This document shows positions 1 to 64,000 of a DNA stretch of 64,000 nucleotides, in pieces. Positions within the stretch are counted from its first letter, which is position 1. Every line of letters begins with the position of its first letter. The notes below the pieces were generated by a model, which saw only the letters and a list, made by a program, of their open reading frames with translations, did not search any database and was not told where the DNA came from. The position numbers were made by a program, and so were the translations under genes. This DNA is from a virus. The stretch lies in the IMG/VR virus record IMGVR_UViG_3300029305_003442, one strand, 5' to 3'.

Positions 1-3000
1 ACTTTAGATACTTTAACATATTCAAGAAAAACAGAGCCCTTTATGGATAATGCTAAACGAATTGATTTGCGTTGGATACATAAAATGCCAGATGGTTCAT
101 TTAAATCAATTACTAAAGCAGATGCCGCAAATTATAATTTTAAAATTTAGTGGTATAGATATCAATTAGGTTCTCCATCATCTGACCAATATTCAGATAA
201 AGAGTGGATTTGGTTATCTGACCAAGAAACAGAAAATGGAAAAAATTATTATACAATTTAGGATGAAGATTGGTTAAATAATAATTAGCAATATAAAGGT
301 AGTGAAAAATATCCCGGTTTCTTTAACACTTGGTTAATTCCAGATGTAGCTTTAAGTACGGAAATGGTTAAAGCAATTATATTTTTTAATGGAAAACCAA
401 TTAGAAGTAATATTGTTATTTTAACAAATGAAAATGAAGTTGTAAGTCGTCCAACAGTAGATGCTTTAGAAGCACTTACAATTCATTGTAATAATGGATT
501 AGATGAAGCTGGGAATCCAATTTATTCTGAAAATTATTTAATTTATAATGAAGGTAATGAATTAATTGATGAATCTTAGGCAAAACAACCACGGCAATTT
601 GAATTAAAATTTGACCCAGAAGTTCCAACAGAAGATGATGAAACTGAAGGTTTAAAATATGCTAGATATGTGGAATGGCGCATTCCAAAAAAGAATACGA
701 TGATTGTAATGCCGCCAGATTATAAAGATAATAATGCTTTAGAAGATATTACAGACCCAAATTATTATATTATTAGACGTAATGGTGTTTTAAACGCAGA
801 TAATAAATATGTTGTTTATAACAAACAATCTTTTAGAATAGATAATTATTATTCTGCTGAAAAATCAAATAATACTGTTTAGTGTACTATTGAAAAAGAA
901 CCAAATACTTTTTATATAGCAACTGTTGATTTATTGTTTGGAGTTGCTGGTACTACTGGAACAGATACAACTTTAGTAATTAATTTTGATGATAGTAGTC
1001 TTGGAGCAATTGATTCTGCTATATCTGGTAATACAATTATTACTGCTAAATTATATGATAGTGAAAATAAAGATATTACACAAACAGTTATTAATCAAGA
1101 TTGTGTTTTTGAATGGAAATGGAAAGGTAAAGAAGAATATCCTCATGAAAAAATACAAATACTTTCTCCGGAAGATTATTCAAATGAATTAAAAGAACAA
1201 GTACAAAAAAATCAATGCGTTATTAGTAATACAAATAATCTACCTTTAGAACTTAATGAATGGAATATTCTTTAGTGTACTGTTACAGGATGGCAAGATT
1301 ATCCTTTAGTAGCTTATTTTGCTATTCCATTAAAAAGAGACCCTGATAATGCAGAAAAGCGCACTTTATTTATGGAGGGCGCCACAAGAATTATCTATGA
1401 TTCTGCTGGTACGCCTTCTTATTATAAAAATCCATATAAATTATTTTATTCTGAAGATATGACAGGAGAAAATCAAGAAGGTGAAATAGAAACTATTAAT
1501 CAAATTAATCAATATTTAGAAGATTAGGATATGATTAAAGATGATTATAGTATACGTTGGTAGCTTTCTTATCATCCAGATTTTTAGACTCTAAATTACT
1601 TACCTTCTATTGGAATTTCTAAAAATTATAATGATGGTTTTAATTATAATATTGGATTAAAAGCTATTAATGTATATGTTAAAGGTTGCGAAGATTATAT
1701 TACAATTAATTGTATAGATAAAAATGGAACTATATTATGGTCTTAGCCTTTATTAATTTTACAAAATAAATATCCATCATCTATGCTAAATAAATGGGAT
1801 GGTTCATTATCTATTGATGAAACGGAAAATGCTATTTTAGCAGCTAAAATTGCCGCAGGTAGTAAAGATTCTGAAAATAGATTTAGTGGTGTTATTATTG
1901 GTGATTGGGGCAATAAAAAAGAATATAAAGAAACTACTAATGCTTCTGTAGCGGAAATTGGAGTTTATGGTTTTCATGAAGGAGCTATGAGTTTTGGTTT
2001 CAAAGAAAGTGGAAAAGCTTTTATAGGTAAAGATACTCGCGGACGTATTCATTTTGATGGAAATGATGGTTCAATTTATTCTTCTGCTTGGATTGCTAAT
2101 TCAGAAGATAATCATAGAGGATTGTATTTGGATATTGATGATGGTAATATTCAAATGCGATAGGAGTATGGTTCTGCAAATATAACCACCTTTATACAAG
2201 TACCTGTAAATACTATTAATTTTAAATCTAATATATATTATGCTTTTCAAGAATATATATTAAGTAAAGAAGGATATAGTGCCAGTAAAACTTATTATGA
2301 ACCATATGGATATAAATTAGTTGATATTGAAGCCGGTGGATATGAACCTGGTATATATTATAAAAGAATAGAATCTTCATCTACTACTGGTTCTGGTGAT
2401 AATGCTGAAAATATTAAAATAACAGAATATGTTTTAGATAATGAATCTTTTAATCCAACTAAAAATTATTATTATGTATCTGCTTTTAAAGAAAGTTCAG
2501 TGAGTGCTTCTTCTTATTAGATTAATAAATATTATATTAAACAAGAGCCAAATAAAGATGAAGCAACAGGTCAAATTTTAATAAATTCATTGATTCCAAA
2601 AGAACAGACAACTTATTATAAACCTTTTTTAACTTATTATGAATAGACAGAAATTTCTCCTAATAAATATATTGATTTAGCAACTAGTTCTAATGAAACT
2701 GATTATAGAAACGTTTATCCTCTATCTATTGGATATGAAAAAAATGTTTATGAGCGTGCATTTAGAGTAAGTTGGGATGGAACTATTTATGTAGAAAATG
2801 GTGAATTTAATGGTGAAATTCATGCTACTTCTGGAACTTTAGGAGATTTGGAAGTAACAGGAACGCTTATAGGTGGAACAATTGTTGGTGGTGATATTTC
2901 TGGTGCTTGGATTAGTGGTAGTACTATTGAAGGTAGTAGAGTATACGCTGATGATTTAATCTGTTATAATGGTAATATTGCTGGTTGGCGCATTACTGAA

Positions 3001-4362
3001 AATTATTTAAGAAATAGTAATGGAACAATTGTTTTATATTCAGATGGTGAGCGTGGAGAATTGGCAAAATTTGGTGGATGGAAAGTTACTAAGCTTGGTT
3101 TTGAAAATCGTCTTGGAACTTATAAAGATGCGAATAATATTCGCACCACAAATAATTTTAGTTATTTAAAAGGCGGATTGATTAGTGGTAGTATTTTAGA
3201 TACGCCATCTGGAGGTATGCTTTTAGCTGGTAAATTTAAATTAGCTTAGAGTTTAAGCCCTGGTTTTGATACTAATACTGGTATTGGAAATTATTTGCTT
3301 ATTCCTGGCACTATTGGTGTTGTAATGTCTGATATTGAAACTAGTCCAGATGCACCAGAATATTATGGTATAGGATTAGAATATGGTGAACCTGTTAAAT
3401 CTTAGATAAAAGCTACAGCTGTTAATGTTGGTATGCGTTATGGAGTTAATCAATCTATATGGATTACTGATAAAACAATCGGTTTAGCATCTAATGATGG
3501 TGATTTGTCATTACATTCAAAAGATACTATTCATGAATATTCAGCTACAAATGTTAATATTGGTGTAAAAACTGGTTCAGGTAATAATGTTGAGTTATAT
3601 CCTTAGTTTGAATCTTATTATAATGGTGGATAGCAAACAGTAACATTAGGAATTTATGCCAATGATGCTATTACTATTGGTCCAGTAGAAAATGTAGGGG
3701 CTTCTTCTTGTAATTTAATTAGAATAGGAGAACAGTCTTTAACTATGGATATTGGAGCATGGACTACTAATTTAAATATTGGATAGAATGCATAGAATAT
3801 TAAAATAGGAGAATTTGCTAAAACTATCATAGAAATTGGTAGTTCGGTTCCAGAGATAAAACTTGGAAGTACTTCCACACCAAAAATAACTATTGGTAAT
3901 ACGGGAGCCGCTGTTACAATATAGAATAATTTGTTGACACCAAATTTATATATTACAAATGGTTTTGAAGCTATTGATGGTAATTATGCTGGAACTATAG
4001 TTATGAATCCTTCAGGTTTTTAGTTATAGGGCGGTTCCTTTACTTTAGGAAAAGATGGAGCTTCTGTTAGTGGAAATATTTATTATAATGGTTCTATTAA
4101 TCTTGAAAATGGATTTAATGTTACTAGTGGTTCAATAAATATTGGCGGCGGAGAAAATGAAGCAATATTTGGTTCTATATATTATTCTGGTAGTGTTAAT
4201 TTAGGTAATGGTTTATAGATAACTACTGGTGATTTAAATATTAAAGGTGGTAGTGCTACTTTTGATAATAATTTAGAAGTAAAAGGAACTGTAACTATTG
4301 GAAGCGGATTGACGGTTGCGGAAGGAGCTACTGTTACTGGAGTTTATGCTACTTTATTATGA
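1..4362 (+). CDS. Large tail-fibre-like virion protein, 5'-partial (starts upstream of window); TAG read as sense codon
   Basis: Frame 1 is open from nt 1 to TGA at 4360-4362; track ORFs 364-579, 670-882, 934-1275, 1783-2163, 2848-3249 are all in frame 1 separated only by TAG. C-terminal Gly-rich beta-repeat motifs (TGTLIGGTIVGGDISGAW; NIGGGENEAIFGSIYYSGSVNLGNG) typical of phage fibres. Confidence 0.6.
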
Positions 4363-4372
4363 GGTATAATAT

Positions 4373-5284
4373 ATGGCAACAATGAGTAAAATGACTTTAA
4401 TTAAACCTGTTGGTGATACAACAGTATCTTATGAAGGAGAATATATTAAAGATGAATATGGAACAGAATCTAAATCATCAGCCTCTAGCGGAGATAGAGT
4501 AAGACGAGAAAGAAATTTTGTAGCACAACGAAAAGGACCTATAGATGAATGGGATGATGGAACTACTGGAAATTATGCGCGAATTGAAGGTGGTAATGGC
4601 TCAGAAACCCAAACTTTATATGGAAGATATAGATATTAGTATAGAATTGGAAAATGGTATTGGAAAATTACACAATCATCTGAATTTAACGATCGTACTG
4701 GTACAGTAAGTTCTTTAAATGAAATTCCAGATGATTATACAACAACTTCTAATGGTAATAGATATACTTATACTTATACATGGGATTCTCGTACAATAAA
4801 AGATGGATATTGGAAAGATGATATAGATGAACCTTATGAAGATGAAAATGGAAATATTGTATAGCCAGAATGGATTGATACCAGCTATAAGGTTTATGAT
4901 TGGGAGGAATATTTACAAATAGAAACATTAACTATTGATTGGGATTCTTGGACTCCAGAATATACAAAAGAAGATATGAGTGTAGATTTTTATCCGCGTC
5001 CTAAAGAATTTTATTTTATTAATTGTGAACCAGGAAAGCAATGGAGAGTTGATTTAGGTCTTTAGACTTTAATTACTAATATTTATGAATTTCAAGAATA
5101 TGCTAATTAGTGGTAGGCTTGGAAAAAATAGGAGGAATATAGCAATACTCCATCATTTGATTCTCCACTTTCAGCTGCTAATATTAATTCAATTTATTCT
5201 TCTCTTGGTCATTCAGGAGGATATTCTTCAGGAAATGAAGTTAGAGCTAGTATATTTAAAGGATTGGAATCTATCATTAATTAA
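4373..5284 (+). CDS. Hypothetical virion-module protein (303 aa, about 6 in-frame TAG)
   Basis: ATG 4373 10 nt after upstream TGA; frame 2 open through TAGs to TAA 5282-5284. Confidence 0.5.
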
Positions 5285-5318
5285 TAAAAAAATAATTGAG
5301 ATAAAGGAGATATATATT

Positions 5319-5492
5319 ATGACTTATGAAGATATTCAAATATTAGTAAATATTTATAATACATTTTTAAGCGTTCATACATGTGGTGAAGATAGTTTTG
5401 CTATGACAGATTGTATGCGTGCTTTATATAAATTTATTGAAACTAAACAAAAGGAATATATAGAAAAGCAAAAAGAGAATAAGGAGGCTTAA
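5319..5492 (+). CDS. Small hypothetical protein (57 aa)
   Basis: AAGGAG 9 nt upstream of ATG 5319; ends TAA 5490-5492; stop overlaps next gene's SD. Confidence 0.45.
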   Translation: MTYEDIQILVNIYNTFLSVHTCGEDSFAMTDCMRALYKFIETKQKEYIEKQKENKEA

Positions 5493-5493
5493 T

Positions 5494-7740
5494 ATGAGCA
5501 AATTATATCCTCCAGTTATAGAGGGAATTATTCCAGCTTTTTATGCTAATGATGATGGGACAGCTAATTTAGTTGTCCCATTTTCTATGAATCCAACGGT
5601 TTCTTGGAATGAAGTTGGAAATATTAGATTACAATTAAAAACAGTTCAAAATTTAAATACTAGATTAGTTGATACTGGATATTATACAGATTATTCTCAA
5701 AAAGATAAAGTAATATTTTCTTTTACAGAGCAAGCAGTAAAAGAAAATTTAAATATTGGTTAGCATTATAAAGTATAGATAGCTTATCAAGATATTGATG
5801 GTGATGTCGGTTATTATTCTACTGTTGGTGTAACTAAATTTACAACAAAACCTACAATATATATTGAAAAATTAAATGAAGGAATAAAAAATTATCATCA
5901 GTATACTTATATTGGAGTATATTAGAATATTGATGATAAAACTGAAAAAGTTTATTCTTATGAATTTAATTTATATGATGAAAATGATAATTTAATTAAA
6001 GCATCTGGTGAATTAATTCATGACAATACTTAGAACACTTAGTTGGGTTCTTCTGAAGATAAATTTGATATTATGAATGATTTAGAAGAAGATAAAATTT
6101 ATTATTTGTAGTATAAAGTAACTACAATTAATGGATTAATTGAATATTCTCCTAAATATAAAATTGTCCAAAAGTAGAGTATTAATGTAGATATTGAAGG
6201 TAAATTGACTGCGGAAATAGATAATGAAAACGGGTGTGTGCGATTATTTATTAATACTGATAATTCAGTAATTGGTGATTTTAGTATTTTACGCTCTAGT
6301 ATTAAAGATAATTTTACTGAATGGCATGAACTATATAAATTTAGATTGTAGAGTCAATTAACACATAGTTTAGAATGGATTGATTTTAATGTAGAACATG
6401 GTGTAGAATATAAATATGCTTTATAGCAATTTAATTTGCATGGAATAAAATCAAATAAACAATTTTCTGTTAATATTATTCCATATTTAGAACATTCTTA
6501 TTTATATGATGGTGAGCGTTAGTTAAAAATTAAATTTAATCCTAAAGTTTCTTCTTTTAAAGATATTTTATTGGAACAAAAAACAAATACTATTGGTGGT
6601 AAATATCCTTTTATTTTTAGAAATGGAAATGTTTATTATAAAGAATTTCCAATATCAGGATTAATTTCATATCAAACAGATGAAGATTTTTTCTTTATTA
6701 AGCAATAGGAAGAATATAACCCAGTAACTGATTTAACTTATGAAAATATTAATAATGAAAAAGATTTTAAACTTGAAGTATTAAAATGGTTAAATAATGG
6801 AAAACCTAAACTATTTAAGTCGGCAACAGAAGGTAATTATATCGTAAGATTAATGAATGCGTCTTTGTCACCGACCGATTAGCTTGGCCGCATGCTCCAT
6901 ACTTTTAGTACAACTGCTTCTGAAATCGCAGATTATACATATAATAATTTATTAAAGTATAATATTGCGAGAATAAAAAATCCTATTTATTAGAATCTTA
7001 ATTGGAAAACTATTGATATTGCTACTGGATTAAGAGAAGATTATACTGTTAATTTTAATGAAAAAGAAATGTTATCTTTATTAATTGAGGATGGAACCCC
7101 AGAAGATTTAATTTTAATTATAAATGGTTAGAATTATGGTGATGCTAATCCAAATAATAATACATATATTGATAGTGACAGTAATGAAGTAGAAGAAGAA
7201 ACTGATGATGGATTAGATGATTCACATGAAAATACTTGGGTTGAAGGTGTCGGCACTAATAATTATGGTTTTATTGCTTAGTTAGATAAAAATGGTAAAT
7301 ATTATATAGATTTAAAAAACAATAATAAAATTACAGCAGTGCGTTTTATAGATAAATCAATTTAGCATAAAGGTTTATTAACATATGCTTATAATAATAT
7401 TGAAAAAAGTAATTTTGATTCAATTATTGATTATAGTTTAGAAAGTTTTTCAAATTCTTATGAAAATTAGATTTATGATATAATATCTGAAATTGAAGAT
7501 GAAAATACTACAATACAAAAAATTAATTATATTTATGCTACTGTAACTAGTTCCAATAGAGACACAACATTAAATTTTGATGGAAGAATAATTGATGTTA
7601 AAGATATTGGAGAATATAAGATGTATGATTTTGATAGAGTCAATTCTTTAATTTGCGGTGACGGACTTAGAGTTGATATTATGTGCGATATTCAAAAAGT
7701 TATTTATGAAGGAGGAGAAAATAATGAATCCTCTACTTGA
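5494..7740 (+). CDS. Virion structural protein (748 aa), tail/baseplate module, TAG-recoded
   Basis: AAGGAGG SD, ATG 5494; frame 1 open through about 20 TAG to TGA 7738-7740; 17-nt overlap with next gene. Confidence 0.6.
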
Positions 7741-10534
7741 TAAAGATTTTTTAATTAAATTAGATGAATAGATTAATAAAGAGGTTTATGTCAGATTAAT
7801 TACAATGACATATGATGAAGAACCTCTTGAATAGATTGAAGGTGTAGCGACCGGAGGTTCTATTAATATTGATGGAACCTCTGCGGTCCGCCGCACTTGC
7901 TCTATTAGTTTAGTTACTAAAGAATTAAATATTAATTAGTTTTATTGGGGCTTGAATAATAAGTTTAAAGTTGAAGTAGGATTATTAAATTTAATTGATA
8001 CCAGATATCCTGATATTATTTGGTTCCCGCAAGGAACATATATAATTACTAATTTTAATATTAATTATACTACTAATAATTTTACTATTAGTATTAGTGG
8101 CAAAGATAAAATGTGCTTATTAAATGGTGATATTGGTGGTAATTTAACAGCATCAATTGATTTTGGAGTTGAAGAATATGTAGATTTAAAAAATAATATT
8201 ACATATTATAATCATATTCCAATTAAAGATATTGTGCGTGAAGCAGTCCATACATATGCTAGAGAGCCTTACCATAATATTATTATTAATGATTTAGATG
8301 AAACAGCTGTTGAACTCTTGGAATATCGTGGTGATACTCCTTTATATTTATTATATAATGAAATAGCTGGTGTATATGAAAATTATATTTTAAATGGAGA
8401 TACGCCTTGCTGGATATTATATGAAGATAATAGTGTTAGTGAAGAGATTACTTTAGCCACAATTGAAAGTATTGGTGGTTCTTATGATTCTAGAGTAGAA
8501 CTTGCCCCGGATGAAAGCCGAGGAAGTAGTATAATTTTTGATAGTAATAAATTTCCAATATATAGAATTGCTAAAATAACATATGGTTAGACTGTTGGAT
8601 ATAGAGCAACTGATTTAACTTATGCTGGTGAATTAATTAGTAATACTGGAGATAGTTTGACTTCTATTTTAGATAAAATTATTCAAATGCTTGGTAATTA
8701 TGAATATTTTTATGATTTGGAAGGTAGATTTACGTTTTAGAGAAAAAAGACTTATTTACAAACTTCTTGGAATAATATAAAAAAAGTTGGTGATGAAGAA
8801 TATGCGGATAGCGCAGCATATACTTCATCTACTATCTATAATTTTACCGATAACAAATTAATCACATCTTTTTCTAATCAGCCAAATTTAACTAATTTAA
8901 AAAATGATTATTCTATTTGGGGAATGCGAAAAAGTATATCTGGTATTGATATTCCTATTCATTATAGATATGCGATTGATAAAAAACCAAAAGCATATAG
9001 AAAAATTACAGTTACTGAAGAAGATATTAGTGGTTATAATGCTGATAACCCTGAAACGCCAATGAAACCTACAGAATGGGAAACAATAGAAAATGCGCAA
9101 GTTTATCTATCTAAAGATTATGATTGGCGTGAATTAATTTATCAAATGGCTTTAGATTATTATGCTTATAATCAATTAGAGAATTTTACTGCTAAAATAA
9201 TTGAAGCAAATAAAGATTATGCTAATGAAACTGGAAGCTATTTAGATGGTACTACTGGATATGAATAGTATTATATTGATATATAGGGATTCTGGCGGCA
9301 ATTATATGACCCACAGTATAATGACCATCCAGAATATATATTACATAAAGATGAAATAAATAATGAATTTAGTTTAGACGAAGAAAAACCTCTTTATACT
9401 GTTGGTCATTATGTTAGAGTTAATGAAGAAGATGTTATAGATAGAAATTAGGTATTTACTTTATGGAAAAATTCAGAAACAAATAAATATGAATTACAAC
9501 CATTATTAAATGTATATCCTATAGATTTTGAAGGTTCATTTAAAACAGATGAAGATGGTAATTATTTACCTTCTGATACTTTCTATATTGCGAATATAAA
9601 TGGCACATTTTCACCTATTGCTTACGAAAAAAAACAATGGGTAGAGAAAGGCGAATTATATATAAAAAATCCTAATCAAAATGAAACTGATACACGAGAA
9701 TATATTTTATTAATTGATTCAATCTCTTCTATAGATTATCCTTTCTATGTATATAAAGATAAAGAAGAGAAAGATGGTATATAGGTTGATTTAATGATAG
9801 ATATTACCACAGAGGCAGATATTGAATTATAGTCACTTTATTATGATAGAGAGAGTAAAAAATATCAAAAATATTTAGTAAGAAATTATTTAGATATTAG
9901 TGGAACAAAAATTGTAGAAGGTTCTGTTCCTGATTATATTAAAATTAATTATTATGAAAAAGATGATAAATTTATTTCTAATGTAGATAATTCTGAAAAA
10001 TATGGAGAATATAAAAATTGGAATAAAATGATAATTGATGAACCTTCATCTTTAAATTTTTGGTTTGATTTTTTAGATGCTGAAAGTGAATTAGGGAAAT
10101 ATTCAGTTTCAATGATTGGAGATAGGACAAAAGTTATAAATGATAATACAATAACTGCGATATATTTTAGAGAGGTTCCTAATTTAATATTTACTACTTA
10201 TGAAGATTATAAGAAAAATAATTTAAAATTTATGTCTAGTTATTTACCAGTATTTGTTTAGAGTAATCTTGAAAGTTTGTTTAATATAAGCTCACAAGGT
10301 AAATCTGCAAAAGATGAATTAGATTAGTTACTTTATAATTATTCATATTGTATTGAAAATATAACAATTCAGGCTTTACCAATTTATTATTTGACTCCGA
10401 ATACAAGAATTTTTATTTCAGATAATGAAAGTCAGATTAATGGAGACTATATAGTTAGTAAAATTTCTCTTCCATTAACTTATAATGGAACGATGTCTAT
10501 TACTGCGACTAAAGCTCCAAAACGATTGCTTTAA
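7724..10534 (+). CDS. Large tail-associated structural protein (936 aa); N-terminal region reminiscent of Firmicute prophage tail hub/Tal proteins (low confidence)
   Basis: GGAGGAG SD, ATG 7724; track ORFs 7952-8590, 8924-9268, 10028-10261 all frame 2 joined by TAG; TAA 10532-10534. Motif GGSINIDGTSAVRRTCSISL near N-terminus. Confidence 0.55.
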
Positions 10535-10551
10535 TAGAAGGAGGAATTAAA

Positions 10552-10887
10552 ATGGCAAAAACTATTATGTAGTTTAGATATTATAATGAAACTGATAAAA
10601 CAAAAAATTATCCAAAAAATTTAGCAAAATCGCAATTAACATAGGGAAGTGTTTTTAAAGATTATTTACCTTTTACATATATGAAAATTTATGCTCCTAC
10701 TGGAACAAAATTTTTTTTAAATGGAAATAATAATTCTCCTATTTTGATTGGCACATCTGGAATATATGAATTAGACTTAGAAGGTATTGCTGAAATTACG
10801 AGTTTAAAATTTGATAATACTTCTATTGAGAATATTAACAATAATGAAAATAGTTATTTAACTATTGATGTTATTTGTAATAAATAA
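10552..10887 (+). CDS. Hypothetical protein (111 aa, 2 TAG)
   Basis: AGGAGG SD; ATG 10552; frame 1 to TAA 10885-10887. Confidence 0.5.
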
Positions 10888-10912
10888 AAATTATAAGAAA
10901 GGAAAATATTAA

Positions 10913-11941
10913 ATGGCAGATATTGTTTATAATTATGTAAAATTTATGCGCGGTACACCTACTGCGTTTAAAAATCTTGCCTCTAAGAATAAAGATACTT
11001 TATACTTTATTCATGAAGAAGATGCTATTACTGGTTAGCTTTATATTGGTGATATTTTAATTTCTGATAATTTAGAAAATGATAGTAGTGCTATAGTTGC
11101 TAAATTATCTGATTTAGAAGATGTAAATATTACTGGTGTTATTGATAAACAAGTTTTAGGTTATGATGCTAATACTGGTAAATGGATTCCTGTAACTTTA
11201 GAACAAGCTATTGATGTTGCTCCAATGATTGGTGCGACTGCTGATACTGATGGTATTGAAGGTCTTGTTCCTGCTCCAAAAGCTGGAGATGAAGGAAAAT
11301 TCTTGCGTGGTGATGGTACTTGGGCAGAAGCTTTAACAGAATCTGGTGAAACTATTACTATCATTCAAGAAGATGTTTCTAATTTAAAAGAGCTTTTAGG
11401 AGCTCCTGCTTCTGAATCAGAAACAGCAACGGGTATTTATTAGATTTTAGATACAAAAGCTAATACTTCAGATGTTGCTAATTTAATTGCTGCTGAAGTA
11501 GCAAAGTTAGACCATTTAAAAAGAATAACTGTTAATTCTATTGACGATATAGATATTTCAGCTGAAAATGCTGAAGAATATATCTATATGGTTCCATCTA
11601 ATGATTCAGAAGATAAAAATGCTTTTGAAGAATATATGGTAATTAATGGAAAACTTGAAAGATTAGGAACTTATTCTATTGGTTCAGTTGGTGAAGAAAA
11701 TTTAATTAATGCTATTAACACTAACGAATTTGTTATTTCAACTGATGGAACAAAAACTTTAAATTTATTAGAAGTTCCAGCTACAAAAATCGTTGATTTA
11801 GAAAATAATTCTACTTTCACTGTTTTATAGACAGAAGTTGGTACATTAACCACTGAATTAACATAGGTGAATACACGCGTAGCTAGTATTGAAGAAGCAA
11901 TTGCTGAATTACAAGAAAATTCTTCTTGGGGTTCTATTTAA
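10913..11941 (+). CDS. Tail fibre protein (342 aa)
   Basis: ATG 10913; frame 2 through TAGs to TAA 11939-11941; contains the widespread phage-fibre motif GLVPAPKAGDEGKFLRGDGTWAE. Confidence 0.6.
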
Positions 11942-11966
11942 TTTAATATAAAGGAGATAAAAAATT

Positions 11967-14096
11967 ATGGCTAACGTAATGTTTAAAAGAGGCCTATCTA
12001 CTGTCCTTCCTTGGAATAATGCGCAAGATGGTACTTTTTATTTAACTAGTGATACTAATAGATTATATGTTGGTAATGGTACAACTCTTGCTGAACTTAA
12101 TCGTTATGTAAAAACCGTTCAAACAATTAATGATTTAAGTAATTTAAATGCTCATGAAAATGATTTTGCTTATATTCTTGATAAGAATATTTTAGCAGTA
12201 TACGCACCAAATAAAGATAATTCTAATGTATTAGAATGGCATCAAGTAAATGTAAATACTAATACTGATACTTCTGTTACTGAAGTTTCTTTTAGTGATG
12301 GTACTGTTGTTGATGCTACTGATGATAGAGAAAAATCTATTAAAATTGATATGACTTTAATCCAAAAGAATAAAGATGTTCTTACTGGGGTTACAAGTGA
12401 TGCTGGTTCAATTACTCAATCTTTCTATATTCCAGCTTCTGCTTTCTCTACAATGGAAACTAATGCTGCTGTTACTGCCACTGTAAATGTAAGTGATGGT
12501 GTAGCTACCATTAAAAATACTGGCACTGGAGCCGCAGGTGAAGGCTTTACTGTTAGTGGTGGTACTAATATTACTATTAGTGGAGATAGCGCTGGTATTA
12601 CAATTACAAGTAGTGATACTACATATGATGTAAAAGTTGAAGGCACTGAAATTAGTTTAATTGATTCTAATGATAGTCAATCTATTACTAAAGTAAGTAT
12701 TGTAGGCGATAATGATTGGATTGAGACTTCTAATGAAAATGGTAATATTAAAATTACTCATGCTTCTAAAGAAGTTTCTAAACCAACAGCAGTTAACGGA
12801 GGAGAGCTTACAGAAGATAAAAAGTTCACTGTAATTACTGGTTTAACTGTTGATGATAATAATCATGTTACTGGTATTGCTACTACAGAATATGAAGCGA
12901 AAGATACAACCTATGCTCCTGAAATTGGTTTAAATAGTGATAAAGAATTATATGTGTCATTAGTAAATCAAGATGATTTGATTTGGGATTCAGAATCACT
13001 TGATATTTCTCATAAAATTACTATTGATGGCCAAGAATATAACGTAAAACCTGGAGATAATCTTGGTGAAATTTATTCTAAAGGTGAAATTGATAGACAA
13101 TTAAAAGCACTTAATGGTATGACTTATAAAGGTGTGGTCAATAGTGAATCTGAACTTCCAGATGTTGCGCATATTGGTGATACTTATAAAGTTGGCACAG
13201 CTTTTGATATGTCAATTAATGGCATTACCATCAATCTTAAAGTCGGAGATTTATTAATTGTTAATAATTCTGATGAAAATGATGATGGCCAAATAACTGC
13301 TGATATTGCATGGGATAGAATTGAATCTGGTGAAGCTGCTGATACTACTTATGATTTAACTGCTACTAATAATACCATTACTTTAACTGATAGTCATGGT
13401 GCAGCAGATATTATTCCAGTTTCTGGCGATGAAATTATTACTTTAACTGCATCTGATAATGAACTTATAGCAACTCATAAAGAATATGATGAAGCTACTG
13501 CCACTGATGGTGGTGACGAAACTATTAGTGCTGGTGGAACATTTACTGCTGTTACTGGTATTGCTACTGATGGTTTTGGTCATACTACTGGTTTTACTAC
13601 TAAAGATTTTACTATTCCAGGAGCCGATAAAGTTACTGCTGATGCTTCTCTTGTAAAACTTACTTTAAAAGATGCTAATGATGTTGAATAGGGTAGTATT
13701 GATTTAGATGCTGGTGCAGAATTAACTATTACTGGTACTTCTACTGATAGTAAAAATTTAGTAGCTACAATTGCTCATAATAAAGTAACTAAAAATAATA
13801 CAACTGGAACTGTTGCTCCTGTTCATGGTACTGGAACATTTGATGTTGTTGAAAGTGTTACCTATAATGATTATGGTCATGTAACTGGTGTAAAGACTAC
13901 AACAGTGACTCTTCCTGCTGAAACTACTTATTCAATTCATGGTGTGACTGCCGCAGATAATGTTGCTACTTGGGAATTAAAGAATAATTCTGATGAAGTA
14001 ATGGGTAATCCTATTGCAATTACTTCTAGTAGTTTAAAGGTTGCTACTAATGCTAGTTCCTAGGCTACTATTGAACTTGAATGGGGTTCATTTTAA
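11967..14096 (+). CDS. Tail fibre / receptor-binding-like protein (709 aa)
   Basis: AAGGAG SD; ATG 11967; N-terminus MFKRGLSTVLPW...GTFYLTSDTNRLYVGNG resembles the conserved prophage tail-fibre N-terminal domain; frame 3 through TAG 13689-13691 to TAA 14094-14096; followed by strong terminator. Confidence 0.6.
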
Positions 14097-14156
14097 TAAA
14101 TAAATTGGACAAATGATATTAGTTTCTTTGAAAGAAAATTGAAATTTAAAGAAGAA

Positions 14157-14195
14157 AAGGGATGAAGAATTAATTTCTTCATCCCTTATTTTAAT
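14157..14195 (+). terminator. Rho-independent terminator
   Basis: AAGGGATGAAGAA-ttaat-TTCTTCATCCCTT followed by ATTTTAATTT. Confidence 0.6.
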
Positions 14196-14217
14196 TTGTG
14201 CGAAAGGAGAAATTAAT

Positions 14218-17200
14218 ATGGGAAACAATGCTGTTTTTCGTGTTGCTCGTGGATTAGATGAAAAAATAAATCAATTACCGTATGATGATGGTAAAGTTTA
14301 TTTTGCTATTGATACTAAAAAAATTTATTTAGATGCGAATGAACAAAGAACACCAATGGGTGGAAATACTGGTATTTATTATGGTAAAGCCGATTTTACT
14401 GGTGAAATTGGACCAACTTTTATCTTTAAATTTGAAGATATTGATGGTGATAATTTACCTAATATTAATGATTTAATTTTAAATAGCGATGGTAGTTTCT
14501 ATAAAGTTATATAGATTTTAAATGAAGATGGTGAAATCTTTACCGAAAAATTAACAATTGCTGGTTCTGGTGGAGGAGGAGCTAATCCAGATGAACCTAG
14601 AGGAGAAATTAGTGTTGATATAAAATTTGATTCTACTGTAATTGTTGGTGAAAAAATTTTATTAAAAATTAAATTATTAGCAACAGATGCAGAGGGCCAA
14701 AATACTGGTGATGGCCGATATGAAATTAAATTATAGAATATATTAAAAAAGAGCGGTACTTTAATTAATTCTGCAGGAGAAGATGAAGCTATTGAAAATT
14801 TAATTGATATTACTGATTTGTGTGTATTACCTGGAGATTATACTTTTAGAGTGAATTGCTATGCAGATACTGGTAATCTTGAACCTGAAGTAGTACCAAG
14901 AAACATTAAAATTAAAGTAGTTAATTTTACTACTACTTGGAATTATACAGATACTACTATTAATAGTGTTTATTCTGATTTTACTATGACTTGGAGTACT
15001 AATGTTCAAGATGATAGTTATAGAGCTTATATTGTAATTGATGATATTTATCCTTTTGATATTAAAGGAACTTCACTACATATTGCAAAAGAAAATTTAG
15101 CTGATTATGGTTTAAAACATGGCGCTCATAAAATTGAATTACAATCTTTCGCTAAATTTGGTAATAGTTTAACTGAAAAATCAAGTAATAAGATTATAAA
15201 AAATGTAATCTTTTATGATAATGATCCAAATATAACAAATTATATTATTGCTTGTGATTTCTTTGAAACTAATGTATAGCAATATAATACAATTCAATTA
15301 CCAGTAATGATTTATCATGCAAGTAATATAAATGGTACAGCAACAATTACATTTAAAACAAATAATAAAGTAACTGAATTAACAAATTGTAAAAATTTAA
15401 CTAAATATATTTTTACTTATACTCCAGATAAAGCAGGATTTATTCCATTACAATTTTTAAGTGGTGGAACGACATTAGATTTAAATTTAAATGTAGAAGC
15501 TTTAGATATTAATGTTCAAGAAGTTTCTGGTTATGAATTTAAATTTAAAGCAACAGATTTTGCTAATGATGAAGAAGTTAAACAATGGACTTGTAAGAAT
15601 AAGCAAATTGAATTTTCTGAAAATTTTGACTGGATTAATGGCGGTTTAAAAAATGGAGATAATGATATCGGACCTTATTTTAGAATACAAGCTGGACATT
15701 GGATGAAAATTCCTTATAAACTTTTTGAAGAAGATTTAAAAAATACTGGTGCTTGTTTTAAAATGGTTTTTAAAGCTTATAATTGTAGAGATTATGATGC
15801 TACATTTATTAATTGTTTATCAAATGATAAAGGATTGGAAATGAAAGCATAGGGTGCTAATATCATATTAAATTCTAAAAAATCATTAAATACTCGTTAT
15901 TGTGAAGATACATATATTGAATATGAATTTGATATATGCAAATTTAATGAATCTAATAGAAGTGACCAATATTATACAATTTGGTTAGATGGTATACCTG
16001 CCAATGTTGATAATATGGGTATTACAGATTCATTTTTACAAGCTAATGCGCAAGATTTAATTATTGGTTCAGAAGATTGTGATGTATTTATTTATTTAAT
16101 TAAATTTTATAAAAAACATTTAACATTTAATGAACATTTATAGAATTTTATTATTGATGTACCAAATGCTAATGAAATTTTATCAAGATATGTACGTAAT
16201 GATATAATTCTTAAAGATTCTTATGGTAATGAATATATATCTCCTGAATTATTAGCTGAAAAAAATCCAGAATGTAATGTCTATTTGCTTGAAGTGCCAT
16301 ACATTCCAACTTCCAAAGATGATGTAAGTATTCCTAATCCAGATGATCCAAATAATCCTAATAAAGAATGTTGTACTTTTTCTCATTTAAAAGGTAGTAA
16401 AAATCATTTACGTGATTATAGTGGTGTTAAAGTACGCGCGCAAGGTACATCTTCAATGGACTATGGCATAGCGGCTTATAATATGGATATTAAATTTCCA
16501 GAAAAATGGAGTATGGATGAAGAAGCAATTCCAGTAAATTATATGAATATGAAAGTTAATGTTGCTTCTTGTGAAGGAGCAAATAATGCTTTAAATCAAG
16601 AATGGTATAATAGATATTAGCCATATAAAACTCAAAAACGTTTAGCTAATAAAAATGCTCGTGATACAATGGAATTTAAAAATGGCGTTGTATTTATTAA
16701 AGATAATAATACAAGTACAAATAGTGCTCCAACAAATAATAATGCTTTTGTTGAAATTGAAGGATATGTAAATAAACCTTATCATCGTATGTATTCTATT
16801 TGTAATTTAGGTAATTCAAAAAAGAATATAGATGTATTCCATGGTCAAGGTAATTAGTATGAGTGCTGTGTTGAAGTAAATGATAATAATACTAGCGGAC
16901 AACGTATGGTTTCACTTAATGGTTTTTATGAAGCTAATAAAGACTTAGGTGTTGAAGAACATGAAGTAGAATTAAATTTAAGTGATGATTTATTTGATGA
17001 AAACGGTTTTGTTAAACCAGGAGTTGATTGGGGAAAAACCTATGATGCCCAACTTGAAGGCAATGAAAATTTTACTGAAGAATAGAGATGGATTGATAAT
17101 AAAATGCTATGGAATAATGCAATAATAAAAGAAGGTATTTATGGTTTTAGATATTGCATTGATAAAGATGATTTTATTGCATCTGAAGAATTTCCTACTT

Positions 17201-20200
17201 ATGATGATTATGAATAGGAAATTAGTAATAGATTTTTAAGATTAGTTAGATGGTTTGTAAAAAATAATCCTTCTCAAGCTACTAACGCTCCATTAGAAAA
17301 TCCAATTGAATTTCCAACTTATATAATTAAAGGTATTAAAGAAACCGCTTATGCTAACTATAATGCTACTGAAATATTAGCTGGTACAGAAGTTAAAGAA
17401 GGACTTACATTTACAGTAGATTCTTCTGCCTATAGAGTTGCAAAAATGCTTAGAGAGAGTGAAAATTATTTAATTTTAGACTCTATTTTCTATCATTATA
17501 TTTTTATTGAACGACACAGTATGTTAGATAATGTTGCTAAGAACACGTTCTGGAATACTGAAGATGGTATTCATTGGGAATTAACTAAAAACTATGATAA
17601 TGATACAGCGGATGGAATTAATAATAGTGGACATTTAGCACTTGATTATGGCGTTGAAATTATGGATAATACAACTGATGGAAAAGAAATATTTAATGCT
17701 AGACCTTCATCATGGTTACATTTCGCACACGGATGTTTATCATTAAGAGAAAAAATGTATTCTGCATTATTTAATACAAAGGATGATACTAATGCTTGGT
17801 CTGCTAATAAATACTTAGAATTATTTGAAAGTTGGCAAAATGCTATTCCAGAAATTTGTTGGATTCAAGATTTTTATAGAAAATATTTTAGACCTAATGA
17901 TATTTATGGTGATGCATCTTATTTAGCGCGTTTAGCGAGTGGTAAAAAAACACATCAAAGAAAATAGTATGAACTTTATCAAGAACAATATCTTGATTCT
18001 GAATATAAAACATGTGCTAGACGTGGTGAAGCTATTTCCTGGCGTTCTATGTAGCCAAGTGATCCTGAAATTATGATTGATAATAAATATGTTTTAGGAG
18101 CTACTGTAAAAATGTATGCTGATGGATATTTTGCTATGGCTCTTGCTAATGGAGCTGGTACAGAAGAATCTGTAAATATTCATATAAGAGGTAAAAAAGG
18201 TTAGTTAATTAATTTCTCAAAATCTTAGGAAACAAATTTTAATGATGCGACTTGTTATATATATGGTCCAAGTTTATATCAAGAATTTATTCATGCTGAA
18301 TCAATATATCCTAGTTATATTACAGCTACAAATGCAACTAAATTAAGAAAATTTAGTCTTGAACCAATGTATAATAGTTAGAAAATTATGCTTAAAACTA
18401 GCTTATCTTTTGGAGATAATTTAGAAGAATTAATTTTAAAAGATTGTTTAAGTATTCTTGATGAAACTAGTGGAAAACCAACCAGTATTGACTTAAATTT
18501 AAAGAATTGTGTACGCTTAAAAAAGATTGATACAACTAATAGTACTTTATTTGCAAGTTATGAAATTGCAGATGGTGCTCCATTAGAAGAATTTTATATT
18601 CATCAACCAACTGGTTTATATTTATAGAATTTAAGATATTTAAATAAAAATAAATTCAATATTGAAAATTATGATTCATTAACATCTATTTAGATTAATA
18701 ATATTGATTATAATGATATTAATAGTATTGATATTTTAAATAATGTTTATAGACATAATAATTCAATTATATATAATTTAGAAAATGTAAAATGGAAGTT
18801 TAATAATGAAGATAATATCACCGATACTAATATTCCACTATTGGATTATTTGTTAACTCAATCATTAGCAATTGCTGGCAAAACGAAAGCTTTATCTTTA
18901 ACAGGTTCAGCAATTATACCATATGAAGCATATGATGGAATTAACTTATTAAGTTTATATGAAAAATATGGATTAGATTCTGGTGAAAAAGATAATACTT
19001 ATCCAAATTTAATTTTAAATTTCCTTGATAATAATGAAAATTCTAGATTATATACTATCAATATTGAAAATGGTGATGGTTAGATTGTTTGGACAAGATA
19101 GGTAGATAATTTTAATACATTAACAAATGAGATTTTATCCAATAGTGCTTTGGGAGCTTTTGACGCAACTGCTGCAATTGCTAAATCTTATAGCAATGAA
19201 TTTGTTTATAATTTTGCCAATTCTTGGGAATATATAATTAATAATGAAATTAAACCTATAGAACCATTAGATGAATAGGGAATGTATTAGTATTTAGATA
19301 TGTCTAAATTATAGAATGTTAATGAATCTAATATTACTATTCGTCCAGTATATATAACAGATACTCGTTATTATACAATTCAAATATATGATGTGTGGGG
19401 AGAAAAAATTCATGAAGCAAAAGTTGAATATTTAGCTTCTTTTGATGAAGTGCGTCCTCCAGTTCTTCCATTAATGAATGATTCTAATTTGGAATTAGAA
19501 AAGACATATTATTTAAAAGGATATGGAACTGTTAGAACTGATAATAGTATCATTAATGAACAAGATTGGAAAGCCACAGCTGATTTAATTTTATATACAA
19601 AATTTGAAGAAAAAAATGTATATGATATTGATTATTCTTCTTATTTAGATATAGATACAACTGGTACTGTATTAAATGGTTTAAAGAAAAATAAAAATGA
19701 TGAATATATTTATTAGGGGCAGAAAATTGTAATTCCAAAGTCTATTCAAACGATAGCAACTAAGGCTTTTGGTTTTGAACAAAACGATAAAGCACAAAGT
19801 AGTAAAACTAATTTAACAAAAGTTTTTTTTGAAACAAATAGTAATTTAATGTATATTAATAAAGCTGCTTTTGGTTATTCTAACCTTGAATATTTTGAAT
19901 TTGTTAATTCTATTGAAAGAATTGGTGAACAAGCTTTTAGAGGATGTAATTTATAGGCTATTAATTATAATGGTATATTAAAATTACCAACTTCTTTAAA
20001 ACAAATTGGTTAGCATGCTTTTAATAGTTCTTTCGGTTCAATAACATAGAATGTAGAATTATTCGTGCAGATCCCATCAACTATTATAGAAATAGATAGT
20101 TATGGTTTAGCTCACTGGGGACCAATAAAAGCTGATATTGCTATTGGTTCTTCCAATAGTTTTTCTAATTTAAGTTTAGAAAAAACTCAAGGTGGAGTAC

Positions 20201-20370
20201 CAATTATAAGTAGTAACTATGGTAATGATAAAGATATTTGTAATATTTATTTTTATACTAAAAATTATAAAGATAATAGCATTATTAATGGTATTCTTAT
20301 TGGTGAATTTTTTGATGATAAAAATTTAAGTAGTAATTATAATATTACTGTTCATTATATTGATTCGTGA
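14218..20370 (+). CDS. Giant virion protein (2050 codons, about 25 in-frame TAG) with central CotH-like (atypical kinase fold) domain and C-terminal BspA-type leucine-rich repeats
   Basis: GAAAGGAG SD; ATG 14218. All ten track ORFs 14218-20370 are frame 1, and every inter-ORF gap was translated and contains only TAG; TGA 20368-20370. CotH-like motifs: VKVRAQGTSSMDYGIAAYNMDIKF and FIERHSMLDNVAKNTFWNTEDGIHWELTKNYDNDTADG. LRR_5-like repeats: KAAFGYSNLEYFEFVNSIERIGEQAFRGC...LKQIGQHAF. Confidence 0.6.
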
Positions 20371-20379
20371 GGTAAGAAA

Positions 20380-20583
20380 ATGAAAAAAACAAAAATATAT
20401 ACTTATTTAGGTACAAATGGAACAATAACTTCTCCTATTCATTTAGAAAATATTTATAGTGTAGTAAAATATAATTTAATACCACAAGATGGTTATAAAT
20501 TAACTAATGATGGTATTAATTTTTATAACTATAAAGTTATAAGTGAAAATGAATTAGATCAATGGTATGAGGTTAAAGTTTAA
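20380..20583 (+). CDS. Small hypothetical protein (67 aa, no TAG)
   Basis: GAGGTAAGAAA SD, ATG 20380, TAA 20581-20583. Confidence 0.45.
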   Translation: MKKTKIYTYLGTNGTITSPIHLENIYSVVKYNLIPQDGYKLTNDGINFYNYKVISENELDQWYEVKV

Positions 20584-20588
20584 GGACA

Positions 20589-20612
20589 AAAATAATTAAA
20601 ATAAATTATTTT
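20589..20612 (+). terminator. Weak AT-rich hairpin (possible terminator of 20380-20583 gene)
   Basis: AAAATAATT-aaaata-AATTATTTT inverted repeat. Confidence 0.25.
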
Positions 20613-20637
20613 AATTGCATATAATATAGAAATAAAT

Positions 20638-20678
20638 ATTGATAGAGAATAATTTAAATTATTCTCTATCAATATAAT
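20638..20678 (+). promoter_or_regulatory. 36-bp perfect palindrome abutting a TATAAT -10 element, 23 nt upstream of gene 20701
   Basis: ATTGATAGAGAATAATTTAAATTATTCTCTATCAAT (20638-20673) then TATAAT 20673-20678; candidate operator/late promoter. Confidence 0.35.
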
Positions 20679-20700
20679 TCTATAGAAAGGATGAATATAA

Positions 20701-22605
20701 ATGATTACAAAAGTAACGGAACAAAATTCTGTAAAATATCAAAAATTATTCAGAGAAGCTGAAGAATTATTAAAAAGTACTGGTACTGAAGATATTGTAG
20801 TTGGAGAAACAATTGACGATTTATATGAATATTTTATTGCTTTTCCTTCAATCTTAAATGCGGCCGCTATTAAAGATGCTTCTGATGATAATAAAACTGG
20901 TGATCCTGAATATTACCAAAAGTATTTTACTATATTACCTTTAGATGAACCAGTATTTGAAATTAATGCTGATACTCGTGCGATTACAATTCCACAGCAA
21001 TTTAAAAGTATTGGTGTAACTGGTGATAATATTGCGGAAATTGTTTTCTTTTCTATTGATAGATTCTTTGATGCTGTTGATTTTGGTGCTCCTGAAATTG
21101 AAGCTGTAATTGAATGGCATCGTACTACCGGAGATAATCAAGATACTTATGTTGATAAAGCTTATATAAAAGAATTAACATTAAAAGAAAATAAAGTTTT
21201 AATTGGATGGGTTATTGATGAACGCATTACTGAAGAGCCTGGTACAATTGAATTTGCTGTAAGATTGGTTATGAAAGACGAAAAAAATGAAATTATTTAT
21301 AGTTTTAGTACATCAGCAGCAAAAGTAAATATTAATAAAACACTTAATTTTTATCCAGATGCTACTGAAATTGATAATACGGCGATTGCGCAAGTTAAAG
21401 CTCGTATTTTAGCAACTAATTCGCCTGATGTATCAAATGAAAATTCTTTAAATGCTCCAGCATATAATATTATAGAAGACGATGGTGATGAAATATCTAC
21501 AAATATTGATTCTATGGTTGATGATGAAGGAAAACCATTAACATATTCTTATACTTCTACTAATGATTTTTATGCCGATTTTAATGATGAAGATAATGCT
21601 TTAGTAGTAAATGTTAAAGCTAGAAGTACTAATGGTAATGGAGATGAACGTCTTCTTTATCGTTGGTTTAAATGGAATGAAAATGATAAAAACTGGCAAG
21701 CTTATCCTATTGGAGCTGTTGAAGCAGTTGATGGAAATCAAACTATTATTGATTCTATTGGTAAATTTAAATGTGTAGCAATAGATAATGTTGGTATTCG
21801 TAGAGCGACAAAAGATAGCCAAATTCTTCATATTCTTGGTCCATAGAAACCAGAAGTTAAAACTGCTGATGAAGGAGTTTATACTTCTATAATTTTAACC
21901 AATGAAGCAGATGGTATGGAATTAAATGTAAAACCAGGTCATGAAAATGATGTATTTTATGTTGATAATTATGATATTAATAATAAAACAAAATTATCTT
22001 ATGAATGGAAAAAGAGCAATAATCTTAATGATACTATTAAGATTGATATTGAAGATGCTTATGAACAAAAATATCAAGCAAAAGAAGAGGGCTATTATTA
22101 TGGTTATGCTATAACTTAGCGTAATTTAAAAATTGAAACATCTGATGAAGCTAGTATATATCGTGTAACTAAGCCTTTAATTCAACCTACTTTATAGTAT
22201 ACTGTATTAGGATTATAGAATGGTACTAATGGTAAAATTGGAGAAACTATTGAAATTGATTTTAGCACTTATGATGATGAAGGCAATGTATTAACAACTT
22301 ATGCTTATGATACAATTGATTATTAGTGGTATCGTTCTATGAATCAAAATCAAGGTGATAGTAGTTATCAAAAAGTTGAAGATGAAGACTATAATCAAGG
22401 ACATCTTACAGCTACTGATAGAAAAATTTTATTTACACCAAAAACTCCAGCAGCTTATAGAATTAAATTATTGGTTAAACGTAATGGATAGAGTATTCCT
22501 GAAAAAGATTTTGATGAAAATGATTCATCCACTTGGCCAATGTTAAATCAATTATAGACCAATGGAACTTATGATGAATTAACTATTTCAATGAGCATAG
22601 ATTAA
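20701..22605 (+). CDS. Virion-associated protein (634 aa) with Ig-like C-terminal region
   Basis: ATG 20701; 381 codons TAG-free, then frame 1 continues through 8 TAG (track ORF 21916-22119 same frame) to TAA 22603-22605. Confidence 0.55.
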
Positions 22606-22627
22606 TCAATAAAGGAGGTTATAAGAT

Positions 22628-23242
22628 ATGATAACCAATCCGGTTGATTATTACAATAAAATATTATAGATAAAAGATTTAAATAAACCTCAATATGCGC
22701 TTTTGCTTCCAACAGATGAAACAATTTATGATATTGATTTATCTACAAGAGAAGTTAAAGCACCTAAATTTTTAAGTTTACACAAAGATCATTATGCGGA
22801 AACCATTTATTTTAAAGTTGATAGATTTTTTGATAATATGGATTTAGCAGATACAGTTTGTACTATTTAGTATGTAAATGATGGTGTAAAAAAACTTACA
22901 GGTGAAGCTGATGCGGGTCGCATTTATTTAGTACCATTTTTTGATATTTTTACATATCGTGATGACAATAAAATGCTTATTCCTTGGCAAATTAGTGGTT
23001 TAGTAGCTAGAGCTCCTGGTAATATAACCTTTTCATTTAGATTTTATAAATTAAATGAAACAGGAGATTTTATTTATTGTTTAAATACTTCTCCTGCTAC
23101 AAGTAAAATTCTTAATGGATTAGATTTAAAACTTCCAGAAAATGATGAAGGTTATATGGAAGCAGGAATTGTAGATGATATTTATCATTAGATAGATATT
23201 GTGAGTAAAGCTACTGATTTATATTGGATTGAAGTTGAATAA
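22628..23242 (+). CDS. Hypothetical protein (204 aa) sharing a DRFFD-containing N-terminal domain with the preceding gene (paralog)
   Basis: AAAGGAGG SD; ATG 22628; frame 2 with track ORF 22973-23191; TAA 23240-23242; AETIYFKVDRFFDNMDLADTV vs AEIVFFSIDRFFDAVDFGAPE in 20701 gene. Confidence 0.5.
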
Positions 23243-23246
23243 AAAT

Positions 23247-23275
23247 TTGACATAAATAAAAATTTATGTTATAAT
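23247..23275 (+). promoter_or_regulatory. Perfect consensus sigma-70/sigma-A promoter
   Basis: TTGACA (23247-23252) - exactly 17 nt - TATAAT (23270-23275), 35 nt upstream of ATG 23310. Confidence 0.6.
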
Positions 23276-23309
23276 AATATAAAAGAAAAGAAAGGTTAGG
23301 TATTTAATT

Positions 23310-23615
23310 ATGGCAACTACTTTAACAATTAATTATTCTGTAAATGGAGTAGAAAAGAATCTTATATTAACTGAAATTACTAGATGTTCTGAAGATTTTA
23401 AATCTGAATATGTTTCTTTAAATATTTCTTGTAATGATATTGTTGAAAATAGTATTTTAGGTGAATTAATGAATTCTATAATTTCTGATATCATTTTTAT
23501 AGAAGACTCTGAAACTACCACTTTTACTAATTATACTCGTCTTTATAATATTAATCGTTCTTATAAAGGTGAAGGTTCTTCTTTAACTTTTAATTTAAGA
23601 GAATATTTTAATTAA
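23310..23615 (+). CDS. Hypothetical protein (101 aa, no TAG), first gene after consensus promoter
   Basis: Track ORF; TAA stop. Confidence 0.5.
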   Translation: MATTLTINYSVNGVEKNLILTEITRCSEDFKSEYVSLNISCNDIVENSILGELMNSIISDIIFIEDSETTTFTNYTRLYNINRSYKGEGSSLTFNLREYFN

Positions 23616-23651
23616 TTTATTAAATTAAAATGAATAAAGGAGGAATAATTT

Positions 23652-24821
23652 ATGGCAGCTGATGATAAAATATTAGCAACGTAGATTAGTACAAATTCTT
23701 CTTCCTGGTATCAAAGATTAAGAGCTATTTAGGCAAATAATAAAACAGGTATAGGCGGGTCTGCTTTATAGCAGACCGCCGACCCTGGTATCACTTCAGG
23801 AACGAAGATGACAGCAACACATATTAATAATTTTATTAATGCTTTAACAGCTTTAAAATCAAATGTATTTTTAGCTTATGCGGATTGGACTAATTATACT
23901 CCTTCTACTGTTTCTAGTGGTGGAAAAGCTAATGCTTCTACTACATAGACTAAAATTAATAATATGTTAACATCACTAGAAAGTATATGTAGTAATTGTT
24001 AGACATATAGTACAAATAGTTATTCTAATACTTGTTCAAATAATGCTACAACTAGTTATTCAACCTATTCGGAAAGTATTGATAAATATAATTATTCTAA
24101 TACATGTAAAACTACTTATAATTCCACAGAATCTACAAACTCTACTTGGAGTGAAAGCTGTAAAACAACTTCTAATAGTACTAATAGCTATTGTTCTGAT
24201 GCTAATTGTAGCGCTTATAGCGAGAATGAAACTTGTGCAGAATTTTATGTTGGTAATAGCACTTATTCTACAGATAGCACTAGCTCAAATTCTACTTATG
24301 GAGTTGGAGATTCTACTTAGGCAACAGATGCTACTTCTGTTTGTGCTACTTTATCAACTTATAATGATGAAATATCTTATAGTACAGATTGTAGTGATGG
24401 TTGTTGGGATTGTACTTTTCATTCTTATTGTCCTGCAGCTGAAGTAGCTACTTATAGCGTCGGAGAGTGTTCAACTAATGCTACTAATTCTGAAAATTCA
24501 ACAGAAGGAGTTTGTAGCACTTGTAGTACTAATTCTACTGATTTTTATTGTAATGAAAACTCTTGTACTGAACATACAAATAGAGGTACATATTCAAATC
24601 ATTCACAATGTAGTACTTATGGAAAAAACAGTACATATAATGATACTTGTCAAACTTGTGAGACTGATTCAACCACATCAAATACAACTTATACTTAGTC
24701 AAATTCTACATATACTAACACTAATGATGGTTATAGTACATATTCAAAAAAAGCTACATATGGAACATATACTAATACAAGTGGTAATTCAACATATTAG
24801 ACTTATACGGTAAAAAATTAA
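23652..24821 (+). CDS. Cys/Ser/Thr/Asn/Tyr-rich low-complexity protein (389 aa, 22 Cys, 9 in-frame TAG); candidate substrate of adjacent radical-SAM enzymes
   Basis: AAAGGAGG SD; ATG 23652; frame 3 verified codon by codon to TAA 24819-24821 with only TAG interruptions. Track ORFs 24043-24447 and 24478-24813 are other-frame shadows of this low-complexity gene. Confidence 0.6.
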
Positions 24822-24851
24822 TTGAAATGAGATAAAGGAGAAAATATTTTA

Positions 24852-26210
24852 ATGTTACAAGATAGAGAAACAATTATTTTATATACTACAGCAGTATGTA
24901 ATTTAAATTGTACTTATTGTTTTATTGATAAAAATCCAAGTTTAAAAAAGATAGATCAATGGCTTGATGATAGTTTTTTAAAAACTCCAGATTATTATTT
25001 TGAATATGCAAAAAAAGCCGTTTTACAAGAAAAACTAAAAGAAGTATAGATTTGGGGTGGAGAACCTTTTTTGGGTATGCATAGAGCCTATGCAACAATA
25101 GATAAATTTATTAATTATTTTCCAAATTTAAAAAATTTTATGACTTCTACAAATTTTGTATCTCATTGTTTTTTTGAAGAATTTTATGGACTTCTTGATA
25201 TTTTTAGAAAGCATCCAAATAGAAATTTTACATATAGTTTATAGTTATCATTAGATGGTGTAAAGGAAATAAATGATATTAATAGAGGTAATGGAGTTAC
25301 TGATCGTTTTATTATTAATTTTGAAAAATTTGTTAAAGAATTACAAACTTTATTACCAAACAATTTAACATTAAAAATGCATTTAAAGCCCACTATTGAT
25401 ACAAATTCTTTGAAAAAATTATAGACTAAAGAACAAGTTTTTGAACAATTTATCTTTTTTGAAAGCTTCAATGAAGTATATTTGAAATATAATAAAAAAA
25501 ATAATTTACTATTTTCACTTCCAATTCCTAATACAGCTTGCCCATCTCCTCATACTCAAGAAGATGGAATAATGTTTGCAAATTATTGTAAAATAACAAG
25601 AGAGCTTGAAAAAGAAAATAAAAATAATAAAATTTTTAAATTTTATAATAATATTACAAGCTTTACTCCAAGAAGAAAAATTCAATATGACAAACTTTCA
25701 TTATCAGGATATTGTCAAGGTCATTGTGGTAATGGAAAAAGAGCTATTGGTCTTTTACCTAACAATATGGTTTCTTGTTGTCATAATGGTTTTGTTGATT
25801 TGCTAGCTGAATATAAAAAGAATGTATTAACAAATAGTGAACATATGGATAATGTTACTATTGAAAAAAGTTTATTTAAAAATAAACGTAATACTTTAAT
25901 TTTCCCTTATGATAGTAAAGAATTTGAAATGTATCAAAAACAATTAGAAGTTTTTTATCAAAATGATGATACTGCCAAAATTTCTAATTGTGCTTCTTTA
26001 ATTAAATTATTGGCTGATTTTGAACAAATTGATAAAAAATATCAAGATAAAAAAGAAGCTGTTAAAGGTGCTTATTTTATTTTTAATACTACATCATATT
26101 GTGTTAGAGATAATTTAGGTGTGACTGGAAGCATCTATATGTATCCTGTTGGTTTAATTAAATTATTGCTAAATGGAGCTAGAGAATATATTGAGGAAGG
26201 ATGTAATTAA
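24852..26210 (+). CDS. Radical SAM / SPASM-domain enzyme #1 (452 aa, 3 in-frame TAG)
   Basis: AAAGGAG SD; CNLNCTYC (CxxxCxxC) at residues 16-23; IWGGEPFL; SLDGVKEINDINRG (anSME-like). C-terminal Cys cluster CPSPH...CQGHCGNGKRAIGLLPNNMVSCCHNGF consistent with SPASM/twitch auxiliary cluster. Track ORFs 24852-25049 and 25482-26210 share frame 3. Confidence 0.75.
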
Positions 26211-27599
26211 ATGGCAAAGTGTTTAAATTTTTAGGAAGAAAAAGATGTTATTTTATGGTCATTAATTAATGATACATTTGGAAGACTTTTTTCTAAAGAA
26301 AAAAAAGAAGATATTGAACATGATATGGGGTTAGAAATTTATATAACCCCTGAATGTAATTAGAATTGTTCTTATTGTTATTTATGTAAAAATGGTGATG
26401 AACTTTATCCTAAAGAATTAAGAAATCCTACAATAATTTTAAATAATTTAAAAATTATGTTAGATTATTGTATTGATAATAATTGGAATCCTGGAAGATT
26501 TGATTTTTTTTCTGGAGAAATTTGGGATACTGATTTAGGTTATAATGTTTTAAGCATTACAGAAGAAGCAATAGAAAGAGGTTTTCACCCTAGACTAATT
26601 GTAATTCCATCAAATTTTAGTTTTATTTTAAATGAAGAAGCTAAAAATAGAGTTGAAAAATTTATGGAAAAATGTAGACAATTTAATATAAAGCCATGTT
26701 GGTCTTGTTCTAATGATGGTTTATTGTTAGATTTAGAGACAAGACCATTTAATTCAGATGAATTAAATGCAAAAAAAGATACTGAAGATTATTATAAAAA
26801 ATTATTTGAATTTTGTAAAAAATGGAATTTAGGTTTTCATCCAATGGTGGCAGCACACGGAATTGAAAAATGGTCAGAAAATTTTTTATGGTGGATGTCA
26901 GAATTAAAGAAATATAAATTTGAAAGAAATTCTTCAATAATGTTTTTAGAAGTTAGAAACGATGATTGGACAGATGATAAAATTTATCATTATTTAAAAT
27001 ATTTAAATACTAGTATTAATTATTTAAATGATGAATGTATTAATTTAAATACATTGTCTTTTGAAGATTATGTTAGAAAAACTAATAAAAATATTAAATA
27101 CAATTATACACCTGTTATTTTAGAAAAATCAAGTTTATAGCCTGGATGCACTATTCATAGATCTTTAGTTATTCGTTTAGGTGATTTAGCAATAGTTCCT
27201 TGTCATAGAACTTCTTATGAAGAATTTATTATAGGACATTTTAAAGTAGAGAATAATAAAATTATAGGAGTTACAGCTAAAAATATTCAAATAATGAATT
27301 AGGTATGGCTAAATAATATGAGTGGTAATGCTAAATGCACTAATTGTCCTTATAGCAATTACTGTATGAAAGGATGTTATGGTTCTTAGTTTGAATCTAC
27401 TGGAGAATTATTATATCCAATAGAATCAGTATGCAATTTATATAAAGCAAGAGCAATATTTATTTTTTATAAATATTTAAAAATGGGTATTTATAGAGAA
27501 GATAATCCCGAGGATAAAAAATATTTTGATTTTATTCAATCAATTAAAGATACGAAGGAGTTTAAAAAATGGTACAAAATTGTTTAGGAATTGATTTAA
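26211..27599 (+). CDS. Radical SAM / SPASM-domain enzyme #2 (462 aa, 4-5 in-frame TAG)
   Basis: ATG immediately after upstream TAA (translational coupling); ITPECN(Q)NCSYCY CxxxCxxC; C-terminal CTIHRSLVIRLGDLAIVPCH...AKCTNCPYSNYCMKGCYG SPASM-like Cys motifs; frame 3 with track ORF 26457-27140; TAA 27597-27599 if TAG 27585 is read through. Confidence 0.7.
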
Positions 27600-28168
27600 T
27601 TAATATTTATGAAAATCTTATCATAAATGGATTAAATGTAGAATTAGCAAAAGATATTGAAAAATATTTGATTTATTTTTTAGACAATAACACTAATGAA
27701 AATTAGTTATTATTATATAATTTATTAAATATTTTAAAACGTCAATAGAATACATCAATTCTTCTAAATTTTTTAATTCAAGAAGTTGAATTAAAGTTAT
27801 TAAGATTAAGTTTTTCTAATAATGATATAAAAAATAATAAAGATTGTTATAATATTTCATCTTGTCAAAAAAATGAATCTAAAGAAGAATTAAAGAAAAT
27901 TTTAAAAGTAACTAATAAAGATTTATTCCCTCCAAAAGGGACTACAACTCGTATTATTAATAAAAGAAAAGAAGAAAATGAAGAACATGAATATGTTTTA
28001 GAGATAGATGATCAAGGTAATGTTTTAGAAATTTTAGAACATTATATAACAAAAAATGATGCAGATTCTATTGATATATTAAATGATTCTCCTTTAAGCA
28101 AACTTAAAGAAAAATATCTTAAAGAAGATAAAGAAAATAATTCTTTAACAGAAAATGATTTAGAATAA
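27569..28168 (+). CDS. Hypothetical helical protein (199 aa, 2 TAG) within rSAM cassette
   Basis: AAGGAG SD 27555-27560; ATG 27569; frame 2 to TAA 28166-28168. Confidence 0.45.
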
Positions 28169-28193
28169 TATTAATAATTTAAATATTTCTAAA

Positions 28194-29270
28194 ATGGGAT
28201 TAGGAATTATGCGTCATAATTCTAATCAACAATATACAAAACAACTAATAGAATATGCTTTAAATAATAAAATTAATTATTTTGAAGCTTGTGATTTCTA
28301 TTTACAAAACGCTTGTGAAATACGTCTTGGGGATGCTTTAAAATAGCATCCTCGGACTTCATATAAATTATGTGATAAACTTCCATTATCTACAATTCCT
28401 TATTTTATTCAAAAAAATAAAAATTGGAATTTAAATGATTATTTTAATAATCAATTAGCAAAATGTAGAACTGATTATTTTGATGTTTATTTGATTTAGG
28501 CTTTAGATGAACGTAATTTTAATTACTTGGAAAAATATCAAATTATTGATTTCTTTTTAAAACAAAAAGAACAAGGAAAAATTAAATTATTGGGTTTTTC
28601 TTTTCATGGAAAAGTTGATATTTTAAAAAAATTATTAGAAATGAAATGTTGGGATATCGTTTAGTTTCAATTAAATTATTATGATTGGATTTTAGGTGAG
28701 GCGAAAGAATTATATTTTTTAACAAAAGAATATGATTTACCTATTATTACAATGGGACCAACTAAAGGCGGATTATTAATAAATAATTTACCTAAAAAAT
28801 CATTAGATAGATTAAAAGAAAACAATATTAATCCAGTCTATTTATGTTATTCTTTTTTAGAAACTTTAGACAACGTTAAAATTATTTTATCAGGAGCAGA
28901 AACTTATGAAATGATTAAAGATAATTTAAATTATTTTGAAAATGAATCTCATAAATTAACTCCAGAAGAGTGGTAGCATATTAAACAAAATATTCAAGAT
29001 TATCAAGAATAGAGTTTAATTCAATGTACGGGATGTCGTTATTGTGTTCAAAGATGTCCTGCTAATTTACCAATAGATAAAATTTTTAAAGAATATAATA
29101 ATTTTATTCAATCTAAAGATTTATAGTCAAGAGAATTTTTATATTAGAATATTCATAGTTCTAACTCTACACAGAATTGTAAAAATTGTGGTCAATGTGT
29201 AAAAATTTGTCCGCAACATTTAAATATTCCAGAAATTTTTCATAAACAAATTTTCCCAGTAAGGAGATGA
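28194..29270 (+). CDS. Aldo/keto-reductase-family oxidoreductase fused to C-terminal 2x[4Fe-4S] ferredoxin domain (358 aa, 8 TAG)
   Basis: ATG 28194 in frame 3 with track ORF 28752-28976; C-terminal CTGCRYCVQRCP and CKNCGQCVKICP ferredoxin motifs; TGA 29268-29270. Confidence 0.6.
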
Positions 29271-29274
29271 AAAA

Positions 29275-29685
29275 ATGGTAGTATCTGAATTAGTAGCTAC
29301 AATTTTTCAAGTTTGTATAATTCCATTATTGGGTGTATTAACTACTTTTTTTGTAAAATGGGTTAATTCCAAAAGCGCAGAAATCTCAAATAAAATTGAT
29401 GATGAAACATTAAATAAATATTTAAATATGCTTACTGAAACAATTAATACTTGCGTTTTAGCAACCAATTAGACATATGTTGAAAGTTTAAAACAACAAG
29501 GAAAGTTTGATGCGGAAGCGCAGAAAGAAGCATTTAATTTAACTTGTTCAGCAGTAATGGATATTTTAAGTGAGGACGCAAAAGAATATTTAACTTCTGC
29601 TATTGGAGATTTACAAATTTATATTACAAAGAAAATTGAAGCTGAAGTACATACAAATAAAGTTACACCTTGTGTAAATCAATAA
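29275..29685 (+). CDS. Putative holin (136 aa; N-terminal TM helix then amphipathic region), LL-H/phiLC3-holin-like
   Basis: AAGGAG SD; MVVSELVATIFQVCIIPLLGVLTTFFVKW TM segment; one in-frame TAG 29470-29472; TAA 29683-29685; last gene before terminator. Confidence 0.5.
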
Positions 29686-29695
29686 AATAAATATA

Positions 29696-29735
29696 GGGGA
29701 ACCTTTAGTATAATCTAAAGGTTCCCCTTATTTTT
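29696..29735. terminator. Bidirectional rho-independent terminator between convergent holin (+) and LytTR regulator (-) genes
   Basis: GGGGAACCTTT-agtataatct-AAAGGTTCCCC with T-runs on both sides (TTATTTTT on +; TATATTTATTTT on -). Confidence 0.6.
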
Positions 29736-29742
29736 GTTTATA

Positions 29743-30447
29743 TTAAATTCTATTATAAGTAAGCCAACGTTCACGAATTAAATCATGAGATTTTTTGGGA
29801 AAATATAATACTTCATCATTTTCAAAAGTTAAATGGTCAGTATCAATAATCTTAATTTCACTTAAATTAATCAATAAACTTGGTGCTAAAAATAAAAATT
29901 GCGGATGTTGGTTCAATGGAGTTATTGCTTTTTCAAAAGATGAGCGCAATGACTAACCATCAAACATTGTTCCATTTTTTAAATGATAACATAAACAACG
30001 TTTTACAATGTTAATATAATTAACTTGACTTGAGCGTATTCTTCTTTCACCTTCCGCAGTTTTAATTACCAAACTATCTTCTCTTATCTCTTTTTTAATT
30101 ATATTAAATAATTCAAACAATTCTTCTTTTTCTATTGGTTTTAAAAAATAATGATCTGCATGCACTTTATAAGCAGGATAAGCGAGAGAAGGATCTTCTC
30201 CAATAAAAATAAAATAACTATTTGGGTCTATTTTATCCATGCGATGACTTAACTCATATAGATTTTCTGATGAATCAGTGTCCATAATATAAACATCAAA
30301 ACTTGCAGGAACAACAAGTAAATCTTCTGATTTATCAAAAATTGATACTTTTGCCACAGACTTAGATTCTATTAAATATTCTTGAATCATCTCACGCAAT
30401 TCATTTAAATATGTTTTGTTGTCATCATAAATAGCAATAGAGAGCAT
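29743..30447 (-). CDS. LytTR-family two-component response regulator (REC + LytTR DNA-binding domain; AgrA/ComE-like), orphan; one in-frame TAG at 29953-29955
   Basis: Track ORFs 29953-30447 and 29743-29949 are the same frame separated by TAG+1 codon; REC features (IAIYDDN, VYIMDTD, YFLKP) and LytTR pattern (IKTAEGERRIRSSQVNYINIVKRCLCYHLKNGT...FLFLAPSLLINLSEI); AAGGAGG SD. Confidence 0.7.
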
Positions 30448-30482
30448 ATTTAAACTCCTCCTTTAAAATTTTTTACAATATT

Positions 30483-30511
30483 ATTATAACATAAATTTGT
30501 GAGAAAATCAA
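30483..30511 (-). promoter_or_regulatory. Consensus sigma-A promoter for LytTR regulator gene (member of repeated promoter family)
   Basis: Minus strand TTGATT-17-TATAAT (fwd aatcaa 30506-30511 ... attata 30483-30488). Confidence 0.5.
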
Positions 30512-30759
30512 ATTTTTTTGTGTAAAAAGTGTAAAAAATTTTAATTTTTGAGTATTTGATTTTTAAATTTACTTTTTGACATTCGGATTTTAAAAATAAA
30601 ATTGTAATTTTGAAAAATTGAATAAAAATTGTAAGGATGAAAAATCAGACAAAAAATGTGTGAGTGTTTCTTGTTTAAAAATCTGAAACAATTTTTATAT
30701 AGTAATGGAAGGGTAAGAGAAAAATAAAAAAAATGAATAAATACCTTGGAGGTGAATAT

Positions 30760-31236
30760 ATGAATTATCAATATAATCAGTAGCAGGTGAGTCCACCGCA
30801 GAATTAGACGACTCAGCAGTATTCTTACCAACGACAAGTTCCTTATACTTCTGGAACTTGGAATGCGAGAGTCAGACCGGTTTCTTCAATTGAAGAAGTA
30901 AGAGCATCTTCAATTGATTTTGATGGCTCAATTTTTTATTTCCCAGATGTTGCTAATAAAAAAATCTATACTAAATTTATTAATTTAGATGGCTCTGTGG
31001 CAATTAATGTATATGAGTTAAAAGAAATGCCAACAGGTTAGGCAGCAGATTCATCTTACATTACAAGAGAAGAATTTGAAAACGTAATTATGTAGTTAAA
31101 AATGATGTATAATAATTCTTCTGCGCCTTCTACTCCAATAGAAGAATAGCAATAGGTATAGTAGTAGATGAATAGTAATTAGTTTGCGGCACCACCCGCA
31201 CAATAGCAACATAATGTTTCGCCATTACAATTTTAA
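30760..31236 (+). CDS. Gln-rich protein (158 aa, 11 TAG codons clustered in poly-Q tracts)
   Basis: GGAGGTG SD; ATG 30760; frame 1 verified to TAA 31234-31236; GAA-TAG-CAA-TAG-GTA-TAG-TAG-TAG-ATG and CAA-TAG-CAA runs. Confidence 0.55.
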
Positions 31237-31249
31237 GGAGGTATGAAGA

Positions 31250-31495
31250 ATGGCACAAGTTGATCCGAGACAATTAATAGCTATGATTAGAAATGGTCAA
31301 AATCCTCAACAACTTATGTTAAGTGTTTTAGAGACGATGCAAGATACTCCTTTTGGAGCCAATTTATTGAATCTCGCTCGCAATGGTTAGACTGCGGAGA
31401 TTGAAAAAATTGCTCGGAATATCACATCTCAAAGAGGTATGGATTATGATAAAGAGTTTAATGCCTTTAAACAATAGTTTTTTGGCTTTAAATAA
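31250..31495 (+). CDS. Small hypothetical protein (81 aa, 2 TAG)
   Basis: GGAGGT SD; ATG 31250; TAA 31493-31495. Confidence 0.45.
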
Positions 31496-31532
31496 ATAAA
31501 ATATTTTTTTTAATTAAAGGAGGGTTTCTTTT

Positions 31533-32327
31533 ATGTTTAATTCTAATGGTTACAGTTTGGCAGATATCGTTGCCGCAACAGGTGGCGGTAGAGAGAATTG
31601 CGGCGGCTTCGGCGGCTGGGGCGGAGATGGATGGTGGATTATCCTCTTATTCTTGCTCTGGGGTAACAACGGCTGGGGCGGCAATCAAGGTGGACGTGGA
31701 ACAGTTCGTGAAGAAATTGCTTATGGTTTTGATATGAACGGTTTAGAAAATAGCGTCCGTGGTGTTCAGCAAGGTATTTGTGATGGTTTCTATGCCATGA
31801 ATACTGGTATGTTAAATGGATTTAGTAACATTCAAAATACTCTATGTCAAGGTTTCTCTGGTATCAATCAAGGTACAGCTCAGTAGACATTTGATTTATC
31901 TACTCAGTTACATGGTATGGCAGCTGATAATGCGGCTTGTTGCTGCGAAACTCAGCGCGCTATTGAAAGAGGATTTGCTGAAACCAACTATAACATGGCA
32001 ACTCAAGCTTGCGATACTCGTAGAGCAATTGCTGATAGCACTCGTGATATTATTGACAGTAATAACGCAGGTGTTCGTTCTATTTTAGATTTCTTAACTC
32101 AGGATAAGATTGCTACTCTTACCGCAGAAAATCAGAGTCTAAAATTCGCAGCTTCTCAGGCAGCTCAGAACGCTTTCATTGCAGCTAATCAGGAAGCTCA
32201 AACCGCAGAACTTATTCGCAGACTTGATACCCCATGTCCTATTCCCGCTTATGTAGTTCCTAATCCTAATTGTTGCTATCCATCTTATGGATATGGGTAT
32301 GGCAACACTGGATGCTGCGGTGGTTAA
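31533..32327 (+). CDS. Gly/Trp-rich membrane protein with Cys-rich C-terminus (264 aa; GGFGGWGGDGWWIILLFLLWGNNGWGG ... CCYPSYGYGYGNTGCCGG); GC-rich codon usage
   Basis: AAAGGAGGG SD; track ORFs 31533-31886 and 31917-32327 same frame joined by one TAG. Confidence 0.55.
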
Positions 32328-32352
32328 TTAACAAAGGAGGTAAAAAATCTGT

Positions 32353-32772
32353 ATGGAAATTATTGCTAATGCTTTATAGACAGTTCCAGCAAATCAGACT
32401 GTTTATTTCACAGATACCGCCGTATGCGGTGGCCCATCTATGACTCATAGAGCTGGTAGTGGTTTAATTACTCTTAGAGGAATTACTAATCAATGTAGAG
32501 CAAGATTCCGCATCACTTTTGGAGCAAATATTGCTGTTCCAACAGGAGAAACAGTTGGACCAATTTCATTGGCTATTGCGATAGAGGGTGAACCTCTTCA
32601 AGCTACTATAATGATTGAAACACCAGCGGCTGTTGAAGAGTTCTCAAATGTTTCAAGAACTACCTTTATTGATGTTCCTCGTGGATGTTGTGTAAGTGTA
32701 AGTGTAAGAAATGTAAGTGATATTCCAGTAAATGTACAAAACGCAAACTTAATTGTTGAACGTGTTGCTTAA
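32353..32772 (+). CDS. C1q/TNF-like jelly-roll protein resembling BclA C-terminal / spore-appendage (DUF3992-like) domains (139 aa, 1 TAG)
   Basis: AAAGGAGG SD; ATG 32353 in frame with track ORF 32440-32772; alternating beta-strand pattern, CC pair near C-terminus (PRGCCVSVSVRNVS). Confidence 0.45.
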
Positions 32773-32790
32773 TGAAAGGAGGTCTTATAA

Positions 32791-33438
32791 ATGGAGAAAA
32801 GATTAGAACATATGAAAGAATCTTTAATGGCTTGCGTTGAAAGTCAATTAACTCATTTAGATACAGTTGATACTAAAGAATTAGGTGAAGCCATTGATAT
32901 GATTAAAGACCTTGAAGAAGCAATCTATTATTGTACTATTACAAAAGCAATGAAGGAACAGGATAAAGGAGAAAAAGAATCTCATAAATATTATCCAGTA
33001 ATGTATAATAGAGATATGGATAGAGATATGGGAAAAATGTATTATGAAAACCCAAATTATATGGGTGGTAATGATACAAAACGTCAATATTCATCTGGAA
33101 ATGGAGGAGGCAACTCCTCCTCCATGAGTAATTCTTCTGGAAGCGGAGGAGGTAATTCATCCTCTGGAAATACTGGTTCAAAACAATATAGTGAAACAGA
33201 ATATAATTTAATGCGCGACCAGCGTGAAGGACGTAGTCCTCAGTCGCGCCGCATGTATATGGAATCAAAAGAAATGCATTCAGATAAAGCAACTCAAATG
33301 CGTGAATTAGAAACTTATATGCAAGAGTTAACTCAAGATGTAGTTGAAATGGTTGAAGGTGCAACTGTTGAAGAAAAGCAGTATTTAAGTAAACGAGTAG
33401 CAGCTCTTGCAAACAAATTGGCTCAATTAAATGATTAA
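32791..33438 (+). CDS. Hypothetical protein (215 aa) with central Gly/Ser/Asn-rich linker; no TAG
   Basis: AAAGGAGG SD; track ORF. Confidence 0.5.
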   Translation: MEKRLEHMKESLMACVESQLTHLDTVDTKELGEAIDMIKDLEEAIYYCTITKAMKEQDKGEKESHKYYPVMYNRDMDRDMGKMYYENPNYMGGNDTKRQYSSGNGGGNSSSMSNSSGSGGGNSSSGNTGSKQYSETEYNLMRDQREGRSPQSRRMYMESKEMHSDKATQMRELETYMQELTQDVVEMVEGATVEEKQYLSKRVAALANKLAQLND

Positions 33439-33694
33439 CATTAATGGTGAACAATGGAGAGTGTTTTTAACCTCTCCATTTCACCCTGCTTTAAAACGCA
33501 GTGATGGTGCTTATACTCTAGGATGCTGTGATGATGTAACAAAAACAATTTATATAAGTAATGATGTAAGTGATAAATATTTAAAAAAAGTTTTATGCCA
33601 CGAACTCACTCACGCCGCAATGTTTAGCTACAACGTAGATTTGACTTATGAGCAAGAGGAAGTTCTCGCTGATATTATAGCAACATATGGATAG
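33431..33694 (+). CDS. Small HExxH metallopeptidase-like protein (87 aa; HELTHA), ImmA/IrrE- or SprT-like
   Basis: Track ORF; overlaps upstream stop; CHELTHAAMF motif. Confidence 0.45.
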   Translation: MININGEQWRVFLTSPFHPALKRSDGAYTLGCCDDVTKTIYISNDVSDKYLKKVLCHELTHAAMFSYNVDLTYEQEEVLADIIATYG

Positions 33695-33763
33695 GAAATT
33701 ATTCATATGGCAAATCTTCTCTTTAAGAGGTTAAAAGATGAAAGAGAAGAAGAAAGAAAAAAT

Positions 33764-33800
33764 GGGAGTATCTAATAATTTAGATACTCCCATTTTTTTT
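33764..33800 (+). terminator. Rho-independent terminator ending the + strand island
   Basis: GGGAGTATCTA-ataatt-TAGATACTCCC followed by TTTTTTTT. Confidence 0.6.
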
Positions 33801-33801
33801 G

Positions 33802-34239
33802 TTATATATTACAATCTCGTACTTCTAACTTCATCGCACTTTCATAATAATTTTTAGCTTGACCATTGCCGCCCAAAGAAGTATATAATTTATAAAATTC
33901 AGTTAATTGGTCATACTAGTCGGGAGTCATAAATCCTTGTCTAATAAATCCTTTGCATAATTGAACTAAACGGAAACGATAAGAAGAAATAATTAAATTC
34001 ATGTGATTCTTTTCTACTTGACCCACATTATAGATATAAGACCTTAATTCTTCAAGCTCCTATTGAATTGGTTCAATTTTACTGTCAATTGTTTCATTCA
34101 ATTTGTCAGTCTCTTGGTCTGCTAAAAGCTTTTTATAATTTTTCATTTGACTATGCATATATTTACAAAAAGCTAAAGCACCAGCAGAAATTAAACCAAA
34201 AATAATTTCAATGAAATGTTCAGTTAAAAAAGCTAACAT
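33802..34239 (-). CDS. Small membrane protein with N-terminal TM helix and coiled coil (145 aa, 2 TAG); BhlA/UviB/XhlA-like lysis-accessory candidate (low confidence)
   Basis: ATG 34239 (SD AAAGGGGA); frame verified to TAA 33802-33804; 438 nt = 146 codons. Confidence 0.4.
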
Positions 34240-34305
34240 TATAACAAATCCCCTTTCTTAAAATTTTTTCTCACACTATATCAATTTTAAGTAAGGGGAT
34301 TTTAT

Positions 34306-34797
34306 TTATTCAGACCAATCAAATGATTTTGCCTAAGAGTTTAGATACCAGTGACCAATACATATTGCGTCACTTTCATCTTCTGTAGCTTGTTTATTAT
34401 AAAGCGTTTTTATTAATAACTAAGCTTCTTTTTTCTACTCTGGACGAGTTCTACTTTTTATACCGATTTTACTTTTCCATACTGTAGCTAATACAGCTTC
34501 AACTGGTATATCTAATTCTACAATCAATTCATAAATAACACCAAATACTTCTGCTAATGTTTTAAAGGTTTGAACATTTCCTGTTACATTAGATTGAAGT
34601 TGTATATCTTCCATTATAACTTTATTAATAGAATAAGTATCAATTAATTGATGAACATTTTTTCTAATATTAAGCAATCTATCTCCTAAATCGGATTGAT
34701 TACAAGTAAAATGTCCATAATCAATTAATTGATTATCTTCAAATATAGCATATCCAGTTATTTTAGAAGACTAATCTAAAGATAAGATTCTGCTCAT
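34306..34797 (-). CDS. RuvC-like Holliday-junction resolvase (163 aa) with 4 in-frame TAG
   Basis: MSRILSLD(Q)SSKITGYAIFE N-terminus and DAICIGHWYL C-terminal motif; ATGA overlap with dut stop; track ORF 34435-34677 is its middle. Confidence 0.6.
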
Positions 34798-35489
34798 ACT
34801 GATTCAAAAACATCTGCTTTTAATCCAAGAGAATTAAAAACATCAAGTAATTTTTCATCAATTTTAATTTCGTTATTTAAATTAATTGATTGTAAAGAAG
34901 TAGAACCAAATCCGCCTGTTCGTAAGCCAATAGCTACATCATCTTCAATGGTATAATAAGGTTTAATAATTCCTTGACCAATAATATCTCCTCGTTTTAA
35001 TTGAATATCAAATGGAGATAAATTAATTAATTGAAAGAAAATTTCACCTTCATTATCAGGATTATTATAATAATCAGCGTCAATAATACCAACTCCATTA
35101 GCAAGAATAAGCCAATATTTTAAAGGAGTAGAAGACCGCACGCTTAATTCAAGATAAGTATTTGGAAGTAATTCACATTTCATTCCAGTAGAAACTAAAG
35201 AAGGTTTAATTTTTGATGCTTTAGTAACAGCGGCAACATCTTCAAGAGTATAAGGTTTACTCATCTTTTGCGCAAGCTCATATTCAGCCTTCTTCTTTTC
35301 TTCTGAGTCAATTACATTCTAATGTAATTGGAATAGTTCATATCTACCAAGCCAATTCAATTCTTCAGAACAAGATGGAATTATAATATCTTCAGCTACA
35401 ACAAAATCATATCCAGCGCTCTGTTCTGTTTTTCTAATTGGTAAAGGTAAATCAATATCATTAAATCTACTTACTTTTTCAAATTTCAT
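34794..35489 (-). CDS. dut: dUTPase with extended N-terminal region (231 codons, 1 in-frame TAG at 35319-35321)
   Basis: Motif 1 SAGYDF in upstream segment (ATG 35489), then GIIDADYYNNPDNEGEI, GDIIGQGII, RTGGFGSTS in track ORF 34794-35264; both segments same frame. Confidence 0.7.
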
Positions 35490-35734
35490 TATTCTACCTC
35501 ATAATTAATATTAACAAAACTTATCGGGTCTTTTTCATCATTGAAATGTTTGTTTAAAGTAACTTTATACCAACTATCAATAACTGCACCTTTAGATTTT
35601 CTTTCTTTAAATTCACTAGAATATTTTGCTAATGAAAATTCAGTAGCATTCTTAGCTTCATCAATAATTTCTTTTACTTCATTTTCATTATCTACTCTAT
35701 ATACTTCAATTGTACTTACAAGATATTTTGACAT
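35489..35734 (-). CDS. Hypothetical protein (81 aa)
   Basis: Track ORF; TAATG overlap with dut start. Confidence 0.45.
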   Translation of the reverse strand: MSKYLVSTIEVYRVDNENEVKEIIDEAKNATEFSLAKYSSEFKERKSKGAVIDSWYKVTLNKHFNDEKDPISFVNINYEVE

Positions 35735-35735
35735 T

Positions 35736-35996
35736 TTAATTTACCTCAATATTAATTTTTTTAGTATTATAATTTTTTACATTATACATTTGAATATCTT
35801 CAATAAAACCTTCAAGATATCCTTCATTACCATATAGGTGAATATTGTATATATCATATGTATAACAACTACTAACAATTACTTCTGCTAAATTATCAAT
35901 AGTTGTTGAAGCTATTTCTCGCTTACCATTATCATCATAAATAAATATATACTAATCAGTATTAAATAAATTAACTGAACTAACAATATAACTCAT
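35736..35996 (-). CDS. Hypothetical protein (86 aa, 1 TAG)
   Basis: ATG 35996 adjacent to upstream TAA; verified 87 codons to TAA 35736-35738. Confidence 0.4.
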
Positions 35997-35997
35997 T

Positions 35998-36396
35998 TTA
36001 TCCTCCATATGAAACCATTAAACCTTCACAATCAAATAAGCACATACATAAATTTTCATCTTCATTTGTCCGCACCCAAATTTCAATTGTATCAGAAGCT
36101 TCCATATAATCAACAGTAATAATCTTACCAATATCTAAAGCGCAAGTAAGAACTGCTTTTCCTTTATTTTCAAAATCCGATTCGTTTGCTTTTGGATAGA
36201 AAATAGTATAATAAGAAATTTCTTTACATAAAAGCATTAAATTTGAATAATTTTTCATTTTATCATTAATTAATTCAATATAAGGGTCTATATTATCTGC
36301 TATTGGAAGCTATGAAACAATAGATTTATTTAAATCATATAGATTCATAGAAATATTTCCATAATCTTTAGATTCTTTTTTTAAATTACACTTCAT
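35998..36396 (-). CDS. Hypothetical protein (132 aa, 1 TAG at 36310-36312)
   Basis: ATG 36396 with AAAGGAGA SD; in frame with track ORF 35998-36258. Confidence 0.45.
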
Positions 36397-36426
36397 TATT
36401 TATCTCCTTTTTTATTTTATATAATA

Positions 36427-36455
36427 ATTATATCATATTTTTTTATTTTTGTCAA
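36427..36455 (-). promoter_or_regulatory. Perfect consensus promoter TTGACA-17-TATAAT on minus strand (overlaps nrdG stop)
   Basis: fwd tgtcaa 36450-36455, attata 36427-36432. Confidence 0.55.
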
Positions 36456-36915
36456 GATAAATAATACGTTGATTGCGGCTTCCTCTCATAGGAAGTGTAA
36501 TGTCTCTTTCAGCTTCAATATAAGGTCCATCAATTAAACAAGTAATTAATTCTAAAATTTCTTTTATATTTGGATTATGAGGTAAATCATCGTAAGTATA
36601 CCCTGTCCATAAATAAATTTCTGTATCTGGTAATTTTTCTTTAACAGTTTTTATTACCAATAAAGTCAAAAAAGTATTTTCAGGACATAAAGGTTCTCCA
36701 CCCAAAATACTTAAAGAACGCTTAATACCATTAGCTTGAAGAGCTTCAATTATTTCATTAATTACATCAGTAGTAAATTCTAGTCCTCCGTCATAATCCC
36801 AAGTTTCGGGATTATGACAGCCAAGACAATGATGCGGACATCCTTGAGTATAGAAAGAAACTGATACACCAGTTGCCGCAGAAAAATCATTTTTAATTAA
36901 ACCTGCATATCGCAT
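36433..36915 (-). CDS. nrdG: Anaerobic ribonucleotide reductase activating protein (radical SAM)
   Basis: GCPHHCLGCHNPETW CxxxCxxC motif; 160 aa. Confidence 0.8.
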   Translation of the reverse strand: MRYAGLIKNDFSAATGVSVSFYTQGCPHHCLGCHNPETWDYDGGLEFTTDVINEIIEALQANGIKRSLSILGGEPLCPENTFLTLLVIKTVKEKLPDTEIYLWTGYTYDDLPHNPNIKEILELITCLIDGPYIEAERDITLPMRGSRNQRIIYLDKNKKI

Positions 36916-37544
36916 TATTCTTCCTCCTCTAAGTCTAAATCATGAACATCATCTGGATTAGCTACTTCGTAATAAAATATACATCTACAACTGGGATGAT
37001 ATGGTGGGAGATTAACATCTTCATCTGGCGGATATTCTCCGCCTTCACACATATCACATCCACTTTCAATTACTAATAAAGTAGCATTAATAGGTCTTTT
37101 ATTTTTCTTTACTGCATTTTCTACATTTTTAGTTTCTGTATTTAAAATTCTTTCAAATTTATAAACTAAATTATCTCTTATTTCTTTATAAGTTTTTTCT
37201 TTTAAAATATCTTGTCTTGTCTCTTCCCAAATTAAAGACAATCTATCTTGAATTGTTTTTCCATCTTCTTTATAAGTTAAATCAAAGATATTTTTGATAT
37301 TAAATTCTTCTACTTCTTCATATAATTTTTCTATATATTTACTTGTAATAAGATATGTTTCAGTTAATGATTCATAAAATAAATCTTCAATTTTTTTATA
37401 TGCTTTATCCCAAAGTTTAATATTAAAATTATTTGAATATTCTCTGACAGCTTTTAAAGATTTATTTATAATTTTTTCAAAATATTTATCTTTAGATTCG
37501 TCAATTAAATCTTCTAATTTAAGTATTTCTTTTCTGATACTCAT
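36915..37544 (-). CDS. Hypothetical protein (209 aa) inserted between nrdD and nrdG; C-terminal CxxC...HPSCRC zinc-binding motif reminiscent of Mu F/SPP1 gp7 C-terminus
   Basis: Track ORF; GCDMCEGGEYPPDEDVNLPPYHPSCRCIFY. Confidence 0.45.
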   Translation of the reverse strand: MSIRKEILKLEDLIDESKDKYFEKIINKSLKAVREYSNNFNIKLWDKAYKKIEDLFYESLTETYLITSKYIEKLYEEVEEFNIKNIFDLTYKEDGKTIQDRLSLIWEETRQDILKEKTYKEIRDNLVYKFERILNTETKNVENAVKKNKRPINATLLVIESGCDMCEGGEYPPDEDVNLPPYHPSCRCIFYYEVANPDDVHDLDLEEEE

Positions 37545-37549
37545 AACAA

Positions 37550-39841
37550 TTATCCATGTTTAACCCTTCGCTCTACCTCATCTTGTTTACCAAGGTTAAA
37601 AGCAGTTTTATAATTACCAGTTAAATAACCAGTAACTCTACGCAATTGTTGAATTTCTTTACTTCCGCATTCTGGACATTCATCATTAAATTCATCAGTA
37701 TATCCGCATTTAAGACAAGTATCATTTGGAACATTTACTGCGAAATAAGGAATATCTTTATCCATAGCATAATTTACTAAAATTTCTAATGCCTCAAGAT
37801 TATTTTTAATTCCACTATCCAATTCAACATAAGTAATACATCCAGCAGAAGAATAACAGGTTAATTGAGATTCAATATCAATTTTTTCAAATGGAGACAT
37901 CTCTATCCACACAGGTACATGCATAGAATTAGTAAAGAATTCTTTATCGGAAACATTCTCAATTACACCATATTTATCTTTAAATTTCTTTAAAGCAGTA
38001 TGACATAGGTTTTCCGCAGGTGAATAATAAACACCAAAATTTAATTTATATTCATTTTTAAATTGAGCACAACGAGTTTTAAACAATTCTTCAATTCGTT
38101 TTGCTAATTCCATTCCTTCTGGAGTAGTATGATTTTTTCCAATAAGAATTTGAAGCGTTTCAGCAAGACCTAATTGTCCAAGAGCAAGGGTACCATGCTT
38201 AAGAGCGGAACGTATTCCTTCTTCTGGAATATATCCTGCCATAAGTCCATTTTCATACATAAACTTAGCAGAATCAGGAGATTGACTACAAATCCATTCA
38301 AATCTTTCAATAAGCATATCTTTAGCATCATATATTGCTTTATCAAGAATTTCCATAAAAATATCTACAAGTTCAGTAGTATATTTATATTTATCTGTAA
38401 ATTGATTTTCCCACTCTTCTTTTGCTTCCATGGCTAATGTAGGAAGAATAATTGTTACAGGACAAATATTACCTCTACCATCTTTGAGTTGACCAAAACC
38501 ATTAATATCCCAACCATTTGCTGTGCGGCATCCCATCGTTGAGAAATAAGTTCTTGGGTCATTAATATCATATCCAGCATTACCAGACCAATCAACATTT
38601 GCGTAATTGGGATATAGTCTTTGAGCGGTTGATTTTAAAGCCAATTGGAATAAATCATAATTGGGGTCTCCAGGTTTACGATTTACACCTTTCATACATT
38701 GAAAGATTCCACAAGGGAAAATAGATGTTTTATGTAAAGCTCCAATACCTTCAATGGATACTTCAAGCAAAGCTTTAGTCACCATTCTACCTTCTGGTAA
38801 AGTACAAGTACCATAATTAATAGAAGTAAATGGCAACTGATTGCCTGAACGAGATTGAAGTGTATTAAGATTATGATACATTCCTTCTACGGCTTGATGT
38901 GTTTCTTTTTTTGTTTCAAATAGAGCTGCTTGACTTAAATATTTATCAAGATTAACAATATTACTAAAAGTGAAATCTTCATATTTAAGATTAAATTCTT
39001 TTAAATATTTTTCTTTATGATTTTCAACCCAATTATCTAATTCTTCATTTGGCATATCCAAAAGAGACAGAGCTAAAAATTCGTCAGTATGTTTTACATA
39101 TTCTAATACATAATGTTTAAAAAATGATTTGCGTATATAAGGCACCATGGTCCAGTCAATATGTGTCGCAGAAACACCACCAAATTGTTGTAAACTTTGT
39201 AATTGGAAAATAACCGCTACAAGCTGAAATGCTGTATTTACAGAACCTGCGGGACGCACATCTGTTTGTCTGGTATTAAATCCTTTAGCAAGCAAATCAT
39301 CAAAAGGAATAGATAAGCAATTATGTGAACCAACATAATAACTATTTAAGTCATGAATATAAATACGATTATTTAAATGATTTTCTCTTGCTTTTGGTGA
39401 TACAATAAAATCTAATGCTAATTGTTTCGTGACCACATCTCCAGCTTCACCTGTGCGGCCTCCAAAAGATGCTTCATCTACATTAGCATTTTGGTTTTGG
39501 ATATTTGTAGCATTTAATTTTTCTTTAACTGCGTCAATAAAATCATTTTCATAATGTCTAGCAACTTCTTTTTTATATCTATAACGAATATATTCTCTTG
39601 CTACATCACTGCGTTCAGAACGCATTAAATATTCTTCAACTTTATCTTGAACTTTTTCAACAGTAAATGGTTTATCTGAATTATGTACAGCATCTTTATA
39701 AATAGCTTCCGCTATATCAGCAGCTGTATCTGTTTCATAAAGTTTTCCATCAACTTCAAGAAAAGCTTTATTTATTGCGGTAATAATTTTACCTTTATTA
39801 AAAGGAACAAGTGTTCCATCTCTTTTATAAATTTGTACCAT
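37550..39841 (-). CDS. nrdD: Anaerobic (class III) ribonucleoside-triphosphate reductase
   Basis: 763 aa; C-terminal glycyl-radical region RRVTGYLTG; Cys-rich zinc ribbon CLKCGYTDEFNDECPECG; no in-frame TAG. Confidence 0.85.
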   Translation of the reverse strand: MVQIYKRDGTLVPFNKGKIITAINKAFLEVDGKLYETDTAADIAEAIYKDAVHNSDKPFTVEKVQDKVEEYLMRSERSDVAREYIRYRYKKEVARHYENDFIDAVKEKLNATNIQNQNANVDEASFGGRTGEAGDVVTKQLALDFIVSPKARENHLNNRIYIHDLNSYYVGSHNCLSIPFDDLLAKGFNTRQTDVRPAGSVNTAFQLVAVIFQLQSLQQFGGVSATHIDWTMVPYIRKSFFKHYVLEYVKHTDEFLALSLLDMPNEELDNWVENHKEKYLKEFNLKYEDFTFSNIVNLDKYLSQAALFETKKETHQAVEGMYHNLNTLQSRSGNQLPFTSINYGTCTLPEGRMVTKALLEVSIEGIGALHKTSIFPCGIFQCMKGVNRKPGDPNYDLFQLALKSTAQRLYPNYANVDWSGNAGYDINDPRTYFSTMGCRTANGWDINGFGQLKDGRGNICPVTIILPTLAMEAKEEWENQFTDKYKYTTELVDIFMEILDKAIYDAKDMLIERFEWICSQSPDSAKFMYENGLMAGYIPEEGIRSALKHGTLALGQLGLAETLQILIGKNHTTPEGMELAKRIEELFKTRCAQFKNEYKLNFGVYYSPAENLCHTALKKFKDKYGVIENVSDKEFFTNSMHVPVWIEMSPFEKIDIESQLTCYSSAGCITYVELDSGIKNNLEALEILVNYAMDKDIPYFAVNVPNDTCLKCGYTDEFNDECPECGSKEIQQLRRVTGYLTGNYKTAFNLGKQDEVERRVKHG

Positions 39842-39911
39842 TAATAAATCCTCCGAAAATATTAATTTGGGGCGACCCTATTATATTTAATAGTTGTTTT
39901 TTTATGGTTAA

Positions 39912-40466
39912 TTACTTCTGCCCAATGATGCTTAAAATTGTCTTTACGTTCTTCATTAAGTCTAATGTATTATCATTTTGTAATTCAATATATTCAAAAG
40001 GTAAATCTGAAAAATCTTTTTTATCAGTTCCATAACGTCTAACAATTTCATCAACATTTGGTTCATCTTCTCTATTTAATTGTCTTAAAAGTCTTTGTTT
40101 ATCAGAAGCTTTTATATAAAAAATAGTTACATCAATTTGAGGGTCTGATAGTAAAAATTCAACACGAGATGGGTCAAATACTCCTATATTTATAACATCT
40201 GAACGTAAACATTCATAATCAGTTCCATAAAACCAATCATTAAAAGTTGCCATTTCTACTAATTCATTATTAATAGCTTTTTGCGCAAATTGCTCTGGTG
40301 TTATAAAATAGTAATTAATACCTTCAATTTCATTATCTCTACGAGGACGTGTAGTATAACTAATAATAGAATGAACATCATTAGTATTTTCTAAAATCAT
40401 TCTTAATAATGTATCTTTACCAGAACCAGATTGCCCAATTAAAGCAATTATTTTATACTTCTTCAT
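39912..40466 (-). CDS. Guanylate-kinase-family nucleotide monophosphate kinase
   Basis: IALIGQSGSGKDTL P-loop; TTRPRRDNEIEGINYYFI guanylate-kinase signature. Confidence 0.6.
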   Translation of the reverse strand: MKKYKIIALIGQSGSGKDTLLRMILENTNDVHSIISYTTRPRRDNEIEGINYYFITPEQFAQKAINNELVEMATFNDWFYGTDYECLRSDVINIGVFDPSRVEFLLSDPQIDVTIFYIKASDKQRLLRQLNREDEPNVDEIVRRYGTDKKDFSDLPFEYIELQNDNTLDLMKNVKTILSIIGQK

Positions 40467-40692
40467 TTATGTCAATAGCCTCATCTTCATATTCATATTT
40501 TAATTGATTAGGTAATTCATTACGATAAAAAGTATATTTCCTTTTACAGGTAGGACAAAAATAAACATACTGTTCAGGATAAGTACATAAAACTTTACCA
40601 GTACTTTTTATTTCTTCATTACAATCTTCACAATAAAAGCTATCTATATAGATAGCTTTTACATATCGTCTTTTAATTTTCATCTTCTTCAA
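40453..40692 (-). CDS. Small zinc-ribbon protein (79 aa)
   Basis: CEDC...CPTC pairs. Confidence 0.4.
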   Translation of the reverse strand: MKKMKIKRRYVKAIYIDSFYCEDCNEEIKSTGKVLCTYPEQYVYFCPTCKRKYTFYRNELPNQLKYEYEDEAIDINEEV

Positions 40693-43180
40693 TTCCTCCT
40701 TGATAACGTTCCGAAGTTAATTTTAAATCAGTTTTATTTACAATTTCTTCAATTTTATACAACTGATGACCTGGCGTACTATTGTATTTTTTAACAATAA
40801 AATTATCTCCAGAACGAATACCCATAACCGCAATCATATTACCACGATTAAACCAAGATTTTTCTACAATCTTTTTAGTTCCATCAGGATTTTTGATAGA
40901 AATTTGTTTATCAAATAAAGAAAAATATTCTTTTCTAAATTTAACTTCTACAACTCCATGAGTTGTTAATAACGTTACTGTGCTTTTAACCTTATTTTTT
41001 GCTATACAGGTTCCGCAAATTTTATGAAGTTTAAACATATGAATTTCTTTTCCTCCACGAGCAAACACTTGGTCTACTATTGGTTCTTCTGGCAAAGCAA
41101 AGAAATCAACAAATCCATATTTATTATGATTTACATCAATTAATTCATGTTCGTGATAATAAAAACATAAAACTTCCATCTCCCAAGCAGAAATTGTACC
41201 TGAAGCATATTTCTCCCAATCTTCAAGAAAAACAGCATCATTTATTTTTACTAAGATTTCATCTTTATTTTCATTAATCCATGTTCTAAAAATATCCATC
41301 CAATTTTGATAAATTTTTTCCCATTGCTTAATATTCATAAAGAAAATTGTATCTTTTGTTATAATCAAATTATCACAATGTACTTCAATAAGAAAATTAA
41401 TAGCTCTTTCATCTAATTTATATAATTCATTATTAAATTTACAAATTGCTTTTAAATAACGATTAAATTCATATACTCTTCTTGCTAAAATTTGTTCTTC
41501 AGTTTCAGATGGAAGTAGATTATATTTAATTAATCCACCCATATTTTGTAGAGTAATTCTTTTTTTTCTATCGCAAGTTTCCCAAATATACCAAGCCATA
41601 CAAGTTTTACGTTCCATCATATCATCAAAAGCTCCACCCTTAATCAATGAAATCATAGCTTGCTTGCCTGGATTTACTTTATTCAAAAAATCTCGCGGAG
41701 ATACATAAGGTCTATGTTCAATGATAGATGCTACGACATCATCACCAACATTTAATAATCCTTTTAAACCAAAAAGAATTCTATTGTTCTCAGCATCTGG
41801 CGCAAAGCCATATTTAGATTTATTAATATTTGCTAAACTAACTTTAATACCAGCAGCTTGAATATCACCAATAGCTTTCGCAATTTTACCATAATCAGTA
41901 CTTGCGCCAGCTTCTTCATCAGTTGCGCCACTATTAACAATTAAACAAGCTGTATTCCAATAGATAGGATTAAATTTAGTTGCCAATAAAATTGTTTGAA
42001 TACCAACAAATGAATAAGGTAATGAATGATTTAAACTAAAAGCATATCCAAGTTGTGGAGCGACCGCAACTTCCCAGACATAATCTGCTATATTAGAATT
42101 TCCAATTTTTTCATACACTTGCGCTTTTAATTCCGGAATTTTTGACATCTGTTTTTTTGCTACTATTTTACGAGCAGCGTTTGCTTCACCTAAAGTAAAA
42201 TTAGCAACCTCCATCAAAATTTCCATCATTTGCTCTTGGATAGGACAGCAACCATAATATTTATCACAATGTTTATGCATTAACTCAATCATTTTTTCAG
42301 GCAAATGATTAAATTTCATTTCTTTATCAAAAATATTAATTCCTGATTTTTGAATGCGAGCATATCTATCTTGCTGACTTTCTTTACCTTTTTCAGACAT
42401 AAGTCTCATCATAGCATTTGCGGCAGTCATCTCTAAAGGATTTTGTGGTTTAAGTTTTTTCGCAATTGCTAATCCAACACCACCACTAAACTGAAATACA
42501 TCCAATATATCACCTGCGGCTAAATGATTCCAAATATAATTTTCAGATGTGTCAATTATTTCTGGATGAATATATTTATTATAAGTTTCTCTTAAACCAA
42601 TATTTTCAATTAAATTATCCTCATGTAACATTTCAAAACATTTAATAATTTTATCAGAAACTTCAGTTACAAGAAAATCATATTTAGTATCACCTGCTGC
42701 TTCCGCCGCATGTAAGTCAAAACAAGTAATTAAATCTCCATTTGGTGCTCTCATAAAAGATGCTGTATCAAATGGATTTTTATCATAAAGAATTACACCA
42801 GAAGCATGAATGCCACGTTTATTTACTAATCCCTCTATTGAAATGATAATATCAACCAATCCAGGATATTGATTAACTTCTTTTATAAAAGTTGTAACTG
42901 GTTTTCTATCTTTTTCTTCATCACCATATAATACTTCTGAAATAGACCATAAAAATCCACGTTCTTGAGGAATTAATGATGACATATATTGCGCTACATC
43001 TACATCTATTCCTTCTGGATATTCTTCACTTCTATAACCACGACAAGCTGTAAGAACAGCTGATTTAGTTCCTTCAGTTCCAAAAGTTGCTACCTGAACC
43101 AAACCAAATTCTCCACGTTCTTTACGAATTGCTTCAAAAATCGCTGGTCTTTTACTTGGAGCCAGGTCTATATCAATATC
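40673..43180 (-). CDS. dnaE: DNA polymerase III alpha (DnaE-type) exon 2 (835 aa; polymerase core), begins DIDIDLAPSKR...
   Basis: Reading frame of track ORF 40673-43102 is open upstream to 43180, where DIDID follows the exon-1 motif RFLNKERAELP; RGIHASGVIL palm motif; no TAG. Confidence 0.75.
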   Translation of the reverse strand, partial: DIDIDLAPSKRPAIFEAIRKERGEFGLVQVATFGTEGTKSAVLTACRGYRSEEYPEGIDVDVAQYMSSLIPQERGFLWSISEVLYGDEEKDRKPVTTFIKEVNQYPGLVDIIISIEGLVNKRGIHASGVILYDKNPFDTASFMRAPNGDLITCFDLHAAEAAGDTKYDFLVTEVSDKIIKCFEMLHEDNLIENIGLRETYNKYIHPEIIDTSENYIWNHLAAGDILDVFQFSGGVGLAIAKKLKPQNPLEMTAANAMMRLMSEKGKESQQDRYARIQKSGINIFDKEMKFNHLPEKMIELMHKHCDKYYGCCPIQEQMMEILMEVANFTLGEANAARKIVAKKQMSKIPELKAQVYEKIGNSNIADYVWEVAVAPQLGYAFSLNHSLPYSFVGIQTILLATKFNPIYWNTACLIVNSGATDEEAGASTDYGKIAKAIGDIQAAGIKVSLANINKSKYGFAPDAENNRILFGLKGLLNVGDDVVASIIEHRPYVSPRDFLNKVNPGKQAMISLIKGGAFDDMMERKTCMAWYIWETCDRKKRITLQNMGGLIKYNLLPSETEEQILARRVYEFNRYLKAICKFNNELYKLDERAINFLIEVHCDNLIITKDTIFFMNIKQWEKIYQNWMDIFRTWINENKDEILVKINDAVFLEDWEKYASGTISAWEMEVLCFYYHEHELIDVNHNKYGFVDFFALPEEPIVDQVFARGGKEIHMFKLHKICGTCIAKNKVKSTVTLLTTHGVVEVKFRKEYFSLFDKQISIKNPDGTKKIVEKSWFNRGNMIAVMGIRSGDNFIVKKYNSTPGHQLYKIEEIVNKTDLKLTSERYQGGIEEDEN

Positions 43181-44362
43181 CGTTTATTGGACTATATTTT
43201 TCATAATGACTTACTAAGAGCATTTTACTTCAGTCATTACTAGAACATCTTTCAGACGGTGCTTATCTCCGCCTTACATAAATAGTCTCTACACATTTAA
43301 TCTTATTTTTCTATTTGTTTCCAATAATAGCCTTTATATAAAGTTCCATTTTTAATCGCTTTATCTAATTGAGTGTGTCCTTTCATTCCTAAGAATTGTA
43401 AGACTGCGGTTTTAGCATTAAATATTTGAATTAAATTGTAATTTTCATCATACATTTCAATTCGTTTTCCATTTAATGCTTGATTACCACTTTTACCATA
43501 CATACCATTTTTTTCGCCAGCGGTTTTACCTTTACTATTTACAGACATTTTCTACTTAGACTCTTCTGTATGTTTTTTACCATACATTCCATTATTAGAA
43601 CCTTTTGTTTTTTCACTCATTTTTTGTTTAAACTCTTCAGTTCTATAAGGAGAGTTGTCTCTTTCAAATTCTGCCCAATAAGATAAAAATGCTTTAGTTT
43701 TTTCACTATGGTATTTTCCATACATTCCATTATTCTTACCACGATTTACTTCACTTAATTTTCGGCACAAAACTTCTTTTTCTTCTGGTGTATATCCTGC
43801 GGTAGTGTTTCCTCCACAACCGCCCTCATGAATATTATAAAACAATGGATTTGATGTGGCATTATATAAGGCAATAAATTGTTTTTCTTTTTCACTATTT
43901 TCTAAATCATTTTTAGAAACAAATAAAATGGACTTTGTAAAACAGTCTTTTCCATATTTGGCAATTTCTTTTTTCAATTCTTTTCCGCTGCCTAAATATG
44001 AATCATCTAATTCTCCATAATGTTTTCCGATATATTTCATACCATTTATATTATTAGTAGTTAAATAAATATAATGTTGTTTCATTTAAACAACCCCCTT
44101 TCATATATATTTAACTTTTAGAATTAGACAATGACCTGACTTTGTCCAAGATTTTTAGCACGGTATTCCCAATCTAACCTTTTTTAGGTCATAGGGTCTC
44201 TTAGTCAGTTGATTCGCATTTATATAACATAAATCTTATTTCGCTGATACCGTTAGCCTGCGGTTACTCGTCTCGCCGGTCGGATGACCGGGCCGCCGCA
44301 GACACCCATTAAGCAATGGTTAATGTTCTTTTTTTACAACTGCCCAATATCAATATTAGACT
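43181..44362 (-). ncRNA. Group I self-splicing intron (about 1182 nt) in dnaE, carrying a homing-endonuclease ORF
   Basis: 5' exon ends ...GAACUGCCU (44363); intron-internal guide GGGCAGUU (44345-44338) pairs with AACUGCCU giving U.G at the splice site; intron ends with G (43181) before exon-2 GAUAUUGAU; GC-rich structured segment 44150-44330 and 43200-43300 flanks the ORF. Confidence 0.65.
43303..44085 (-). CDS. Intron-encoded GIY-YIG homing endonuclease with NUMOD3-like repeats and C-terminal DNA-binding region; in-frame TAG at 43552-43554
   Basis: YIYLTTNNINGMKYIGKH GIY-YIG motif; repeated NNGMYGK(K/Y)H; track ORFs 43552-44085 and 43303-43548 are in the same frame separated by TAG + one codon. 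Confidence 0.7.
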
Positions 44363-45733
44363 AGGCAGTTCGGCTCTCTCTTTATTTAAAAATCTCCAAT
44401 AAGGGAGACCCCAACGAATTGGGTCAAGTTGAGTAATACCAAGCAAATAATTTGAAAGAAAACCGGTCGCAGAACCTCGTCCAGGTCCAACAATTGAACC
44501 GCATTCCCAAAACAAATCAATATAATGTTTAAAAGTATTGAAATAAGCGAAAAGACAATCATCAAGTTTTTCTCCAATAAACTTAATTACATCTGCCTCA
44601 ATTTCAATACGATTAATATATTCTTCATTAAATAAATTTTTATTTATTAATTCTTGTAGACATTCATTAATCCAATATCTTTCTTGAGATTCATCAGATA
44701 TTAAAAGTGATTTAATAATCGGCCAATTAGTATCTAATTCATCTTTTAATGAATTATTAATACCAAAATAAGATAAAGTTTTAGGATAATCTTTTACTTT
44801 TACTTTTGGAATAATTTGTTTTCTTTCAATTGAATAAAATTCAATTTTATTTTTTATTTCATTTGTATTATTTAAAATCCATTCTGAAATATCATCATCT
44901 TGATAAGCATATGTTAATAATTCTTTAGCTTCATTATAATCCATTAAACGAGCAAATTCATAAAATGAATCAACTTCTCGTTCTCCACCTTTAGAATTTA
45001 AATAAGCTTTATGAACCCATCTATCTTGACTTGTATAATAATGAGCATCAGTTCCTGCGACTAATTTAATTCCAAAAGATTGAGAAATAGAGTATAATTT
45101 TTTATTAACCAATACTTGGTCTTTTGTAGTTGCTGGGGCGCATTCTAAATAGAAATCATCACCAAATAATTCAAGACAATAATTAATAAAATCAATTATT
45201 TTTGAATAATATACTTTCATTGTTTCCATGTCTTGAACTTCTTCAGCTAAACAAAATTGTAATAAATTTGATGATAATTCTCCACCAAGACAAGCTGTTG
45301 TAGCTATTAAATGTCCTTTATATTTATTAACAATAGTTGATAATTCTTTTTTTAAAACTGGAACTCTTTCCATTTTTCTATCAACATATAAATTATACCA
45401 AGCTATTGAACTTAATTCTTTTAATGCCATATAACCAATTTTATCTTTGGCAATTAAAATAAAGTGATAATATTTTTGACCACTACTTCTATCATCTGTT
45501 AAATAAATTTCATTACCAAGTGCAATTGTAAAATCTGGATTTGTCTCTCTCAATTTCTTAGCATATTGATTTACTTCCATGTGCGCAGATAAACATTCAT
45601 GGTCTGTAATTGCTATACCGTTTAAACCCAATTCAATTGCTTTATCAATTAAATCTTTAGGTCTATTTATACAATCAAGTAAGCGAATATTTGAATACAT
45701 TGTATGATTATGACAATTAAAATAACTGTTCAT
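44363..45733 (-). CDS. dnaE: DNA polymerase III alpha (DnaE-type) exon 1 (457 codons; PHP domain)
   Basis: MNSYFNCHNHTMYS...GIAITDHE PHP motifs; WRFLNKERAELP at exon end; track ORF 44309-45733 runs on into intron for 17 codons. Confidence 0.75.
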
Positions 45734-45770
45734 ATATATTCACTCTCCATTTTTATTTTTTCATATAAAT

Positions 45771-45799
45771 ATTATACCATATTTTATATGAAAAATCAA
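45771..45799 (-). promoter_or_regulatory. Promoter-family member upstream of dnaE (TTGATT-17-TATAAT)
   Basis: fwd aatcaa 45794-45799, attata 45771-45776. Confidence 0.5.
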
Positions 45800-45990
45800 G
45801 TTGTATATTCTTGAAGTACAGAAGCTAATGTACGCCTAAAATCTTCATTTCTTTGAACTCGTAATTTTAAATCATCCATTTCAGCTTTTTCTTTATCTAA
45901 TTGTTTTGCCATAGCTAATAATGAATGAGCGGCTGCTTCTAAATCGCGAGCAGCTTGTGTTAAGTTTTTTGAAGTTTCGTTTTCATCCAT
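45796..45990 (-). CDS. Small hypothetical protein (64 aa)
   Basis: Track ORF. Confidence 0.35.
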   Translation of the reverse strand: MDENETSKNLTQAARDLEAAAHSLLAMAKQLDKEKAEMDDLKLRVQRNEDFRRTLASVLQEYTT

Positions 45991-45993
45991 AGA

Positions 45994-47184
45994 TTAACTA
46001 CTCCTTATTAATACTAATTTATCTTTAGCTCTTGTGATTGCTGTATATAACCATTTTTGATGTTCTTCTTTATTGAATGGAAATCTTTCTTCAAATACTA
46101 AAACTTTATTCCATTCACTACCTTGTGCTTTATGACAGGTAATAGCATAAGCATATGCAAAATCATATGGTGGCTCTAAATCACAATTTTTATTTTTTTT
46201 CATTTTATATATTTCAATTGGAGTTAATGTTGAAGTATTATTAACTAAATAATTATAATCAATTGGAATATTCATAAAAGTATCATCTTCAAAATCCATA
46301 TGAGTCATCATATATTCAATTGGTGCCGTTCTAATATATCTAAATGTATATTTATTTTGTTTAAAAAAAGAATCTATTGTTCCAATAGAGCCATTTGTGA
46401 GTGGCCAATTTCCATTAGCAGAATAGAATTCCCAATGATTAGATAGACTGATAATCTTATCTCCGACACATGGCTCTGGGCCATATCCCTTTTTTTCTCT
46501 AATAAAATTATTTATGTAATTTCTTGTATCATTAGTGGCGCAAAGAATTTGGTCTGCCCAATCATACATTCCAGTACAAATTTCGTTTTTAGAAAATAAT
46601 TTTACTTGTTCTCCTAATGCTTGAAAGCTACTTAAAGGCTTACCCTCTCTTACATGCATTGATAGTCTAATAATTTCACTATCTTGCGCTTGCCGCATAA
46701 TTTCATCAAGAAAAATATGCGGATTATCTAATACATGATTATTGTCTTCTGGATTTACAGGTGGTAACTGGCCGGGGTCGCCGCAAGCTAATACATATAT
46801 TTTATGACTTAATAACAAATCCCACATAGGCTTAGGTAACATAGATACTTCATCAACAACAATTACTTTATAAGCATCTTCTAAGTTTTTCCGTGGTTCA
46901 TGAATAAACTTTCCACTTGGTAATTGTTTAGAATAATAAAGTAATTTATGCGCAGTAGTAGCATTATAGCATCCTTTTTGTTTAAGAACAGTAGCTGCTT
47001 TACCAGTAAAAGCTATATAACAAACTTCAGTTACTGGGTCTACTGGTAAAGCTGAAATAATATATTTAATTAAAGTACTTTTACCACTACCAGCATATCC
47101 TGAAATTATAGTATATGGTTCTTTATCAAAATATCTTTTAATAGAAATAGTTAAACCTTCTGTTTGTTTATTTGTTAATATCAT
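45994..47184 (-). CDS. RecD/Dda-like SF1 DNA helicase
   Basis: GYAGSGKST Walker A; VVDEVSM; C-terminal ITCHKAQGSEW. Confidence 0.7.
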   Translation of the reverse strand: MILTNKQTEGLTISIKRYFDKEPYTIISGYAGSGKSTLIKYIISALPVDPVTEVCYIAFTGKAATVLKQKGCYNATTAHKLLYYSKQLPSGKFIHEPRKNLEDAYKVIVVDEVSMLPKPMWDLLLSHKIYVLACGDPGQLPPVNPEDNNHVLDNPHIFLDEIMRQAQDSEIIRLSMHVREGKPLSSFQALGEQVKLFSKNEICTGMYDWADQILCATNDTRNYINNFIREKKGYGPEPCVGDKIISLSNHWEFYSANGNWPLTNGSIGTIDSFFKQNKYTFRYIRTAPIEYMMTHMDFEDDTFMNIPIDYNYLVNNTSTLTPIEIYKMKKNKNCDLEPPYDFAYAYAITCHKAQGSEWNKVLVFEERFPFNKEEHQKWLYTAITRAKDKLVLIRSS

Positions 47185-47186
47185 TT

Positions 47187-47420
47187 TTAATCCTCTTTAT
47201 TATTTACATGAGCATGTACTAATTGTTCTAAACAATTATAAAAGTGCATTTTTTGAGTTTCTGCTTGATTATGTTCTTGTTCATAATCATGACTACGCTC
47301 TGCTTTTAATCTAGCAACTTCGTCACAGAGAATAGCATATCTAAAATAAATGCTATCAAAACCAAAATCTAATCTATCTTTATATAAATTTTCTAATGCT
47401 TTTTCCTCTATTGTAATCAT
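47187..47420 (-). CDS. Small hypothetical protein (77 aa)
   Basis: Track ORF. Confidence 0.35.
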   Translation of the reverse strand: MITIEEKALENLYKDRLDFGFDSIYFRYAILCDEVARLKAERSHDYEQEHNQAETQKMHFYNCLEQLVHAHVNNKED

Positions 47421-47776
47421 AAGTTAAACTCCTTTATAAAATTTTCGTACCATTTATCAATTTGCTCAAAAATTTCTAAATCACTTTTTTCTTTTGGTTT
47501 CTCGGTCTCAGCTTCCAACACCGGCCGGAGCAATTTTTCCTCCATTAAATAGACAGTATTCATTATATGGTCATATGTAAGCAATTTATTTTCAGTATCA
47601 TTAATCCTAGCATCTAAATTTCTCACCTAATCTTCTATTGTGTCTATACGACCGTAACGACCAAGTGCTTTAACTATATCTGTAACTTCATATAATGAAA
47701 TTCTATATTTATCTTCAAATTGATTTTCAAACCATGTGAAATTATCTTCACCAAGCTTTATTTGAGTTTGTATCAT
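47417..47776 (-). CDS. Hypothetical protein (119 aa, 1 TAG)
   Basis: ATG 47776; in frame with track ORF 47417-47626. Confidence 0.4.
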
Positions 47777-47815
47777 AAATATATTTACCCCTCACTTATT
47801 ATTATTTCTATATAT

Positions 47816-47844
47816 ATTATATCATATTTTTTTATAAAAATCAA
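47816..47844 (-). promoter_or_regulatory. Promoter-family member (TTGATT-17-TATAAT)
   Basis: fwd aatcaa 47839-47844, attata 47816-47821. Confidence 0.5.
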
Positions 47845-47846
47845 AA

Positions 47847-47869
47847 AGGGAAGATTTTATTCTTCCCTT
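47847..47869 (-). terminator. Hairpin terminator immediately upstream of promoter
   Basis: AAGGGAAGA-ttttat-TCTTCCCTT, T-run on minus strand. Confidence 0.4.
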
Positions 47870-48687
47870 ACAAAATATTCATATGCTTTTAAAGCATTTG
47901 TTTTTCTTACAGAATAATAAGCAGAATTGCAACGTTCATAACTTTTAGCAAAAGCTAGTGCTACTTCTTGAGCATCTTGTAATGCTAAAAACTTTTCATA
48001 TGAAAAATCTTTTTGATAAGCGCGCCCAAAAGTATTAATTTCATATTCAATAGTATCTCTTAAAAAATCACATTGCTCTTGTAAACTTCCACCCACAATA
48101 GAACTATAATATGTGGTATTCCATTGGCACATTCCATAATGAACTTTGCCACCATATAGCCAATATTGAATATCTAAAGTATTACCTCCAACTTCAGCCA
48201 TTATATTTCCTAAAATACCAGCAATTACATAATTATTATATCCTAAATTTTTTAAATATAACCAAATTTCTGTTGCTACTGGATAATCTGTTTTTCTTTC
48301 TAACCAGAAATTATAATCATTTGTATATTTAGTATATAATTCATGTGCTTCTTCCCATTCTCTTTTGGCTAATTGAATAATTAAATGATTATCTTCATAT
48401 CTAAGAGCCCGAGCCATTTCTGCCATTTGATGAGCAATTTCTTTTTTATCCTGATAGTAAGAAATTTTTGTTGTTAAAATTTCTAAATCATCGGTTTCAA
48501 TATATTCATGTGGAATAGTTTTTTCTGTTGAATATACTGGTTCACATTCTTCAGCCGGTACATCAGCTACACAAGTTGAAACTGGTGATAATATAATTGG
48601 TTCATCAGCTTTAATTAAAGTAGTATTTGGATTTATGTGAAAGAAAATAGATAAAGTTAAAGTGAATACAATAATATATTTTTTCAT
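47857..48687 (-). CDS. Secreted lysozyme-like protein (signal peptide MKKYIIVFTLTLSIFF; tail-tip-lysozyme-like motif AGILGNIMAEVGG ... GMCQWN); candidate endolysin
   Basis: Internal ATG 48687 with AGGAGA SD chosen over track start 48816, which overlaps the RecJ-like gene. Confidence 0.5.
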   Translation of the reverse strand: MKKYIIVFTLTLSIFFHINPNTTLIKADEPIILSPVSTCVADVPAEECEPVYSTEKTIPHEYIETDDLEILTTKISYYQDKKEIAHQMAEMARALRYEDNHLIIQLAKREWEEAHELYTKYTNDYNFWLERKTDYPVATEIWLYLKNLGYNNYVIAGILGNIMAEVGGNTLDIQYWLYGGKVHYGMCQWNTTYYSSIVGGSLQEQCDFLRDTIEYEINTFGRAYQKDFSYEKFLALQDAQEVALAFAKSYERCNSAYYSVRKTNALKAYEYFVREE

Positions 48688-48725
48688 AATTTTTCTCCTA
48701 ATATTTCTATTAGGTCTATCGTGTT

Positions 48726-50297
48726 TTAAAAATAGTATGTTTGTTTTCCTGTAATTTCGTAATCTTCTATAATAATTTGCGGACTTACAATACCATTCCA
48801 AATATTTCGCTCGCATTTGCCAACGATATTAATTGTTACACAACCTAAATTAGAATATAAAGATTCATATTCTTCTTTAGACGACCTGAATTTAATTAAA
48901 CTCATCCCATTTGGAAGTGTAATCTTTAGAGTAGGATTTTTATCTTCAGACATTAACTTTAAATTTTCATTATTAATTTTAATATTTTCAATCGCAATTA
49001 ATGGTTCTTCTACTCCTTGACCCCAAATTGTTTTTAAGTTGGCTAATTCTAAAACATCATTAACATTCATGTCATTATGATTAAAAATATAATCAACTTT
49101 ATAACTAGGGATAAACTCAAAATCCTTTAAATTATCATTAGCATATTCAATAAACTTATCAATTCTATCATTTGTAAAAGCGCATCCAAAGGCTTGAGCA
49201 TGACCTTCCGCAAATTCGTCAAGATGGCTTGATATAATAAATTCTCTAAAATTATCAAATTTAGAATTACTTAAACCTCTACCAGAACCTTCCCAAGAAT
49301 TATCATCTTGTTCATTTAAAAGTAATACTGGCTTTTGATATTTAGACATTAATTGATTTGCGATTAAGCCTGTTAAATTCTTATCAATAGAATATTTTTT
49401 TGGTAATTGAATTACTAAAATTTTATTTTTTAAAAGATTTTGTTCTTGAATGAGATTTTCAATTATTTCCAAGCTCGTGTCTCTTGCTTTAGTTTGTCTA
49501 TTTTTAATATTAGAGCAATTACGACAAGCTTGTTCTACCCTTGTCTCTGTTTGACCTTGACATCCACGCTTAGTTGAAGAAATCATTTTATAACCTAAAT
49601 GGTCTAACATAGATTCAAATAGAATTAGCTTTTCATTTTGCGTGCCAACCCGAATGGTTGCGTTGACATAAGGAGCAATATAAAAAGCTATACCGAATGG
49701 TGTTAACTCACCTTTTAATGAAAAGGCTTGTTTATCTACCATTCCTTTAAAAAATGGATTACGAACTTGTTTAATACCACATCTAATTAAATGTGTAGTT
49801 TCAAAATCTCGTAAATCCATCATATCTGCTACCATACCAAGAGCAACTAAATCAAGAAATTGATTAGCATAATCTACATCTAAAAGTTCATCAATATATG
49901 AACAAAATTTATAAACCATACCAACACCAGACAGTGATTTTGTAGGATAATCACATAGTTGATTATTAATTACGCAGGCATCTTCACATTCATATTCAGC
50001 TTCATGATGGTCAATAACTAATACATCTATATTTTTAGATTTTAATTCTTTACATTCATCATAGCTATTGGAACTAGAATCTGGAGCAATAACTAATTTA
50101 ATGTTATTAGTAATAGTTTCTGGAATTATACCATGCTGTTTTCCAGTATGTAATCTATAGTAGATATGATTTGACACAAAAGATGGAAATAAACAATTTA
50201 AATAGTTTATAAGAGCGGCAGCGCTTGTGAAGCCATCAGCATCACTATCTACTTGAATCATTATATCATCATTTTGTGCTATATGTTTAATAAGCAT
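48726..50297 (-). CDS. RecJ-like DHH-family ssDNA exonuclease
   Basis: DSDADGFTSAA and VIDHHEA DHH motifs. Confidence 0.65.
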   Translation of the reverse strand: MLIKHIAQNDDIMIQVDSDADGFTSAAALINYLNCLFPSFVSNHIYYRLHTGKQHGIIPETITNNIKLVIAPDSSSNSYDECKELKSKNIDVLVIDHHEAEYECEDACVINNQLCDYPTKSLSGVGMVYKFCSYIDELLDVDYANQFLDLVALGMVADMMDLRDFETTHLIRCGIKQVRNPFFKGMVDKQAFSLKGELTPFGIAFYIAPYVNATIRVGTQNEKLILFESMLDHLGYKMISSTKRGCQGQTETRVEQACRNCSNIKNRQTKARDTSLEIIENLIQEQNLLKNKILVIQLPKKYSIDKNLTGLIANQLMSKYQKPVLLLNEQDDNSWEGSGRGLSNSKFDNFREFIISSHLDEFAEGHAQAFGCAFTNDRIDKFIEYANDNLKDFEFIPSYKVDYIFNHNDMNVNDVLELANLKTIWGQGVEEPLIAIENIKINNENLKLMSEDKNPTLKITLPNGMSLIKFRSSKEEYESLYSNLGCVTINIVGKCERNIWNGIVSPQIIIEDYEITGKQTYYF

Positions 50298-50487
50298 TTT
50301 AGCTCCATTATTAATATTTTTAATTAAAGAAGGAGATAAAATGTCATTATCAGTTGTATTGAGGTAATGCTATACCTCTGCCAGAGGAATTCCTCTATTT
50401 GTTAATACTCTCTATACCGCAGTTAATTTTATTTTTTGTGGAATAGATGAATCTATAAGCTTATATTCCATATTTATCACTCCTATT

Positions 50488-50790
50488 TTAATAGAAATTA
50501 TAAGCAGTAAAAGGAGGAGCGCTTGTACTAGGTCTAATGATATTATGTCTTATTTCTACTGGAATATTATTATCTATATAAGATATATTACATTTAACGC
50601 CACGACTTAATTCAGTAGCTTTTTTTACCATCCAGTAATCGCCATTAGTAAAATGTACTTCATATTTATATTTATTACATTGTACATCTTCAATAATATT
50701 TTCACCATAATATCGTACATAACTGTCTATAATTTCAGTTAATTTATTACAAGCATATTCAAATGTATTTCCCCAAACTATACCTTTCAT
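50488..50790 (-). CDS. Hypothetical protein (100 aa)
   Basis: Track ORF, ATGA overlap with primase stop. Confidence 0.4.
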   Translation of the reverse strand: MKGIVWGNTFEYACNKLTEIIDSYVRYYGENIIEDVQCNKYKYEVHFTNGDYWMVKKATELSRGVKCNISYIDNNIPVEIRHNIIRPSTSAPPFTAYNFY

Positions 50791-51887
50791 AAAATTATTC
50801 TCTCCTTAAACAATTGTAAAAATTTATCCATTCCTTCATCTATTGGACTTGCTTTATAATTAGTTATCATATTTTTATCAAAAATAAATGAAATATTTAC
50901 AAAATTCTTATATTTAGAATATAATTGTAATAAATTCTTTTTTAAGTGTTTAAATTCATCATCGCCTATTTGTTGAAATTGTCTGTCAAAAGCAACAATA
51001 ATTTCTTGCACTCCCATTTCTATTAATAATTGAATTTGATAAGATGAAATACTACTACCACAACAAGAAACACTAATATCATTTTCTTCACCGAAATAAG
51101 AACGATATAAAAGATTAGATTTTTCGCCTTCAAACACAATAGCTTTTTTCATAATTTTAATATTATCTTTACTGTGATTTAAATTGTATAAATTCATTCC
51201 AAGAGGATGATTATATAACTGTTTATTAACTTTAATTGGCCTATATTTTCCATATCGTTCAGCATCATCGGCGCAAAGTGTGCGGCCGCGCAGCCCCACG
51301 AATCTATTATCTTTATCAAAATGAGGAATCGTGATTTGGTCGCCTCCTGGATAATAACCAATACGAGCATTTTTCATTGTCTCTAAACTAATTCCTTCTT
51401 TAATCCAAGGACTAATTATTACATTATAATTAAATCTATCAAGAATATTATTATCATATTCTTTTAAAATAATATTATTAGTTTTTAATTCAATTTCTTG
51501 AATTCGTTCATAATTAGAAAAATATTTCCAATCTTCTAAATCAGATTGATTATCTTCTTCTATAGAACCAGAAATACCAAATTTTTGAGCAATCCAACGA
51601 ATAGCATCATTTAAATCAAATACTTGATTATGTTGAATTTTCATAATTTTTATAACTAATTCAAAAATATCAAAATAAGCATCACAACCAGTATAACATT
51701 TAAATAAATTACTATTTTCATAATAATATAATTTTCTACTTCCTTCTCCGGGGTAATTATGGCAAATGGTGGAGGATAAAATGCCAAAATTTGAATATTC
51801 TGGTTCTCCTCCCCATTCTTGTAATAAATCATATATATTATGAATTGTTAAATTATCTCTAATTTCATTCTTATCAAATACTATCAT
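50787..51887 (-). CDS. DNA primase (zinc-binding CHC2-type finger + TOPRIM)
   Basis: CHNYPGEG...KCYTGCDAYFDIFE; IVFEGEKS / VAFDRQ. Confidence 0.65.
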   Translation of the reverse strand: MIVFDKNEIRDNLTIHNIYDLLQEWGGEPEYSNFGILSSTICHNYPGEGSRKLYYYENSNLFKCYTGCDAYFDIFELVIKIMKIQHNQVFDLNDAIRWIAQKFGISGSIEEDNQSDLEDWKYFSNYERIQEIELKTNNIILKEYDNNILDRFNYNVIISPWIKEGISLETMKNARIGYYPGGDQITIPHFDKDNRFVGLRGRTLCADDAERYGKYRPIKVNKQLYNHPLGMNLYNLNHSKDNIKIMKKAIVFEGEKSNLLYRSYFGEENDISVSCCGSSISSYQIQLLIEMGVQEIIVAFDRQFQQIGDDEFKHLKKNLLQLYSKYKNFVNISFIFDKNMITNYKASPIDEGMDKFLQLFKERIIL

Positions 51888-52060
51888 TAAAAAGTTAATA
51901 CGCGGGTAACAGGTCTAAGAAGACCATATTGCTCATTGACTACCTTACAAAGATATTCATTAGGACGCATTTTCTTATCAAGCCCATCACGACTTCTTAA
52001 AAGTTCCTTAGCTAATTCTTCAGGCATCTTATACTCAAAATAAGCATTCTTGTTTTCCAT
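51887..52060 (-). CDS. Small hypothetical protein (57 aa)
   Basis: GAGGT SD; ATG 52060 to TAA 51887-51889. Confidence 0.3.
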   Translation of the reverse strand: MENKNAYFEYKMPEELAKELLRSRDGLDKKMRPNEYLCKVVNEQYGLLRPVTRVLTF

Positions 52061-52074
52061 AATTATTACCTCTC

Positions 52075-53616
52075 TTATTCATTATATTCAAAAGCTGATT
52101 CTTCATCTAATTTAATTTTGATATCTTTCATATCTATTAATTCATAATCATATGAAGTACAAAACATAGGTTGAATTCTACAACAACCCAAATCTGCTTT
52201 ACACCATAAATAAACACCTTTATAACGTCCTCGTCTATTTTTATAAACAGACAATTTAATTGTGGGTTTATCAAAAACATTAGTTGCTAAAATTGTTTCT
52301 AAAGCTTGAATATCTTCTTCTTTTACATTTAATAAAATCGCACCCACGTCAATTTTATCGGCAATTGCTTTAGCACCTCTCAGTAATGTTTGGTCTGGAG
52401 TTTTTGATTCGGCAAAATCACCATTTAACTGCGTTGCTGACATAATAAACACTCCATATTGATTACAAATATCTTTTAATCGTGTAGATAACATAAATAA
52501 AATATTATCTTCACGCAATTTAATACCGCCACTTCTTCGCGTTATTTCTTCAAGAATTTTTAAACTTGTATGAATATAGTCATGAAAAATATAATATACA
52601 TCATGGTCACGAATATTTCTTTTAATTGTATTTTCTACATCTTTTAAAGAAAAATCTGGCAATTCTTCTACATAAAGTGGAGCATTAGATAAGATTTTAG
52701 CTGCTTCTAAAACCCTTTCTTCTTCATTACCATCATATTGACCATTTAAAATATGCTCTTCATTAACATTAGATATAAAAGCTAACATCATAGTTTGAAC
52801 TTCTTCAAGTTCCTGTTCTGTTGTAATGAACAATACTGGTCTATTAACACCACAACTAATCCATCCAAAAGATTCATCATAAATTTTATTACAAGCAATA
52901 TAACAAGCATCAGCTATCATACTTCTTGTTTTTCCAACACCTGTAGCTGCTGAACGCAAATAAAATTTTTTTAATCTTGCTCCACGAGTAACTGTATTAA
53001 TCAATGGTCCATATAATGGAACACCAACTTCTGGATGTTGTTTAAATTTATCAATCAATTCAAAAATTCCATCGGCGGCTTGACTGGCTTCTCCATCACT
53101 ATCATCCACATATTGAAGTCTAATATTATCAATTTTTTTATCAACTTGGTCAGCAATCTCTTCAAGATTTACATTATCCAACCAATCTTCTTGAATTTGT
53201 TTCTTTTTTACATCAAGAATATTATTTGGGTCATATAAATCAGAAATATCAATGCCGCAATTATCATAAGCTCTTAAAAGAGTGAACTTTTTTAATCTAT
53301 TATAATAATAATCAAATGTTGAACTCATACAAGTTTCAGCAGCTTTTAAAATCCACTCTTCACCTTTTTGTTGTTTATATATTGCCGCACTTTTTGGTCT
53401 ATTGGATAGAAAATCTGATATATTTTCTAATGTAATTTTTTTTGCTCCCAATTCATAAATTTTATAAATTGCTCCAAAAATTATACGATGGAATTCATCT
53501 GGAAAATCTTCATCTGTAATAATATATTTATCAGTAAAATCTAAAATTTGCGGTGTATTATATACACATCCAATTACTTGAATAATTGCTTGTATATCTA
53601 CATATTGTGATGCCAT
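52075..53616 (-). CDS. DnaB-family replicative helicase
   Basis: N-terminal DnaB-like helical domain; ATGVGKT Walker A; 513 aa; no TAG. Confidence 0.7.
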   Translation of the reverse strand: MASQYVDIQAIIQVIGCVYNTPQILDFTDKYIITDEDFPDEFHRIIFGAIYKIYELGAKKITLENISDFLSNRPKSAAIYKQQKGEEWILKAAETCMSSTFDYYYNRLKKFTLLRAYDNCGIDISDLYDPNNILDVKKKQIQEDWLDNVNLEEIADQVDKKIDNIRLQYVDDSDGEASQAADGIFELIDKFKQHPEVGVPLYGPLINTVTRGARLKKFYLRSAATGVGKTRSMIADACYIACNKIYDESFGWISCGVNRPVLFITTEQELEEVQTMMLAFISNVNEEHILNGQYDGNEEERVLEAAKILSNAPLYVEELPDFSLKDVENTIKRNIRDHDVYYIFHDYIHTSLKILEEITRRSGGIKLREDNILFMLSTRLKDICNQYGVFIMSATQLNGDFAESKTPDQTLLRGAKAIADKIDVGAILLNVKEEDIQALETILATNVFDKPTIKLSVYKNRRGRYKGVYLWCKADLGCCRIQPMFCTSYDYELIDMKDIKIKLDEESAFEYNE

Positions 53617-53630
53617 TAAACATCATCCTC

Positions 53631-54146
53631 CTATTCTTCATCCAAAAACGTAAATAATTTTCTTTTTGGCTTAATTTTTCGTTTTGGAATTGGAATAATT
53701 ATTTCTTGTACTTCCGGCACATATTCTTTAATTACTTTATTTTCATTTTTTTGTTTAGCTTCCCATAAGCTATAATAATAATTAAAAGCATTTTGATACA
53801 CATATGGAACTATACCTATACCACCATTTGCTTTTTCAATATCACCATTTTTAACTTCATAATGATAAACTAATGCTTTTTGAATTCCAGAATATGTATA
53901 TTTATAATTATTTATATATTCATTAATTTGTTTACGAATACGAGCATCCACATATGAAATATTAAATAATTTCATAATATAATTTTCTAAATCATTTTTT
54001 TCTTTTTCAAGTTGTTCTTGTTCTTTTTGCTTTAAATCAAAACAATTTTTATGAGCATACCGACGAGAACTAGTATTTATATATTGTTCTGTATTAGCAT
54101 CAAATTGCTAACCGCAAATAGAACATTTTACTAAATGTTTAGCCAT
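53631..54146 (-). CDS. Hypothetical protein (171 aa, N-terminal CSICG zinc motif, 1 TAG at 54108-54110)
   Basis: ATG 54146 with GAAAGGAG SD; in frame with track ORF 53631-53975. Confidence 0.4.
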
Positions 54147-54181
54147 TGAATACTCCTTTCATTTTTATATTTTATATAAAT

Positions 54182-54210
54182 ATTATACCATATTTTTATA
54201 TAAAAATCAA
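54182..54210 (-). promoter_or_regulatory. Promoter-family member (TTGATT-17-TATAAT)
   Basis: fwd aatcaa 54205-54210, attata 54182-54187. Confidence 0.5.
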
Positions 54211-54236
54211 GGCAAGATTTTTCAACCTTGCCTTTT
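54209..54236 (-). terminator. Hairpin terminator directly upstream of promoter
   Basis: AAGGCAAG-atttttcaac-CTTGCCTT. Confidence 0.35.
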
Positions 54237-54243
54237 ATATTTA

Positions 54244-55233
54244 TTAACCAAGTAATTCGTCTTTAATTTCCAAAACAATCAAATGAATAAATTCAGCTTG
54301 GTCTCTAGTTGTTTCAGCAATTTTCTTACCCTTACCAAGATATTTATCAATAATCTGAGTAATACGAGGACCAAAGAAATTGGGGTCTTTATTCATTAAA
54401 TCACCGACAATAGCTTGGAATTCAGCCATAAGAGCATCGTAATCATATTCATTAAGAATTACATCAGCATTTCTCTCATTTGTAACATAAGCATTGTTGG
54501 TTGCGGCGGCTTCCTTATCAATAGCCTCAGTAAGAGCAGCGGTAAGTGCGTCATAAGTAAAATCAATTTCAGAAGCAATATACTTAAAACGACAACCACA
54601 GCGGACACTATTATCACTAGAACGAAGCGTTAATACCATACGAGTATTTCCGTTATCATCAACTTTAGGATGCGCATAACCAATAATGTCACTCATATTT
54701 TCAATAATAGCAAGAGCAGAAGACTGGATAGAAGAACCAATTTGCTGATATTCTTTAGAATTCTGCGGAGAAATTGTCTTTTCTTTATCATGAGAAATAA
54801 ATACTACCGCATAACCCAATTGAGTTAAAGTTCTAAAAACATCTTCAAATTCTTTCTTATACTTAGACCAACCATTGGTACTCCAACCGCCATCACCAAT
54901 ATTTTCAATACCAAGCTGATTACAGATATATTTCTGACAGCATTCAGCAGCAATATCGGCAGTATCAACAATAATACTCTTATAAACTTCCTTTACTTCT
55001 GGCCTCTTTAATTCACGAACTACCTACTTCATATCGCCCCAGCTAGTAATATCCTGAGCGATTACACCAGGTAGAGCATTATATCCTCGCTCAAAAGCAA
55101 GAAGTAGTGCTCCAGGCATCTTTGAGCCAAATGTGGTTTTACCACACTTGGCAGGCCCATAAATAAAGGTAATATAGCCACTCAAATCGCGGCTTACTTT
55201 GTGAGGAGTCAAACCTAAAAGATTAATAGCCAT
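54244..55233 (-). CDS. Sak4-like RecA-family ATPase (AAA_24), ssDNA-annealing/recombination; 1 TAG at 55024-55026
   Basis: ITFIYGPAKCGKTT Walker A; track ORFs 55024-55233 and 54244-54819 are the same frame (990 nt). Confidence 0.6.
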
Positions 55234-55253
55234 TTTTAATTACCTCCATTTAA

Positions 55254-56186
55254 TTAAAACTTAAAAGTATCATTAGAAGCAGCCTGCGGAATCGCATTCT
55301 GACTAGCCTTATATTCTTCCTGACGCTGCTTAACAGTAGCCAGATAAGTTTCACGAGCAGCCATTGCTTCCTTCAATTCAGTAGCAGTAATACCACTATC
55401 ATCATCCCAAAGATAAGGCTCCTTGGCAGCACCAGTAATTACAAAATCACGATGAGAAGTAGGCGTTTCCTTAACGAGAGTATCACCAAACGCAGATTCC
55501 TCAGTAGTCTTTTTTACAATAGTTTCAGAAATCTAACGACCCCAAATCTTTGTAAACACAGGATTACTCTTAGAAGCATTCAAATCTTCAAAATAATTCA
55601 TTGCATTAGGATTAAGTGCAGTAAATTCAAAAGGAAGAAGTGCCTTACTAAAATCAAAAATATAACCCTTAACAACTACCTTTTCAGGCTGCTCCTTTTC
55701 AGGATTTGCTTCAATACGTGCCGCACCCTCAATAAGCATATCGCATTCAAAAGTATTGCGAGTCTTTTCATCTTCTGCCAAACTATCAGTAAGATGTACA
55801 AAACCGCCTTCATTGCGCTTAGCACTTACCAATTCATCTGTTCCATTTCTATTGGAATAAAATTCATTCAGTCCAAGAGCAGAATCAATTCTTACCTTAC
55901 CTGCCTTATCAGGACCATCCTTCATATAAGTTCCAATAGCACCATCAATAATTGCTTTAAGAGTTGTATAGGTGGCATTCGGAGAACCCTTCTTTGTAGT
56001 TGCAGTTACATATGAAAAATGAACAGGAACAACATTAGTTACTGCGTTATCAGTTGCTACACTCAAAGTACCGGAAATAAATTCAGTTCCAGGATTCTTA
56101 GACTGCTTTCCAGAAACCTTAACTTCAAGAGCGTGTTCATAAATAATACCTTCAATATGTGTCTTATTAATAAGATTAGCTTTCAT
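55254..56186 (-). CDS. Putative ssDNA-binding protein (SSB/DUF2815-like), 310 aa, 1 TAG
   Basis: Track ORF 55533-56186 continues in frame past TAG for 92 codons to TAA; acidic DDDSG tail region; adjacent to Sak4. Confidence 0.4.
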
Positions 56187-56217
56187 AATTTAATTTTCTC
56201 CTTAATTAATACATTTT

Positions 56218-56583
56218 TTAATTAATTTCAATATTTTTTCCATTTTCAGTTAAAGAATAAATTGTGGGGTCTTGACCTACTTTTTCTACAAAGCCATCTG
56301 TTACAAGTTTTCTCATAGCTCCTGAAACTGTTTTTGAAGAAATAAAAAGTCCTTCTCCAATATCCTTTGCTTTCCAATTTTCAGTATCAAGATTATCTTT
56401 CATATACTGAAGAACAAGTTTACCATTGTCTGTAAACATTGGCTTCTCAGTTACCTCAATATTTTTAAATACTTTCCAATAAGCCAATGCTTCTTCGTTC
56501 ATTGGAGTAGGATATGCTTCAATTGCCATTTCAACATACTTAATAAATTCTGCTTTTTTAGACATTTTAAAACTCACTTTCAA
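56218..56583 (-). CDS. Hypothetical winged-helix-like protein (121 aa)
   Basis: Track ORF. Confidence 0.4.
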   Translation of the reverse strand: MKVSFKMSKKAEFIKYVEMAIEAYPTPMNEEALAYWKVFKNIEVTEKPMFTDNGKLVLQYMKDNLDTENWKAKDIGEGLFISSKTVSGAMRKLVTDGFVEKVGQDPTIYSLTENGKNIEIN

Positions 56584-56609
56584 ATTATCTTTTTTAATTT
56601 TCTATAAAT

Positions 56610-56638
56610 ATTATATCATATTTTTTTATAAAAATCAA
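56610..56638 (-). promoter_or_regulatory. Promoter-family member (TTGATT-17-TATAAT)
   Basis: fwd aatcaa 56633-56638, attata 56610-56615. Confidence 0.5.
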
Positions 56639-57463
56639 TTAAGAGTTTTTTAATTCATCAATAAAGATAAATTGTTGAGCATATGGAAGTGAGCGAGCCA
56701 TTTTAATAAAACTTTCAGTTATAAAATCATCTCCATCGCCAGACCATTCAGTTAATTTGTGAAATCTACGCTGACTAGGAGAGCACATTGCATAAGCATT
56801 TTCATATGTGAATGTACAAGTGCGTGTTTGAAGCCATGCTTGAGAATTCCATCTAACTAATTCTTTCCAATATCTTTTATCATTTGTATCATTATATCGC
56901 TGACGTAAAAATTCAAGAAATGGAATTAAATGATTCTCTGCCATTAAGGCAATATCTGTATCTTCAATTTGAGGATTATAATCATCAGTTTCAAAGCAGT
57001 CAATTGTAATTGGTTTGCTCGTAAGTTTATGCATAGTGCTTGTTGAATTAGCTACCGTTCCTACTTTGTAGGTGTCATATTCTTTCCACCAATATAGAGG
57101 AGCAGTAATGTCAACACAAACCATGATTTGCCGCATAAATTTACGGTGTTCAGAACCTGCTTTAATCAAAGTTTGCGCAAGTTTCATATCTTTTGGTCCA
57201 ATAGCAGCATATTCATAAAGACCTCTATCTTCATATATAACTACATCTTTTAAAAATTTATCTAAATCTACAGAAGTAATAGTAGAACATTGTAATTCTT
57301 CATTGTAATTATGCTTATTTAAGACATCGGTTGCTACATCTACTACATTATCCCAATTACCTAAACCAAACTAACTATCACTTAAATGCCAAGACTCTTT
57401 AGGGTTGCGCATTCCACGCAGTGCGCCTTCAAAATTAAATACTCTAATATTTTCAAATTTCAC
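56639..57463 (-). CDS. ThyX-like (flavin-dependent thymidylate synthase family) protein, 274 aa, GTG start, 1 TAG at 57371-57373; RHR motif not evident
   Basis: GSEHRKFMRQIMV...APLYWWKEY resembles the ThyX core (ETPFEHIVFTF...APIFVARQW) but the RHRxxS signature is replaced. Confidence 0.35.
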
Positions 57464-57465
57464 TG

Positions 57466-57768
57466 TTAATCATCCTCACTTAAAGTATATCCAGCAATAG
57501 AATTTTTATAACAATAATGTTGAGTTAAACGTTTCATAAACATTTCTAATTCATCAATATAAAAAATTTTATCTTCTTCCCATTCATCTAAATGGTCTTC
57601 AATAAAATCTGAATAAGAAACAAATTCAATACCAATGATACCATAAGCTTTAGCCTTTTCACTTAAAGCAATTGGATTTGCGCAAATAATTGCGCCATTT
57701 GTTTCTTTTGCTTTAAGCATAAGCTTTTTTGTCTTTCCACTTCCGCGGGAATCAATAACTCTAAACAT
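57466..57768 (-). CDS. Hypothetical protein (100 aa)
   Basis: Track ORF. Confidence 0.4.
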   Translation of the reverse strand: MFRVIDSRGSGKTKKLMLKAKETNGAIICANPIALSEKAKAYGIIGIEFVSYSDFIEDHLDEWEEDKIFYIDELEMFMKRLTQHYCYKNSIAGYTLSEDD

Positions 57769-57769
57769 A

Positions 57770-58759
57770 TTATTTGTTACCTCGTGTCATATTATAACCA
57801 AATGTTTCACTTTGATAATATTTAATCCAAAATTTTTCTTTTTCATTAAGTTGCGTTCTATCACATTCTTCAAGAATTTCAAAAGAGAAATTTTCTACTT
57901 TATCACTTTTCATAGCAGTATATAATTTATTGTTTGAACCATCAATACCTAAACCAGCTTTAATATGTGTTTTAAATCTATCAGCAATATTAACTGATTG
58001 TCCTATATAACACATTTGATTATTTAAATTAGTAATTTTATAAATACCAATTTTATTTTCTGTACCTATTAATCTGCCAATTAAATCACTTGTAGGTTTT
58101 TCATAATAAGTTTTCCAAATAATTTTATTTAATGGTTCTTCATTTCTTAAATAAGGAATTATTGAACGCAATTTTTCAATTTCATTTTTATCTGTATCAG
58201 ATAATTGTATTTTATAAAATTCTTTTTTATTGTTTTCTTCTAAAGTTCTTTTATTCGCTTGAATAGCCGCATTTACAATAGAAGTCTAATCATTAATTTT
58301 TTGTTCCAAAAGAGATAAAGTATCCTAATGCTATTTTATAGTTTCTGCGGTTTGCTGCGCAAGTTCTTCCATTAAATTAAAATATTCTTCTTCACATTGC
58401 TTTTTATTCTTTTCAAATTCAATTCGCATATTTTCAGTAGATAATTCAAATTCTTTTTCCGCAATCTATTTACTTTGTTTATAAATAACTTCTCCAGCTT
58501 GCTTTGCCTATTCTTCAATTAACATAATACTTTTCTATGTCTCTTCTCTTTTGGATTCTAAAAATTTTATATTTCCTTTTAAATTTAAAGAATCTAATTT
58601 TAATGATTGATTTTCATTTGTCAATATTTCATTTTCTTTTTGTAATTCTTCGTTTTTAAATGCTATTTCTTTATTATAAGTAATATTTTTTTTACCTTTT
58701 AATAAATAAAAACAAAGCATTCCAAATAGAAAACTTAAAATACATAAAAATATTGTCAT
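57770..58759 (-). CDS. TM-anchored coiled-coil protein with C-terminal GIY-YIG nuclease domain (329 aa, 6 in-frame TAG)
   Basis: Track ORFs 58535-58759 (TM + coiled coil) and 57770-58171 (IGIYKITNLNNQMCYIGQSVNIADRFKTH) are in one frame (990 nt); intervening 122 codons verified open except TAG. Confidence 0.5.
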
Positions 58760-58814
58760 ATTTTAGAAAAATTAAGGGATAGATGTTTAGTCTATCCCTA
58801 TATTTATATTATAA

Positions 58815-59084
58815 TTATTCTGCTTCCTCAGCATCAGGGTCAAAACTCATACCTGCAGGAGTAAGGGACAAGAACTTAACTGCCTTGTGAGTACCATCAT
58901 CCAACTCAATTTCAGCAGGAGTACGAAGACCAAGACCCTTTCTCTGGATAGCAGAGGTAAAAATGCCATCTACCTAACGCTTTTCAATACCAAGTGCCTC
59001 TGCAACATCAGCAGCAGTAACATTAGCACCATTAACTTCCTTCAAATAATTAAGAACCTTCTTAGAATTTTCCTTCATAGCCAT
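58815..59084 (-). CDS. Hypothetical protein (89 aa, 1 TAG), GC-richer
   Basis: AGGAGA SD; ATG 59084; verified to TAA 58815-58817. Confidence 0.4.
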
Positions 59085-59161
59085 AATAGTAAAATCTCCT
59101 TTAAATTATAAATATTTTTTTAATTTTAAATTTTTTAATTAAGCTTTTTGCTTATGTAAAT

Positions 59162-59190
59162 ATTATACCAAAAAATTTTTTAAATGTCAA
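59162..59190 (-). promoter_or_regulatory. Perfect consensus promoter TTGACA-17-TATAAT (minus)
   Basis: fwd tgtcaa 59185-59190, attata 59162-59167. Confidence 0.5.
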
Positions 59191-59383
59191 ATTTTTTTGA
59201 CGATAAAATCTCTTGAACCATTTCATCAATAATGGTCATATCTTCAAGTTTATCTACATGACTTGATAGATTAAAAATTTCTGCTTCTGCTTTTTTTACT
59301 TTTTGTGGGTCATTACTATTTTGAATAATCCATTCAGCTTTAGCAATTTTATTTGCGAGATTTTTACGTTCTTTATTTTTCAT
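59180..59383 (-). CDS. Small hypothetical protein (67 aa)
   Basis: Track ORF; GGAAGAA SD. Confidence 0.4.
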   Translation of the reverse strand: MKNKERKNLANKIAKAEWIIQNSNDPQKVKKAEAEIFNLSSHVDKLEDMTIIDEMVQEILSSKKFDI

Positions 59384-59414
59384 AAAATTTTCTTCCTTAA
59401 TCTTTACTATATAT

Positions 59415-59443
59415 ATTATATCATAAATTTTTTAAAAAGTCAA
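59415..59443 (-). promoter_or_regulatory. Promoter-family member (TTGACT-17-TATAAT)
   Basis: fwd agtcaa 59438-59443, attata 59415-59420. Confidence 0.5.
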
Positions 59444-59454
59444 AAAATTTTGAT

Positions 59455-61407
59455 TTATTTTAAAAAATTTTTTTCAAATTCTTCTTCCGTAATAATCGGA
59501 ATACCAAGCTTTTGAGCAGATTGATTTTTTCCAGTAGTAGAAGCAATATCATTATTAATTAAATAACTTGTATTTTTGCTTACACTATCCATTACTTTTC
59601 CGCCCATATTTTCAATAATTAATTTTAAATCATCACGTTTTTTATAATTATTTAATTTACCAGTAATAACAAACTTTAATCCATCGCAAGTTTTTTCAAT
59701 TTCTTCATTAATTATAGTATTTTGAATTGGAGGACAAATATATTTTTCATATATTTCATCTGCTTCACTATAATCAAAATTCCAAATAGCTAAAGTTTTT
59801 GATTCCGCAAAACCATCTAATTTAGAAAAATCAAATTTTTCATTTATCATATTCCTAAAGTTTAAATAAGTAGAACATTTCTCTATTAAAATTTTAGCTA
59901 CAGAATTTCCAATAAGAGGAATACCAAGAGCAGATATAAAAGAAACATCATCACATATCTTAGCTTCTTCAATCGCATTTAAGATTTTATCCACAGAAGC
60001 GATTCCAAAACCTGGTTTTTCAATCCATTCATCTCTATAATCTTTTAATGTAAAAATATCTTTTATATTTTCAATCCAATTCCAATCAATTAATTTTTCT
60101 AAAGTAGCTTTAGACAAACCTTTAATATTTAAACCTTTTTTTGAACAAAAATGGTCTAATTTATTAAGAAATTTACCTTCACAATTAAGATTATTACATA
60201 CTAATACAGTGGAACAATTTTCTGTAACTGTAATAGTTTCTCCACCACAAATAGGACATTGTCTTGGAATATCAATAATTAAATCTTGAATATAACAATT
60301 ATCACTTTTTTCTGCTCGTTCAATTTGAGGAATAATCATATTTCTTTTAGAAACCCAAATTTTTTGATATACTTGCGGCATATCACCTAAAGTTTCTTTA
60401 AGAATACTAAGATTATGAAGATTTGCTCTTTCCACCATTGTACCATCAATTTCTACTGGATTAAATACTGCTACTGGTGTTAATACTCCTGTACGACCCA
60501 TTGTATATTCAATATTTAATAATGAGGTTTCATATTCTTCATCATAGAATTTAAATGCCATAGCATTTTTAAAATGGTGGTCAGTAGCTCCTAAACTTTT
60601 TCCATATTCAATATCATTAAATTTAAAAACTATTCCATCAATAGGATAATTTAAATGATGTGCGGCTTCAATAATTTCATCATCAATTGTTTCCCAATTG
60701 AAATCATTGTCATATCTATAAGGAACAATAGAAAAATTTAAAAAAGATAATTTTTTTAATTTTTCTGATAATAATTTAATATCATTAAAACCTTCAATAA
60801 CATCCCAAGCAATAAAACATAAATTACGTTTAGCACATTCTTTGGAATCAAGTAATCTAATACTACCTGCCGCAAAATTACGAGGATTTTTATACATTGT
60901 TTTAAATAATTCATTAAAAGTATCAAGAGGGCAAATAATTTCTCCATCAACAATTAACTCATCTTTATAATCAATATATTTAGGGATATTATCAACAACC
61001 CAAGCATTATGAGTTATATCTTCTCCCTCAACTCCATTACCACGAGTTTCTGCGGAAACCAATTTACCATTTAAATATCGTAATGAACAAGTTAAACCAT
61101 CCATCTTAAACATACATAAATAATTTTTATTTTGTTTAAGAAAATTTTTAATTACATTAATATCTTTAGTCTTATCAAGTGAAAGCATTAAATGATTATG
61201 TTTAACTTTTTTTAATTCATTTATTACATTATAAACGATTTTTTGTGTGGGTGAATCATCATAAATAATTCCAGTCTTTTCTTCTAAATGAATTAATTCA
61301 AAAAACTTATCATCATATTCTTTATCAGAAATAGTTGGATGACCTTCATCATATTCTTTTGTTCTGGCATTTAAATAATCAATCAATTCTCTGATAATTA
61401 ATTCCAT
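59455..61407 (-). CDS. ligA: NAD-dependent DNA ligase
   Basis: 650 aa; adenylation KMDG motif (CMFKMDGLT), OB/Zn/HhH and C-terminal BRCT-like region; no TAG. Confidence 0.8.
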   Translation of the reverse strand: MELIIRELIDYLNARTKEYDEGHPTISDKEYDDKFFELIHLEEKTGIIYDDSPTQKIVYNVINELKKVKHNHLMLSLDKTKDINVIKNFLKQNKNYLCMFKMDGLTCSLRYLNGKLVSAETRGNGVEGEDITHNAWVVDNIPKYIDYKDELIVDGEIICPLDTFNELFKTMYKNPRNFAAGSIRLLDSKECAKRNLCFIAWDVIEGFNDIKLLSEKLKKLSFLNFSIVPYRYDNDFNWETIDDEIIEAAHHLNYPIDGIVFKFNDIEYGKSLGATDHHFKNAMAFKFYDEEYETSLLNIEYTMGRTGVLTPVAVFNPVEIDGTMVERANLHNLSILKETLGDMPQVYQKIWVSKRNMIIPQIERAEKSDNCYIQDLIIDIPRQCPICGGETITVTENCSTVLVCNNLNCEGKFLNKLDHFCSKKGLNIKGLSKATLEKLIDWNWIENIKDIFTLKDYRDEWIEKPGFGIASVDKILNAIEEAKICDDVSFISALGIPLIGNSVAKILIEKCSTYLNFRNMINEKFDFSKLDGFAESKTLAIWNFDYSEADEIYEKYICPPIQNTIINEEIEKTCDGLKFVITGKLNNYKKRDDLKLIIENMGGKVMDSVSKNTSYLINNDIASTTGKNQSAQKLGIPIITEEEFEKNFLK

Positions 61408-61440
61408 AATAAAATCCTTTATGATTTATTTTCTATATAT

Positions 61441-61469
61441 ATTATATAATATTTTTTTAAAAATATCAA
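61441..61469 (-). promoter_or_regulatory. Promoter-family member (TTGATA-17-TATAAT) upstream of ligA
   Basis: fwd tatcaa 61464-61469, attata 61441-61446. Confidence 0.45.
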
Positions 61470-61482
61470 TATAAGGAAGCTA

Positions 61483-61755
61483 TTAAGCTTCCTTATAAAT
61501 TCCATATTTCATATCCTCTAATAATTGTTTATAAAAATTACAAAATGGAGAATCTGAAAAAGATATAACACTATCATTTATAAATAAAATACCTTTTATA
61601 TTAGCATTCCCATTTGTAATAGTTACAGATTCTGAAGTAATATATTTATTTTTTATTTCTAAAAAAGAAATATCGTCTTTGTAATTAGGACAATTGTCTT
61701 CCCACAAATCTAAAATATGACGAAAATCTTTATTTGTATAAATTATTTTTATCAT
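61483..61755 (-). CDS. Hypothetical protein (90 aa)
   Basis: Track ORF; stop lies in hairpin AAGGAAGCT-atta-AGCTTCCTT. Confidence 0.35.
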   Translation of the reverse strand: MIKIIYTNKDFRHILDLWEDNCPNYKDDISFLEIKNKYITSESVTITNGNANIKGILFINDSVISFSDSPFCNFYKQLLEDMKYGIYKEA

Positions 61756-61757
61756 TT

Positions 61758-64000
61758 TTATACTTTACTCACTGAAATAATTTTATTATTTTTGATAATT
61801 TGATTACCAACTGAAACCCTTCCAAGAGTTGGAATTTCATTAGATTTTATACAAATTGAATTTTTATCACCGCAGATTAAAATGTTATCTTCATTAGATA
61901 ACAAGGCGGCCGCAGATACAAAACCTGTCGTTGTGGTAGGTTTATAACATAACAAACCTTTACCACCCTTCTTTTGGATAGGAGTTTCACTAATTAAGTA
62001 TTTTTTACCTAATCCATTTTCAGTAAAGATAGCAATCATATCTTTTTCATCTCTAATGACAAGAGTAGTAATTACATTATCATCTTTACTTAAATTAATT
62101 CCTTTAACTCCTTGAGTTATGCGTCCCATAGCTCCAACTTCCATAGAATTAAATTTAATTGTATAACCATTTTTCGTGACAATAATGACAGGTTCATCTT
62201 TAATTAAATTGACAGAAACTAATTCATCATCATCTTTAATATTAATTGCCGCAATTCCACTCTTTTTTGAAGTTTTAATATATTCGTCAAGCGCAGTTTT
62301 CTTTACTAAGCCATTCTTTGTCGTAAATAATACATATTTAGCATCAGTATCTCTATAAATAGAATAAATTACTGTAGGATTTTCATTTGGTTCCATTGTA
62401 ACCAAAGACTTAATAGATTGACCTTTTGCCGTATTATTTCCAACAGGAATATCGTTAACTAATAAACGATACATTCTTCCTTTATCAGTAAAAATCATTA
62501 GAGAATCAATTGTATTAGTGCGGATTACCATTGAAGTAATATCATCTTGCGTGCGCACTCCTACACCATTTCTTCGTTGTGTACGGAAAGAAGAACTAGG
62601 AACTCTTTTAATTAAGCCACTTTCTGTCATAACAACTACACATTTTTCAGGCTCAACAAATTCAATTTCTTTTTCTTCTTTATTTTCAGAAATATTATTT
62701 AACTTTGTCCTTCTGGCATCACCATATGCGTCCCGCAAAGAAGATATTTTTTTAATTAATATTCCATCACGATAAGATTTATTTCCAATAATACGATTAC
62801 ATTCTTCAATAAAAATTTCCTTTTCTTGCTTCTCTTGGATAAGTTCATTTTTATCAATACGAGTTAATTTTACTAATTTCATATCTAAAATAGCATCTGC
62901 TTGAATTTCATCTATATTCAAGAAAGAAACAAGACTTGTACGAGCAATATTTTTATTTTCTGAATTTTTAATTAATTTAATTACTTCATCAATTTTATCA
63001 ATAGCAATAATTAAACCTTCAATAATATGTAATCTTTTTTCAGCTTTATCTTTATCAAAATATGTGGCATTAAGTAATACATCTTCTTGATGAATTACAT
63101 AATATTTAATTAAATCATAAAGAGAACAAAGCTTTGGTGTTCCATTTACAATAAAATTCATATTAAATGATAGAGTTGTCTGTAAATCAGTTAAAGCAAA
63201 TAATTTACTTAAAGCAGTTTGGATACATCCTTCATCTTTTACTGTGAATACAAGTCTATTAATACCAACTGATGATTCATCATCAAAATCAATAATACTT
63301 TTTTCAAGTTCTTCAATATTATCGTTAATTTGTTCTTTAATTTTATTTCTATATGTTCTATATGGAATTGAATTAAAAATAATTTTATTATTTTCAATTT
63401 CATAATCACCACGAACTTTTAACGAAACATTTGATTTACCAGTAGCATATGCTGAACGCACTTCTTTAATATTGATGATTTGACCTCCTAAAGGAAAATC
63501 CGGTCCAGGAATATCTTTCATTAATTCATCAATATTAATATTTCCTTCATTTTCAATATAATGAATAATAGCATTACAAACTTCTGTTAAATTATGAGGA
63601 AGTGAATTGTGTGCCATTGAAATACCAATAGCCTGTCTACCATTACAAAGAGCATTTGGGAATAAACCAGGAAGAACTACAGGCTCCATAAATTCACCAT
63701 TATAAGTCTCTTTTTCTGGAATAACTTTCTTTTTATAATCATTCATCATTAAATCAGTATATAAAGAAGGTTTTGCTTCAGTATATCTGGATGATGCTAC
63801 CATATCATTAGATTCTTGAGTTCCTAATGAACCTTGTCCTTTAACAAGTGGATATCTCATTAAAAACTCTTGTGACATTTTACATAAGACTCCATAACAA
63901 GAAATATCACCATGAAAATATGATGTTGCTAACGTGCTACCAACGATAGCATTACATTTCTTTGTTTTTCCTTTAGAATCCATTTTAAGATAATCTTCCA
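61758..64000 (-). CDS. Type IIA topoisomerase A subunit (GyrA/ParC / T4 gp52-like), N-terminus beyond window end
   Basis: YFHGD, MRYPLVKGQGSLG, GRQAIGISMAHNSLPHNL motifs; frame open upstream of 63983 to window edge. Confidence 0.75.
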   Translation of the reverse strand, partial: EDYLKMDSKGKTKKCNAIVGSTLATSYFHGDISCYGVLCKMSQEFLMRYPLVKGQGSLGTQESNDMVASSRYTEAKPSLYTDLMMNDYKKKVIPEKETYNGEFMEPVVLPGLFPNALCNGRQAIGISMAHNSLPHNLTEVCNAIIHYIENEGNINIDELMKDIPGPDFPLGGQIINIKEVRSAYATGKSNVSLKVRGDYEIENNKIIFNSIPYRTYRNKIKEQINDNIEELEKSIIDFDDESSVGINRLVFTVKDEGCIQTALSKLFALTDLQTTLSFNMNFIVNGTPKLCSLYDLIKYYVIHQEDVLLNATYFDKDKAEKRLHIIEGLIIAIDKIDEVIKLIKNSENKNIARTSLVSFLNIDEIQADAILDMKLVKLTRIDKNELIQEKQEKEIFIEECNRIIGNKSYRDGILIKKISSLRDAYGDARRTKLNNISENKEEKEIEFVEPEKCVVVMTESGLIKRVPSSSFRTQRRNGVGVRTQDDITSMVIRTNTIDSLMIFTDKGRMYRLLVNDIPVGNNTAKGQSIKSLVTMEPNENPTVIYSIYRDTDAKYVLFTTKNGLVKKTALDEYIKTSKKSGIAAINIKDDDELVSVNLIKDEPVIIVTKNGYTIKFNSMEVGAMGRITQGVKGINLSKDDNVITTLVIRDEKDMIAIFTENGLGKKYLISETPIQKKGGKGLLCYKPTTTTGFVSAAALLSNEDNILICGDKNSICIKSNEIPTLGRVSVGNQIIKNNKIISVSKV

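Follow-up and report, generated by a model that had tools for sequence, protein, structure and literature searches.

A hypervariable phage protein family encoded beside a radical-SAM enzyme pair, with a tail that is probably modified after translation

The 64,000-nucleotide stretch of viral DNA analysed here (the window; IMG/VR record IMGVR_UViG_3300029305_003442) comes from a phage that infects anaerobes, is AT-rich and translates TAG as glutamine in its late genes. Logan/ENA also contains this phage, on contigs of up to 71 kb. One of its plus-strand genes, at 23652..24821, encodes a 389-residue member of an undescribed phage protein family, in which a conserved handle is joined to a hypervariable tail. 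Since this family almost always adjoins two radical-SAM enzymes, the tail is probably cross-linked or otherwise modified after translation. This extends the original prediction, which had viewed the locus as a hazard for gene calling: the gene probably encodes an enzyme substrate, and two radical-SAM genes follow immediately downstream. Radical-SAM/SPASM maturases are familiar from the biosynthesis of small natural products in bacteria. The cassette described here is conserved and widespread in phages, lies near tail-fibre and lysis genes, and would act on hypervariable substrates of protein size.

The coding frame at the locus is the open reading frame 23652-24821 (+), with TAG read as glutamine. 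Its Shine-Dalgarno sequence (AAAGGAGGAA, 23636..23645, + strand, with GGAGG at 23639-23643) lies 8 nt 5' of the ATG at 23652, eight TAG codons are in frame (codons 11, 27, 40, 99, 117, 223, 349 and 383), and translation stops at TAA (24819-24821). Scored against the late genes of the same window, this frame reaches +0.40 bits per codon, compared with -0.93 and -2.20 for the other two forward frames and negative values for all three reverse frames, and it holds one TAA or TGA stop over the region, against 6 and 52 in the other forward frames. The frame is settled by the homologues, all of which match it (34 in a word-index search, 140 clusters with HMMER), and neither codon periodicity nor homology supports any other. 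The data thereby bear out the proposal that frame 3, opened by a Shine-Dalgarno-preceded ATG and interrupted by TAG alone, is the real gene. They equally confirm that the Leu/Ile-rich reading frames at 24043-24447 (134 aa) and 24478-24813 (111 aa), both on the plus strand in the +1 frame, are noncoding shadows, with a score of -0.93 bits per codon. As these are the longest standard-code reading frames of the region, a standard-code gene caller would indeed favour them, and standard-code annotation of such recoded phages here wrecks a real gene and creates two plausible hydrophobic proteins.

The reading of TAG as glutamine is supported by the neighbouring enzymes, because their TAG codons align with invariant glutamines of standard-code homologues. 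When TAG is read through, open reading frames of 100 aa or more add up to 69 kb, compared with 47 kb otherwise. Late genes on the plus strand carry 0.3-6.6 TAG per 100 codons, and most replication genes on the minus strand carry none. ARAGORN found no tRNA in the 64-kb window, and hence no suppressor tRNA(CUA) within it.

The protein consists of a conserved N-domain (aa 1-115, 23652..23996, +), with three predicted helices and the junction motif LESIC-S-N at its end, followed by the hypervariable tail or 'core' (aa 116-389, 23997..24818, +), which is 70% Ser/Thr/Asn/Tyr/Cys, contains 20 cysteines and 10 copies of NST, and closes with the C-terminal motif of the family (..STYQTYTVKN). The original prediction of an ordinary N-terminal region of about 110 residues agrees with a 38% share of these five residues in positions 1-110. 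The long tail that it described is likewise real, but 'almost entirely' composed of them slightly overstates the 70% found in residues 111-389. The highest 19-residue Kyte-Doolittle mean is 0.78, in line with the predicted lack of a transmembrane segment, and the N-terminus has no signal-peptide-like character. In the AlphaFold2 model of homologue P0001, which is 48% identical to the window protein, residues 4-117 are predicted with a pLDDT of 74-95, and the tail is left without predicted structure (pLDDT about 35). Foldseek retrieved no significant match to this model from the PDB or BFVD, and the N-domain gave no significant structural or profile match to tail-fibre or leader families. We propose that the N-domain serves as a handle, either for leader-like recognition or for anchoring.

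Within the low-complexity tail, short motifs recur far beyond what composition predicts. The tail contains 10 copies of NST where 1.4 would be expected, and 5 of NSTY where the expectation is 0.2; none of 1000 shuffles reached either count. The general N-x-S/T pattern, with 23 sequons in the whole protein, is only mildly enriched in the tail (19 observed, 13.3 expected). The 21 cysteines of the protein all lie between residues 113 and 336, at irregular spacings (3, 12, 24, 18, 11, 5 and so on), the tail shows a weak 3-residue periodicity, and TRF detected no meaningful DNA tandem repeat in the gene. Third codon positions of the tail are T at 65%, while C in the first and T in the second position are almost absent. 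The earlier statement that the protein has no recognisable repeats thus stands for the window member, but not for its relatives, in which repeats of 5, 9 or 10 residues occur.

Homologue searches revealed a family in which the N-terminal domain is conserved. The full HMMER search yielded about 140 sequence clusters with the same plan: a helical N-domain of about 115 aa that closes with LExIC-x-N, then a hypervariable tail, and finally a short C-terminal motif. The N-domain and the C-terminal motif are conserved, and the tails are unalignable. Of 150 family members, 117 have the junction motif C-x-N. Across syntenic loci the N-domain is 46-70% identical to that of the window protein (34% in the distant locus L005), the two enzymes are 46-70% (rSAM1) and 40-56% (rSAM2) identical to those of the window, and the tails are about 30-43% identical, largely through shared composition. 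Tail types range from NSTY, GTxSN, NGAHG and TCGDxSTxx to F/S/C-rich and D/E/Y-rich. Among 14 tails, NSTY was observed 37 times against 1.2 expected, an enrichment of about 30-fold; NST recurs in the clade of the window protein and NGT in the Oscillospiraceae versions, and some relatives carry Cys-phased repeats of 9 and 10 residues, such as TCGDxSTxx and C.TNSTYSDT. Others have almost no cysteine in their tails (none in P0179, P0223, P0238 and P0262, one or two in the proteins of loci L013 and L037), and these Cys-poor proteins still accompany, or belong to, the same system. Short members also occur: two in L038 measure 89 and 126 aa, and one in L037 has 151 aa.

Neither the substrate nor its N-domain, tried with 10 diverse members, belongs to any family in Pfam, NCBIfam or PHROGs. 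GenBank and INPHARED phages contain no DNA match to the 20-30 kb region and, by tblastn, no match for the substrate, for rSAM2 or for the extra N-domain of P0215. A search of the literature on phages, radical-SAM enzymes and RiPPs turned up no account of the system; the one phage paper that names a radical-SAM maturase simply lists such a gene in a cyanophage.

The two enzymes that follow the substrate gene are of the radical-SAM class. rSAM1 (24852..26210, +, 452 aa) carries CNLNCTYC at residues 16-23 and matches Pfam Radical_SAM at E = 4e-8; rSAM2 (26211..27599, +, 462 aa) is a radical-SAM/SPASM enzyme with CNQNCSYC at residues 49-56 and a TIGR04085 score of 31.4 bits against a cut-off of 27. 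The CX3CX2C cysteines are invariant in both families (C16/C20/C23 in 8 homologues of rSAM1, C49/C53/C56 in 48 of rSAM2). In rSAM2 the 7-Cys SPASM motif, which serves two auxiliary [4Fe-4S] clusters, is complete and follows the pattern C-x17-C ... CxxCx5Cx3C ... C, its members (C313, C331, C376, C379, C385, C389 and C408) being invariant in 48 sequences. rSAM1 has four further family-invariant cysteines (246, 292, 310 and 417), apparently enough for one auxiliary cluster, and on this basis looks twitch-like.

The best neighbours of rSAM2 in NCBIfam and the PDB all modify peptides or proteins (PapB, SCIFF/CteB, SkfB, ChlB, SuiB, TigE and anSME). Its C-terminus matches PapB and the SCIFF maturase in NCBIfam, and its AlphaFold2 model (pLDDT 93) is closest in the PDB to anSMEcpe, CteB, ChlB, SuiB and TigE, the top match being anSMEcpe 4k37 (E = 1.6e-8, TM 0.51/0.63). 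In the same model the N-terminal extension is helical and only about 45 residues long. rSAM1 matches the RiPP maturases DynA, TIGR04463, YhhB and PapB weakly in NCBIfam and ChlB at E = 7e-3 in a PDB sequence search. Neither enzyme reaches the cut-off of a characterised maturase (36.8 against 340 bits for PapB, NF047865; 32.5 against 425 for the SCIFF maturase, TIGR03974), and Pfam and NCBIfam reveal no RRE or PqqD-like domain in any cassette protein.

The association of substrate and enzymes was recovered from both directions. In seven of seven loci found through homologues, the order is substrate, rSAM1, rSAM2 and a small protein, with or without an aldo/keto reductase. In the reverse approach, anchored on 673 homologues of rSAM2, rSAM1 lies directly upstream of rSAM2 in all 26 GTDB and IMG/VR loci and in 3 loci from contig look-ups; of the 25 loci whose upstream sequence could be used, 24 have a protein with the N-domain beside the pair (HMM E-values of 1e-33 to 7e-4). 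The 673 homologues are all metagenomic, none coming from GenBank phages; in pattern scans of IMG/VR, single sequences gave no match and an enzyme alignment did. The linkage also extends to Roseburia and Oscillospiraceae prophages that use the standard code and to phage contigs of 160-280 kb, so that it spans different genetic codes, a GC content of 21-57% and differing genome sizes. Such persistence points to a functional tie between the substrate and the enzymes and is hard to explain otherwise.

The surrounding genes appear to form a single promoter-to-terminator unit, transcribed late, that runs from orf101 to a holin gene. A promoter-like site at 23247..23275 (+; TTGACA, 17 nt, TG-TATAAT) matches the sigma-70 consensus with extended -10 at 12 of 12 positions; this consensus match is the sole one of that quality in 22500-30800, and orf101 and the substrate gene follow it closely. 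orf101 (23310..23615, +), a small conserved gene without a match in Pfam, NCBIfam or PHROGs, is found ahead of the substrate gene at every syntenic locus, where it encodes 100-126 aa. It has no TAG codons, whereas every other cassette gene has them, like the remaining late genes. Downstream of rSAM2, and overlapping its end, starts the gene for a small accessory protein of 199 aa (27569..28168, +), with a helical N-terminal half and the conserved motif E(L/V)xIDxxGN(V/I)xxE. Its position is conserved in homologue loci and it was found by HMM in 19 of 40 sources; it matches nothing in Pfam, NCBIfam or PHROGs and retrieved itself alone from an index of 5.8 billion proteins. There follow a 371-aa fusion of an aldo/keto reductase with a 2x[4Fe-4S] ferredoxin (28155..29270, +; Aldo_ket_red E = 7.5e-25, Fer4_9 E = 1e-10), also present in L005, L007, L009, L011, L013 and L018, and the holin of 136 aa (29275..29685, +; phrog_13712, E = 1e-31), which is the last gene of the unit. 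A strong, bidirectional intrinsic-terminator-like hairpin (29695..29728; 14-bp stem with 7 GC pairs, T-runs on both strands) stands at its end. Pfam, NCBIfam and PHROGs identify no leader peptidase or exporter between promoter and terminator. Both in the window and at distant loci, the cassette has tail or tail-fibre genes on one side and lysis genes on the other, and the phage encodes NrdD and NrdG, as fits an anaerobic setting.

The available data are compatible with a model, which we favour with somewhat better than even confidence, in which the protein is a RiPP-like substrate of the 'leader plus giant core' kind, modified by the radical-SAM enzymes late in infection and probably associated with the virion. 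The cassette would be expressed as one late unit comprising orf101, the substrate, rSAM1, rSAM2/SPASM, the small accessory protein, the reductase-ferredoxin and the holin. The N-domain would act as the constant handle, recognised by the enzymes or by the accessory protein in the manner of a long RiPP leader, and the tail as the 'core', of which the two enzymes would modify many sites through hydrogen abstraction by the 5'-deoxyadenosyl radical; the recurring short tail motifs resemble multi-site RiPP cores. In turn, the reductase-ferredoxin may supply electrons to the radical-SAM Fe-S clusters in the anaerobic host cytoplasm. For the window member, with its 20 tail cysteines, the likeliest chemistry would be multiple sacti- or ranthi-type thioethers from Cys sulfur to carbon, with neighbouring Ser, Thr, Asn, Asp or Tyr as partners. 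Such bonds would resemble disulfides in role, yet be stable in the reducing, protease-rich gut. Since the tails of some relatives are free of cysteine, the reaction of at least one enzyme must not need it, and since tails with 0-2 cysteines are found in the same system, the enzymes cannot form thioethers in every case. Candidates that would not depend on cysteine are C-C or C-O cross-links, epimerisation and Cbeta oxidation.

As the protein lacks a signal peptide, the product would either become part of the virion or leave the cell at lysis. The favoured product is a stapled, hypervariable element on the virion surface or associated with the fibre that would interact with the host, because the gene ends the tail-fibre module and the tail evolves fast; gene position and evolutionary pattern are what suggest this location. 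A more specific version is put forward only tentatively: phages of gut anaerobes would staple a low-complexity polypeptide with a radical-SAM pair and a phage reductase, and mount it via the N-domain on the tail or virion as a rapidly evolving receptor- or matrix-binding element that would withstand proteases and reducing conditions. If so, radical-SAM cross-linking would for the first time be seen to mature a virion component, and the tails would form a new class of very large RiPP-like 'cores' of 100-450 aa. Radical stapling of a virion part would constitute a further way for viruses to harden and diversify host recognition, in anoxic, protease-rich environments where disulfides are no option. 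The family, moreover, amounts to a natural library in which one constant handle is combined with hundreds of unrelated repeat chemistries, and as such it is attractive for the discovery of new radical-SAM reactions and for peptide engineering.

Several known systems can be compared with this 'leader plus giant core' reading. As in PapA/PapB, SCIFF/CteB and SkfA/SkfB, a radical-SAM/SPASM gene adjoins a Cys-containing precursor whose N-terminal part is constant and whose core is variable and has multiple sites, and the SPASM region of rSAM2 can be aligned with those of PapB, the SCIFF maturase and CteB. The short Cys modules of the family recall freyrasin, which contains six CxxxD units. Unlike ranthi- and sactipeptide systems, however, the cassette always pairs two different radical-SAM enzymes, whose scores lie far below the family cut-offs; it has no RRE, protease or exporter, its 'cores' measure 100-450 aa rather than 10-50 and in part lack cysteine, and it is borne by phages, in the tail and lysis region. 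Long, folded and conserved leaders of 70-100 aa, with cores that differ between paralogues and species, are known from the Nif11 and NHLP precursors of prochlorosins and proteusins. The pattern of a constant long leader with totally differing cores is identical here, but the leaders share no sequence or profile similarity, and the phage family has much longer cores as well as a conserved C-terminal motif.

A precedent for a radical-SAM/SPASM enzyme acting on a protein that stays in a larger assembly, rather than on a secreted product, is offered by QhpD, which introduces thioether cross-links into the small subunit (QhpC) of quinohemoprotein amine dehydrogenase. Both window enzymes match the QhpD family TIGR03906 marginally (E = 1e-3 to 6e-3). 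In contrast to the window substrate, QhpC is a small enzyme subunit without hypervariability. With phage receptor-binding proteins and tail fibres the substrate shares its place at the distal end of the tail-fibre module, a conserved N-terminus with a fast-evolving remainder, and late expression; it differs from them in its low-complexity tail, which is predicted to be disordered, and in its dedicated radical enzymes. No fibre or receptor-binding domain was matched in Pfam, PHROGs or by Foldseek (PDB, BFVD), so that it is the position in the tail module that speaks for membership.

The nature of the modification is where the strongest competing explanation arises. The enzymes might install no cross-links at all, either oxidising Ser, Thr or Cys at Cbeta to aldehydes or ketones in the manner of anSME, or epimerising L- to D-residues as in proteusins and epipeptides, so that a protease-resistant or chemically reactive polymer would result. 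rSAM2 resembles the anaerobic sulfatase-maturing enzymes (anSMEcpe, AtsB) in fold, and its top structural match, anSME, oxidises rather than cross-links, which counts against cross-linking; anSME has two auxiliary clusters and acts on full-length proteins without an RRE. Ser and Thr dominate the tails, some of which lack cysteine, and the N-domain is close in length to the NHLP leaders of proteusins. We nevertheless consider this rather unlikely. The resemblance is one of fold, with no family match at the sequence level and no sulfatase in the window, and the anSME target (C/S)x(P/A)xR is absent from the window protein, in which none of three Arg has the required upstream residues. Furthermore, the NCBIfam matches include thioether and cyclophane maturases and no anSME family, and the Cys-phased repeats of many members suggest that cysteine matters.

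Alternatively, the maturation may be as proposed and the product nonstructural: a large RiPP-like effector (a bacteriocin, a signal or an anti-competitor agent) freed by holin and endolysin lysis, which might be trimmed at the C-x-N junction. RiPP precursor families are typified by a conserved leader with a hypervariable core, conservation extends to the junction motif, the short members of L038 and L037 resemble ordinary precursors, the substrate gene shares the transcription unit of the holin, and some copies of the cassette are carried by temperate prophages, for which a moron-type toxin is plausible. Such a role is still unlikely. Genes for a protease, a transporter or immunity are missing from the unit, known RiPP cores do not resemble tails that measure 100-450 aa and carry a conserved C-terminal motif, and in very different phages the cassette is surrounded by tail-fibre genes; it is, moreover, unclear what a virulent, TAG-recoded phage would gain from a toxin freed at lysis.

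The tail might also remain unmodified by the enzymes, as a disordered Ser/Thr/Asn-rich linker or a glycosylated, mucin-like fibre, with radical-SAM neighbours that serve another purpose. The predicted disorder of the tail, the 23 N-x-S/T sequons of the protein and the recurrence of NST and NGT in different clades would suit this reading. It is nonetheless improbable, given that 24 of 25 loci found independently have the gene linked to the enzyme pair, that the unit lacks a glycosyltransferase, and that exact NST and NSTY are strongly enriched in the tail and N-x-S/T only mildly. Finally, a contribution of a diversity-generating retroelement to tail hypervariability, through adenine mutagenesis of AAY codons, is very improbable and was rejected for the window: the tail does consist mostly of residues reachable from AAY (N, S, T, Y, C, D, G and A), with T at 65% of third positions, but self-BLAST shows no template repeat of the gene, the 64-kb window has no reverse-transcriptase-like reading frame, and unbiased mutagenesis of A would not make first-position C and second-position T nearly absent.

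A relation to CXXX-repeat radical-SAM targets (PF27846, with maturase TIGR04115), systems which to our knowledge have so far been defined by bioinformatics alone, was also considered, since in these, too, a low-complexity, Cys-rich protein is paired with a radical-SAM maturase. It was rejected: the window protein lacks CXXX periodicity and does not match PF27846 even at E <= 1, its N-domain is unrelated to the N-terminus of the CXXX protein of L005 (hhalign probability 0.1), and rSAM1 scores 24.4 bits against the TIGR04115 cut-off of 350. CXXX proteins do adjoin the same or related enzymes in L005 and L011, two large phage contigs, and at one jumbo-phage locus a CXXX-repeat protein precedes the same enzyme pair.

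The decisive finding is the neighbourhood of the putative substrate gene, an ORF at 23652-24821 (+) that encodes 389 residues when TAG is read as Gln. Directly 3' of it lie genes for two radical-SAM enzymes, rSAM1 (24852-26210, +; 452 aa) and rSAM2/SPASM (26211-27599, +; 462 aa), a 199-aa protein whose gene (27569-28168, +) overlaps the 3' end of rSAM2, an aldo/keto-reductase with a fused ferredoxin domain of two clusters (AKR-ferredoxin; 28155-29270, +) and a holin (29275-29685, +). Because a promoter-like, perfect sigma-70 consensus with an extended -10 (23247-23275) and a terminator-like, bidirectional 14-bp hairpin (29695-29728) bracket the stretch from the small upstream gene orf101 (23310-23615, +) to the holin, the substrate gene and all these neighbours apparently form one predicted transcription unit. 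The gene order is the same in seven of seven homologue contexts. To avoid circularity, a reciprocal search was started from rSAM2, which has 673 homologues, all metagenomic, on contigs of up to 278 kb. Searching GTDB genomes and IMG/VR with the enzyme alignment gave 26 enzyme-anchored loci, and contig look-ups gave another 3. rSAM1 stands immediately 5' of rSAM2 in every one. Of the 25 loci whose upstream sequence is usable, 24 have a protein with the substrate's conserved N-terminal domain next to the pair, the exception (L016) being disrupted upstream. This linkage is kept under the standard code (prophages in Roseburia and Oscillospiraceae MAGs), across GC contents of 21-57% and despite an altered gene order in L012 and L014, where the substrate gene lies 3' of the enzymes. 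Identity to the window is 46-70% for rSAM1 and 40-56% for rSAM2, while the tails of the substrates can no longer be aligned.

As the original prediction had it, the frame opens at ATG 23652 behind a Shine-Dalgarno sequence and is interrupted only by TAG. The Shine-Dalgarno GGAGG (23639-23643, +) ends 8 nt before the ATG, the TAG triplets are codons 11, 27, 40, 99, 117, 223, 349 and 383, and TAA follows at 24819-24821. With six long late genes of the same window as the codon-usage reference, the frame reaches +0.40 bits per codon, versus -0.93 and -2.20 for the other forward frames and negative values in all three reverse frames. The Leu/Ile-rich ORFs at 24043-24447 and 24478-24813, the region's longest under the standard code, lie in the -0.93 frame and were rightly regarded as artefacts; they arise because the real codons mostly carry A/T/G, then C/A/G, then T (third position 65% T). 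High-GC family members with pentapeptide arrays have Ala/Pro/Thr-rich shadow ORFs as a counterpart.

Homology searches place the product in a real protein family, with 34 homologues in a word-index search (best 42% identical, full length) and 140 clusters at E <= 1e-3, 22 of them at E <= 1e-30, when 1.84 billion representatives were scanned exhaustively with HMMER. All members share an N-domain of about 115 residues (..QISTxSSWYQRLRxIQ.. TxDPxITxG.. INxFIxALxxLxSNxFLxYAxW.. INNMLTSLExIC-x-N), ended by the C-x-N junction motif in 117 of 150, and a short C-terminal motif, ..(Y/F)x(T/V)V(T/K) or ..(V/I)D(I/V)xNSNxS... In the AlphaFold model of a close homologue, residues 4-117 form three helices (pLDDT 74-95) and the tail is unmodelled (pLDDT about 35).

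No alignment is possible between the tails of different members. In the window protein, 70% of the last 279 residues are S/T/N/Y/C, a little less than the near-exclusive composition that was expected; all 21 Cys fall within residues 113-336, and neither a hydrophobic segment nor a signal peptide was found, as anticipated for the former. The claim that fixed-length repeats are absent holds for this protein, which has no DNA tandem repeat and a weak 3-residue periodicity, but its sequence is non-random: NST occurs 10 times (1.4 expected) and NSTY 5 times (0.2 expected), the latter reaching 37 versus 1.2 over 14 family tails. Tails elsewhere in the family are D/E/C-rich, Cys-free and Y/D/E/G-rich, F/S/C-rich or strictly periodic. 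Strictly periodic ones include (G-T-x-S-N) x ~45 in Oscillospiraceae prophages and (x-S-N-G-x) x ~85 on one IMG/VR contig; NGAHG pentads, TCGDxSTxx nonamers or C.TNSTYSDT decamers occur in others. The pentapeptide arrays of 45-85 copies (L015 753-1892, L022 5489-6574, L025 4348-5580, L036 3880-5565) lack a hydrophobic position, unlike classical A(D/N)LXX pentapeptide-repeat proteins. A DGR origin of the variability was rejected, as the 64-kb window has neither a template repeat of the ORF nor an ORF resembling a reverse transcriptase.

Both enzymes carry CX3CX2C; rSAM2 also has all seven Cys of the SPASM signature, none of which varies among 48 sequences, and rSAM1 has four further invariant Cys. 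Their NCBIfam matches are to peptide maturases only (DynA, TIGR04463, YhhB, PapB, SCIFF maturase, SPASM domain), with scores far under the family cut-offs save for the SPASM domain model. In PDB sequence searches rSAM2 matches CteB and SkfB, and rSAM1 matches ChlB; an rSAM2 homologue modelled with AF2 at high confidence (pLDDT 93) resembles anSMEcpe, CteB, ChlB, SuiB and TigE along its whole length. On these grounds, rSAM1 and rSAM2 are two new families in the peptide-/protein-modifying rSAM/SPASM group. Pfam and NCBIfam revealed no RRE, protease or exporter in the cassette.

On the simplest model, the rSAM1/rSAM2 pair has the ORF product as its substrate. The N-domain would be a constant handle for recognition or anchoring, the tail a hypervariable core modified at multiple sites, and AKR-ferredoxin a phage-supplied reductant. 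For the Cys-rich window member, thioether stapling would be the most economical chemistry; since Cys-free relatives exist, at least one enzyme must do something else, with C-C or C-O cross-linking, epimerisation and Cbeta oxidation as candidates. The weakest point is the product's destination, for which a virion-associated host-interaction element is favoured. In support of this, the gene ends the tail-fibre module and adjoins fibre genes in distant phages, its expression is predicted to be late and TAG-dependent, it lacks an export signal, and a conserved N-terminus is joined to a fast-evolving C-terminus. A serious rival is a RiPP-like effector freed at lysis, as family members of only 89-151 aa resemble ordinary precursors. 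It is less likely than not, though the chance is substantial, that radical-SAM chemistry here matures a virion component, which would be the first such case. Membership in the CXXX-repeat target family and an anSME-type substrate, whose target motif is absent, were rejected.

The pairing of a radical-SAM enzyme with a leader-and-core precursor is already known; not known before are two enzymes that always come as a pair, hypervariable cores as large as proteins, a setting among phage late and tail genes, and a reductase that goes with them. No model in Pfam, NCBIfam or PHROG covers the substrate family, no GenBank phage has rSAM2, and full-text literature searches found the system described nowhere.

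The window has 28% GC. With TAG counted as a sense codon, ORFs of 100 aa or more add up to 69 kb instead of 47 kb, and positions 1-33.8 kb of the + strand become an unbroken series of large genes of tail and tail-fibre-like type. These have 0.3-6.6 TAG per 100 codons, and most replication genes of the - strand have none. As the TAG codons of rSAM1 and rSAM2 align with invariant or near-invariant Gln of standard-code homologues, the assignment TAG = Gln is well supported by sequence comparison. Despite this heavy late-gene use, no tRNA gene, including a suppressor tRNA(CUA), was found in the 64-kb window; the same phage reaches 71 kb in public assemblies, so the tRNA may lie beyond it. The phage also encodes LigA, DnaB, a DnaE-type polymerase in two pieces, and NrdD with its activase. 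NrdD (anaerobic ribonucleotide reductase, 763 aa, E = 3e-140) and its radical-SAM activase NrdG (160 aa), both within 36433-39841 (-), bring the phage's radical-SAM enzymes to three and mean that its host is an anaerobe. The DNA polymerase III alpha gene (40673-45733, -) is split into two ORFs, one for the PHP domain plus the beginning of the NTPase domain (44309-45733, -) and one for the remaining NTPase domain, finger and HHH domain (40673-42985, -). The intervening ~1.3 kb holds a 260-aa ORF (43303-44085) with an N-terminus (YIYLTTNNINGMKYIGKH) resembling a GIY-YIG homing endonuclease, and probably represents an intron or some other kind of mobile insertion.

Three genes 5' of the cassette, a 2050-aa late protein (14218-20370, +; 25 TAG codons), with counterparts of 2125-2288 aa carrying Pfam LRR_5 in syntenic loci, is predicted to be a giant tail or fibre protein of the leucine-rich-repeat type. 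Just past a divergent 234-aa gene (29743-30447, -), whose L009 homologue weakly matches response regulators, a 167-aa ORF (30733-31236, +) with a Gln/Tyr/Pro-rich N-terminus has the window's densest TAG (11 of 167 codons, 6.6%). Another unusual late protein (31533-32327, +; 264 aa) has a low-complexity Gly/Trp-rich N-terminus flanking a hydrophobic stretch (GGFGGWGGDGWWIILLFLLWGNNGWGGNQGG). On two large phage contigs of 188 and 278 kb (L005 6353-9255, L011 2499-11554), the same pair is joined by additional radical-SAM enzymes and by Cys-rich proteins of 243-256 aa with CXXX repeats (e.g. CKSTCTNTCIGTCKNTC...), L011 having four radical-SAM genes in 9 kb; in some jumbo phages, several maturation systems of this kind seem to operate side by side. 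In L019 (3493-6265, Bacilli MAG) and L020 (3313-5057, Muribaculaceae-binned contig), two or three paralogous genes of ~290-325 aa, which may be a different accessory set, follow the pair in place of the small protein and AKR, and L020 has two rSAM1/rSAM2 pairs.

What the first reader, a model, noticed from the sequence alone, without database searches (positions are those of the whole stretch)
29743..30759. Orphan LytTR (AgrA/ComE-like) response regulator at the late/early boundary with direct repeats in the divergent intergenic region
A complete REC+LytTR regulator (with one TAG) is encoded with its own consensus promoter. No histidine kinase or autoinducer-peptide gene is in the window. The 310-nt region between it and the divergent + strand island contains direct repeats (GTGTAAAAA x2 at about 30518-30537; AAATTGTAA / AAATTGAAT / AAATTGTAA at about 30595-30630) upstream of weak -10-like elements before gene 30760. 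This suggests the phage plugs into a host peptide quorum-sensing kinase (Agr/Com/Fsr-like) to time expression of the cargo island or lysis.
Basis: inference. Interest (0 to 1): 0.7.

Follow-up and report, generated by a model that had tools for sequence, protein, structure and literature searches.

The report
Phage LytTR regulator with 27-bp repeat array
A gut phage that reads the TAG stop codon as glutamine carries a conserved AgrA/ComE-like DNA-binding regulator with a worn-down signal-receiving half, placed next to an array of 27-bp repeats that most likely lets it switch on a neighbouring six-gene operon; nothing found here shows it listening to bacterial quorum signals.

Summary
Window 29743-30447 (- strand) encodes a 234-aa protein with one in-frame TAG at an invariant Gln. 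Its AlphaFold model (pLDDT 89.7) matches full-length ComE and the AgrA LytTR domain. It has a near-consensus promoter, no kinase nearby, and real repeats in the 312-nt spacer.

The interpretation needs revision:
- **Not recent cargo.** The gene belongs to a phage-only family (305 relatives found, none in 185,579 bacterial or archaeal genomes). It sits in the same syntenic slot in every related locus examined.
- **Eroded receiver pocket.** 0 of 115 family members keep the canonical five residues, and 37 of 115 have no acidic residue at the Mg2+ site. Obligate phosphorylation by a host kinase is therefore unlikely.
- **Different repeat architecture.** This array is found in 11 loci and is the strongest short-period repeat in the window. 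It is not the 9-bp/12-bp (21-bp) LytTR pattern.
- **Layout.** The array spans from about -45 of the regulator's promoter to about -45 of a divergent promoter with a weak -35. That promoter drives a six-gene, TAG-rich operon. Two bidirectional terminators bracket the whole module.

Best reading: a self-contained, suppression-gated activator/autoregulator module. DNA binding is inferred, not shown. It is a new variant of a known kind, of moderate interest.

The parts
29743..30447 (-). Regulator gene, 234 aa: REC-like domain (about residues 1-120) plus LytTR domain (about 125-232). Monocistronic.
   Evidence: ORFs. AF2. Foldseek ComE/AgrA. phrog_8810. Same 234-aa gene call in a same-phage contig.
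29953..29955 (-). In-frame TAG (codon 165), read as Gln.
   Evidence: Q in 114/115 homologues. Window-wide TAG recoding. 9 of 11 orthologues carry 1-5 TAGs.
29695..29728 (.). Bidirectional intrinsic terminator between the holin gene and the regulator gene (left border of the module).
   Evidence: 14-bp stem, 7 GC pairs, T-runs on both strands.
30455..30461 (-). Ribosome-binding site of the regulator (GGAGGAG).
   Evidence: Sequence. AGGAGG is conserved in all 11 loci.
30483..30511 (-). Regulator promoter: TTGATT, 17-nt spacer, TG-n-TATAAT.
   Evidence: Scan, 10/12 with TG. TTG and the -10 are invariant or nearly so in alignment A2.
30514..30675 (+). Array of six same-strand 27-bp units. Cores: GTGTAAAAA(GTGTAAAAA) at 30520, TTGAGTA at 30548, TTGACAT at 30576, TTGTAAT at 30602, TTGTAAG at 30629, GTGTGAGTG at 30658.
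   Evidence: TRF periods 28 and 27. Lag-27 autocorrelation. 27-nt register print-out. Homologous arrays of 3-6 GTG-core units in relatives. Top periodic region of the window.
30658..30666 (+). Promoter-proximal unit core GTGTGAGTG, about -50 to -45 of the island promoter. It is the most conserved element of the spacer.
   Evidence: TCAC is invariant in all 11 loci. It is the best hit in the whole window for a PWM trained only on relatives (15.2 bits).
30674..30703 (+). Island promoter: weak -35 (TTTAAA/TTAAAA), 17-18 nt spacer, -10 TATAGT (30698-30703).
   Evidence: Scan, 9/12. The -10 position is conserved, and is TATAAT in L005, L006 and L009.
30707..30719 (+). Conserved leader GGAAGGGTAAGAG downstream of the island -10.
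   Evidence: Alignment A2.
30760..31236 (+). Island gene g1 (158 aa). 11 TAG codons, Q/P/Y-rich ends, conserved core VRPVSSIEEVRA..IDFDGS.FYFPD. Function unknown.
   Evidence: No Pfam, PHROG or PDB match.
31250..31495 (+). Island gene g2 (81 aa), function unknown.
31533..32327 (+). Island gene g3 (264 aa): Gly/Trp-rich N-terminal membrane segment and Cys-rich C-terminus. phrog_16490.
   Evidence: Paired with g4 in Ceridwen and Dulem virus 33.
32353..32772 (+). Island gene g4 (139 aa): C1q/TNF-type jelly roll resembling the BclA C-terminal domain, ExsFA and BxpB. phrog_20016.
   Evidence: AF2 pLDDT 88. Foldseek TM 0.7-0.78. At least 7,996 related clusters.
32791..33438 (+). Island gene g5 (215 aa), helical with a Gly/Ser/Asn-rich middle. 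Function unknown.
33431..33775 (+). Island gene g6 (114 aa), HExxH metallopeptidase-like (weak M78/SprT/DUF6782 matches). phrog_1233.
33755..33800 (.). Bidirectional terminator ending the island operon and the converging early block (right border of the module).
   Evidence: 20-bp stem with T-runs on both strands. No terminator inside the island.

Best explanation
The 4.1-kb stretch 29695-33800 is a self-contained regulatory module of a TAG-recoded phage that probably infects Firmicutes. It lies between two bidirectional terminators.

Its regulator is a phage-specific, divergent member of the AgrA/ComE/LytR (REC+LytTR) fold class. It is transcribed from a near-consensus host-type sigma-A promoter. 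In most relatives, full-length protein can be made only once TAG is read as Gln.

Proposed mechanism (inferred). Several copies of the protein bind through the well-conserved LytTR domain to the array of same-strand 27-bp units that fills the divergent spacer. The unit nearest the island, at about -50 to -45, recruits or helps RNA polymerase at the island promoter, which has a good -10 but a poor -35. That switches on the six-gene TAG-rich operon g1-g6. The unit at about -45 of the regulator's own promoter provides autoregulation.

The REC half is an atypical receiver. It more likely mediates oligomerisation or a non-canonical input than obligate phosphotransfer from a cognate kinase.

Shown: the fold, family distribution, synteny, promoter and terminator layout, the array with its conservation and uniqueness, erosion of the REC pocket, and TAG gating. 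Inferred: DNA binding to the array, activation, autoregulation, and independence from phosphorylation.
For: Fold: AF2 pLDDT 89.7; Foldseek hits ComE 4cbv E 4e-13, AgrA LytTR 4g4k TM 0.80, 3d6w.

Family: 305 relatives (best 120 listed, 51-99% identity), all from metagenome sources. No relative in 185,579 GTDB genomes. Identical synteny (NrdD...RuvC | island | regulator | holin) on contigs of 32-186 kb.

Domain conservation: LytTR half 81% mean column identity against 63% for REC.

Spacer: conserved blocks in 11 loci. Units lie at fixed offsets from the regulator's -35 (+8, +35, +62, +89/91, +118, +146). Lag-27 autocorrelation z=18 with a harmonic at 54, and z=8.3 for the window alone. Lag 27 or its double is the top or near-top lag in nearly every locus, including the window's own clade. 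GTG outnumbers CAC 56 to 7 on the island strand.

Locality: a PWM trained without the window finds its three best hits in the whole 64 kb inside this spacer. The spacer is the most periodic region of the window.

Promoters and terminators.

TAG gating: 9 of 11 orthologues carry TAGs, including codon 10 in three of them. Island TAG density is 16.5 per 1000 codons, like late genes (13.4) and unlike early genes (2.6).

Precedent for geometry: AgrA direct repeats sit upstream of the divergent P2 and P3 promoters, which have suboptimal spacers (PMC4227749).
Against: No experiment links the protein to the array. The link rests on adjacency, co-conservation and locality.

The 27-bp period is not a multiple of the helical repeat. 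It differs from every LytTR site architecture I know of, which have a 20-22 bp centre-to-centre spacing.

The unit cores are degenerate in the window's clade (TTG instead of GTG in four of six units).

D56 (112/115) and K103 (107/115) are strongly conserved, so some phosphorylation-like chemistry cannot be excluded. The window's copy keeps D8, D9, D56 and K103, with only G83 deviating.

The loci are related, so the shuffle statistics overstate independence.

Only 64 kb, plus about 8 kb from a same-phage contig, of a genome that is probably longer (related contigs reach 121-186 kb) was inspected. A second set of sites or a kinase could lie elsewhere.
Confidence: 0.55

Rival explanations
1. First reader's model. 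The protein is an orphan but functional response regulator that a host Agr/Com/Fsr-type histidine kinase phosphorylates on D56. Host cell density would then time expression of the island, or lysis.
For: D56, K103 and P104 are almost invariant, and the window's copy also has D8 and D9. LytTR regulators are the usual output of peptide quorum-sensing systems. Phages can carry agr components: Ruminococcus phage NatCom_29429 encodes AgrB, a REC-LytTR regulator and a GHKL kinase, and phiCDHM1 carries agr genes (PMC3901668, listed).
Against: 0 of 115 members have the canonical D/E-D-D-S/T-K quintet. 37 of 115 have no acidic residue at either Mg2+-site position, and 43 of 115 (including the window) have Gly at the T/S switch position. 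Yet the proteins are otherwise 50-74% identical and syntenic, so the shared function cannot depend on canonical phosphotransfer. The REC half is the less conserved half. The family has no close bacterial counterpart whose kinase-docking surface it could mimic. There is no lag-21 site pair.
Confidence: 0.17
2. The array is not the regulator's target. The protein acts elsewhere, either on host LytTR-controlled promoters (for example bacteriocin, competence or lrgAB-type genes) or on phage promoters outside the window. It might also act as a decoy that titrates a host kinase. The 27-bp array would then be bound by another factor or simply shape DNA structure.
For: The repeat period and core do not resemble known LytTR sites. 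The sites are very A/T-rich. Only part of the genome was searched.
Against: Across 11 loci the terminal units keep fixed distances to both promoters of the regulator/island pair, while the number of units varies. The motif is confined to this spacer in 64 kb. No other DNA-binding protein is evident in the module.
Confidence: 0.18
3. The array is an iteron-type replication origin or a packaging (pac/cos) recognition region that happens to lie beside the regulator gene.
For: Iterons and terminase-binding sites are also tandem direct repeats in A/T-rich DNA.
Against: Cumulative GC skew peaks at 32-34 kb. The region is therefore where the two gene blocks converge, which is terminus-like rather than a skew minimum. 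No initiator or terminase gene is adjacent. The units are positioned relative to promoter elements.
Confidence: 0.04

Closest known systems
AgrA and the agr P2/P3 divergent promoter region of Staphylococcus aureus
   Same: Two-domain REC+LytTR fold. The regulator gene sits on one side of a divergent spacer and the target transcript on the other. Same-strand direct repeats lie upstream of both promoters, and the target promoter has a defective -35/spacer (PMC4227749).
   Different: There are no agrB, agrD or agrC partners. The receiver pocket is degenerate. The spacer holds 4-7 units at a 27-bp period instead of two pairs of 9-bp repeats 12-13 bp apart. The regulator is monocistronic. Sequence identity to the PDB matches is about 16-19%.
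ComE of Streptococcus pneumoniae (PDB 4cbv)
   Same: It is the best full-length structural match (E 4e-13). It binds tandem direct repeats with its LytTR domains in a head-to-tail arrangement (PMC4005675).
   Different: ComE sites are two 9-bp repeats with a 12-mer linker, and it is activated by ComD phosphorylating D58. Neither feature is found here.
Phage-borne agr systems
   Same: A LytTR-type signalling component carried by a Clostridia phage. The NatCom regulator is a distant homologue (24% identity).
   Different: NatCom_29429 has canonical Pfam scores, an adjacent GHKL kinase and AgrB, and TTGGCACGAA x2 at 21-bp spacing. The window's family has none of these.
Atypical (phosphorylation-independent) response regulators, e.g. 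HP1043, ChxR, NblR (from general knowledge)
   Same: REC fold retained with incomplete active-site residues, and no cognate kinase.
   Different: Those examples carry winged-helix (OmpR-type) DNA-binding domains and are chromosomal. I found no LytTR-type, phage-core example in the full-text search, though only abstracts were read.
RemA of Bacillus subtilis (LytTR-related fold, binds repetitive upstream DNA as an oligomer)
   Same: A LytTR-like DNA-binding surface used many times over on an array of poorly conserved repeats upstream of a promoter (PMC8481266).
   Different: RemA is a single-domain protein forming octameric rings, with no REC domain. It is not a homologue by sequence, and oligomerisation of the phage protein is untested.

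Membership tests
LytTR-type two-component response regulator (AgrA/ComE/LytR/AlgR class) | N-terminal CheY-like receiver (REC) fold | tested here: met
   AF2 (beta-alpha)5 topology. Foldseek matches REC domains at TM 0.72-0.83. A profile of the family hits PDB REC domains, best 6m8o at E 3e-8. Pfam Response_reg is only 21.9 bits, below the 30.2 cut-off.
LytTR-type two-component response regulator (AgrA/ComE/LytR/AlgR class) | C-terminal LytTR DNA-binding domain | tested here: met
   Fold match to AgrA LytTR 4g4k (TM 0.80, rmsd 2.1) and 3d6w. By sequence only E=0.052, 14.2 bits, below the 22.6 cut-off. More distant relatives pass the cut-off.
LytTR-type two-component response regulator (AgrA/ComE/LytR/AlgR class) | Canonical phospho-acceptor pocket (acidic pair, Asp, Ser/Thr, Lys) | tested here: not met
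   Window copy is D8 D9 D56 G83 K103. Across the family, 0/115 are canonical, 37/115 have no acidic residue at positions 8/9, and position 83 is S in 65, G in 43 and C in 6.
LytTR-type two-component response regulator (AgrA/ComE/LytR/AlgR class) | Cognate histidine kinase encoded with it | tested here: not met
   No HisKA or HATPase_c protein other than GyrB was found in the window proteins scanned. The same holds for same-phage contigs covering window positions from about 20 kb to 41 kb and from about 49 kb to about 8 kb past the window's right end, and for +/-8-10 kb of relatives. The rest of the genome was not available.
LytTR-type two-component response regulator (AgrA/ComE/LytR/AlgR class) | Target sites are a pair of about 9-bp direct repeats 12-13 bp apart (about 21-bp period) | tested here: not met
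   Autocorrelation peaks at lag 27, and lag 21 is at background (z=1.4). The same test on the phage agr locus L019 gives lag 21 with z=4.5.
LytTR-type two-component response regulator (AgrA/ComE/LytR/AlgR class) | Phosphorylation-dependent dimerisation and DNA binding | not testable with these tools
   Needs biochemistry.
Agr/Com-type peptide quorum-sensing locus | Autoinducer precursor plus its processing or export protein (AgrB/AgrD or ComC/ComAB) and an HPK10 kinase | tested here: not met
   No AgrB or GHKL kinase hit in the scanned window proteins or in the precomputed Pfam hits of L022 and L031. Small precursor peptides cannot be excluded by these scans.
LytTR regulatory systems (HdrRM/BrsRM type) | LytTR protein without a REC domain, co-transcribed with a membrane inhibitor | tested here: not met
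   The protein has a REC-fold N-terminal half. The gene is monocistronic, lying between its own promoter and the terminator at 29695-29728.
Atypical / pseudo-receiver response regulators | REC fold with an incomplete active site and no partner kinase; acts without phosphorylation | tested here: inconclusive
   The sequence criteria are met. Independence from phosphorylation is untested, and D56/K103 conservation argues for caution.
PHROG phrog_8810 (unknown function) | Profile match over the full length | tested here: met
   E 2.4e-20, residues 3-224 against profile positions 2-236 of 245.

The most novel reading that the evidence does not exclude
The regulator would be the switch of a phage-borne 'spore-surface-like' operon. 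g4 has the BclA/ExsFA/BxpB exosporium fold. g3 and other island proteins are Cys-rich, like the exosporium basal-layer proteins ExsY/CotY (a comparison from general knowledge, not tested here). The g3-g4 pair sits in the moron position of temperate Clostridia phages. On this reading, the semi-degenerate receiver domain reads a host state such as acetyl phosphate, a sporulation phosphorelay or a quorum-sensing kinase. The phage would then decorate host spores, or itself, only in a particular host physiological state. The regulator would act by polymerising along a 27-bp-period array, a DNA-recognition mode not described for LytTR proteins.
Probability: 0.1. Interest if true: 0.8.

Novelty: new variant of a known kind. 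Interest (0 to 1): 0.5.

Why it matters
Transcription control in stop-codon-recoded gut phages is essentially uncharted. The current model explains late-gene timing by translation (TAG suppression) alone. This module couples the two layers. A regulator that usually needs suppression to be made sits next to a precisely organised site array and a TAG-rich operon. That gives a small, insulated, testable circuit of about 4 kb with defined promoters, sites and terminators.

It would also extend the LytTR family in three ways: to a phage-core clade, to an eroded receiver domain, and to a multi-unit 27-bp site architecture. The protein product g4 belongs to a very large, strongly conserved family of unknown function in gut phages (at least 7,996 clusters). 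Knowing its regulator would offer a way in.

Finally, it corrects an attractive but unsupported 'phage eavesdrops on quorum sensing' reading.

Tried and rejected
- **Sequence-only classification.** Pfam, NCBIfam and PDB-sequence searches did not place the protein. Pfam was below cut-off, NCBIfam LytR scored 25 bits against a 375-bit cut-off, and no LytTR hit came by profile. Structure prediction was needed.
- **Close phage genomes.** A megablast search of window 22000-42000 against INPHARED gave only a 76% nrdD match to Thomasclavelia phages. IMG/VR gave just 2 related loci.
- **Bacterial origin or prophage.** No relative was found in 185,579 GTDB genomes.
- **Genome-wide regulon.** A PWM trained on relatives found no comparable sites elsewhere in the window. 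The idea that this is the general late-gene activator was therefore dropped.
- **Canonical 21-bp LytTR boxes.** Absent.
- **Replication origin.** Disfavoured by GC skew.
- **Arrays next to distant homologues.** The MT83xxxx fragments have none; those are ordinary regulator-kinase pairs at 43-52% GC.
- **Function of island genes g1, g2, g3 and g5.** No informative Pfam, PHROG, NCBIfam or PDB hits.
- **Tool limits.** The 99%-identical P0001 was used instead. Regions beyond about 8 kb past the window could not be reached.
- **Literature.** Neither the Borges et al. preprint on recoded phages nor the phAss-1 paper mentions a response regulator or LytTR.
Full report
**Observation.** On the - strand, 29953-30447 and 29743-29949 are one reading frame interrupted only by a TAG at 29953-29955.

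The window as a whole uses TAG as a sense codon. Recoding TAG raises long-ORF coverage from 47 to 68.6 kb and the longest ORF from 837 to 2076 codons. The resulting gene map matches the gene calls of a same-phage 71-kb contig. The TAG in the regulator falls on a position that is Gln in 114 of 115 homologues, so the product is a 234-aa protein.

TAG density separates three blocks:
- The + strand block 43-29685 has 13.4 TAG per 1000 codons. It is late and structural and ends with a holin (phrog_13712).
- The - strand block 33802-63983 has 2.6 per 1000. It is the replication block: NrdD/NrdG, dUTPase, RuvC, Pol III alpha, DnaB, RecJ, ligase and gyrase.
- The regulator and the + strand 'island' (16.5 per 1000) sit exactly where these two blocks converge.

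No tRNA gene lies in the window.

**The protein.** Sequence libraries do not classify it. Pfam Response_reg scores 21.9 bits (cut-off 30.2) and LytTR gives E=0.052. NCBIfam LytR scores 25 bits against a cut-off of 375. The only confident family is phrog_8810, 'unknown function'.

An AlphaFold2 model built on 115 homologues is confident (pLDDT 89.7). It shows a (beta-alpha)5 receiver followed by an all-beta domain. Foldseek against the PDB gives full-length ComE (4cbv, E 4e-13) as the best match. The C-terminal half matches the AgrA LytTR domain (4g4k, TM 0.80, rmsd 2.1 A) and 3d6w.

**The receiver is eroded.** In the family alignment D56, K103 and P104 are nearly invariant. The first Mg2+-site position is Ser in 92 of 115 members. 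The second is Asp in 73 and Asn in 29. The Thr/Ser switch position is Ser in 65 and Gly in 43.

No member has the canonical quintet, and 37 of 115 have no acidic residue at either Mg2+-site position. The window's copy reads D-D-D-G-K. The LytTR half is more conserved than the REC half (81% against 63% mean column identity).

Members with and without an intact acidic pair are otherwise 50-74% identical and occupy the same genomic slot. The shared function therefore cannot rest on canonical phosphotransfer. This is an inference from established knowledge of receiver domains, not a measurement.

**Distribution.** 305 relatives were found, and the best 120 listed are 51-99% identical, all from metagenome sources. 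A scan of one genome for each of 185,579 bacterial and archaeal species found none.

Every context examined is syntenic: NrdD-NrdG-...-dUTPase-RuvC-x, then the island on the opposite strand, then the regulator, then the holin and late genes. The contigs are 32, 121 and 186 kb long. The regulator and island are thus a fixed core feature of this phage group, not a recent acquisition.

Nine of 11 orthologues contain 1-5 TAG codons at varying positions, including codon 10 in three loci. In most of these phages the regulator cannot be made until TAG is suppressed.

More distant homologues (about 25% identity) are ordinary regulator-kinase pairs. One of them, in the cultured Ruminococcus phage NatCom_29429, is part of a complete agr-like locus: AgrB, regulator, GHKL kinase, then a sigma-70 region-4 protein.

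**The spacer (30448-30759).** The regulator's promoter is TTGATT, 17 nt, TATAAT with an upstream TG. It scores 10/12, the joint-highest score in the scanned region, and is conserved in all 11 aligned loci. The island's promoter has a conserved -10 (TATAGT at 30698-30703, TATAAT in three relatives) and only a poor -35.

Between the two lies a set of same-strand direct repeats. Relatives carry three to six units of the type aaaWtttGTGtaNNNGGAT. Their GTG cores sit at nearly fixed offsets from the regulator's -35 (+8, +35, +62, +89/91, +118, +146). Arrays therefore differ by whole units.

In the window, six 27-nt units run from 30514 to 30675. Their cores are GTGTAAAAA(GTGTAAAAA), TTGAGTA, TTGACAT, TTGTAAT, TTGTAAG and GTGTGAGTG. 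Tandem Repeats Finder independently reports periods of 28 and 27 here.

Statistical support:
- A motif-free 4-mer autocorrelation peaks at lag 27 (z=18 over 11 loci, harmonic at 54; window alone z=8.3). Lag 21 is at background.
- Lag 27 or its double is the top or near-top lag in nearly every locus.
- The spacer is the most periodic 170-bp stretch of the whole window at any lag from 8 to 60.
- GTG outnumbers CAC 56 to 7 on the island strand.
- A weight matrix trained only on relatives places its three best hits in 64 kb inside this spacer.

Caveat: the loci are related, so the shuffle-based z-scores overstate independence. The within-locus periodicity and the fixed register to both promoters do not depend on that.

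As a positive control, the same autocorrelation on the NatCom_29429 agr locus recovers the canonical pair TTGGCACGAA x2, 21 bp apart.

**The island.** g1-g6 (30760-33775) are co-directional with short gaps and no internal terminator. Strong bidirectional terminators close the module at 29695-29728 and 33755-33800.

g3 plus g4 also occur as a pair, after the lysis genes, in Butyrivibrio phage Ceridwen and Dulem virus 33, which carry no such regulator. g4 belongs to a very large and tightly conserved family (at least 7,996 clusters; the best 120 are 71-100% identical).

The g4 model (pLDDT 88) is a C1q/TNF jelly roll. Its closest matches are the exosporium proteins BclA-CTD, ExsFA and BxpB (TM 0.7-0.78), followed by phage fibre tips. 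g6 is a weak HExxH metallopeptidase match. The others are unassigned.

What the operon does remains unknown. It may encode surface or fibre-like proteins.

**Kinase and peptide genes.** No HisKA, HATPase_c or AgrB hit other than GyrB was found in three sets of data:
- about 32 window proteins scanned here;
- the precomputed Pfam hits of same-phage contigs, which reach about 8 kb beyond the right end;
- the flanks of relatives.

The remainder of the genome could not be fetched.

**Mechanism.** The best-supported reading is a self-contained activator/autoregulator module. The LytTR domain binds the units. The unit at about -50 to -45 of the island promoter compensates for its poor -35. The unit at about -45 of the regulator's own promoter gives feedback. 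TAG suppression gates both the regulator and its targets.

This works like the agr P2/P3 divergent region (PMC4227749). It fails three membership tests for a canonical LytTR two-component regulator: pocket, kinase and site architecture.

The many-unit array recalls the way the LytTR-related RemA uses repetitive upstream DNA (PMC8481266). Oligomerisation of the phage protein is untested.

The quorum-sensing model is not excluded, because D56 and K103 are conserved and the window's copy has the acidic pair, but it is disfavoured. The idea that the array belongs to another factor, or is an origin, is less likely given the promoter register and the GC-skew maximum at 32-34 kb.

**Novelty.** BFVD holds a single full-length REC+LytTR viral protein plus a few stand-alone LytTR proteins. 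The two papers checked on recoded phages mention neither term. This is a new variant of a known kind: phage-core, with a degenerate receiver and a 27-bp array. It is of moderate interest, and the key step, DNA binding, is still inferred.

Noticed in passing
window 1-64000: TAG is used as a sense codon (Gln). Density is 13.4 per 1000 codons in the + strand late block, 16.5 in the island and 2.6 in the - strand replication block. No tRNA gene, and hence no suppressor, lies in the window.
   Followed up: partly
window 23652-29270 (+): A 389-aa Cys/Ser/Thr/Asn-rich protein (23652-24821) is followed by two radical-SAM proteins (24852-26210, 26211-27599), a 199-aa ORF and an aldo-keto-reductase/2x[4Fe-4S] fusion (28155-29270), just before the holin. 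It looks like a protein- or peptide-crosslinking maturation set inside the late operon.
   Followed up: no
window 40673-45733 (-): DNA polymerase III alpha is split. The PHP/N-terminal part is at 44309-45733 and the C-terminal part at 40673-42985. A GIY-YIG/NUMOD3 homing-endonuclease gene (43303-44085) lies between them. A second GIY-YIG protein is at 57770-58759.
   Followed up: partly
window 31533-32772; L020 5155-6450; L021 5134-6420: Island genes g3+g4 travel as a pair in unrelated ~40-kb Clostridia phages (Butyrivibrio virus Ceridwen, Dulem virus 33). There they sit after the lysis genes, and in Dulem virus 33 just before the integrase. g4 has a BclA/ExsFA/BxpB-like exosporium fold and at least 7,996 highly conserved relatives. 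Several island proteins carry CC/CCC motifs.
   Followed up: partly
L019 (PV036441.1, Ruminococcus phage NatCom_29429) 5193-8732: The genes are all annotated 'hypothetical', yet they form a complete agr-like locus: AgrB (5193-5786, -), small ORFs, a canonical REC+LytTR regulator (6001-6729), a HATPase_c_5 kinase (6789-8081) and a sigma-70 region-4 protein (8289-8732). TTGGCACGAA x2, 21 bp apart, lies upstream of the regulator's promoter.
   Followed up: partly
window 30001-34000: The island has a higher G+C content (32-36%) than its flanks (23-27%). This fits at least part of it (g3-g4) having been exchanged horizontally.
   Followed up: no
regulator orthologues in window, L001, L010, L013, L015: TAG recurs at the same conserved Gln codons in divergent orthologues: codon 165 in the window, L013 and L015, and codon 10 in L001, L010 and L013. 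Whether this is ancestry or recurrence is unresolved.
   Followed up: no
L031 1-9650 (same phage, beyond the window's right end): Upstream of the window's truncated gyrase A gene lie GyrB, RNase H, a 543-aa Amidase_2/VgrG3-C-like hydrolase, PhoH (PIN+PhoH) and a flotillin/Band_7 protein.
   Followed up: no
window 37550-39841; H1/H2 (Thomasclavelia phages TR-TP1/TP2): The anaerobic ribonucleotide reductase gene is the only stretch of window 22000-42000 with nucleotide-level similarity (76%) to any INPHARED phage. Both hits infect Thomasclavelia ramosa, which is a weak hint about the host.
   Followed up: no

What the first reader, a model, noticed from the sequence alone, without database searches (positions are those of the whole stretch)
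30483..61469. Family of at least nine near-identical promoters on the minus strand with conserved extended sequence
The motif TTGAYWTTTATAAAAAAATATGATATAATAT recurs at 30483-30511, 36427-36455, 45771-45799, 47816-47844, 54182-54210, 56610-56638, 59162-59190, 59415-59443 and 61441-61469. The reading is -35 TTGACA/TTGATT, exactly 17 nt, -10 TATAAT, and each copy is 25-60 nt upstream of an SD-ATG. Conservation beyond the hexamers (A/T tract in the spacer, ATATGATATAAT) is more than sigma-A recognition requires. It may mark a phage early-promoter class with an additional factor or UP-like element.
Basis: seen in the sequence. Interest (0 to 1): 0.6.

Follow-up and report, generated by a model that had tools for sequence, protein, structure and literature searches.

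The report
Repeated strong host-type phage promoters
The repeated motif is a real family of ten near-perfect host-type promoters that head the DNA-replication genes of an uncultivated gut or rumen phage. It is an ordinary kind of element, but it is shared almost unchanged by many related uncultivated phages.

Summary
All nine cited minus-strand sites exist, and there is a tenth on the plus strand (23247-23275). All ten have TTGA at -35, a spacer of exactly 17 nt and a perfect TATAAT. Nine have TG at -15/-14. A matrix built only from other contigs scores these ten at 24.5-48 bits and nothing else above 12; the best score in randomised sequence was 9.6.

The window comes from an SPbeta/Enterococcus-EF1-like siphophage that reads TAG as a sense codon. 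The nine minus-strand copies head its replication and nucleotide-metabolism genes. Each lies 30-44 nt (one 77 nt) upstream of a ribosome-binding site and start codon. Three abut a terminator hairpin whose U-tract is the -35 plus the T-rich spacer.

Every conserved block beyond the hexamers matches an element already described for Firmicutes housekeeping promoters: TRTG, A/T tracts in the spacer, an AT-rich discriminator, a Y-R start and a purine-rich leader. There is no UP-like conservation, and no extra factor is needed.

The same cassette occurs in at least 111 IMG/VR stretches (27-49% GC) and in 74 stretches of metagenome bins. There it also drives tRNA arrays, including amber-suppressor tRNAs.

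Verdict: a new member of a known kind, namely strong early phage promoters with a PeSL-like terminator-promoter layout. Interest is moderate to low.

The parts
61441..61469 (-). Promoter copy (TTGATA-17-TATAAT, no TG). The predicted transcription start is 61434. It heads the NAD-dependent DNA ligase gene 59455-61407.
   Evidence: Matrix score 39.1 bits. Start codon 33 nt after the -10. Ligase domains.
61470..61497 (-). Terminator hairpin (12 bp) abutting the -35 of the 61441 copy. Its U-rich tail is TTGATATTT.
   Evidence: Folding energy -16.5 kcal/mol, z = -4.9.
59415..59443 (-). Promoter copy (TTGACT-17-TATGATATAAT). The predicted start is 59408. It heads the 67-aa gene 59180-59383.
   Evidence: 38.2 bits. 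Start codon 31 nt after the -10.
59162..59190 (-). Promoter copy (TTGACA-17-TTTGGTATAAT). The predicted start is 59155. After a 77-nt leader it heads the 89-aa gene 58815-59084, which has one in-frame TAG.
   Evidence: 35.9 bits..
58775..58799 (-). Bidirectional terminator-like hairpin that closes the unit started at 59162.
   Evidence: Folding energy -12.5 kcal/mol, z = -3.8.
56610..56638 (-). Promoter copy with an exact consensus (TTGATTTTTATAAAAAAATATGATATAAT). The predicted start is 56603. It heads the 115-aa gene 56218-56565, which has only sub-threshold winged-helix (TrmB/MarR-like) Pfam matches.
   Evidence: 48.0 bits.. A promoter is kept at the orthologous position in 11 of 11 relatives.
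54182..54210 (-). Promoter copy. The predicted start is 54175. It heads the YorH-like zinc-ribbon gene 53616-54146, which has in-frame TAGs at codons 13 and 172.
   Evidence: 44.4 bits.. Pfam Phage_SPbeta_YorH on the ENA gene call.
54209..54234 (-). Terminator hairpin (11 bp) whose last pairs overlap the first TT of the -35. Its U-tract is TTGATTTTT.
   Evidence: Folding energy -15.1 kcal/mol, z = -5.3. Relatives keep a hairpin of different sequence at this position.
47816..47844 (-). Promoter copy with an exact consensus. The predicted start is 47809. It heads the 119-aa gene 47417-47776, followed by the SF1 helicase gene 45994-47184.
   Evidence: 45.6 bits..
47846..47869 (-). Terminator hairpin (9 bp) directly upstream of the 47816 copy. 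Its U-tract is TTTGATTTTT.
   Evidence: Folding energy -12.3 kcal/mol, z = -2.7.
45771..45799 (-). Promoter copy. The predicted start is 45764. It heads the PHP/N-terminal part of DNA polymerase III alpha, 44309-45733.
   Evidence: 36.1 bits..
36427..36455 (-). Promoter copy (TTGACA-17-TATGATATAAT). It overlaps the last codons of the NrdG-like gene 36433-36915. The predicted start is 36420. It heads the 132-aa gene 35998-36396.
   Evidence: 36.1 bits..
30483..30511 (-). The most divergent minus-strand copy (C and G in the spacer). The predicted start is 30476. It heads gene 29743-30447, which has a sub-threshold match to the response-regulator receiver domain. A direct repeat, TTTTTACAC twice, sits just upstream of the -35.
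   Evidence: 27.6 bits..
23247..23275 (+). Tenth copy, on the plus strand and not in the finding. The predicted start is 23282. It heads the 101-aa gene 23310-23615 and, downstream, a cluster that includes a radical-SAM enzyme and an aldo-keto reductase with 4Fe-4S domains.
   Evidence: 24.5 bits..
33755..33800 (.). Bidirectional terminator-like hairpin (about 20 bp) where the minus-strand unit started at 36427 meets the plus-strand TAG-rich genes 30760-33775.
   Evidence: Gene map.
29695..29728 (.). Bidirectional terminator-like hairpin (14 bp) where the plus-strand late operon meets the minus-strand unit started at 30483.
   Evidence: Folding energy -25.6 kcal/mol, z = -6.2.

Best explanation
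The ten sites are promoters read by the host's housekeeping sigma-A RNA polymerase, with every optional promoter element set near its optimum.

Anatomy of a copy:
- -35 TTGA(C/T)(A/T).
- A 17-nt spacer that is almost purely A/T: T-rich next to the -35, an A-tract at about -24 to -18, then TRTG at -17 to -14.
- A perfect -10 TATAAT.
- A 5-6 nt A/T discriminator.
- A pyrimidine-purine start 7 nt after the -10.
- A purine-rich leader of about 30-40 nt ending in a strong ribosome-binding site.

These form standard expression cassettes spaced 0.25-9 kb apart along the replication and nucleotide-metabolism module of an SPbeta/EF1-like phage that reads TAG as a sense codon. In three window copies (and across relatives at the orthologous YorH site) an intrinsic terminator hairpin ends at the -35. 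The T-run of the promoter then doubles as the terminator's U-tract, so one unit is closed and the next opened within about 60 nt.

Shown here: the anatomy, the statistics, the positions relative to genes, purifying selection at an orthologous site, and the wide distribution in related and other uncultivated phages.

Inferred: recognition by host sigma-A, early timing, the exact start sites, and that the spacer and leader are conserved because they maximise strength.
For: Family and chance:
- Exactly ten sites at 24.5-48 bits, using a matrix trained on other contigs. The null maximum is 9.6.
- 9 matches to TTGA-N16-TGnTATAAT against 0.11 expected.

Geometry:
- Spacer of 17 nt in 10/10, TATAAT in 10/10, TG in 9/10, TRTG in 8/10.
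- All are co-oriented with the next gene. The start codon lies 30-44 nt downstream (77 nt for one copy) and is preceded by GGAG-type ribosome-binding sites.

Placement:
- Nine sites lie in 33.5 kb encoding NrdD/NrdG, guanylate kinase, split Pol III alpha, SF1 helicase, RecJ, DnaB, YorF/G/H-like proteins, ligase and GyrA.
- One site lies in about 30 kb of tail and structural genes.
- TAG codon density is 0.2% on the minus strand and 1.3% on the plus strand.

Lineage:
- The gene order matches SPbeta yorF-yorL and Enterococcus phage VRE9_3.
- VRE9_3 has ten analogous TTGA(C/A/T)-17(TG)-TA(T/A)AAT sites in its replication module, all on the gene strand.

Selection:
- At the orthologous promoter of gene 56218-56565 in 11 relatives, mean pairwise identity is 0.81 in the promoter and 0.70 in the next 12 nt.
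- It is 0.46 upstream, 0.44 in the rest of the leader, 0.64 at codon positions 1+2 and 0.43 at position 3.

Match to known host-promoter elements (PMC12641261):
- TRTG is common in Firmicutes.
- The spacer is described as T-rich AT-tract, low-signal region, second AT-tract, then the Ex region.
- The discriminator is AT/AG-rich in Terrabacteria, the start is Y-R, and the initial transcribed region is AG-rich in Firmicutes.
- 9 of 10 window copies have Y-R at positions 6-7 after the -10 (read).

Terminators: three hairpins of -12 to -16.5 kcal/mol abut the -35.
Against: - There are no transcription-start or timing data for this phage or its relatives.
- The host is unknown. It is inferred only from bin labels (59 of 74 Bacillota-lineage), promoter and ribosome-binding-site style, and cultured relatives.
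- Spacer conservation is stronger than in the cultured relative VRE9_3, whose spacers contain C and G and vary more.
- The A/T-only spacer persists in contigs of 42-49% GC. Contig L017 also carries a second sigma-A-like class with GC-rich spacers. So an A/T-only spacer does not appear to be needed for a sigma-A-type promoter, and some extra constraint may exist.
- Five promoter-proximal genes contain in-frame TAG codons, so not everything behind these promoters is translatable before suppression.
- The exact degenerate 31-mer was found in no isolate genome, so it is not simply a copy of a known host promoter.
Confidence: 0.75

Rival explanations
1. The conserved spacer and the sequence just after the -10 form the binding site of an additional trans-acting protein. 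This could be a phage-encoded repressor or activator that switches early transcription, for example one of the small proteins with weak winged-helix matches encoded right behind copies 56610 and 59162. It could also be a host factor. Sigma-A polymerase still does the transcribing.
For: - The free spacer positions carry about 6 bits and the 16 nt after the -10 about 6-8 bits, even in 380 sites not selected on those positions.
- The A/T-only spacer is kept in 42-49% GC contigs.
- The spacer is less conserved in the cultured relative VRE9_3.
- One contig has two sigma-A-like classes.
- TTTTTATAAAAA is a perfect palindrome.
- Genes with weak winged-helix matches (56218-56565 TrmB/MarR-like; 58815-59084 z-alpha, all below Pfam cut-offs) sit directly behind two copies.
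Against: - The T-to-A switch point in the spacer shifts by up to about 4 nt between copies (T5ATA7, T7ATA5, T6A8). That fits a compositional or structural constraint better than a protein bound in fixed register.
- Every conserved block has a published counterpart in host promoters.
- No protein family was shown to co-occur with the motif. The winged-helix-like gene was detected only in close relatives.
Confidence: 0.15
2. The copies are PeSL-like mobile regulatory cassettes. Their similarity is maintained mainly by recombination between copies and between co-infecting phages, and their main evolutionary role is to shuffle gene modules.
For: - The layout is the same as published PeSLs: a stem-loop just upstream of a near-consensus early promoter, followed by a ribosome-binding site and ATG (PMC4122927).
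- Homology breakpoints between loci at least 88% identical lie within -60 to +100 nt of a promoter in 27 of 132 cases, against 10% expected.
- In L082 a 255-aa gene is inserted about 36 nt after the -10 of the YorH promoter.
- Promoters within a genome group differ at 9.73 of 33 free positions, against 11.32 between groups.
Against: - The promoter is kept at the same orthologous position in 11 of 11 relatives, which points to stable inheritance rather than movement.
- Within-genome homogenisation is small (about 14%) and is inflated by orthologous copies grouped together. An unweighted test showed none.
- The breakpoint enrichment is only two-fold. It is not corrected for shared events or for the general preference of indels for intergenic DNA.
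- The L082 event looks like a homing-endonuclease-type insertion.
- Only 3 of 10 window copies have the hairpin.
Confidence: 0.15
3. The motif is read by a phage-encoded sigma factor or a phage RNA polymerase, not by the host sigma-A holoenzyme.
For: - The degenerate 31-mer was found only in viral contigs and metagenome bins, and in no isolate genome.
- Relatives such as SPbeta encode their own polymerase, YonO.
Against: - The motif is the textbook bipartite sigma-70/sigma-A consensus with a 17-nt spacer and TRTG.
- No sigma or polymerase gene was seen among the window proteins scanned.
- In SPbeta, YonO transcribes the late structural and lysis genes from one start site, whereas this motif sits in the replication module.
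- A phage must have some promoters usable by unmodified host polymerase at entry unless it injects a polymerase.
Confidence: 0.05
4. These are chance look-alikes in a 28% GC genome with no function.
For: Generic -35/-10 look-alikes are not enriched in the region: 110 found against 117.6 in shuffles, and 122 against 129.6.
Against: The specific class is far beyond chance. It is always co-oriented with and upstream of genes. It is conserved at an orthologous position above the level of neighbouring coding sequence.
Confidence: 0.01

Closest known systems
Sigma-A (sigma-70 family) extended -10 promoters of Firmicutes, with the '-16 region' TRTG motif
   Same: - -35 TTGACA-like, a 17-nt spacer, TRTGnTATAAT, an AT-rich discriminator, a Y-R start and an AG-rich initial transcribed region.
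- The spacer shows a T-rich tract next to the -35 and a second A/T tract before the TG, as described for host promoters in PMC12641261.
   Different: - Here all elements are near-optimal at once.
- The spacer is almost purely A/T, even in 42-49% GC phage contigs.
- There is no conserved UP-like region. A terminator often takes that place.
PeSL (promoter-early stem-loop) composite terminator/promoter cassettes of T4-like myoviruses (Arbiol 2010, PMC2839356; Comeau 2014, PMC4122927)
   Same: - A stem-loop directly upstream of a near-consensus housekeeping early promoter, followed by a ribosome-binding site and start codon.
- Many copies per genome, in non-structural regions.
   Different: - A different phage lineage (SPbeta/EF1-like siphophage of presumed Firmicutes hosts).
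- Only about a quarter to a third of copies carry the hairpin.
- Copies sit between conserved core replication genes and are positionally stable across relatives.
- Evidence for cassette-mediated shuffling is weak.
Strong early promoter families of lytic phages, such as the T5 early promoters and SPO1 early promoters (recalled from my own knowledge, not checked here)
   Same: - Multiple near-consensus host-polymerase promoters.
- A/T-rich spacer and conserved initially transcribed sequence, thought to out-compete host promoters at the start of infection.
   Different: No sequence homology is claimed, and the timing here is inferred rather than measured.
Promoters in the replication module of Enterococcus phage VRE9_3 (EF1-like; cultured relative)
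   Same: - Ten TTGA(C/A/T)-17(TG)-TA(T/A)AAT sites on the gene strand in a syntenic 25-kb module.
- A similar sequence after the -10 (TATAAT-taattataaagttaaa, against TATAAT-atttatagaaagttaag in several uncultivated relatives).
   Different: The VRE9_3 spacers are T-rich, contain C and G, and are much less uniform. They lack the central A-tract.

Membership tests
Sigma-A/sigma-70 housekeeping promoter with extended -10 | A -35 hexamer close to TTGACA. | tested here: met
   TTGA is invariant in 10/10. The hexamers are TTGACA (3), TTGACT (1), TTGATT (5) and TTGATA (1).
Sigma-A/sigma-70 housekeeping promoter with extended -10 | A spacer of 17 +/- 1 nt and a -10 hexamer TATAAT. | tested here: met
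   The spacer is exactly 17 nt and TATAAT is perfect in 10/10.
Sigma-A/sigma-70 housekeeping promoter with extended -10 | TG at -15/-14 (TRTG in Firmicutes). | tested here: met
   TG in 9/10 (61441 has TT). TRTG in 8/10 (59162 has TTTG). The motif definition is from PMC12641261.
Sigma-A/sigma-70 housekeeping promoter with extended -10 | Transcripts start about 7 nt downstream of the -10 and depend on the sigma-A holoenzyme. | not testable with these tools
   No transcript data are available. Indirect evidence only: Y-R at positions 6-7 after the -10 in 9/10 copies, and start codons 30-77 nt downstream.
UP element (alpha-CTD site upstream of the -35) | Conserved alternating A- and T-tracts at about -40 to -60. 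| tested here: not met
   The 20 nt upstream of the -35 carry about 1 bit in 380 sites. The ten window copies have no conserved columns there. The space is often a GC-rich hairpin. Copies without a hairpin are merely more A/T-rich there (0.72 against 0.58).
PeSL composite terminator/promoter cassette | A stem-loop immediately upstream of the early promoter, followed by a ribosome-binding site and ATG. | tested here: inconclusive
   Present in 3 of 10 window copies and in 162 of 582 sites overall. A loose criterion scored 106 of 582 at random positions. The ribosome-binding site and ATG are present in all window copies.
PeSL composite terminator/promoter cassette | Copies flank indels or gene replacements between close relatives (recombination hot spots). 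| tested here: inconclusive
   27 of 132 breakpoints lie near a promoter, against 10% expected, but events are not independent. The orthologous promoter is positionally stable in 11/11 relatives.
PeSL composite terminator/promoter cassette | Occurs in T4-like myoviruses (the lineage in which it was defined). | tested here: not met
   The window is syntenic with SPbeta and with Enterococcus phage VRE9_3, recorded only as Caudoviricetes.
Single-subunit phage RNA polymerase promoter (T7-like) | One contiguous conserved block of about 20 nt spanning the start site, with no -35/-10 bipartite structure, plus a phage polymerase gene. | tested here: not met
   The motif is bipartite with the sigma-70 consensus. 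No polymerase domain was found among the window proteins scanned.

The most novel reading that the evidence does not exclude
The roughly 45-nt cassette may be more than an optimal host promoter. It could be the defining signal of one 'early regulon' shared by a very large group of uncultivated gut and rumen Firmicutes phages that read TAG as a sense codon. This regulon would include the amber-suppressor tRNA genes that launch the code switch. The A/T-only spacer and start region, kept even in 42-49% GC genomes, would be read by an as yet unknown phage or host factor that times the early-to-late switch and therefore the switch to the alternative code.
Probability: 0.15. Interest if true: 0.6.

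Novelty: new member of a known kind. Interest (0 to 1): 0.35.

Why it matters
For this window, the family gives a usable transcription map of the replication module of an uncultivated phage that reads TAG as a sense codon. The map comprises ten predicted starts, three terminator-promoter junctions and the unit boundaries.

More generally, the same cassette marks hundreds of sites in large uncultivated gut and rumen phages. There it sits directly upstream of tRNA arrays and of 9 of 15 amber-suppressor tRNA genes found in the fetched loci.

The published model of phage stop-codon recoding assumes that suppressor tRNAs are made early from genes compatible with the standard code, but the preprint version read here does not mention promoters at all (0 occurrences). 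If the cassette is an early host-polymerase promoter, it supplies sequence-level support for that model. It also offers a simple way to predict early genes in such phages.

As promoter biology it is ordinary: a 'fully loaded' sigma-A promoter.

Tried and rejected
- **Nearest sequenced phage.** Megablast of 20 kb against GenBank phages gave no match. A 54-nt motif query gave no match, probably because of the low-complexity filter.
- **SPbeta.** 94 kb scanned; only one loose match, so the family is not a general SPbeta trait.
- **Non-coding RNAs.** No tRNA and no Rfam family in the window, so none of the window copies heads a known RNA.
- **Standard-code early genes.** I first thought the minus-strand genes use the standard code with TAG as stop. 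This was rejected. Reading through TAG joins fragments into full-length genes (dUTPase, RecJ N-terminus, Sak4-like, YorF, YorH), and no gene then ends in TAG (matched by ENA gene calls).
- **UP-like element.** Rejected.
- **Concerted evolution.** The first test was negative and confounded by one contig with many GC-rich promoters. A restricted test showed only a small effect.
- **Hairpin association.** My loose criterion gave a high background (162 against 106 of 582). I rely on the individual hairpins and on the varied hairpin sequences kept at one position.
- **L082 gene swap.** A swap right after the promoter looked like cassette shuffling but is better read as a homing-endonuclease-type insertion.
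- **Literature.** Searches on recoded phages found no description of this promoter family.

Full report

Yes. Reading the minus strand at the nine stated coordinates shows TTGAnn, exactly 17 nt, then TATAAT at every site.

The literal 31-nt consensus in the finding is matched exactly only by 47816 and 56610, and within 3 mismatches by four sites. 'Near-identical' therefore holds for the best copies only.

The structural pattern TTGA-N16-TGnTATAAT occurs 9 times in the window, against 0.11 expected from dinucleotide-preserving shuffles. These nine are eight of the cited sites plus an uncited plus-strand copy at 23247-23275. The ninth cited site (61441) has TT in place of TG.

I then built a 45-nt weight matrix from 543 sites found in other contigs, so it is independent of the window. 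It scores exactly these ten sites at 24.5-48 bits. Nothing in the window scores between 12 and 24 bits, and the best score in 30 Markov-randomised windows was 9.6. The family is discrete and has ten members here.

Generic -35/-10 look-alikes are not enriched in this AT-rich DNA: 110 against 117.6, and 122 against 129.6. It is the specific class that stands out.

**2. What surrounds the sites?**

The window is 25-35% GC. The minus strand from about 29.7 to 64 kb encodes:
- anaerobic ribonucleotide reductase NrdD and its activase;
- guanylate kinase and dUTPase;
- a DNA polymerase III alpha gene split by a GIY-YIG endonuclease gene;
- an SF1 helicase, RecJ and DnaB;
- homologues of SPbeta YorF, YorG (Sak4-like) and YorH;
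- NAD-dependent ligase and GyrA.

The gene order matches the yorF-yorL block of Bacillus phage SPbeta and the replication module of Enterococcus phage VRE9_3.

The plus strand from 1 to 29.3 kb gives long reading frames only if TAG is read through: 9,625 aa against 2,999 aa in frames of at least 150 aa. It encodes very large tail-type proteins.

Once TAG is read through on both strands, no gene ends in TAG. Minus-strand fragments fuse into full-length genes. TAG density is 125 per 9,576 codons on the plus strand and 20 per 9,608 on the minus strand. The large replication enzymes have none. ENA gene calls for the same phage agree with the fused genes.

So this is a phage that reads TAG as a sense codon (genetic code 15), with recoding concentrated in the late genes, as described for other gut phages. 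The same phage is on 21 public contigs. The longest is a 99,463-bp JGI contig.

**3. Anatomy of a copy**

All ten sites are co-oriented with the next gene. They lie in an intergenic gap or over the last codons of the preceding gene. The start codon is 30-44 nt after the -10 (77 nt for 59162) and is preceded by a GGAG-type ribosome-binding site.

Information content in the ten copies rises at the -35 and stays above background until about 12-16 nt past the -10. Upstream of the -35 there is nothing.

In 380 non-redundant sites from other contigs, selected only on TTGA, TG, TATAAT and spacing:
- the 15 free spacer positions carry about 6 bits;
- the 16 nt after the -10 carry 6-8 bits;
- the 20 nt upstream of the -35 carry about 1 bit.

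There is therefore no UP-like element.

Three window copies (47816, 54182, 61441) are directly preceded by hairpins of -12.3, -15.1 and -16.5 kcal/mol. The U-rich tail of each hairpin is the -35 plus the T-run of the spacer. At the orthologous YorH promoter, relatives keep a hairpin at the same place but with quite different stem sequences. That is what a structural terminator should do.

**4. Is the extra conservation more than sigma-A needs?**

The 'ATATGATATAAT' block is the TRTG extended -10 that is common in Firmicutes.

A recent survey of mapped start sites in 49 bacteria describes four relevant features (PMC12641261):
- a spacer made of a T-rich AT-tract next to the -35, a low-signal stretch, a second AT-tract and then the TG region, with up to 600-fold effects on strength;
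- an AT- or AG-rich discriminator in Terrabacteria;
- a 3-nt Y-R start element;
- an AG-rich initial transcribed region in Firmicutes.

The phage consensus is TTGAyT-TTTT-AT-AAAAAAA-TATGn-TATAAT-ATATA-T(A/G)-purine-rich leader. It maps onto that scheme block by block. Nine of ten window copies have Y-R at positions 6-7 after the -10 (read), which gives the predicted starts listed under parts.

The simplest reading is a host sigma-A promoter with every optional element near its optimum. That is what a lytic phage needs in order to capture host polymerase at entry.

Selection on it is strong. At the promoter of gene 56218-56565, compared across 11 relatives, mean pairwise identity is 0.81 in the promoter and 0.70 in the next 12 nt. 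It is 0.46 upstream, 0.64 at codon positions 1+2 and 0.43 at position 3.

**5. Distribution elsewhere**

There are 130 sites with full flanks on many contigs of 100-400 kb, with local GC from 27% to 49%.

The chance expectation for this pattern is far below one (my own estimate from base composition, not a tool result).

In 596 Gb of species-representative genomes it hits 74 stretches. All are in metagenome bins or uncultured assemblies from gut or rumen, and 59 of 74 carry Bacillota-lineage labels. Several lie on 130-230-kb contigs with many copies, which look like mis-binned phage. No isolate genome is hit.

Only 43 of 185 fetched loci share a detectable protein with the window. The cassette is therefore either older than, or moves beyond, the immediate family.

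SPbeta itself has essentially none. The cultured relative VRE9_3 has ten analogous sites in its replication module, but with T-rich, less uniform spacers.

In the other contigs the same promoter also drives tRNA arrays:
- 9 of 15 amber-suppressor tRNA(CUA) genes lie within 400 nt downstream of a copy;
- six of those lie behind a conserved leader containing ACAGCAA;
- ROOL RNAs lie nearby.

**6. Rival explanations**

(a) An additional factor. In favour: spacer conservation beyond that of VRE9_3, persistence in 42-49% GC contigs, and one contig (L017) with a second sigma-A-like class that has GC-rich spacers. Against: the T-to-A switch point in the spacer slides by several nucleotides between copies, no co-occurring protein was found, and every block has a host-promoter counterpart.

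(b) PeSL-like recombination cassettes. The layout is the same as published PeSLs, and homology breakpoints between close relatives are about two-fold enriched near copies (27 of 132 against 10%). However, the promoters are positionally stable, and within-genome homogenisation is slight (9.73 against 11.32 differences; none in the unweighted test).

(c) A phage sigma factor or polymerase. This is unlikely given the textbook bipartite consensus and the placement in the replication module. In SPbeta the phage polymerase YonO serves the late operon.

(d) Chance. Excluded.

**7. Comparison with what is known, and novelty**

By function and anatomy this is a sigma-A extended -10 promoter family. Its cassette layout is that of PeSLs, and its role is that of the strong early promoters of lytic phages.

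Membership as a sigma-A promoter is met on every sequence criterion. The start sites themselves could not be tested. PeSL membership fails on lineage and is inconclusive on the recombination criterion, so I call it PeSL-like, not a PeSL.

I found no description of this family in the papers on recoded gut phages that I could search.

It is a new member of a known kind. Two things go beyond routine. First, the cassette is near-invariant across many uncultivated phages with very different base composition. Second, it links replication genes and suppressor tRNA genes under one promoter type. That makes the proposed 'standard code early, alternative code late' programme directly testable.

**8. Verdict**

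Interest 0.35.

Noticed in passing
window 1-64000 (plus strand 1-29270 and 30760-33775; minus strand 29743-63878): The whole phage reads TAG as a sense codon. Plus-strand structural genes give long frames only with TAG read-through (2,999 to 9,625 aa). No gene ends in TAG once it is read through. TAG density is 1.3% of codons in late genes against 0.2% in replication genes, and zero in the large replication enzymes. There is no tRNA in the window.
   Followed up: yes
window 53616-54146, 35998-36396, 47417-47776, 58815-59084, 29743-30447 (minus strand): Five of the genes directly behind promoter copies carry an in-frame TAG (at codons 13, 29, 50, 37 and 165). Before suppression they would give truncated products even though they are transcribed from host-type promoters.
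   Followed up: partly
window 40673-45733 (minus strand): DNA polymerase III alpha is split into an N-terminal PHP part (44309-45733) and a C-terminal part (40673-43102). A GIY-YIG/NUMOD3 endonuclease gene (43303-44085) lies between them. Rfam found no group I intron at gathering score.
   Followed up: partly
window 23310-29270 (plus strand): The only plus-strand promoter copy heads a cluster inside the late region. The cluster holds a 101-aa protein without TAG, a 389-aa Ser/Thr/Cys/Asn-rich protein, a radical-SAM enzyme (24852-26210), a second 462-aa protein with a CxxxCxxC motif, and an aldo-keto reductase fused to 4Fe-4S domains (28209-29270). It may be a peptide-modification or accessory module.
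   Followed up: partly
window 30512-30760: This is a divergent intergenic region. On the minus strand, a direct repeat (TTTTTACAC twice) sits just upstream of the -35 of the weakest minus-strand copy, next to a receiver-domain gene. On the plus strand, repeated AAAATTGTAA motifs and a lone TTGACA precede the very TAG-rich genes 30760-33775, which have no family promoter.
   Followed up: no
L001 1885-2013, L006 2986-3116, L038, L091, L092, L096 and others (40 of 623 promoters in fetched loci): A conserved leader, RGRCAnnnACAGCAA, lies 17-30 nt after the -10 in a subset of promoters. 28 of these 40 are followed by a tRNA within 400 nt, and six by an amber-suppressor tRNA(CUA). No Rfam family was listed for it. 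It may be a processing or antitermination signal of tRNA operons.
   Followed up: partly
L098 1503-2100, L016 5852-6477, L021 4181-4831, L096 7982-8394, L015 6133-6245, L105 6001-6346: Motif-bearing phage contigs carry ROOL RNAs (263-338 bits), a RAGATH-33 RNA, a tmRNA and arrays of 20 or more tRNAs interspersed with the promoter copies.
   Followed up: no
L017 (IMGVR_UViG_3300031853_000306, 48% GC): This contig has a second sigma-A-like promoter class with GC-rich, non-conserved spacers and its own conserved flanks (cttaac-TTGACA-N14-TG(C/G)TATAAT-AGATACATCAAGAG). It occurs side by side with the A/T-spacer class. Three A/T-class promoters also lie in tandem about 70 nt apart.
   Followed up: no
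L082 1159-1946 compared with L099 5908-5924: Between 98%-identical phages, a 255-aa gene is inserted about 36 nt after the -10 of the YorH promoter, and the first codons of yorH are replaced. I suggest a homing endonuclease because of an EYDGEQH motif. This rests on my own recall and was not checked with a tool.
   Followed up: partly

What the first reader, a model, noticed from the sequence alone, without database searches (positions are those of the whole stretch)
30760..31236. Poly-Gln tracts mixing CAA/CAG and TAG indicate TAG = Gln
Eleven TAG codons sit inside Gln-rich stretches of one small gene. Examples are GAA-TAG-CAA-TAG-GTA-TAG-TAG-TAG-ATG and CAA-TAG-CAA-CAT. The N-terminus has the same pattern (MNYQYNQ-TAG-QVSPPQN-TAG-TTQQYSYQRQ). 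Interchangeable use with CAA/CAG in low-complexity Q runs is the classic signature of TAG-to-Gln reassignment.
Basis: partly seen in the sequence, partly recalled or inferred. Interest (0 to 1): 0.6.

Follow-up and report, generated by a model that had tools for sequence, protein, structure and literature searches.

The report
Phage reads TAG stop as glutamine
This window comes from an uncultivated large phage that uses the stop codon TAG as a glutamine codon, mostly in its tail and lysis genes; this is a known phage trick (genetic code 15), seen here in a lineage that has not been described.

Summary
Gene 30760-31236(+) has 11 in-frame TAG, 7 CAA and 5 CAG codons, and ends in TAA.

The interpretation, TAG = Gln, is supported by independent tests:
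- All 54 genes called in the window end in TAA or TGA, and together they hold 171 in-frame TAGs.
- In tblastn against 165 related loci, window TAGs pair mostly with real CAA/CAG codons. Gln is the maximum-likelihood identity, and this also holds when only the 34 standard-code relatives are used.
- At the 12 well-conserved TAG sites, 9 are Gln.
- In an aldo/keto-reductase enzyme, TAG codon 170 aligns with Gln in 68 of 76 homologs.
- A relative with 89% protein identity has CAA where the window has TAG.

The target gene is not special. It is Gln-rich, and its TAG share of Gln codons (48%) matches that of its module (37%).

TAG is about five times denser in the tail/lysis module than in the replication module. 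This fits the published model in which recoding delays late-gene expression.

No suppressor tRNA lies in the window or in 18.7 kb of identical flanking sequence. Six relatives carry tRNA(CUA) genes about 55-60 kb downstream of the homologous gene.

This is a new member of a known kind, and of low-to-moderate interest.

The parts
30760..31236 (+). Target gene: 158 codons with 11 in-frame TAG, 7 CAA and 5 CAG, ending in TAA. It encodes a Gln-rich protein of unknown function with a conserved core at about residues 38-110 and a conserved C-terminal ...QF.
   Evidence: There are 775 homologs. The core columns are invariant and F158 is nearly invariant. There is no Pfam hit and only a weak phrog_21718 match.
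30749..30755 (+). Shine-Dalgarno-like GGAGGTG, 4 nt upstream of the ATG at 30760. It marks 30760 rather than 30733 as the likely start.
   Evidence: Sequence read directly.
30781..30807 (+). N-terminal TAG codons 8 (30781-30783) and 16 (30805-30807), inside the Q-rich N-terminus.
   Evidence: Both are also TAG in the 89%-identical relatives L001 and L002.
31039..31095 (+). TAG codons 94 (31039-31041) and 112 (31093-31095), in the conserved part of the protein.
   Evidence: Codon 112 is CAA in L001/L002, and codons 94 and 112 are real CAA/CAG codons in L003. Across relatives, site 112 pairs with Gln in 51 of 99 aligned residues.
31147..31206 (+). C-terminal Q-tract with TAG codons 130, 132, 134, 135, 136, 141 and 149, including the TAG-TAG-TAG triple at 31159-31167.
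   Evidence: Translation must pass all of them to reach the conserved terminal QF.
43..33775 (+). Plus-strand late module: tail fibre and baseplate-like genes, a radical-SAM cluster, a holin and the six-gene cassette. It holds 22 genes and 145 in-frame TAGs, which is 13.9 per 1000 codons and 37% of all Gln codons. Stops are TAA in 18 genes and TGA in 4.
   Evidence: A tape-measure gene lies immediately upstream in the identical contig L166.
33802..63983 (-). Minus-strand replication and nucleotide-metabolism module: RuvC, dUTPase, NrdG, NrdD, guanylate kinase, split Pol III alpha, helicases, RecJ-like, DnaB, AAA_24 (Sak4-like), ligase and GyrA. The 31 genes here plus the minus-strand gene at 29743-30447 hold 26 in-frame TAGs, which is 2.7 per 1000 codons and 8% of Gln codons. 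None ends in TAG.
   Evidence: Pfam matches run across the TAG positions in RuvC (4-147) and AAA_24 (21-204).
30760..33775 (+). Conserved six-gene cassette: the target, an 81-aa gene, the phrog_16490 gene, the phrog_20016 gene, a 215-aa gene and a small metallopeptidase-like gene. It is syntenic in many relatives.
   Evidence: Two of its genes are also adjacent in Clostridium perfringens phage CPD1.
28155..29270 (+). Aldo/keto reductase fused to a 2x[4Fe-4S] domain, with 8 TAGs. I used it as an independent enzyme test of the TAG identity.
   Evidence: Pfam PF00248 plus Fer4. TAG codon 170 aligns with Gln in 68 of 76 homologs. TAG codon 115 aligns with His in 57 and Gln in 14.

Best explanation
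The window belongs to a large, AT-rich (28% GC) tailed phage, probably with a Clostridia/Firmicutes host, that uses genetic code 15. In this code TAG is a sense codon for glutamine, and only TAA and TGA terminate.

The target gene is an ordinary Gln-rich late gene. TAG, CAA and CAG are synonymous, so its Q-tracts mix all three. In a 28% GC genome CAG is rare and TAG has largely replaced it.

The mechanism is inferred, not shown for this genome. A phage-encoded suppressor tRNA with anticodon CUA, lying outside the window, would be charged with Gln by host enzymes and would out-compete host release factor 1. Replication genes, which have few or no TAGs, can be translated by the naive host. TAG-rich tail, lysis and cassette genes would yield full-length protein only once the suppressor has accumulated, so recoding would also act as a late-gene timer.

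Shown here: TAG is a sense codon, its meaning is Gln, it is never a terminator in the window, and it is enriched in late genes.

Inferred: the tRNA source, the charging route and the timing role.
For: 1. The frame is intact. There are 11 TAGs and no TAA/TGA in 158 codons, a result reached by 7 of 100,000 shuffles.

2. The pattern is genome-wide. Treating TAG as sense raises the total length of ORFs of 100 aa or more from 15,621 to 22,786 aa and the longest ORF from 836 to 2,075 aa. There are 171 in-frame TAGs in 54 genes, and none of the 54 ends in TAG (46 TAA, 8 TGA).

3. Gln frequency is restored. In the late module it rises from 2.3% to 3.7% when TAG is counted, compared with 3.2% in the early module.

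4. The residue identity is Gln. Among 2,969 residues encoded by ordinary codons in 165 related loci and aligned with window TAGs, Gln is the most frequent (907). The log-likelihood for Gln is -7,583 against -9,214 for Glu, the next best. Restricted to 34 standard-code relatives, the values are -1,884 and -2,159.

5. The per-site result agrees. Of 12 TAG sites where one residue reaches 60% or more, 9 are Gln. Examples are holin site 66 (85 of 86), gene 32353 site 9 (80 of 80), tail gene 5494 site 343 (66 of 71) and tail gene 7706 site 345 (61 of 74).

6. A control supports this. Gln is the plurality residue at 53.5% of true CAA/CAG sites, at 36% of TAG sites, and at 3.3% or fewer of sites of any other residue.

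7. The codon-level reciprocal test agrees. Window TAG pairs with CAA 726 times, TAG 265 times and CAG 181 times. TAG in relatives pairs with window Gln 506 times and with window TAG 265 times. All 101 stop codons counted under window TAGs in the first 85 loci are TAG.

8. A close relative shows the substitution directly. L001/L002 (89% identity) have CAA at codon 112.

9. An enzyme gives an independent test. In the aldo/keto reductase, TAG codon 170 aligns with Gln in 68 of 76 homologs from a 1.84-billion-protein library.

10. TAG is enriched in late genes: 13.9 against 2.7 per 1000 codons.

11. Six contigs of relatives carry tRNA(CUA) genes.

12. The phenomenon and the timing model are published. 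See bioRxiv 10.1101/2021.08.26.457843, PMC9523058 (mass-spectrometry proof in crAss-like phages) and PMC10607447.
Against: - No tRNA was found in the window (ARAGORN, Rfam). None was found in 10,996 bp of identical sequence upstream or 7,755 bp downstream. The decoding agent for this genome is therefore unseen.
- Many TAG sites are poorly conserved and align with Glu, Asn, Thr or Tyr. Glu is the runner-up. In Firmicutes that use the GluRS/GatCAB route, a Glu outcome is mechanistically conceivable.
- One conserved site, aldo/keto reductase codon 115, aligns mostly with the catalytic His (57 His against 14 Gln).
- The related loci are not independent of each other, so the likelihood margins overstate significance.
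- No protein-level data exist for this phage.
- The timing role is taken from the literature and was not tested here.
Confidence: 0.9

Rival explanations
1. TAG is still a stop. The region would then be a decayed pseudogene or a set of short fragments, and the apparent long frame would be accidental.
For: Under table 11 the gene breaks into pieces. No suppressor tRNA lies in the window.
Against: The frame is free of TAA and TGA, a result reached by 7 of 100,000 shuffles. Homology to 775 proteins continues across the TAGs to a conserved C-terminal QF. The same pattern occurs in 37 of the window's 54 genes, including essential tail genes, the holin and RuvC. No gene would end in TAG under the recoded model, while under the standard code the longest ORF is 836 aa instead of 2,075 aa.
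Confidence: 0.01
2. TAG is a sense codon for a residue other than Gln. Glu is the most plausible candidate, for example a suppressor charged by a non-discriminating GluRS and not amidated. Other candidates are His, Lys, Tyr, Trp and pyrrolysine.
For: Glu is the second most frequent aligned residue and the second-best likelihood. Sites such as tail gene 7706 codon 43 (Glu in 58 of 81) and aldo/keto reductase codon 115 (His in 57 of 76) are not Gln in most homologs. ARAGORN labels CUA tRNAs 'Pyl' by default.
Against: The likelihood gap to Glu is more than 1,600 log units over all loci and 275 in standard-code loci. Of the 12 strongly conserved sites, 9 are Gln against 1 each for Glu, Ile and Lys. 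Gln is the plurality residue at 36% of TAG sites against 2.0% of Glu sites and 0-1.1% of Trp, Tyr and His sites. In alignments of 60% identity or more, 70% of partners are CAA, CAG or TAG. No pyl genes were seen in the window annotation.
Confidence: 0.04
3. There is no dedicated phage suppressor. TAG would be read through by a host near-cognate tRNA such as tRNA-Gln(CUG), or the host itself would use a TAG-recoded code.
For: No tRNA was found in 82.7 kb of this phage's sequence. According to the preprint, only 35-40% of alternatively coded phages have detectable suppressors.
Against: With 171 TAGs, a TAG-TAG-TAG triple and genes carrying 23-25 TAGs each, low-efficiency readthrough would give negligible yields. 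Six relatives encode tRNA(CUA) about 55-60 kb downstream of the target homolog, which would fall 21-27 kb beyond the window. The early genes avoid TAG, which is unexpected if the host already read TAG as Gln. About 100 kb of the genome is unseen.
Confidence: 0.05

Closest known systems
Genetic code 15 (TAG to Gln) in crAss-like phages, predicted from genomes and confirmed by metaproteomics (PMC7886860; PMC9523058)
   Same: In-frame TAG aligns with Gln. TAG is concentrated in late structural and lysis genes. TAA and TGA are kept as stops. The host is presumed to use the standard code.
   Different: This is a different phage lineage. None of the four searches of the GenBank phage collection matched a crAss-like phage. 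Matches were to phAss-1, an unclassified human gut phage contig, two unclassified metagenome-derived viruses from animal faeces, and phages of Enterococcus, Clostridium perfringens and Thomasclavelia. Contigs of relatives reach 100-197 kb. No protein-level proof exists for this phage.
Alternatively coded gut phage clades of Borges et al. (Lak, Jade, Sapphire, Agate, Garnet, Amethyst, Topaz; bioRxiv 10.1101/2021.08.26.457843)
   Same: Recoding is biased to structural and lysis genes, and use in replication genes is variable. Suppressor tRNAs occur in some members. Clades mix codes 11, 15 and 4. The same mix appears among this phage's relatives: 111 TAG-recoded, 9 TGA-recoded and 34 standard-code loci. 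Homing-endonuclease genes inside early genes carry recoded stops, and the GIY-YIG gene at 57770-58759 here has 6 TAGs.
   Different: I could not place this phage in any named clade, because the window has no terminase and I ran no phylogeny. No release factor or aminoacyl-tRNA synthetase gene was seen in the window.
phAss-1 / proposed Phassvirus (OQ749652; PMC10607447)
   Same: It is a human-gut tailed phage with TAG read as Gln, a predicted Clostridia host, many tRNAs and three tRNA-Sup(CUA) genes. Its tail protein is homologous to window gene 7706-10534.
   Different: That protein is only 27.6% identical, and there is no nucleotide-level match. phAss-1 is therefore at best a distant relative and not the same genus.
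Laboratory amber suppression in E. coli (supE, tRNA-Gln with a CUA anticodon) - from general knowledge, not tested here
   Same: A tRNA with anticodon CUA charged with Gln competes with RF1 at UAG.
   Different: Here suppression would have to be efficient enough to read 20 or more TAGs per gene. It is also a fixed property of the genome rather than a mutation.

Membership tests
TAG-to-Gln (code 15) recoded phage | Multiple in-frame TAG codons inside conserved protein-coding genes whose frames are otherwise open | tested here: met
   There are 171 in-frame TAGs in 37 of 54 genes. Pfam domains and homology run across them. The target has 11.
TAG-to-Gln (code 15) recoded phage | TAG positions align with glutamine encoded by CAA/CAG in homologs | tested here: met
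   Gln is the top aligned residue and the maximum-likelihood identity in all loci and in standard-code loci alone. Of 12 conserved sites, 9 are Gln. The control is and the codon-level reciprocal test. Aldo/keto reductase site 170 is Gln in 68 of 76 homologs.
TAG-to-Gln (code 15) recoded phage | TAG is not used as a terminator; genes end in TAA or TGA | tested here: met
   None of 54 genes ends in TAG (46 TAA, 8 TGA). This covers the window only, about one third to one half of the genome.
TAG-to-Gln (code 15) recoded phage | Phage-encoded suppressor tRNA with anticodon CUA | tested here: inconclusive
   None was found in the window or in 18.7 kb of identical flanks. One is present in six contigs of relatives. 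The rest of this genome could not be reached. Published surveys find suppressors in only part of recoded phages, so this feature is typical rather than obligatory.
TAG-to-Gln (code 15) recoded phage | Suppressor tRNA carries glutamine identity | tested here: inconclusive
   Nearest-neighbour typing of the relatives' CUA tRNAs gave tRNA-Gln for three of six by small margins, and the method's leave-one-out accuracy is 69%. Three of them show a 1:72 mismatch and G73 (read). From general knowledge these are Gln-like features, but that is not a test.
TAG-to-Gln (code 15) recoded phage | Peptide-level evidence that Gln is inserted at TAG | not testable with these tools
   This needs metaproteomics of the source samples, as was done for crAss-like phages (PMC9523058).
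TAG-to-Gln (code 15) recoded phage | Recoded codon enriched in late (structural and lysis) genes relative to early genes | tested here: met
   TAG density is 13.9 against 2.7 per 1000 codons. TAG makes up 37% against 8% of Gln codons.
Phassvirus (phAss-1-like genus) | Genus-level nucleotide similarity and synteny with OQ749652 | tested here: not met
   Megablast of 24 kb of the window found only a 76%-identical NrdD segment in Thomasclavelia phages. The tail protein is 27.6% identical to the phAss-1 one.
Crassvirales (crAss-like phages) | Homology of hallmark proteins to crAss-like phages | tested here: not met
   tblastn of the tail protein and the target protein against 50,697 GenBank phage records returned no crAss-like phage. 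Hallmark genes such as terminase and the major capsid protein are not in the window, so the test is partial.

The most novel reading that the evidence does not exclude
This phage belongs to a Firmicutes-phage lineage whose members share a homologous tail protein but split among three genetic codes: 111 TAG-recoded, 9 TGA-recoded and 34 standard-code loci in my sample. In this reading, the extremely TAG-dense Q-tract gene at the head of a conserved six-gene cassette is more than a by-product of Gln richness. With 7% TAG codons and a TAG-TAG-TAG triple, it would act as a suppressor-dosage gate, delaying expression of the cassette until suppressor tRNA levels are high.
Probability: 0.07. Interest if true: 0.5.

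Novelty: new member of a known kind. Interest (0 to 1): 0.25.

Why it matters
The practical consequence is that this genome and its many relatives must be annotated with translation table 15. Under table 11 roughly a third of the coding capacity of the window disappears and the tail and lysis genes are shredded.

There is also a methodological warning. Large protein databases already hold code-15 translations of such phages. A 'Q' in a database homolog is therefore not independent evidence for Gln unless the underlying codon is checked.

Biologically, the window adds a well-sampled, uncultivated lineage to the set of phages with late-gene-biased recoding. It appears to infect Clostridia/Firmicutes and is identical across several ENA samples and one JGI sample. 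Its relatives use three different codes, which could help study how code switches arise.

None of this is conceptually new.

Tried and rejected
**Finding this phage's own contig and suppressor tRNA**
- An exact protein look-up of the truncated GyrA ORF found nothing.
- An exact 41-mer from the right end was absent from viral contigs and metagenome contigs.
- The search for related loci with the single target protein and with GyrA chose unhelpful patterns and returned nothing.
- Look-ups that did work gave identical contigs reaching 11 kb upstream and 7.8 kb downstream. Neither contains a tRNA.
- I spent the last protein search on the DUF2828 protein that neighbours the suppressor tRNA in relatives, hoping to land on the 183-kb contig of the closest long relative. 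No listed hit was on that contig.
- tblastx of the right flank against the tRNA-bearing loci found no overlap.

**Function of the target protein**
- There was no Pfam hit.
- A PDB profile search gave nothing below E = 0.2.
- The AlphaFold2 model had mean pLDDT 58 and pTM 0.26. It was too poor to justify a fold search, so I ran none.

**Other dead ends**
I used P0001 and a TAG-free fragment instead.
- I fetched MT835469 (176 kb) whole as a possible complete relative. It is distant, has no in-frame TAG, and looks TGA-recoded if anything, so it was not informative.
- Typing the CUA tRNAs by similarity was inconclusive.

**Idea rejected**
- The target is not preferentially recoded. Its TAG share of Gln codons does not differ from the rest of the module (Fisher p = 0.37). 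The homolog in L003 has only 2 TAGs.

Full report
**Observation**

It has an ATG preceded by GGAGGTG, 158 sense codons and a TAA stop. It holds 11 in-frame TAGs (codons 8, 16, 94, 112, 130, 132, 134, 135, 136, 141 and 149), 7 CAA and 5 CAG. All quoted codon strings are present.

The frame is free of TAA and TGA, while the other two frames of the same stretch hold 8 and 15 such codons. Only 7 of 100,000 shuffles of the gene reproduce a frame free of TAA/TGA. The expectation from off-frame stop frequencies is 5.5e-8.

**Context**

The window is 28% GC and has two divergent modules, with a GC-skew switch near 34 kb.

The plus-strand genes (43-33775) are late genes:
- a 1,785-aa fibre-like protein whose start lies upstream of the window;
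- baseplate and tail proteins;
- a 2,050-aa LRR protein;
- a radical-SAM cluster;
- a holin;
- a six-gene cassette that begins with the target.

The ENA contig L166 is 100% identical to window 1-14362. It shows a tape-measure gene of more than 3,300 aa immediately upstream.

The minus-strand genes (33802-63983) encode RuvC, dUTPase, NrdG, NrdD, guanylate kinase, a split Pol III alpha, helicases, RecJ-like, DnaB, an AAA_24 (Sak4-like) ATPase, NAD-ligase and GyrA.

Reading TAG as sense raises the summed length of ORFs of 100 aa or more from 15,621 to 22,786 aa, and the longest ORF from 836 to 2,075 aa. Recoding TGA gives much less. Across 54 called genes there are 171 in-frame TAGs, and no gene ends in TAG (46 TAA, 8 TGA).

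TAG density is 13.9 per 1000 codons in the late module against 2.7 in the early one. Counting TAG as Gln brings the late module's Gln content from 2.3% to 3.7%, close to the early module's 3.2%.

**Which amino acid**

The target has 775 database homologs, and the 89%-identical P0001 shows Q at all 11 positions. That is not independent evidence. The database proteins of these relatives were themselves translated with TAG = Q (the look-ups report 'translates_to_query: no'), and at the DNA level L001/L002 carry TAG at 10 of the 11 sites. So I worked at the codon level.

1. L001/L002 have CAA at codon 112. The 61%-identical L003 has real CAA/CAG codons at the equivalents of codons 94 and 112.

2. 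I fetched 165 related loci and ran tblastn with TAG masked as X.
   - Among 2,969 residues encoded by ordinary codons and aligned with window TAGs, Gln is the most frequent (907, against Glu 322).
   - I estimated substitution profiles from the same alignments. Gln is the maximum-likelihood identity (-7,583, against -9,214 for Glu).
   - The ranking holds in the 34 loci with no in-frame stops (-1,884 against -2,159). It also holds in the TGA-recoded and the TAG-recoded subsets.

3. Per site, 12 of the 47 sites with 8 or more observations are dominated at 60% or more by one residue. Nine of those 12 are Gln. Examples are the holin (85 of 86), gene 32353 codon 9 (80 of 80), tail gene 5494 codons 95, 311 and 343, tail gene 7706 codon 345, and genes 35736 and 35998. 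In RuvC, 3 of 4 sites have a Gln plurality.

4. As a control, Gln is the plurality residue at 53.5% of true CAA/CAG sites, at 36% of TAG sites, and at 3.3% or fewer of sites of every other amino acid.

5. The test works in both directions. Window TAG pairs with CAA 726 times, TAG 265 times and CAG 181 times. TAG in relatives pairs with window Gln 506 times and window TAG 265 times. In alignments of 60% identity or more, 70% of partners are CAA, CAG or TAG. In the first 85 loci, every stop aligned under a window TAG was itself TAG (101 of 101).

6. An enzyme with mostly cellular-type homologs gives independent support. The aldo/keto reductase-ferredoxin fusion at 28155-29270 has TAG codon 170 in the motif DIV-X-FQLNYYDW. 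This codon aligns with Gln in 68 of 76 full-length homologs from a 1.84-billion-protein library. In the same alignment codon 115 aligns with the catalytic His in 57 homologs and with Gln in 14, and the closest homologs have Gln. This is the clearest discordant site. It does not generalise, because His is otherwise almost never aligned with TAG.

I conclude that TAG encodes Gln. Glu is the only remotely competitive alternative.

**Is the target special?**

It is not. TAG makes up 11 of its 23 Gln codons (48%), against 37% for the rest of the late module (Fisher p = 0.37). Its high TAG count simply reflects 14.6% Gln content. The L003 ortholog has only 2 TAGs and lacks the long C-terminal Q-tract.

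Translation must still pass all seven C-terminal TAGs to reach the terminal QF motif, which is nearly invariant in the family.

The protein family has no Pfam domain, only a weak phrog_21718 match, no PDB relative, and a poor AlphaFold model with pLDDT 58. Its core domain also occurs in Clostridium perfringens phages, for example CPD1_036. There a homolog of window gene 31533 lies two genes downstream of it. That points to a Clostridia-type host range. Its function remains unknown.

**Decoding machinery**

No tRNA is present in the window (ARAGORN, Rfam). None is present in the identical flanks of 10,996 bp upstream or 7,755 bp downstream.

A generic pattern for a CUA-anticodon tRNA returned 120 arbitrary IMG/VR hits. 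Six of them lie on contigs already in my list of about 150 relatives' contigs: L173, L182, L224, L229, L244 and L260. ARAGORN confirms a tRNA(CUA) in each, inside a tRNA cluster.

In the three of these relatives that also carry the target gene, the suppressor lies 54-61 kb downstream of it. By synteny this is about 21-27 kb past the window's right end, computed from the contig coordinates.

Similarity typing of these tRNAs was inconclusive. tRNA-Gln was the nearest neighbour for three of six, and the method's accuracy is 69%. The existence of a suppressor in this genome, how it is charged, and competition with RF1 are therefore inferences from relatives and from the literature.

**Comparison with known systems**

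TAG-to-Gln recoding in phages is established. It was predicted for crAss-like and other gut phages and proven by metaproteomics (PMC7886860, PMC9523058). Borges et al. surveyed it across clades. They describe late-gene bias, suppressor tRNAs in a subset of phages, clades that mix codes 11, 15 and 4, and a timing and lysis-control model.

The relatives sampled here show the same mix: 111 TAG-recoded, 9 TGA-recoded and 34 standard-code loci.

The closest described phage is phAss-1, which reads TAG as Gln, has three suppressor tRNAs and is predicted to infect Clostridia. Its tail protein is only 27.6% identical to the window's, and there is no nucleotide-level similarity.

The window is therefore a new member of a known kind.

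**Rivals**

- 'TAG is a stop and the gene is a pseudogene' is excluded by frame integrity, homology across the TAGs and the genome-wide pattern.
- 'TAG encodes another residue' is disfavoured by every tally, although only proteomics can exclude Glu formally.
- 'Readthrough without a phage suppressor' is unlikely given 20 or more TAGs per gene and the suppressors found in relatives. It cannot be excluded until the full genome is seen.

**Verdict**

The phenomenon is already known, so interest is modest (0.25).

Noticed in passing
window 23652-29270 (+): A 389-aa Ser/Thr/Cys/Asn/Tyr-rich low-complexity protein (23652-24821, 8 TAGs) is followed by four more genes. Two are radical-SAM/SPASM-like (24852-26210 and 26211-27599). 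They give weak matches, far below family cut-offs, to the peptide-maturase families DynA, PapB, SCIFF and CcpM. Then come a 199-aa ORF and an aldo/keto reductase fused to a 2x[4Fe-4S] domain. The set looks like a protein or peptide cross-linking cluster inside the late module, upstream of the holin.
   Followed up: partly
window 40673-45733 (-): DNA polymerase III alpha is split into two ORFs. ORF 44309-45733 holds the PHP domain and the N-terminal part of the polymerase domain. ORF 40673-42985 holds the rest of that domain plus the finger and HhH domains. A GIY-YIG/NUMOD3 homing-endonuclease gene (43303-44085, 1 TAG) lies between them. This looks like an intron-type or split-gene insertion, but Rfam found no group I intron at gathering score.
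   Followed up: partly
window 57770-58759 (-): A GIY-YIG endonuclease-domain gene in the otherwise TAG-poor replication module carries 6 TAGs, the most on the minus strand. All six are in its N-terminal coiled-coil half. Borges et al. likewise note that a homing endonuclease inside an early gene is preferentially recoded.
   Followed up: no
loci L006-L165 (relatives): Phages sharing the tail protein or the target gene fall into three code states: 111 TAG-recoded, 9 TGA-recoded and 34 standard-code loci, with 11 ambiguous. Code has therefore switched repeatedly within this group.
   Followed up: partly
P0001, P0006, P0121 with L001-L005 and L166: The big protein database already stores code-15 translations of these phages. 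The genes do not translate to the stored protein under table 11. A 'Q' in such a homolog can therefore itself be a TAG, which makes it circular evidence unless the DNA is checked.
   Followed up: yes
window 30760-33775; L287 (Clostridium phage CPD1, locus positions 4845-6817): The target heads a six-gene cassette that is syntenic in many relatives and sometimes inverted. It includes phrog_16490, a Gly/Trp/Cys-rich protein with a hydrophobic segment, then phrog_20016, and a small SprT/IrrE-like metallopeptidase. The target and the phrog_16490 homolog are also neighbours in C. perfringens phages. The function is unknown.
   Followed up: partly
window 29743-30447 (-): A lone minus-strand gene (234 aa, 1 TAG) sits between the holin and the target. 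Its L003 ortholog has a weak Response_reg hit. It is followed by a 310-bp AT-rich intergenic region upstream of the target. It may be a regulator placed inside the late module.
   Followed up: no
window 23956-24795 (-): An antisense 'ORF' of 279 codons with 27 TAGs overlaps the low-complexity gene 23652-24821. It is almost certainly an artefact of reading TAG as sense on the wrong strand. It shows that code-15 ORF calling can create false genes.
   Followed up: no
L182, L244, L260 (relatives): A conserved DUF2828 (PF11443) protein of about 507 aa lies within 1-5 kb of the suppressor tRNA(CUA). The family is very large, with more than 7,999 database hits at E <= 1e-20.
   Followed up: partly
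L166, L292-L295: The window sequence is 100% identical to contigs from several independent ENA assemblies (ERZ27248306, ERZ27248446, ERZ27248314, ERZ27248351) and to one JGI metagenome (3300018494). This phage therefore recurs across samples. The flanks add a tape-measure gene upstream. Downstream they add GyrA, GyrB, RNase H, an amidase-type lysin, PhoH-PIN and a flotillin-like gene.
   Followed up: partly
L003 positions 16156-20402, compared with window 37550-39841: In the closest long relative the NrdD gene is interrupted by GIY-YIG, HNH and LAGLIDADG endonuclease genes. The window's NrdD is intact at 763 aa.
   Followed up: no
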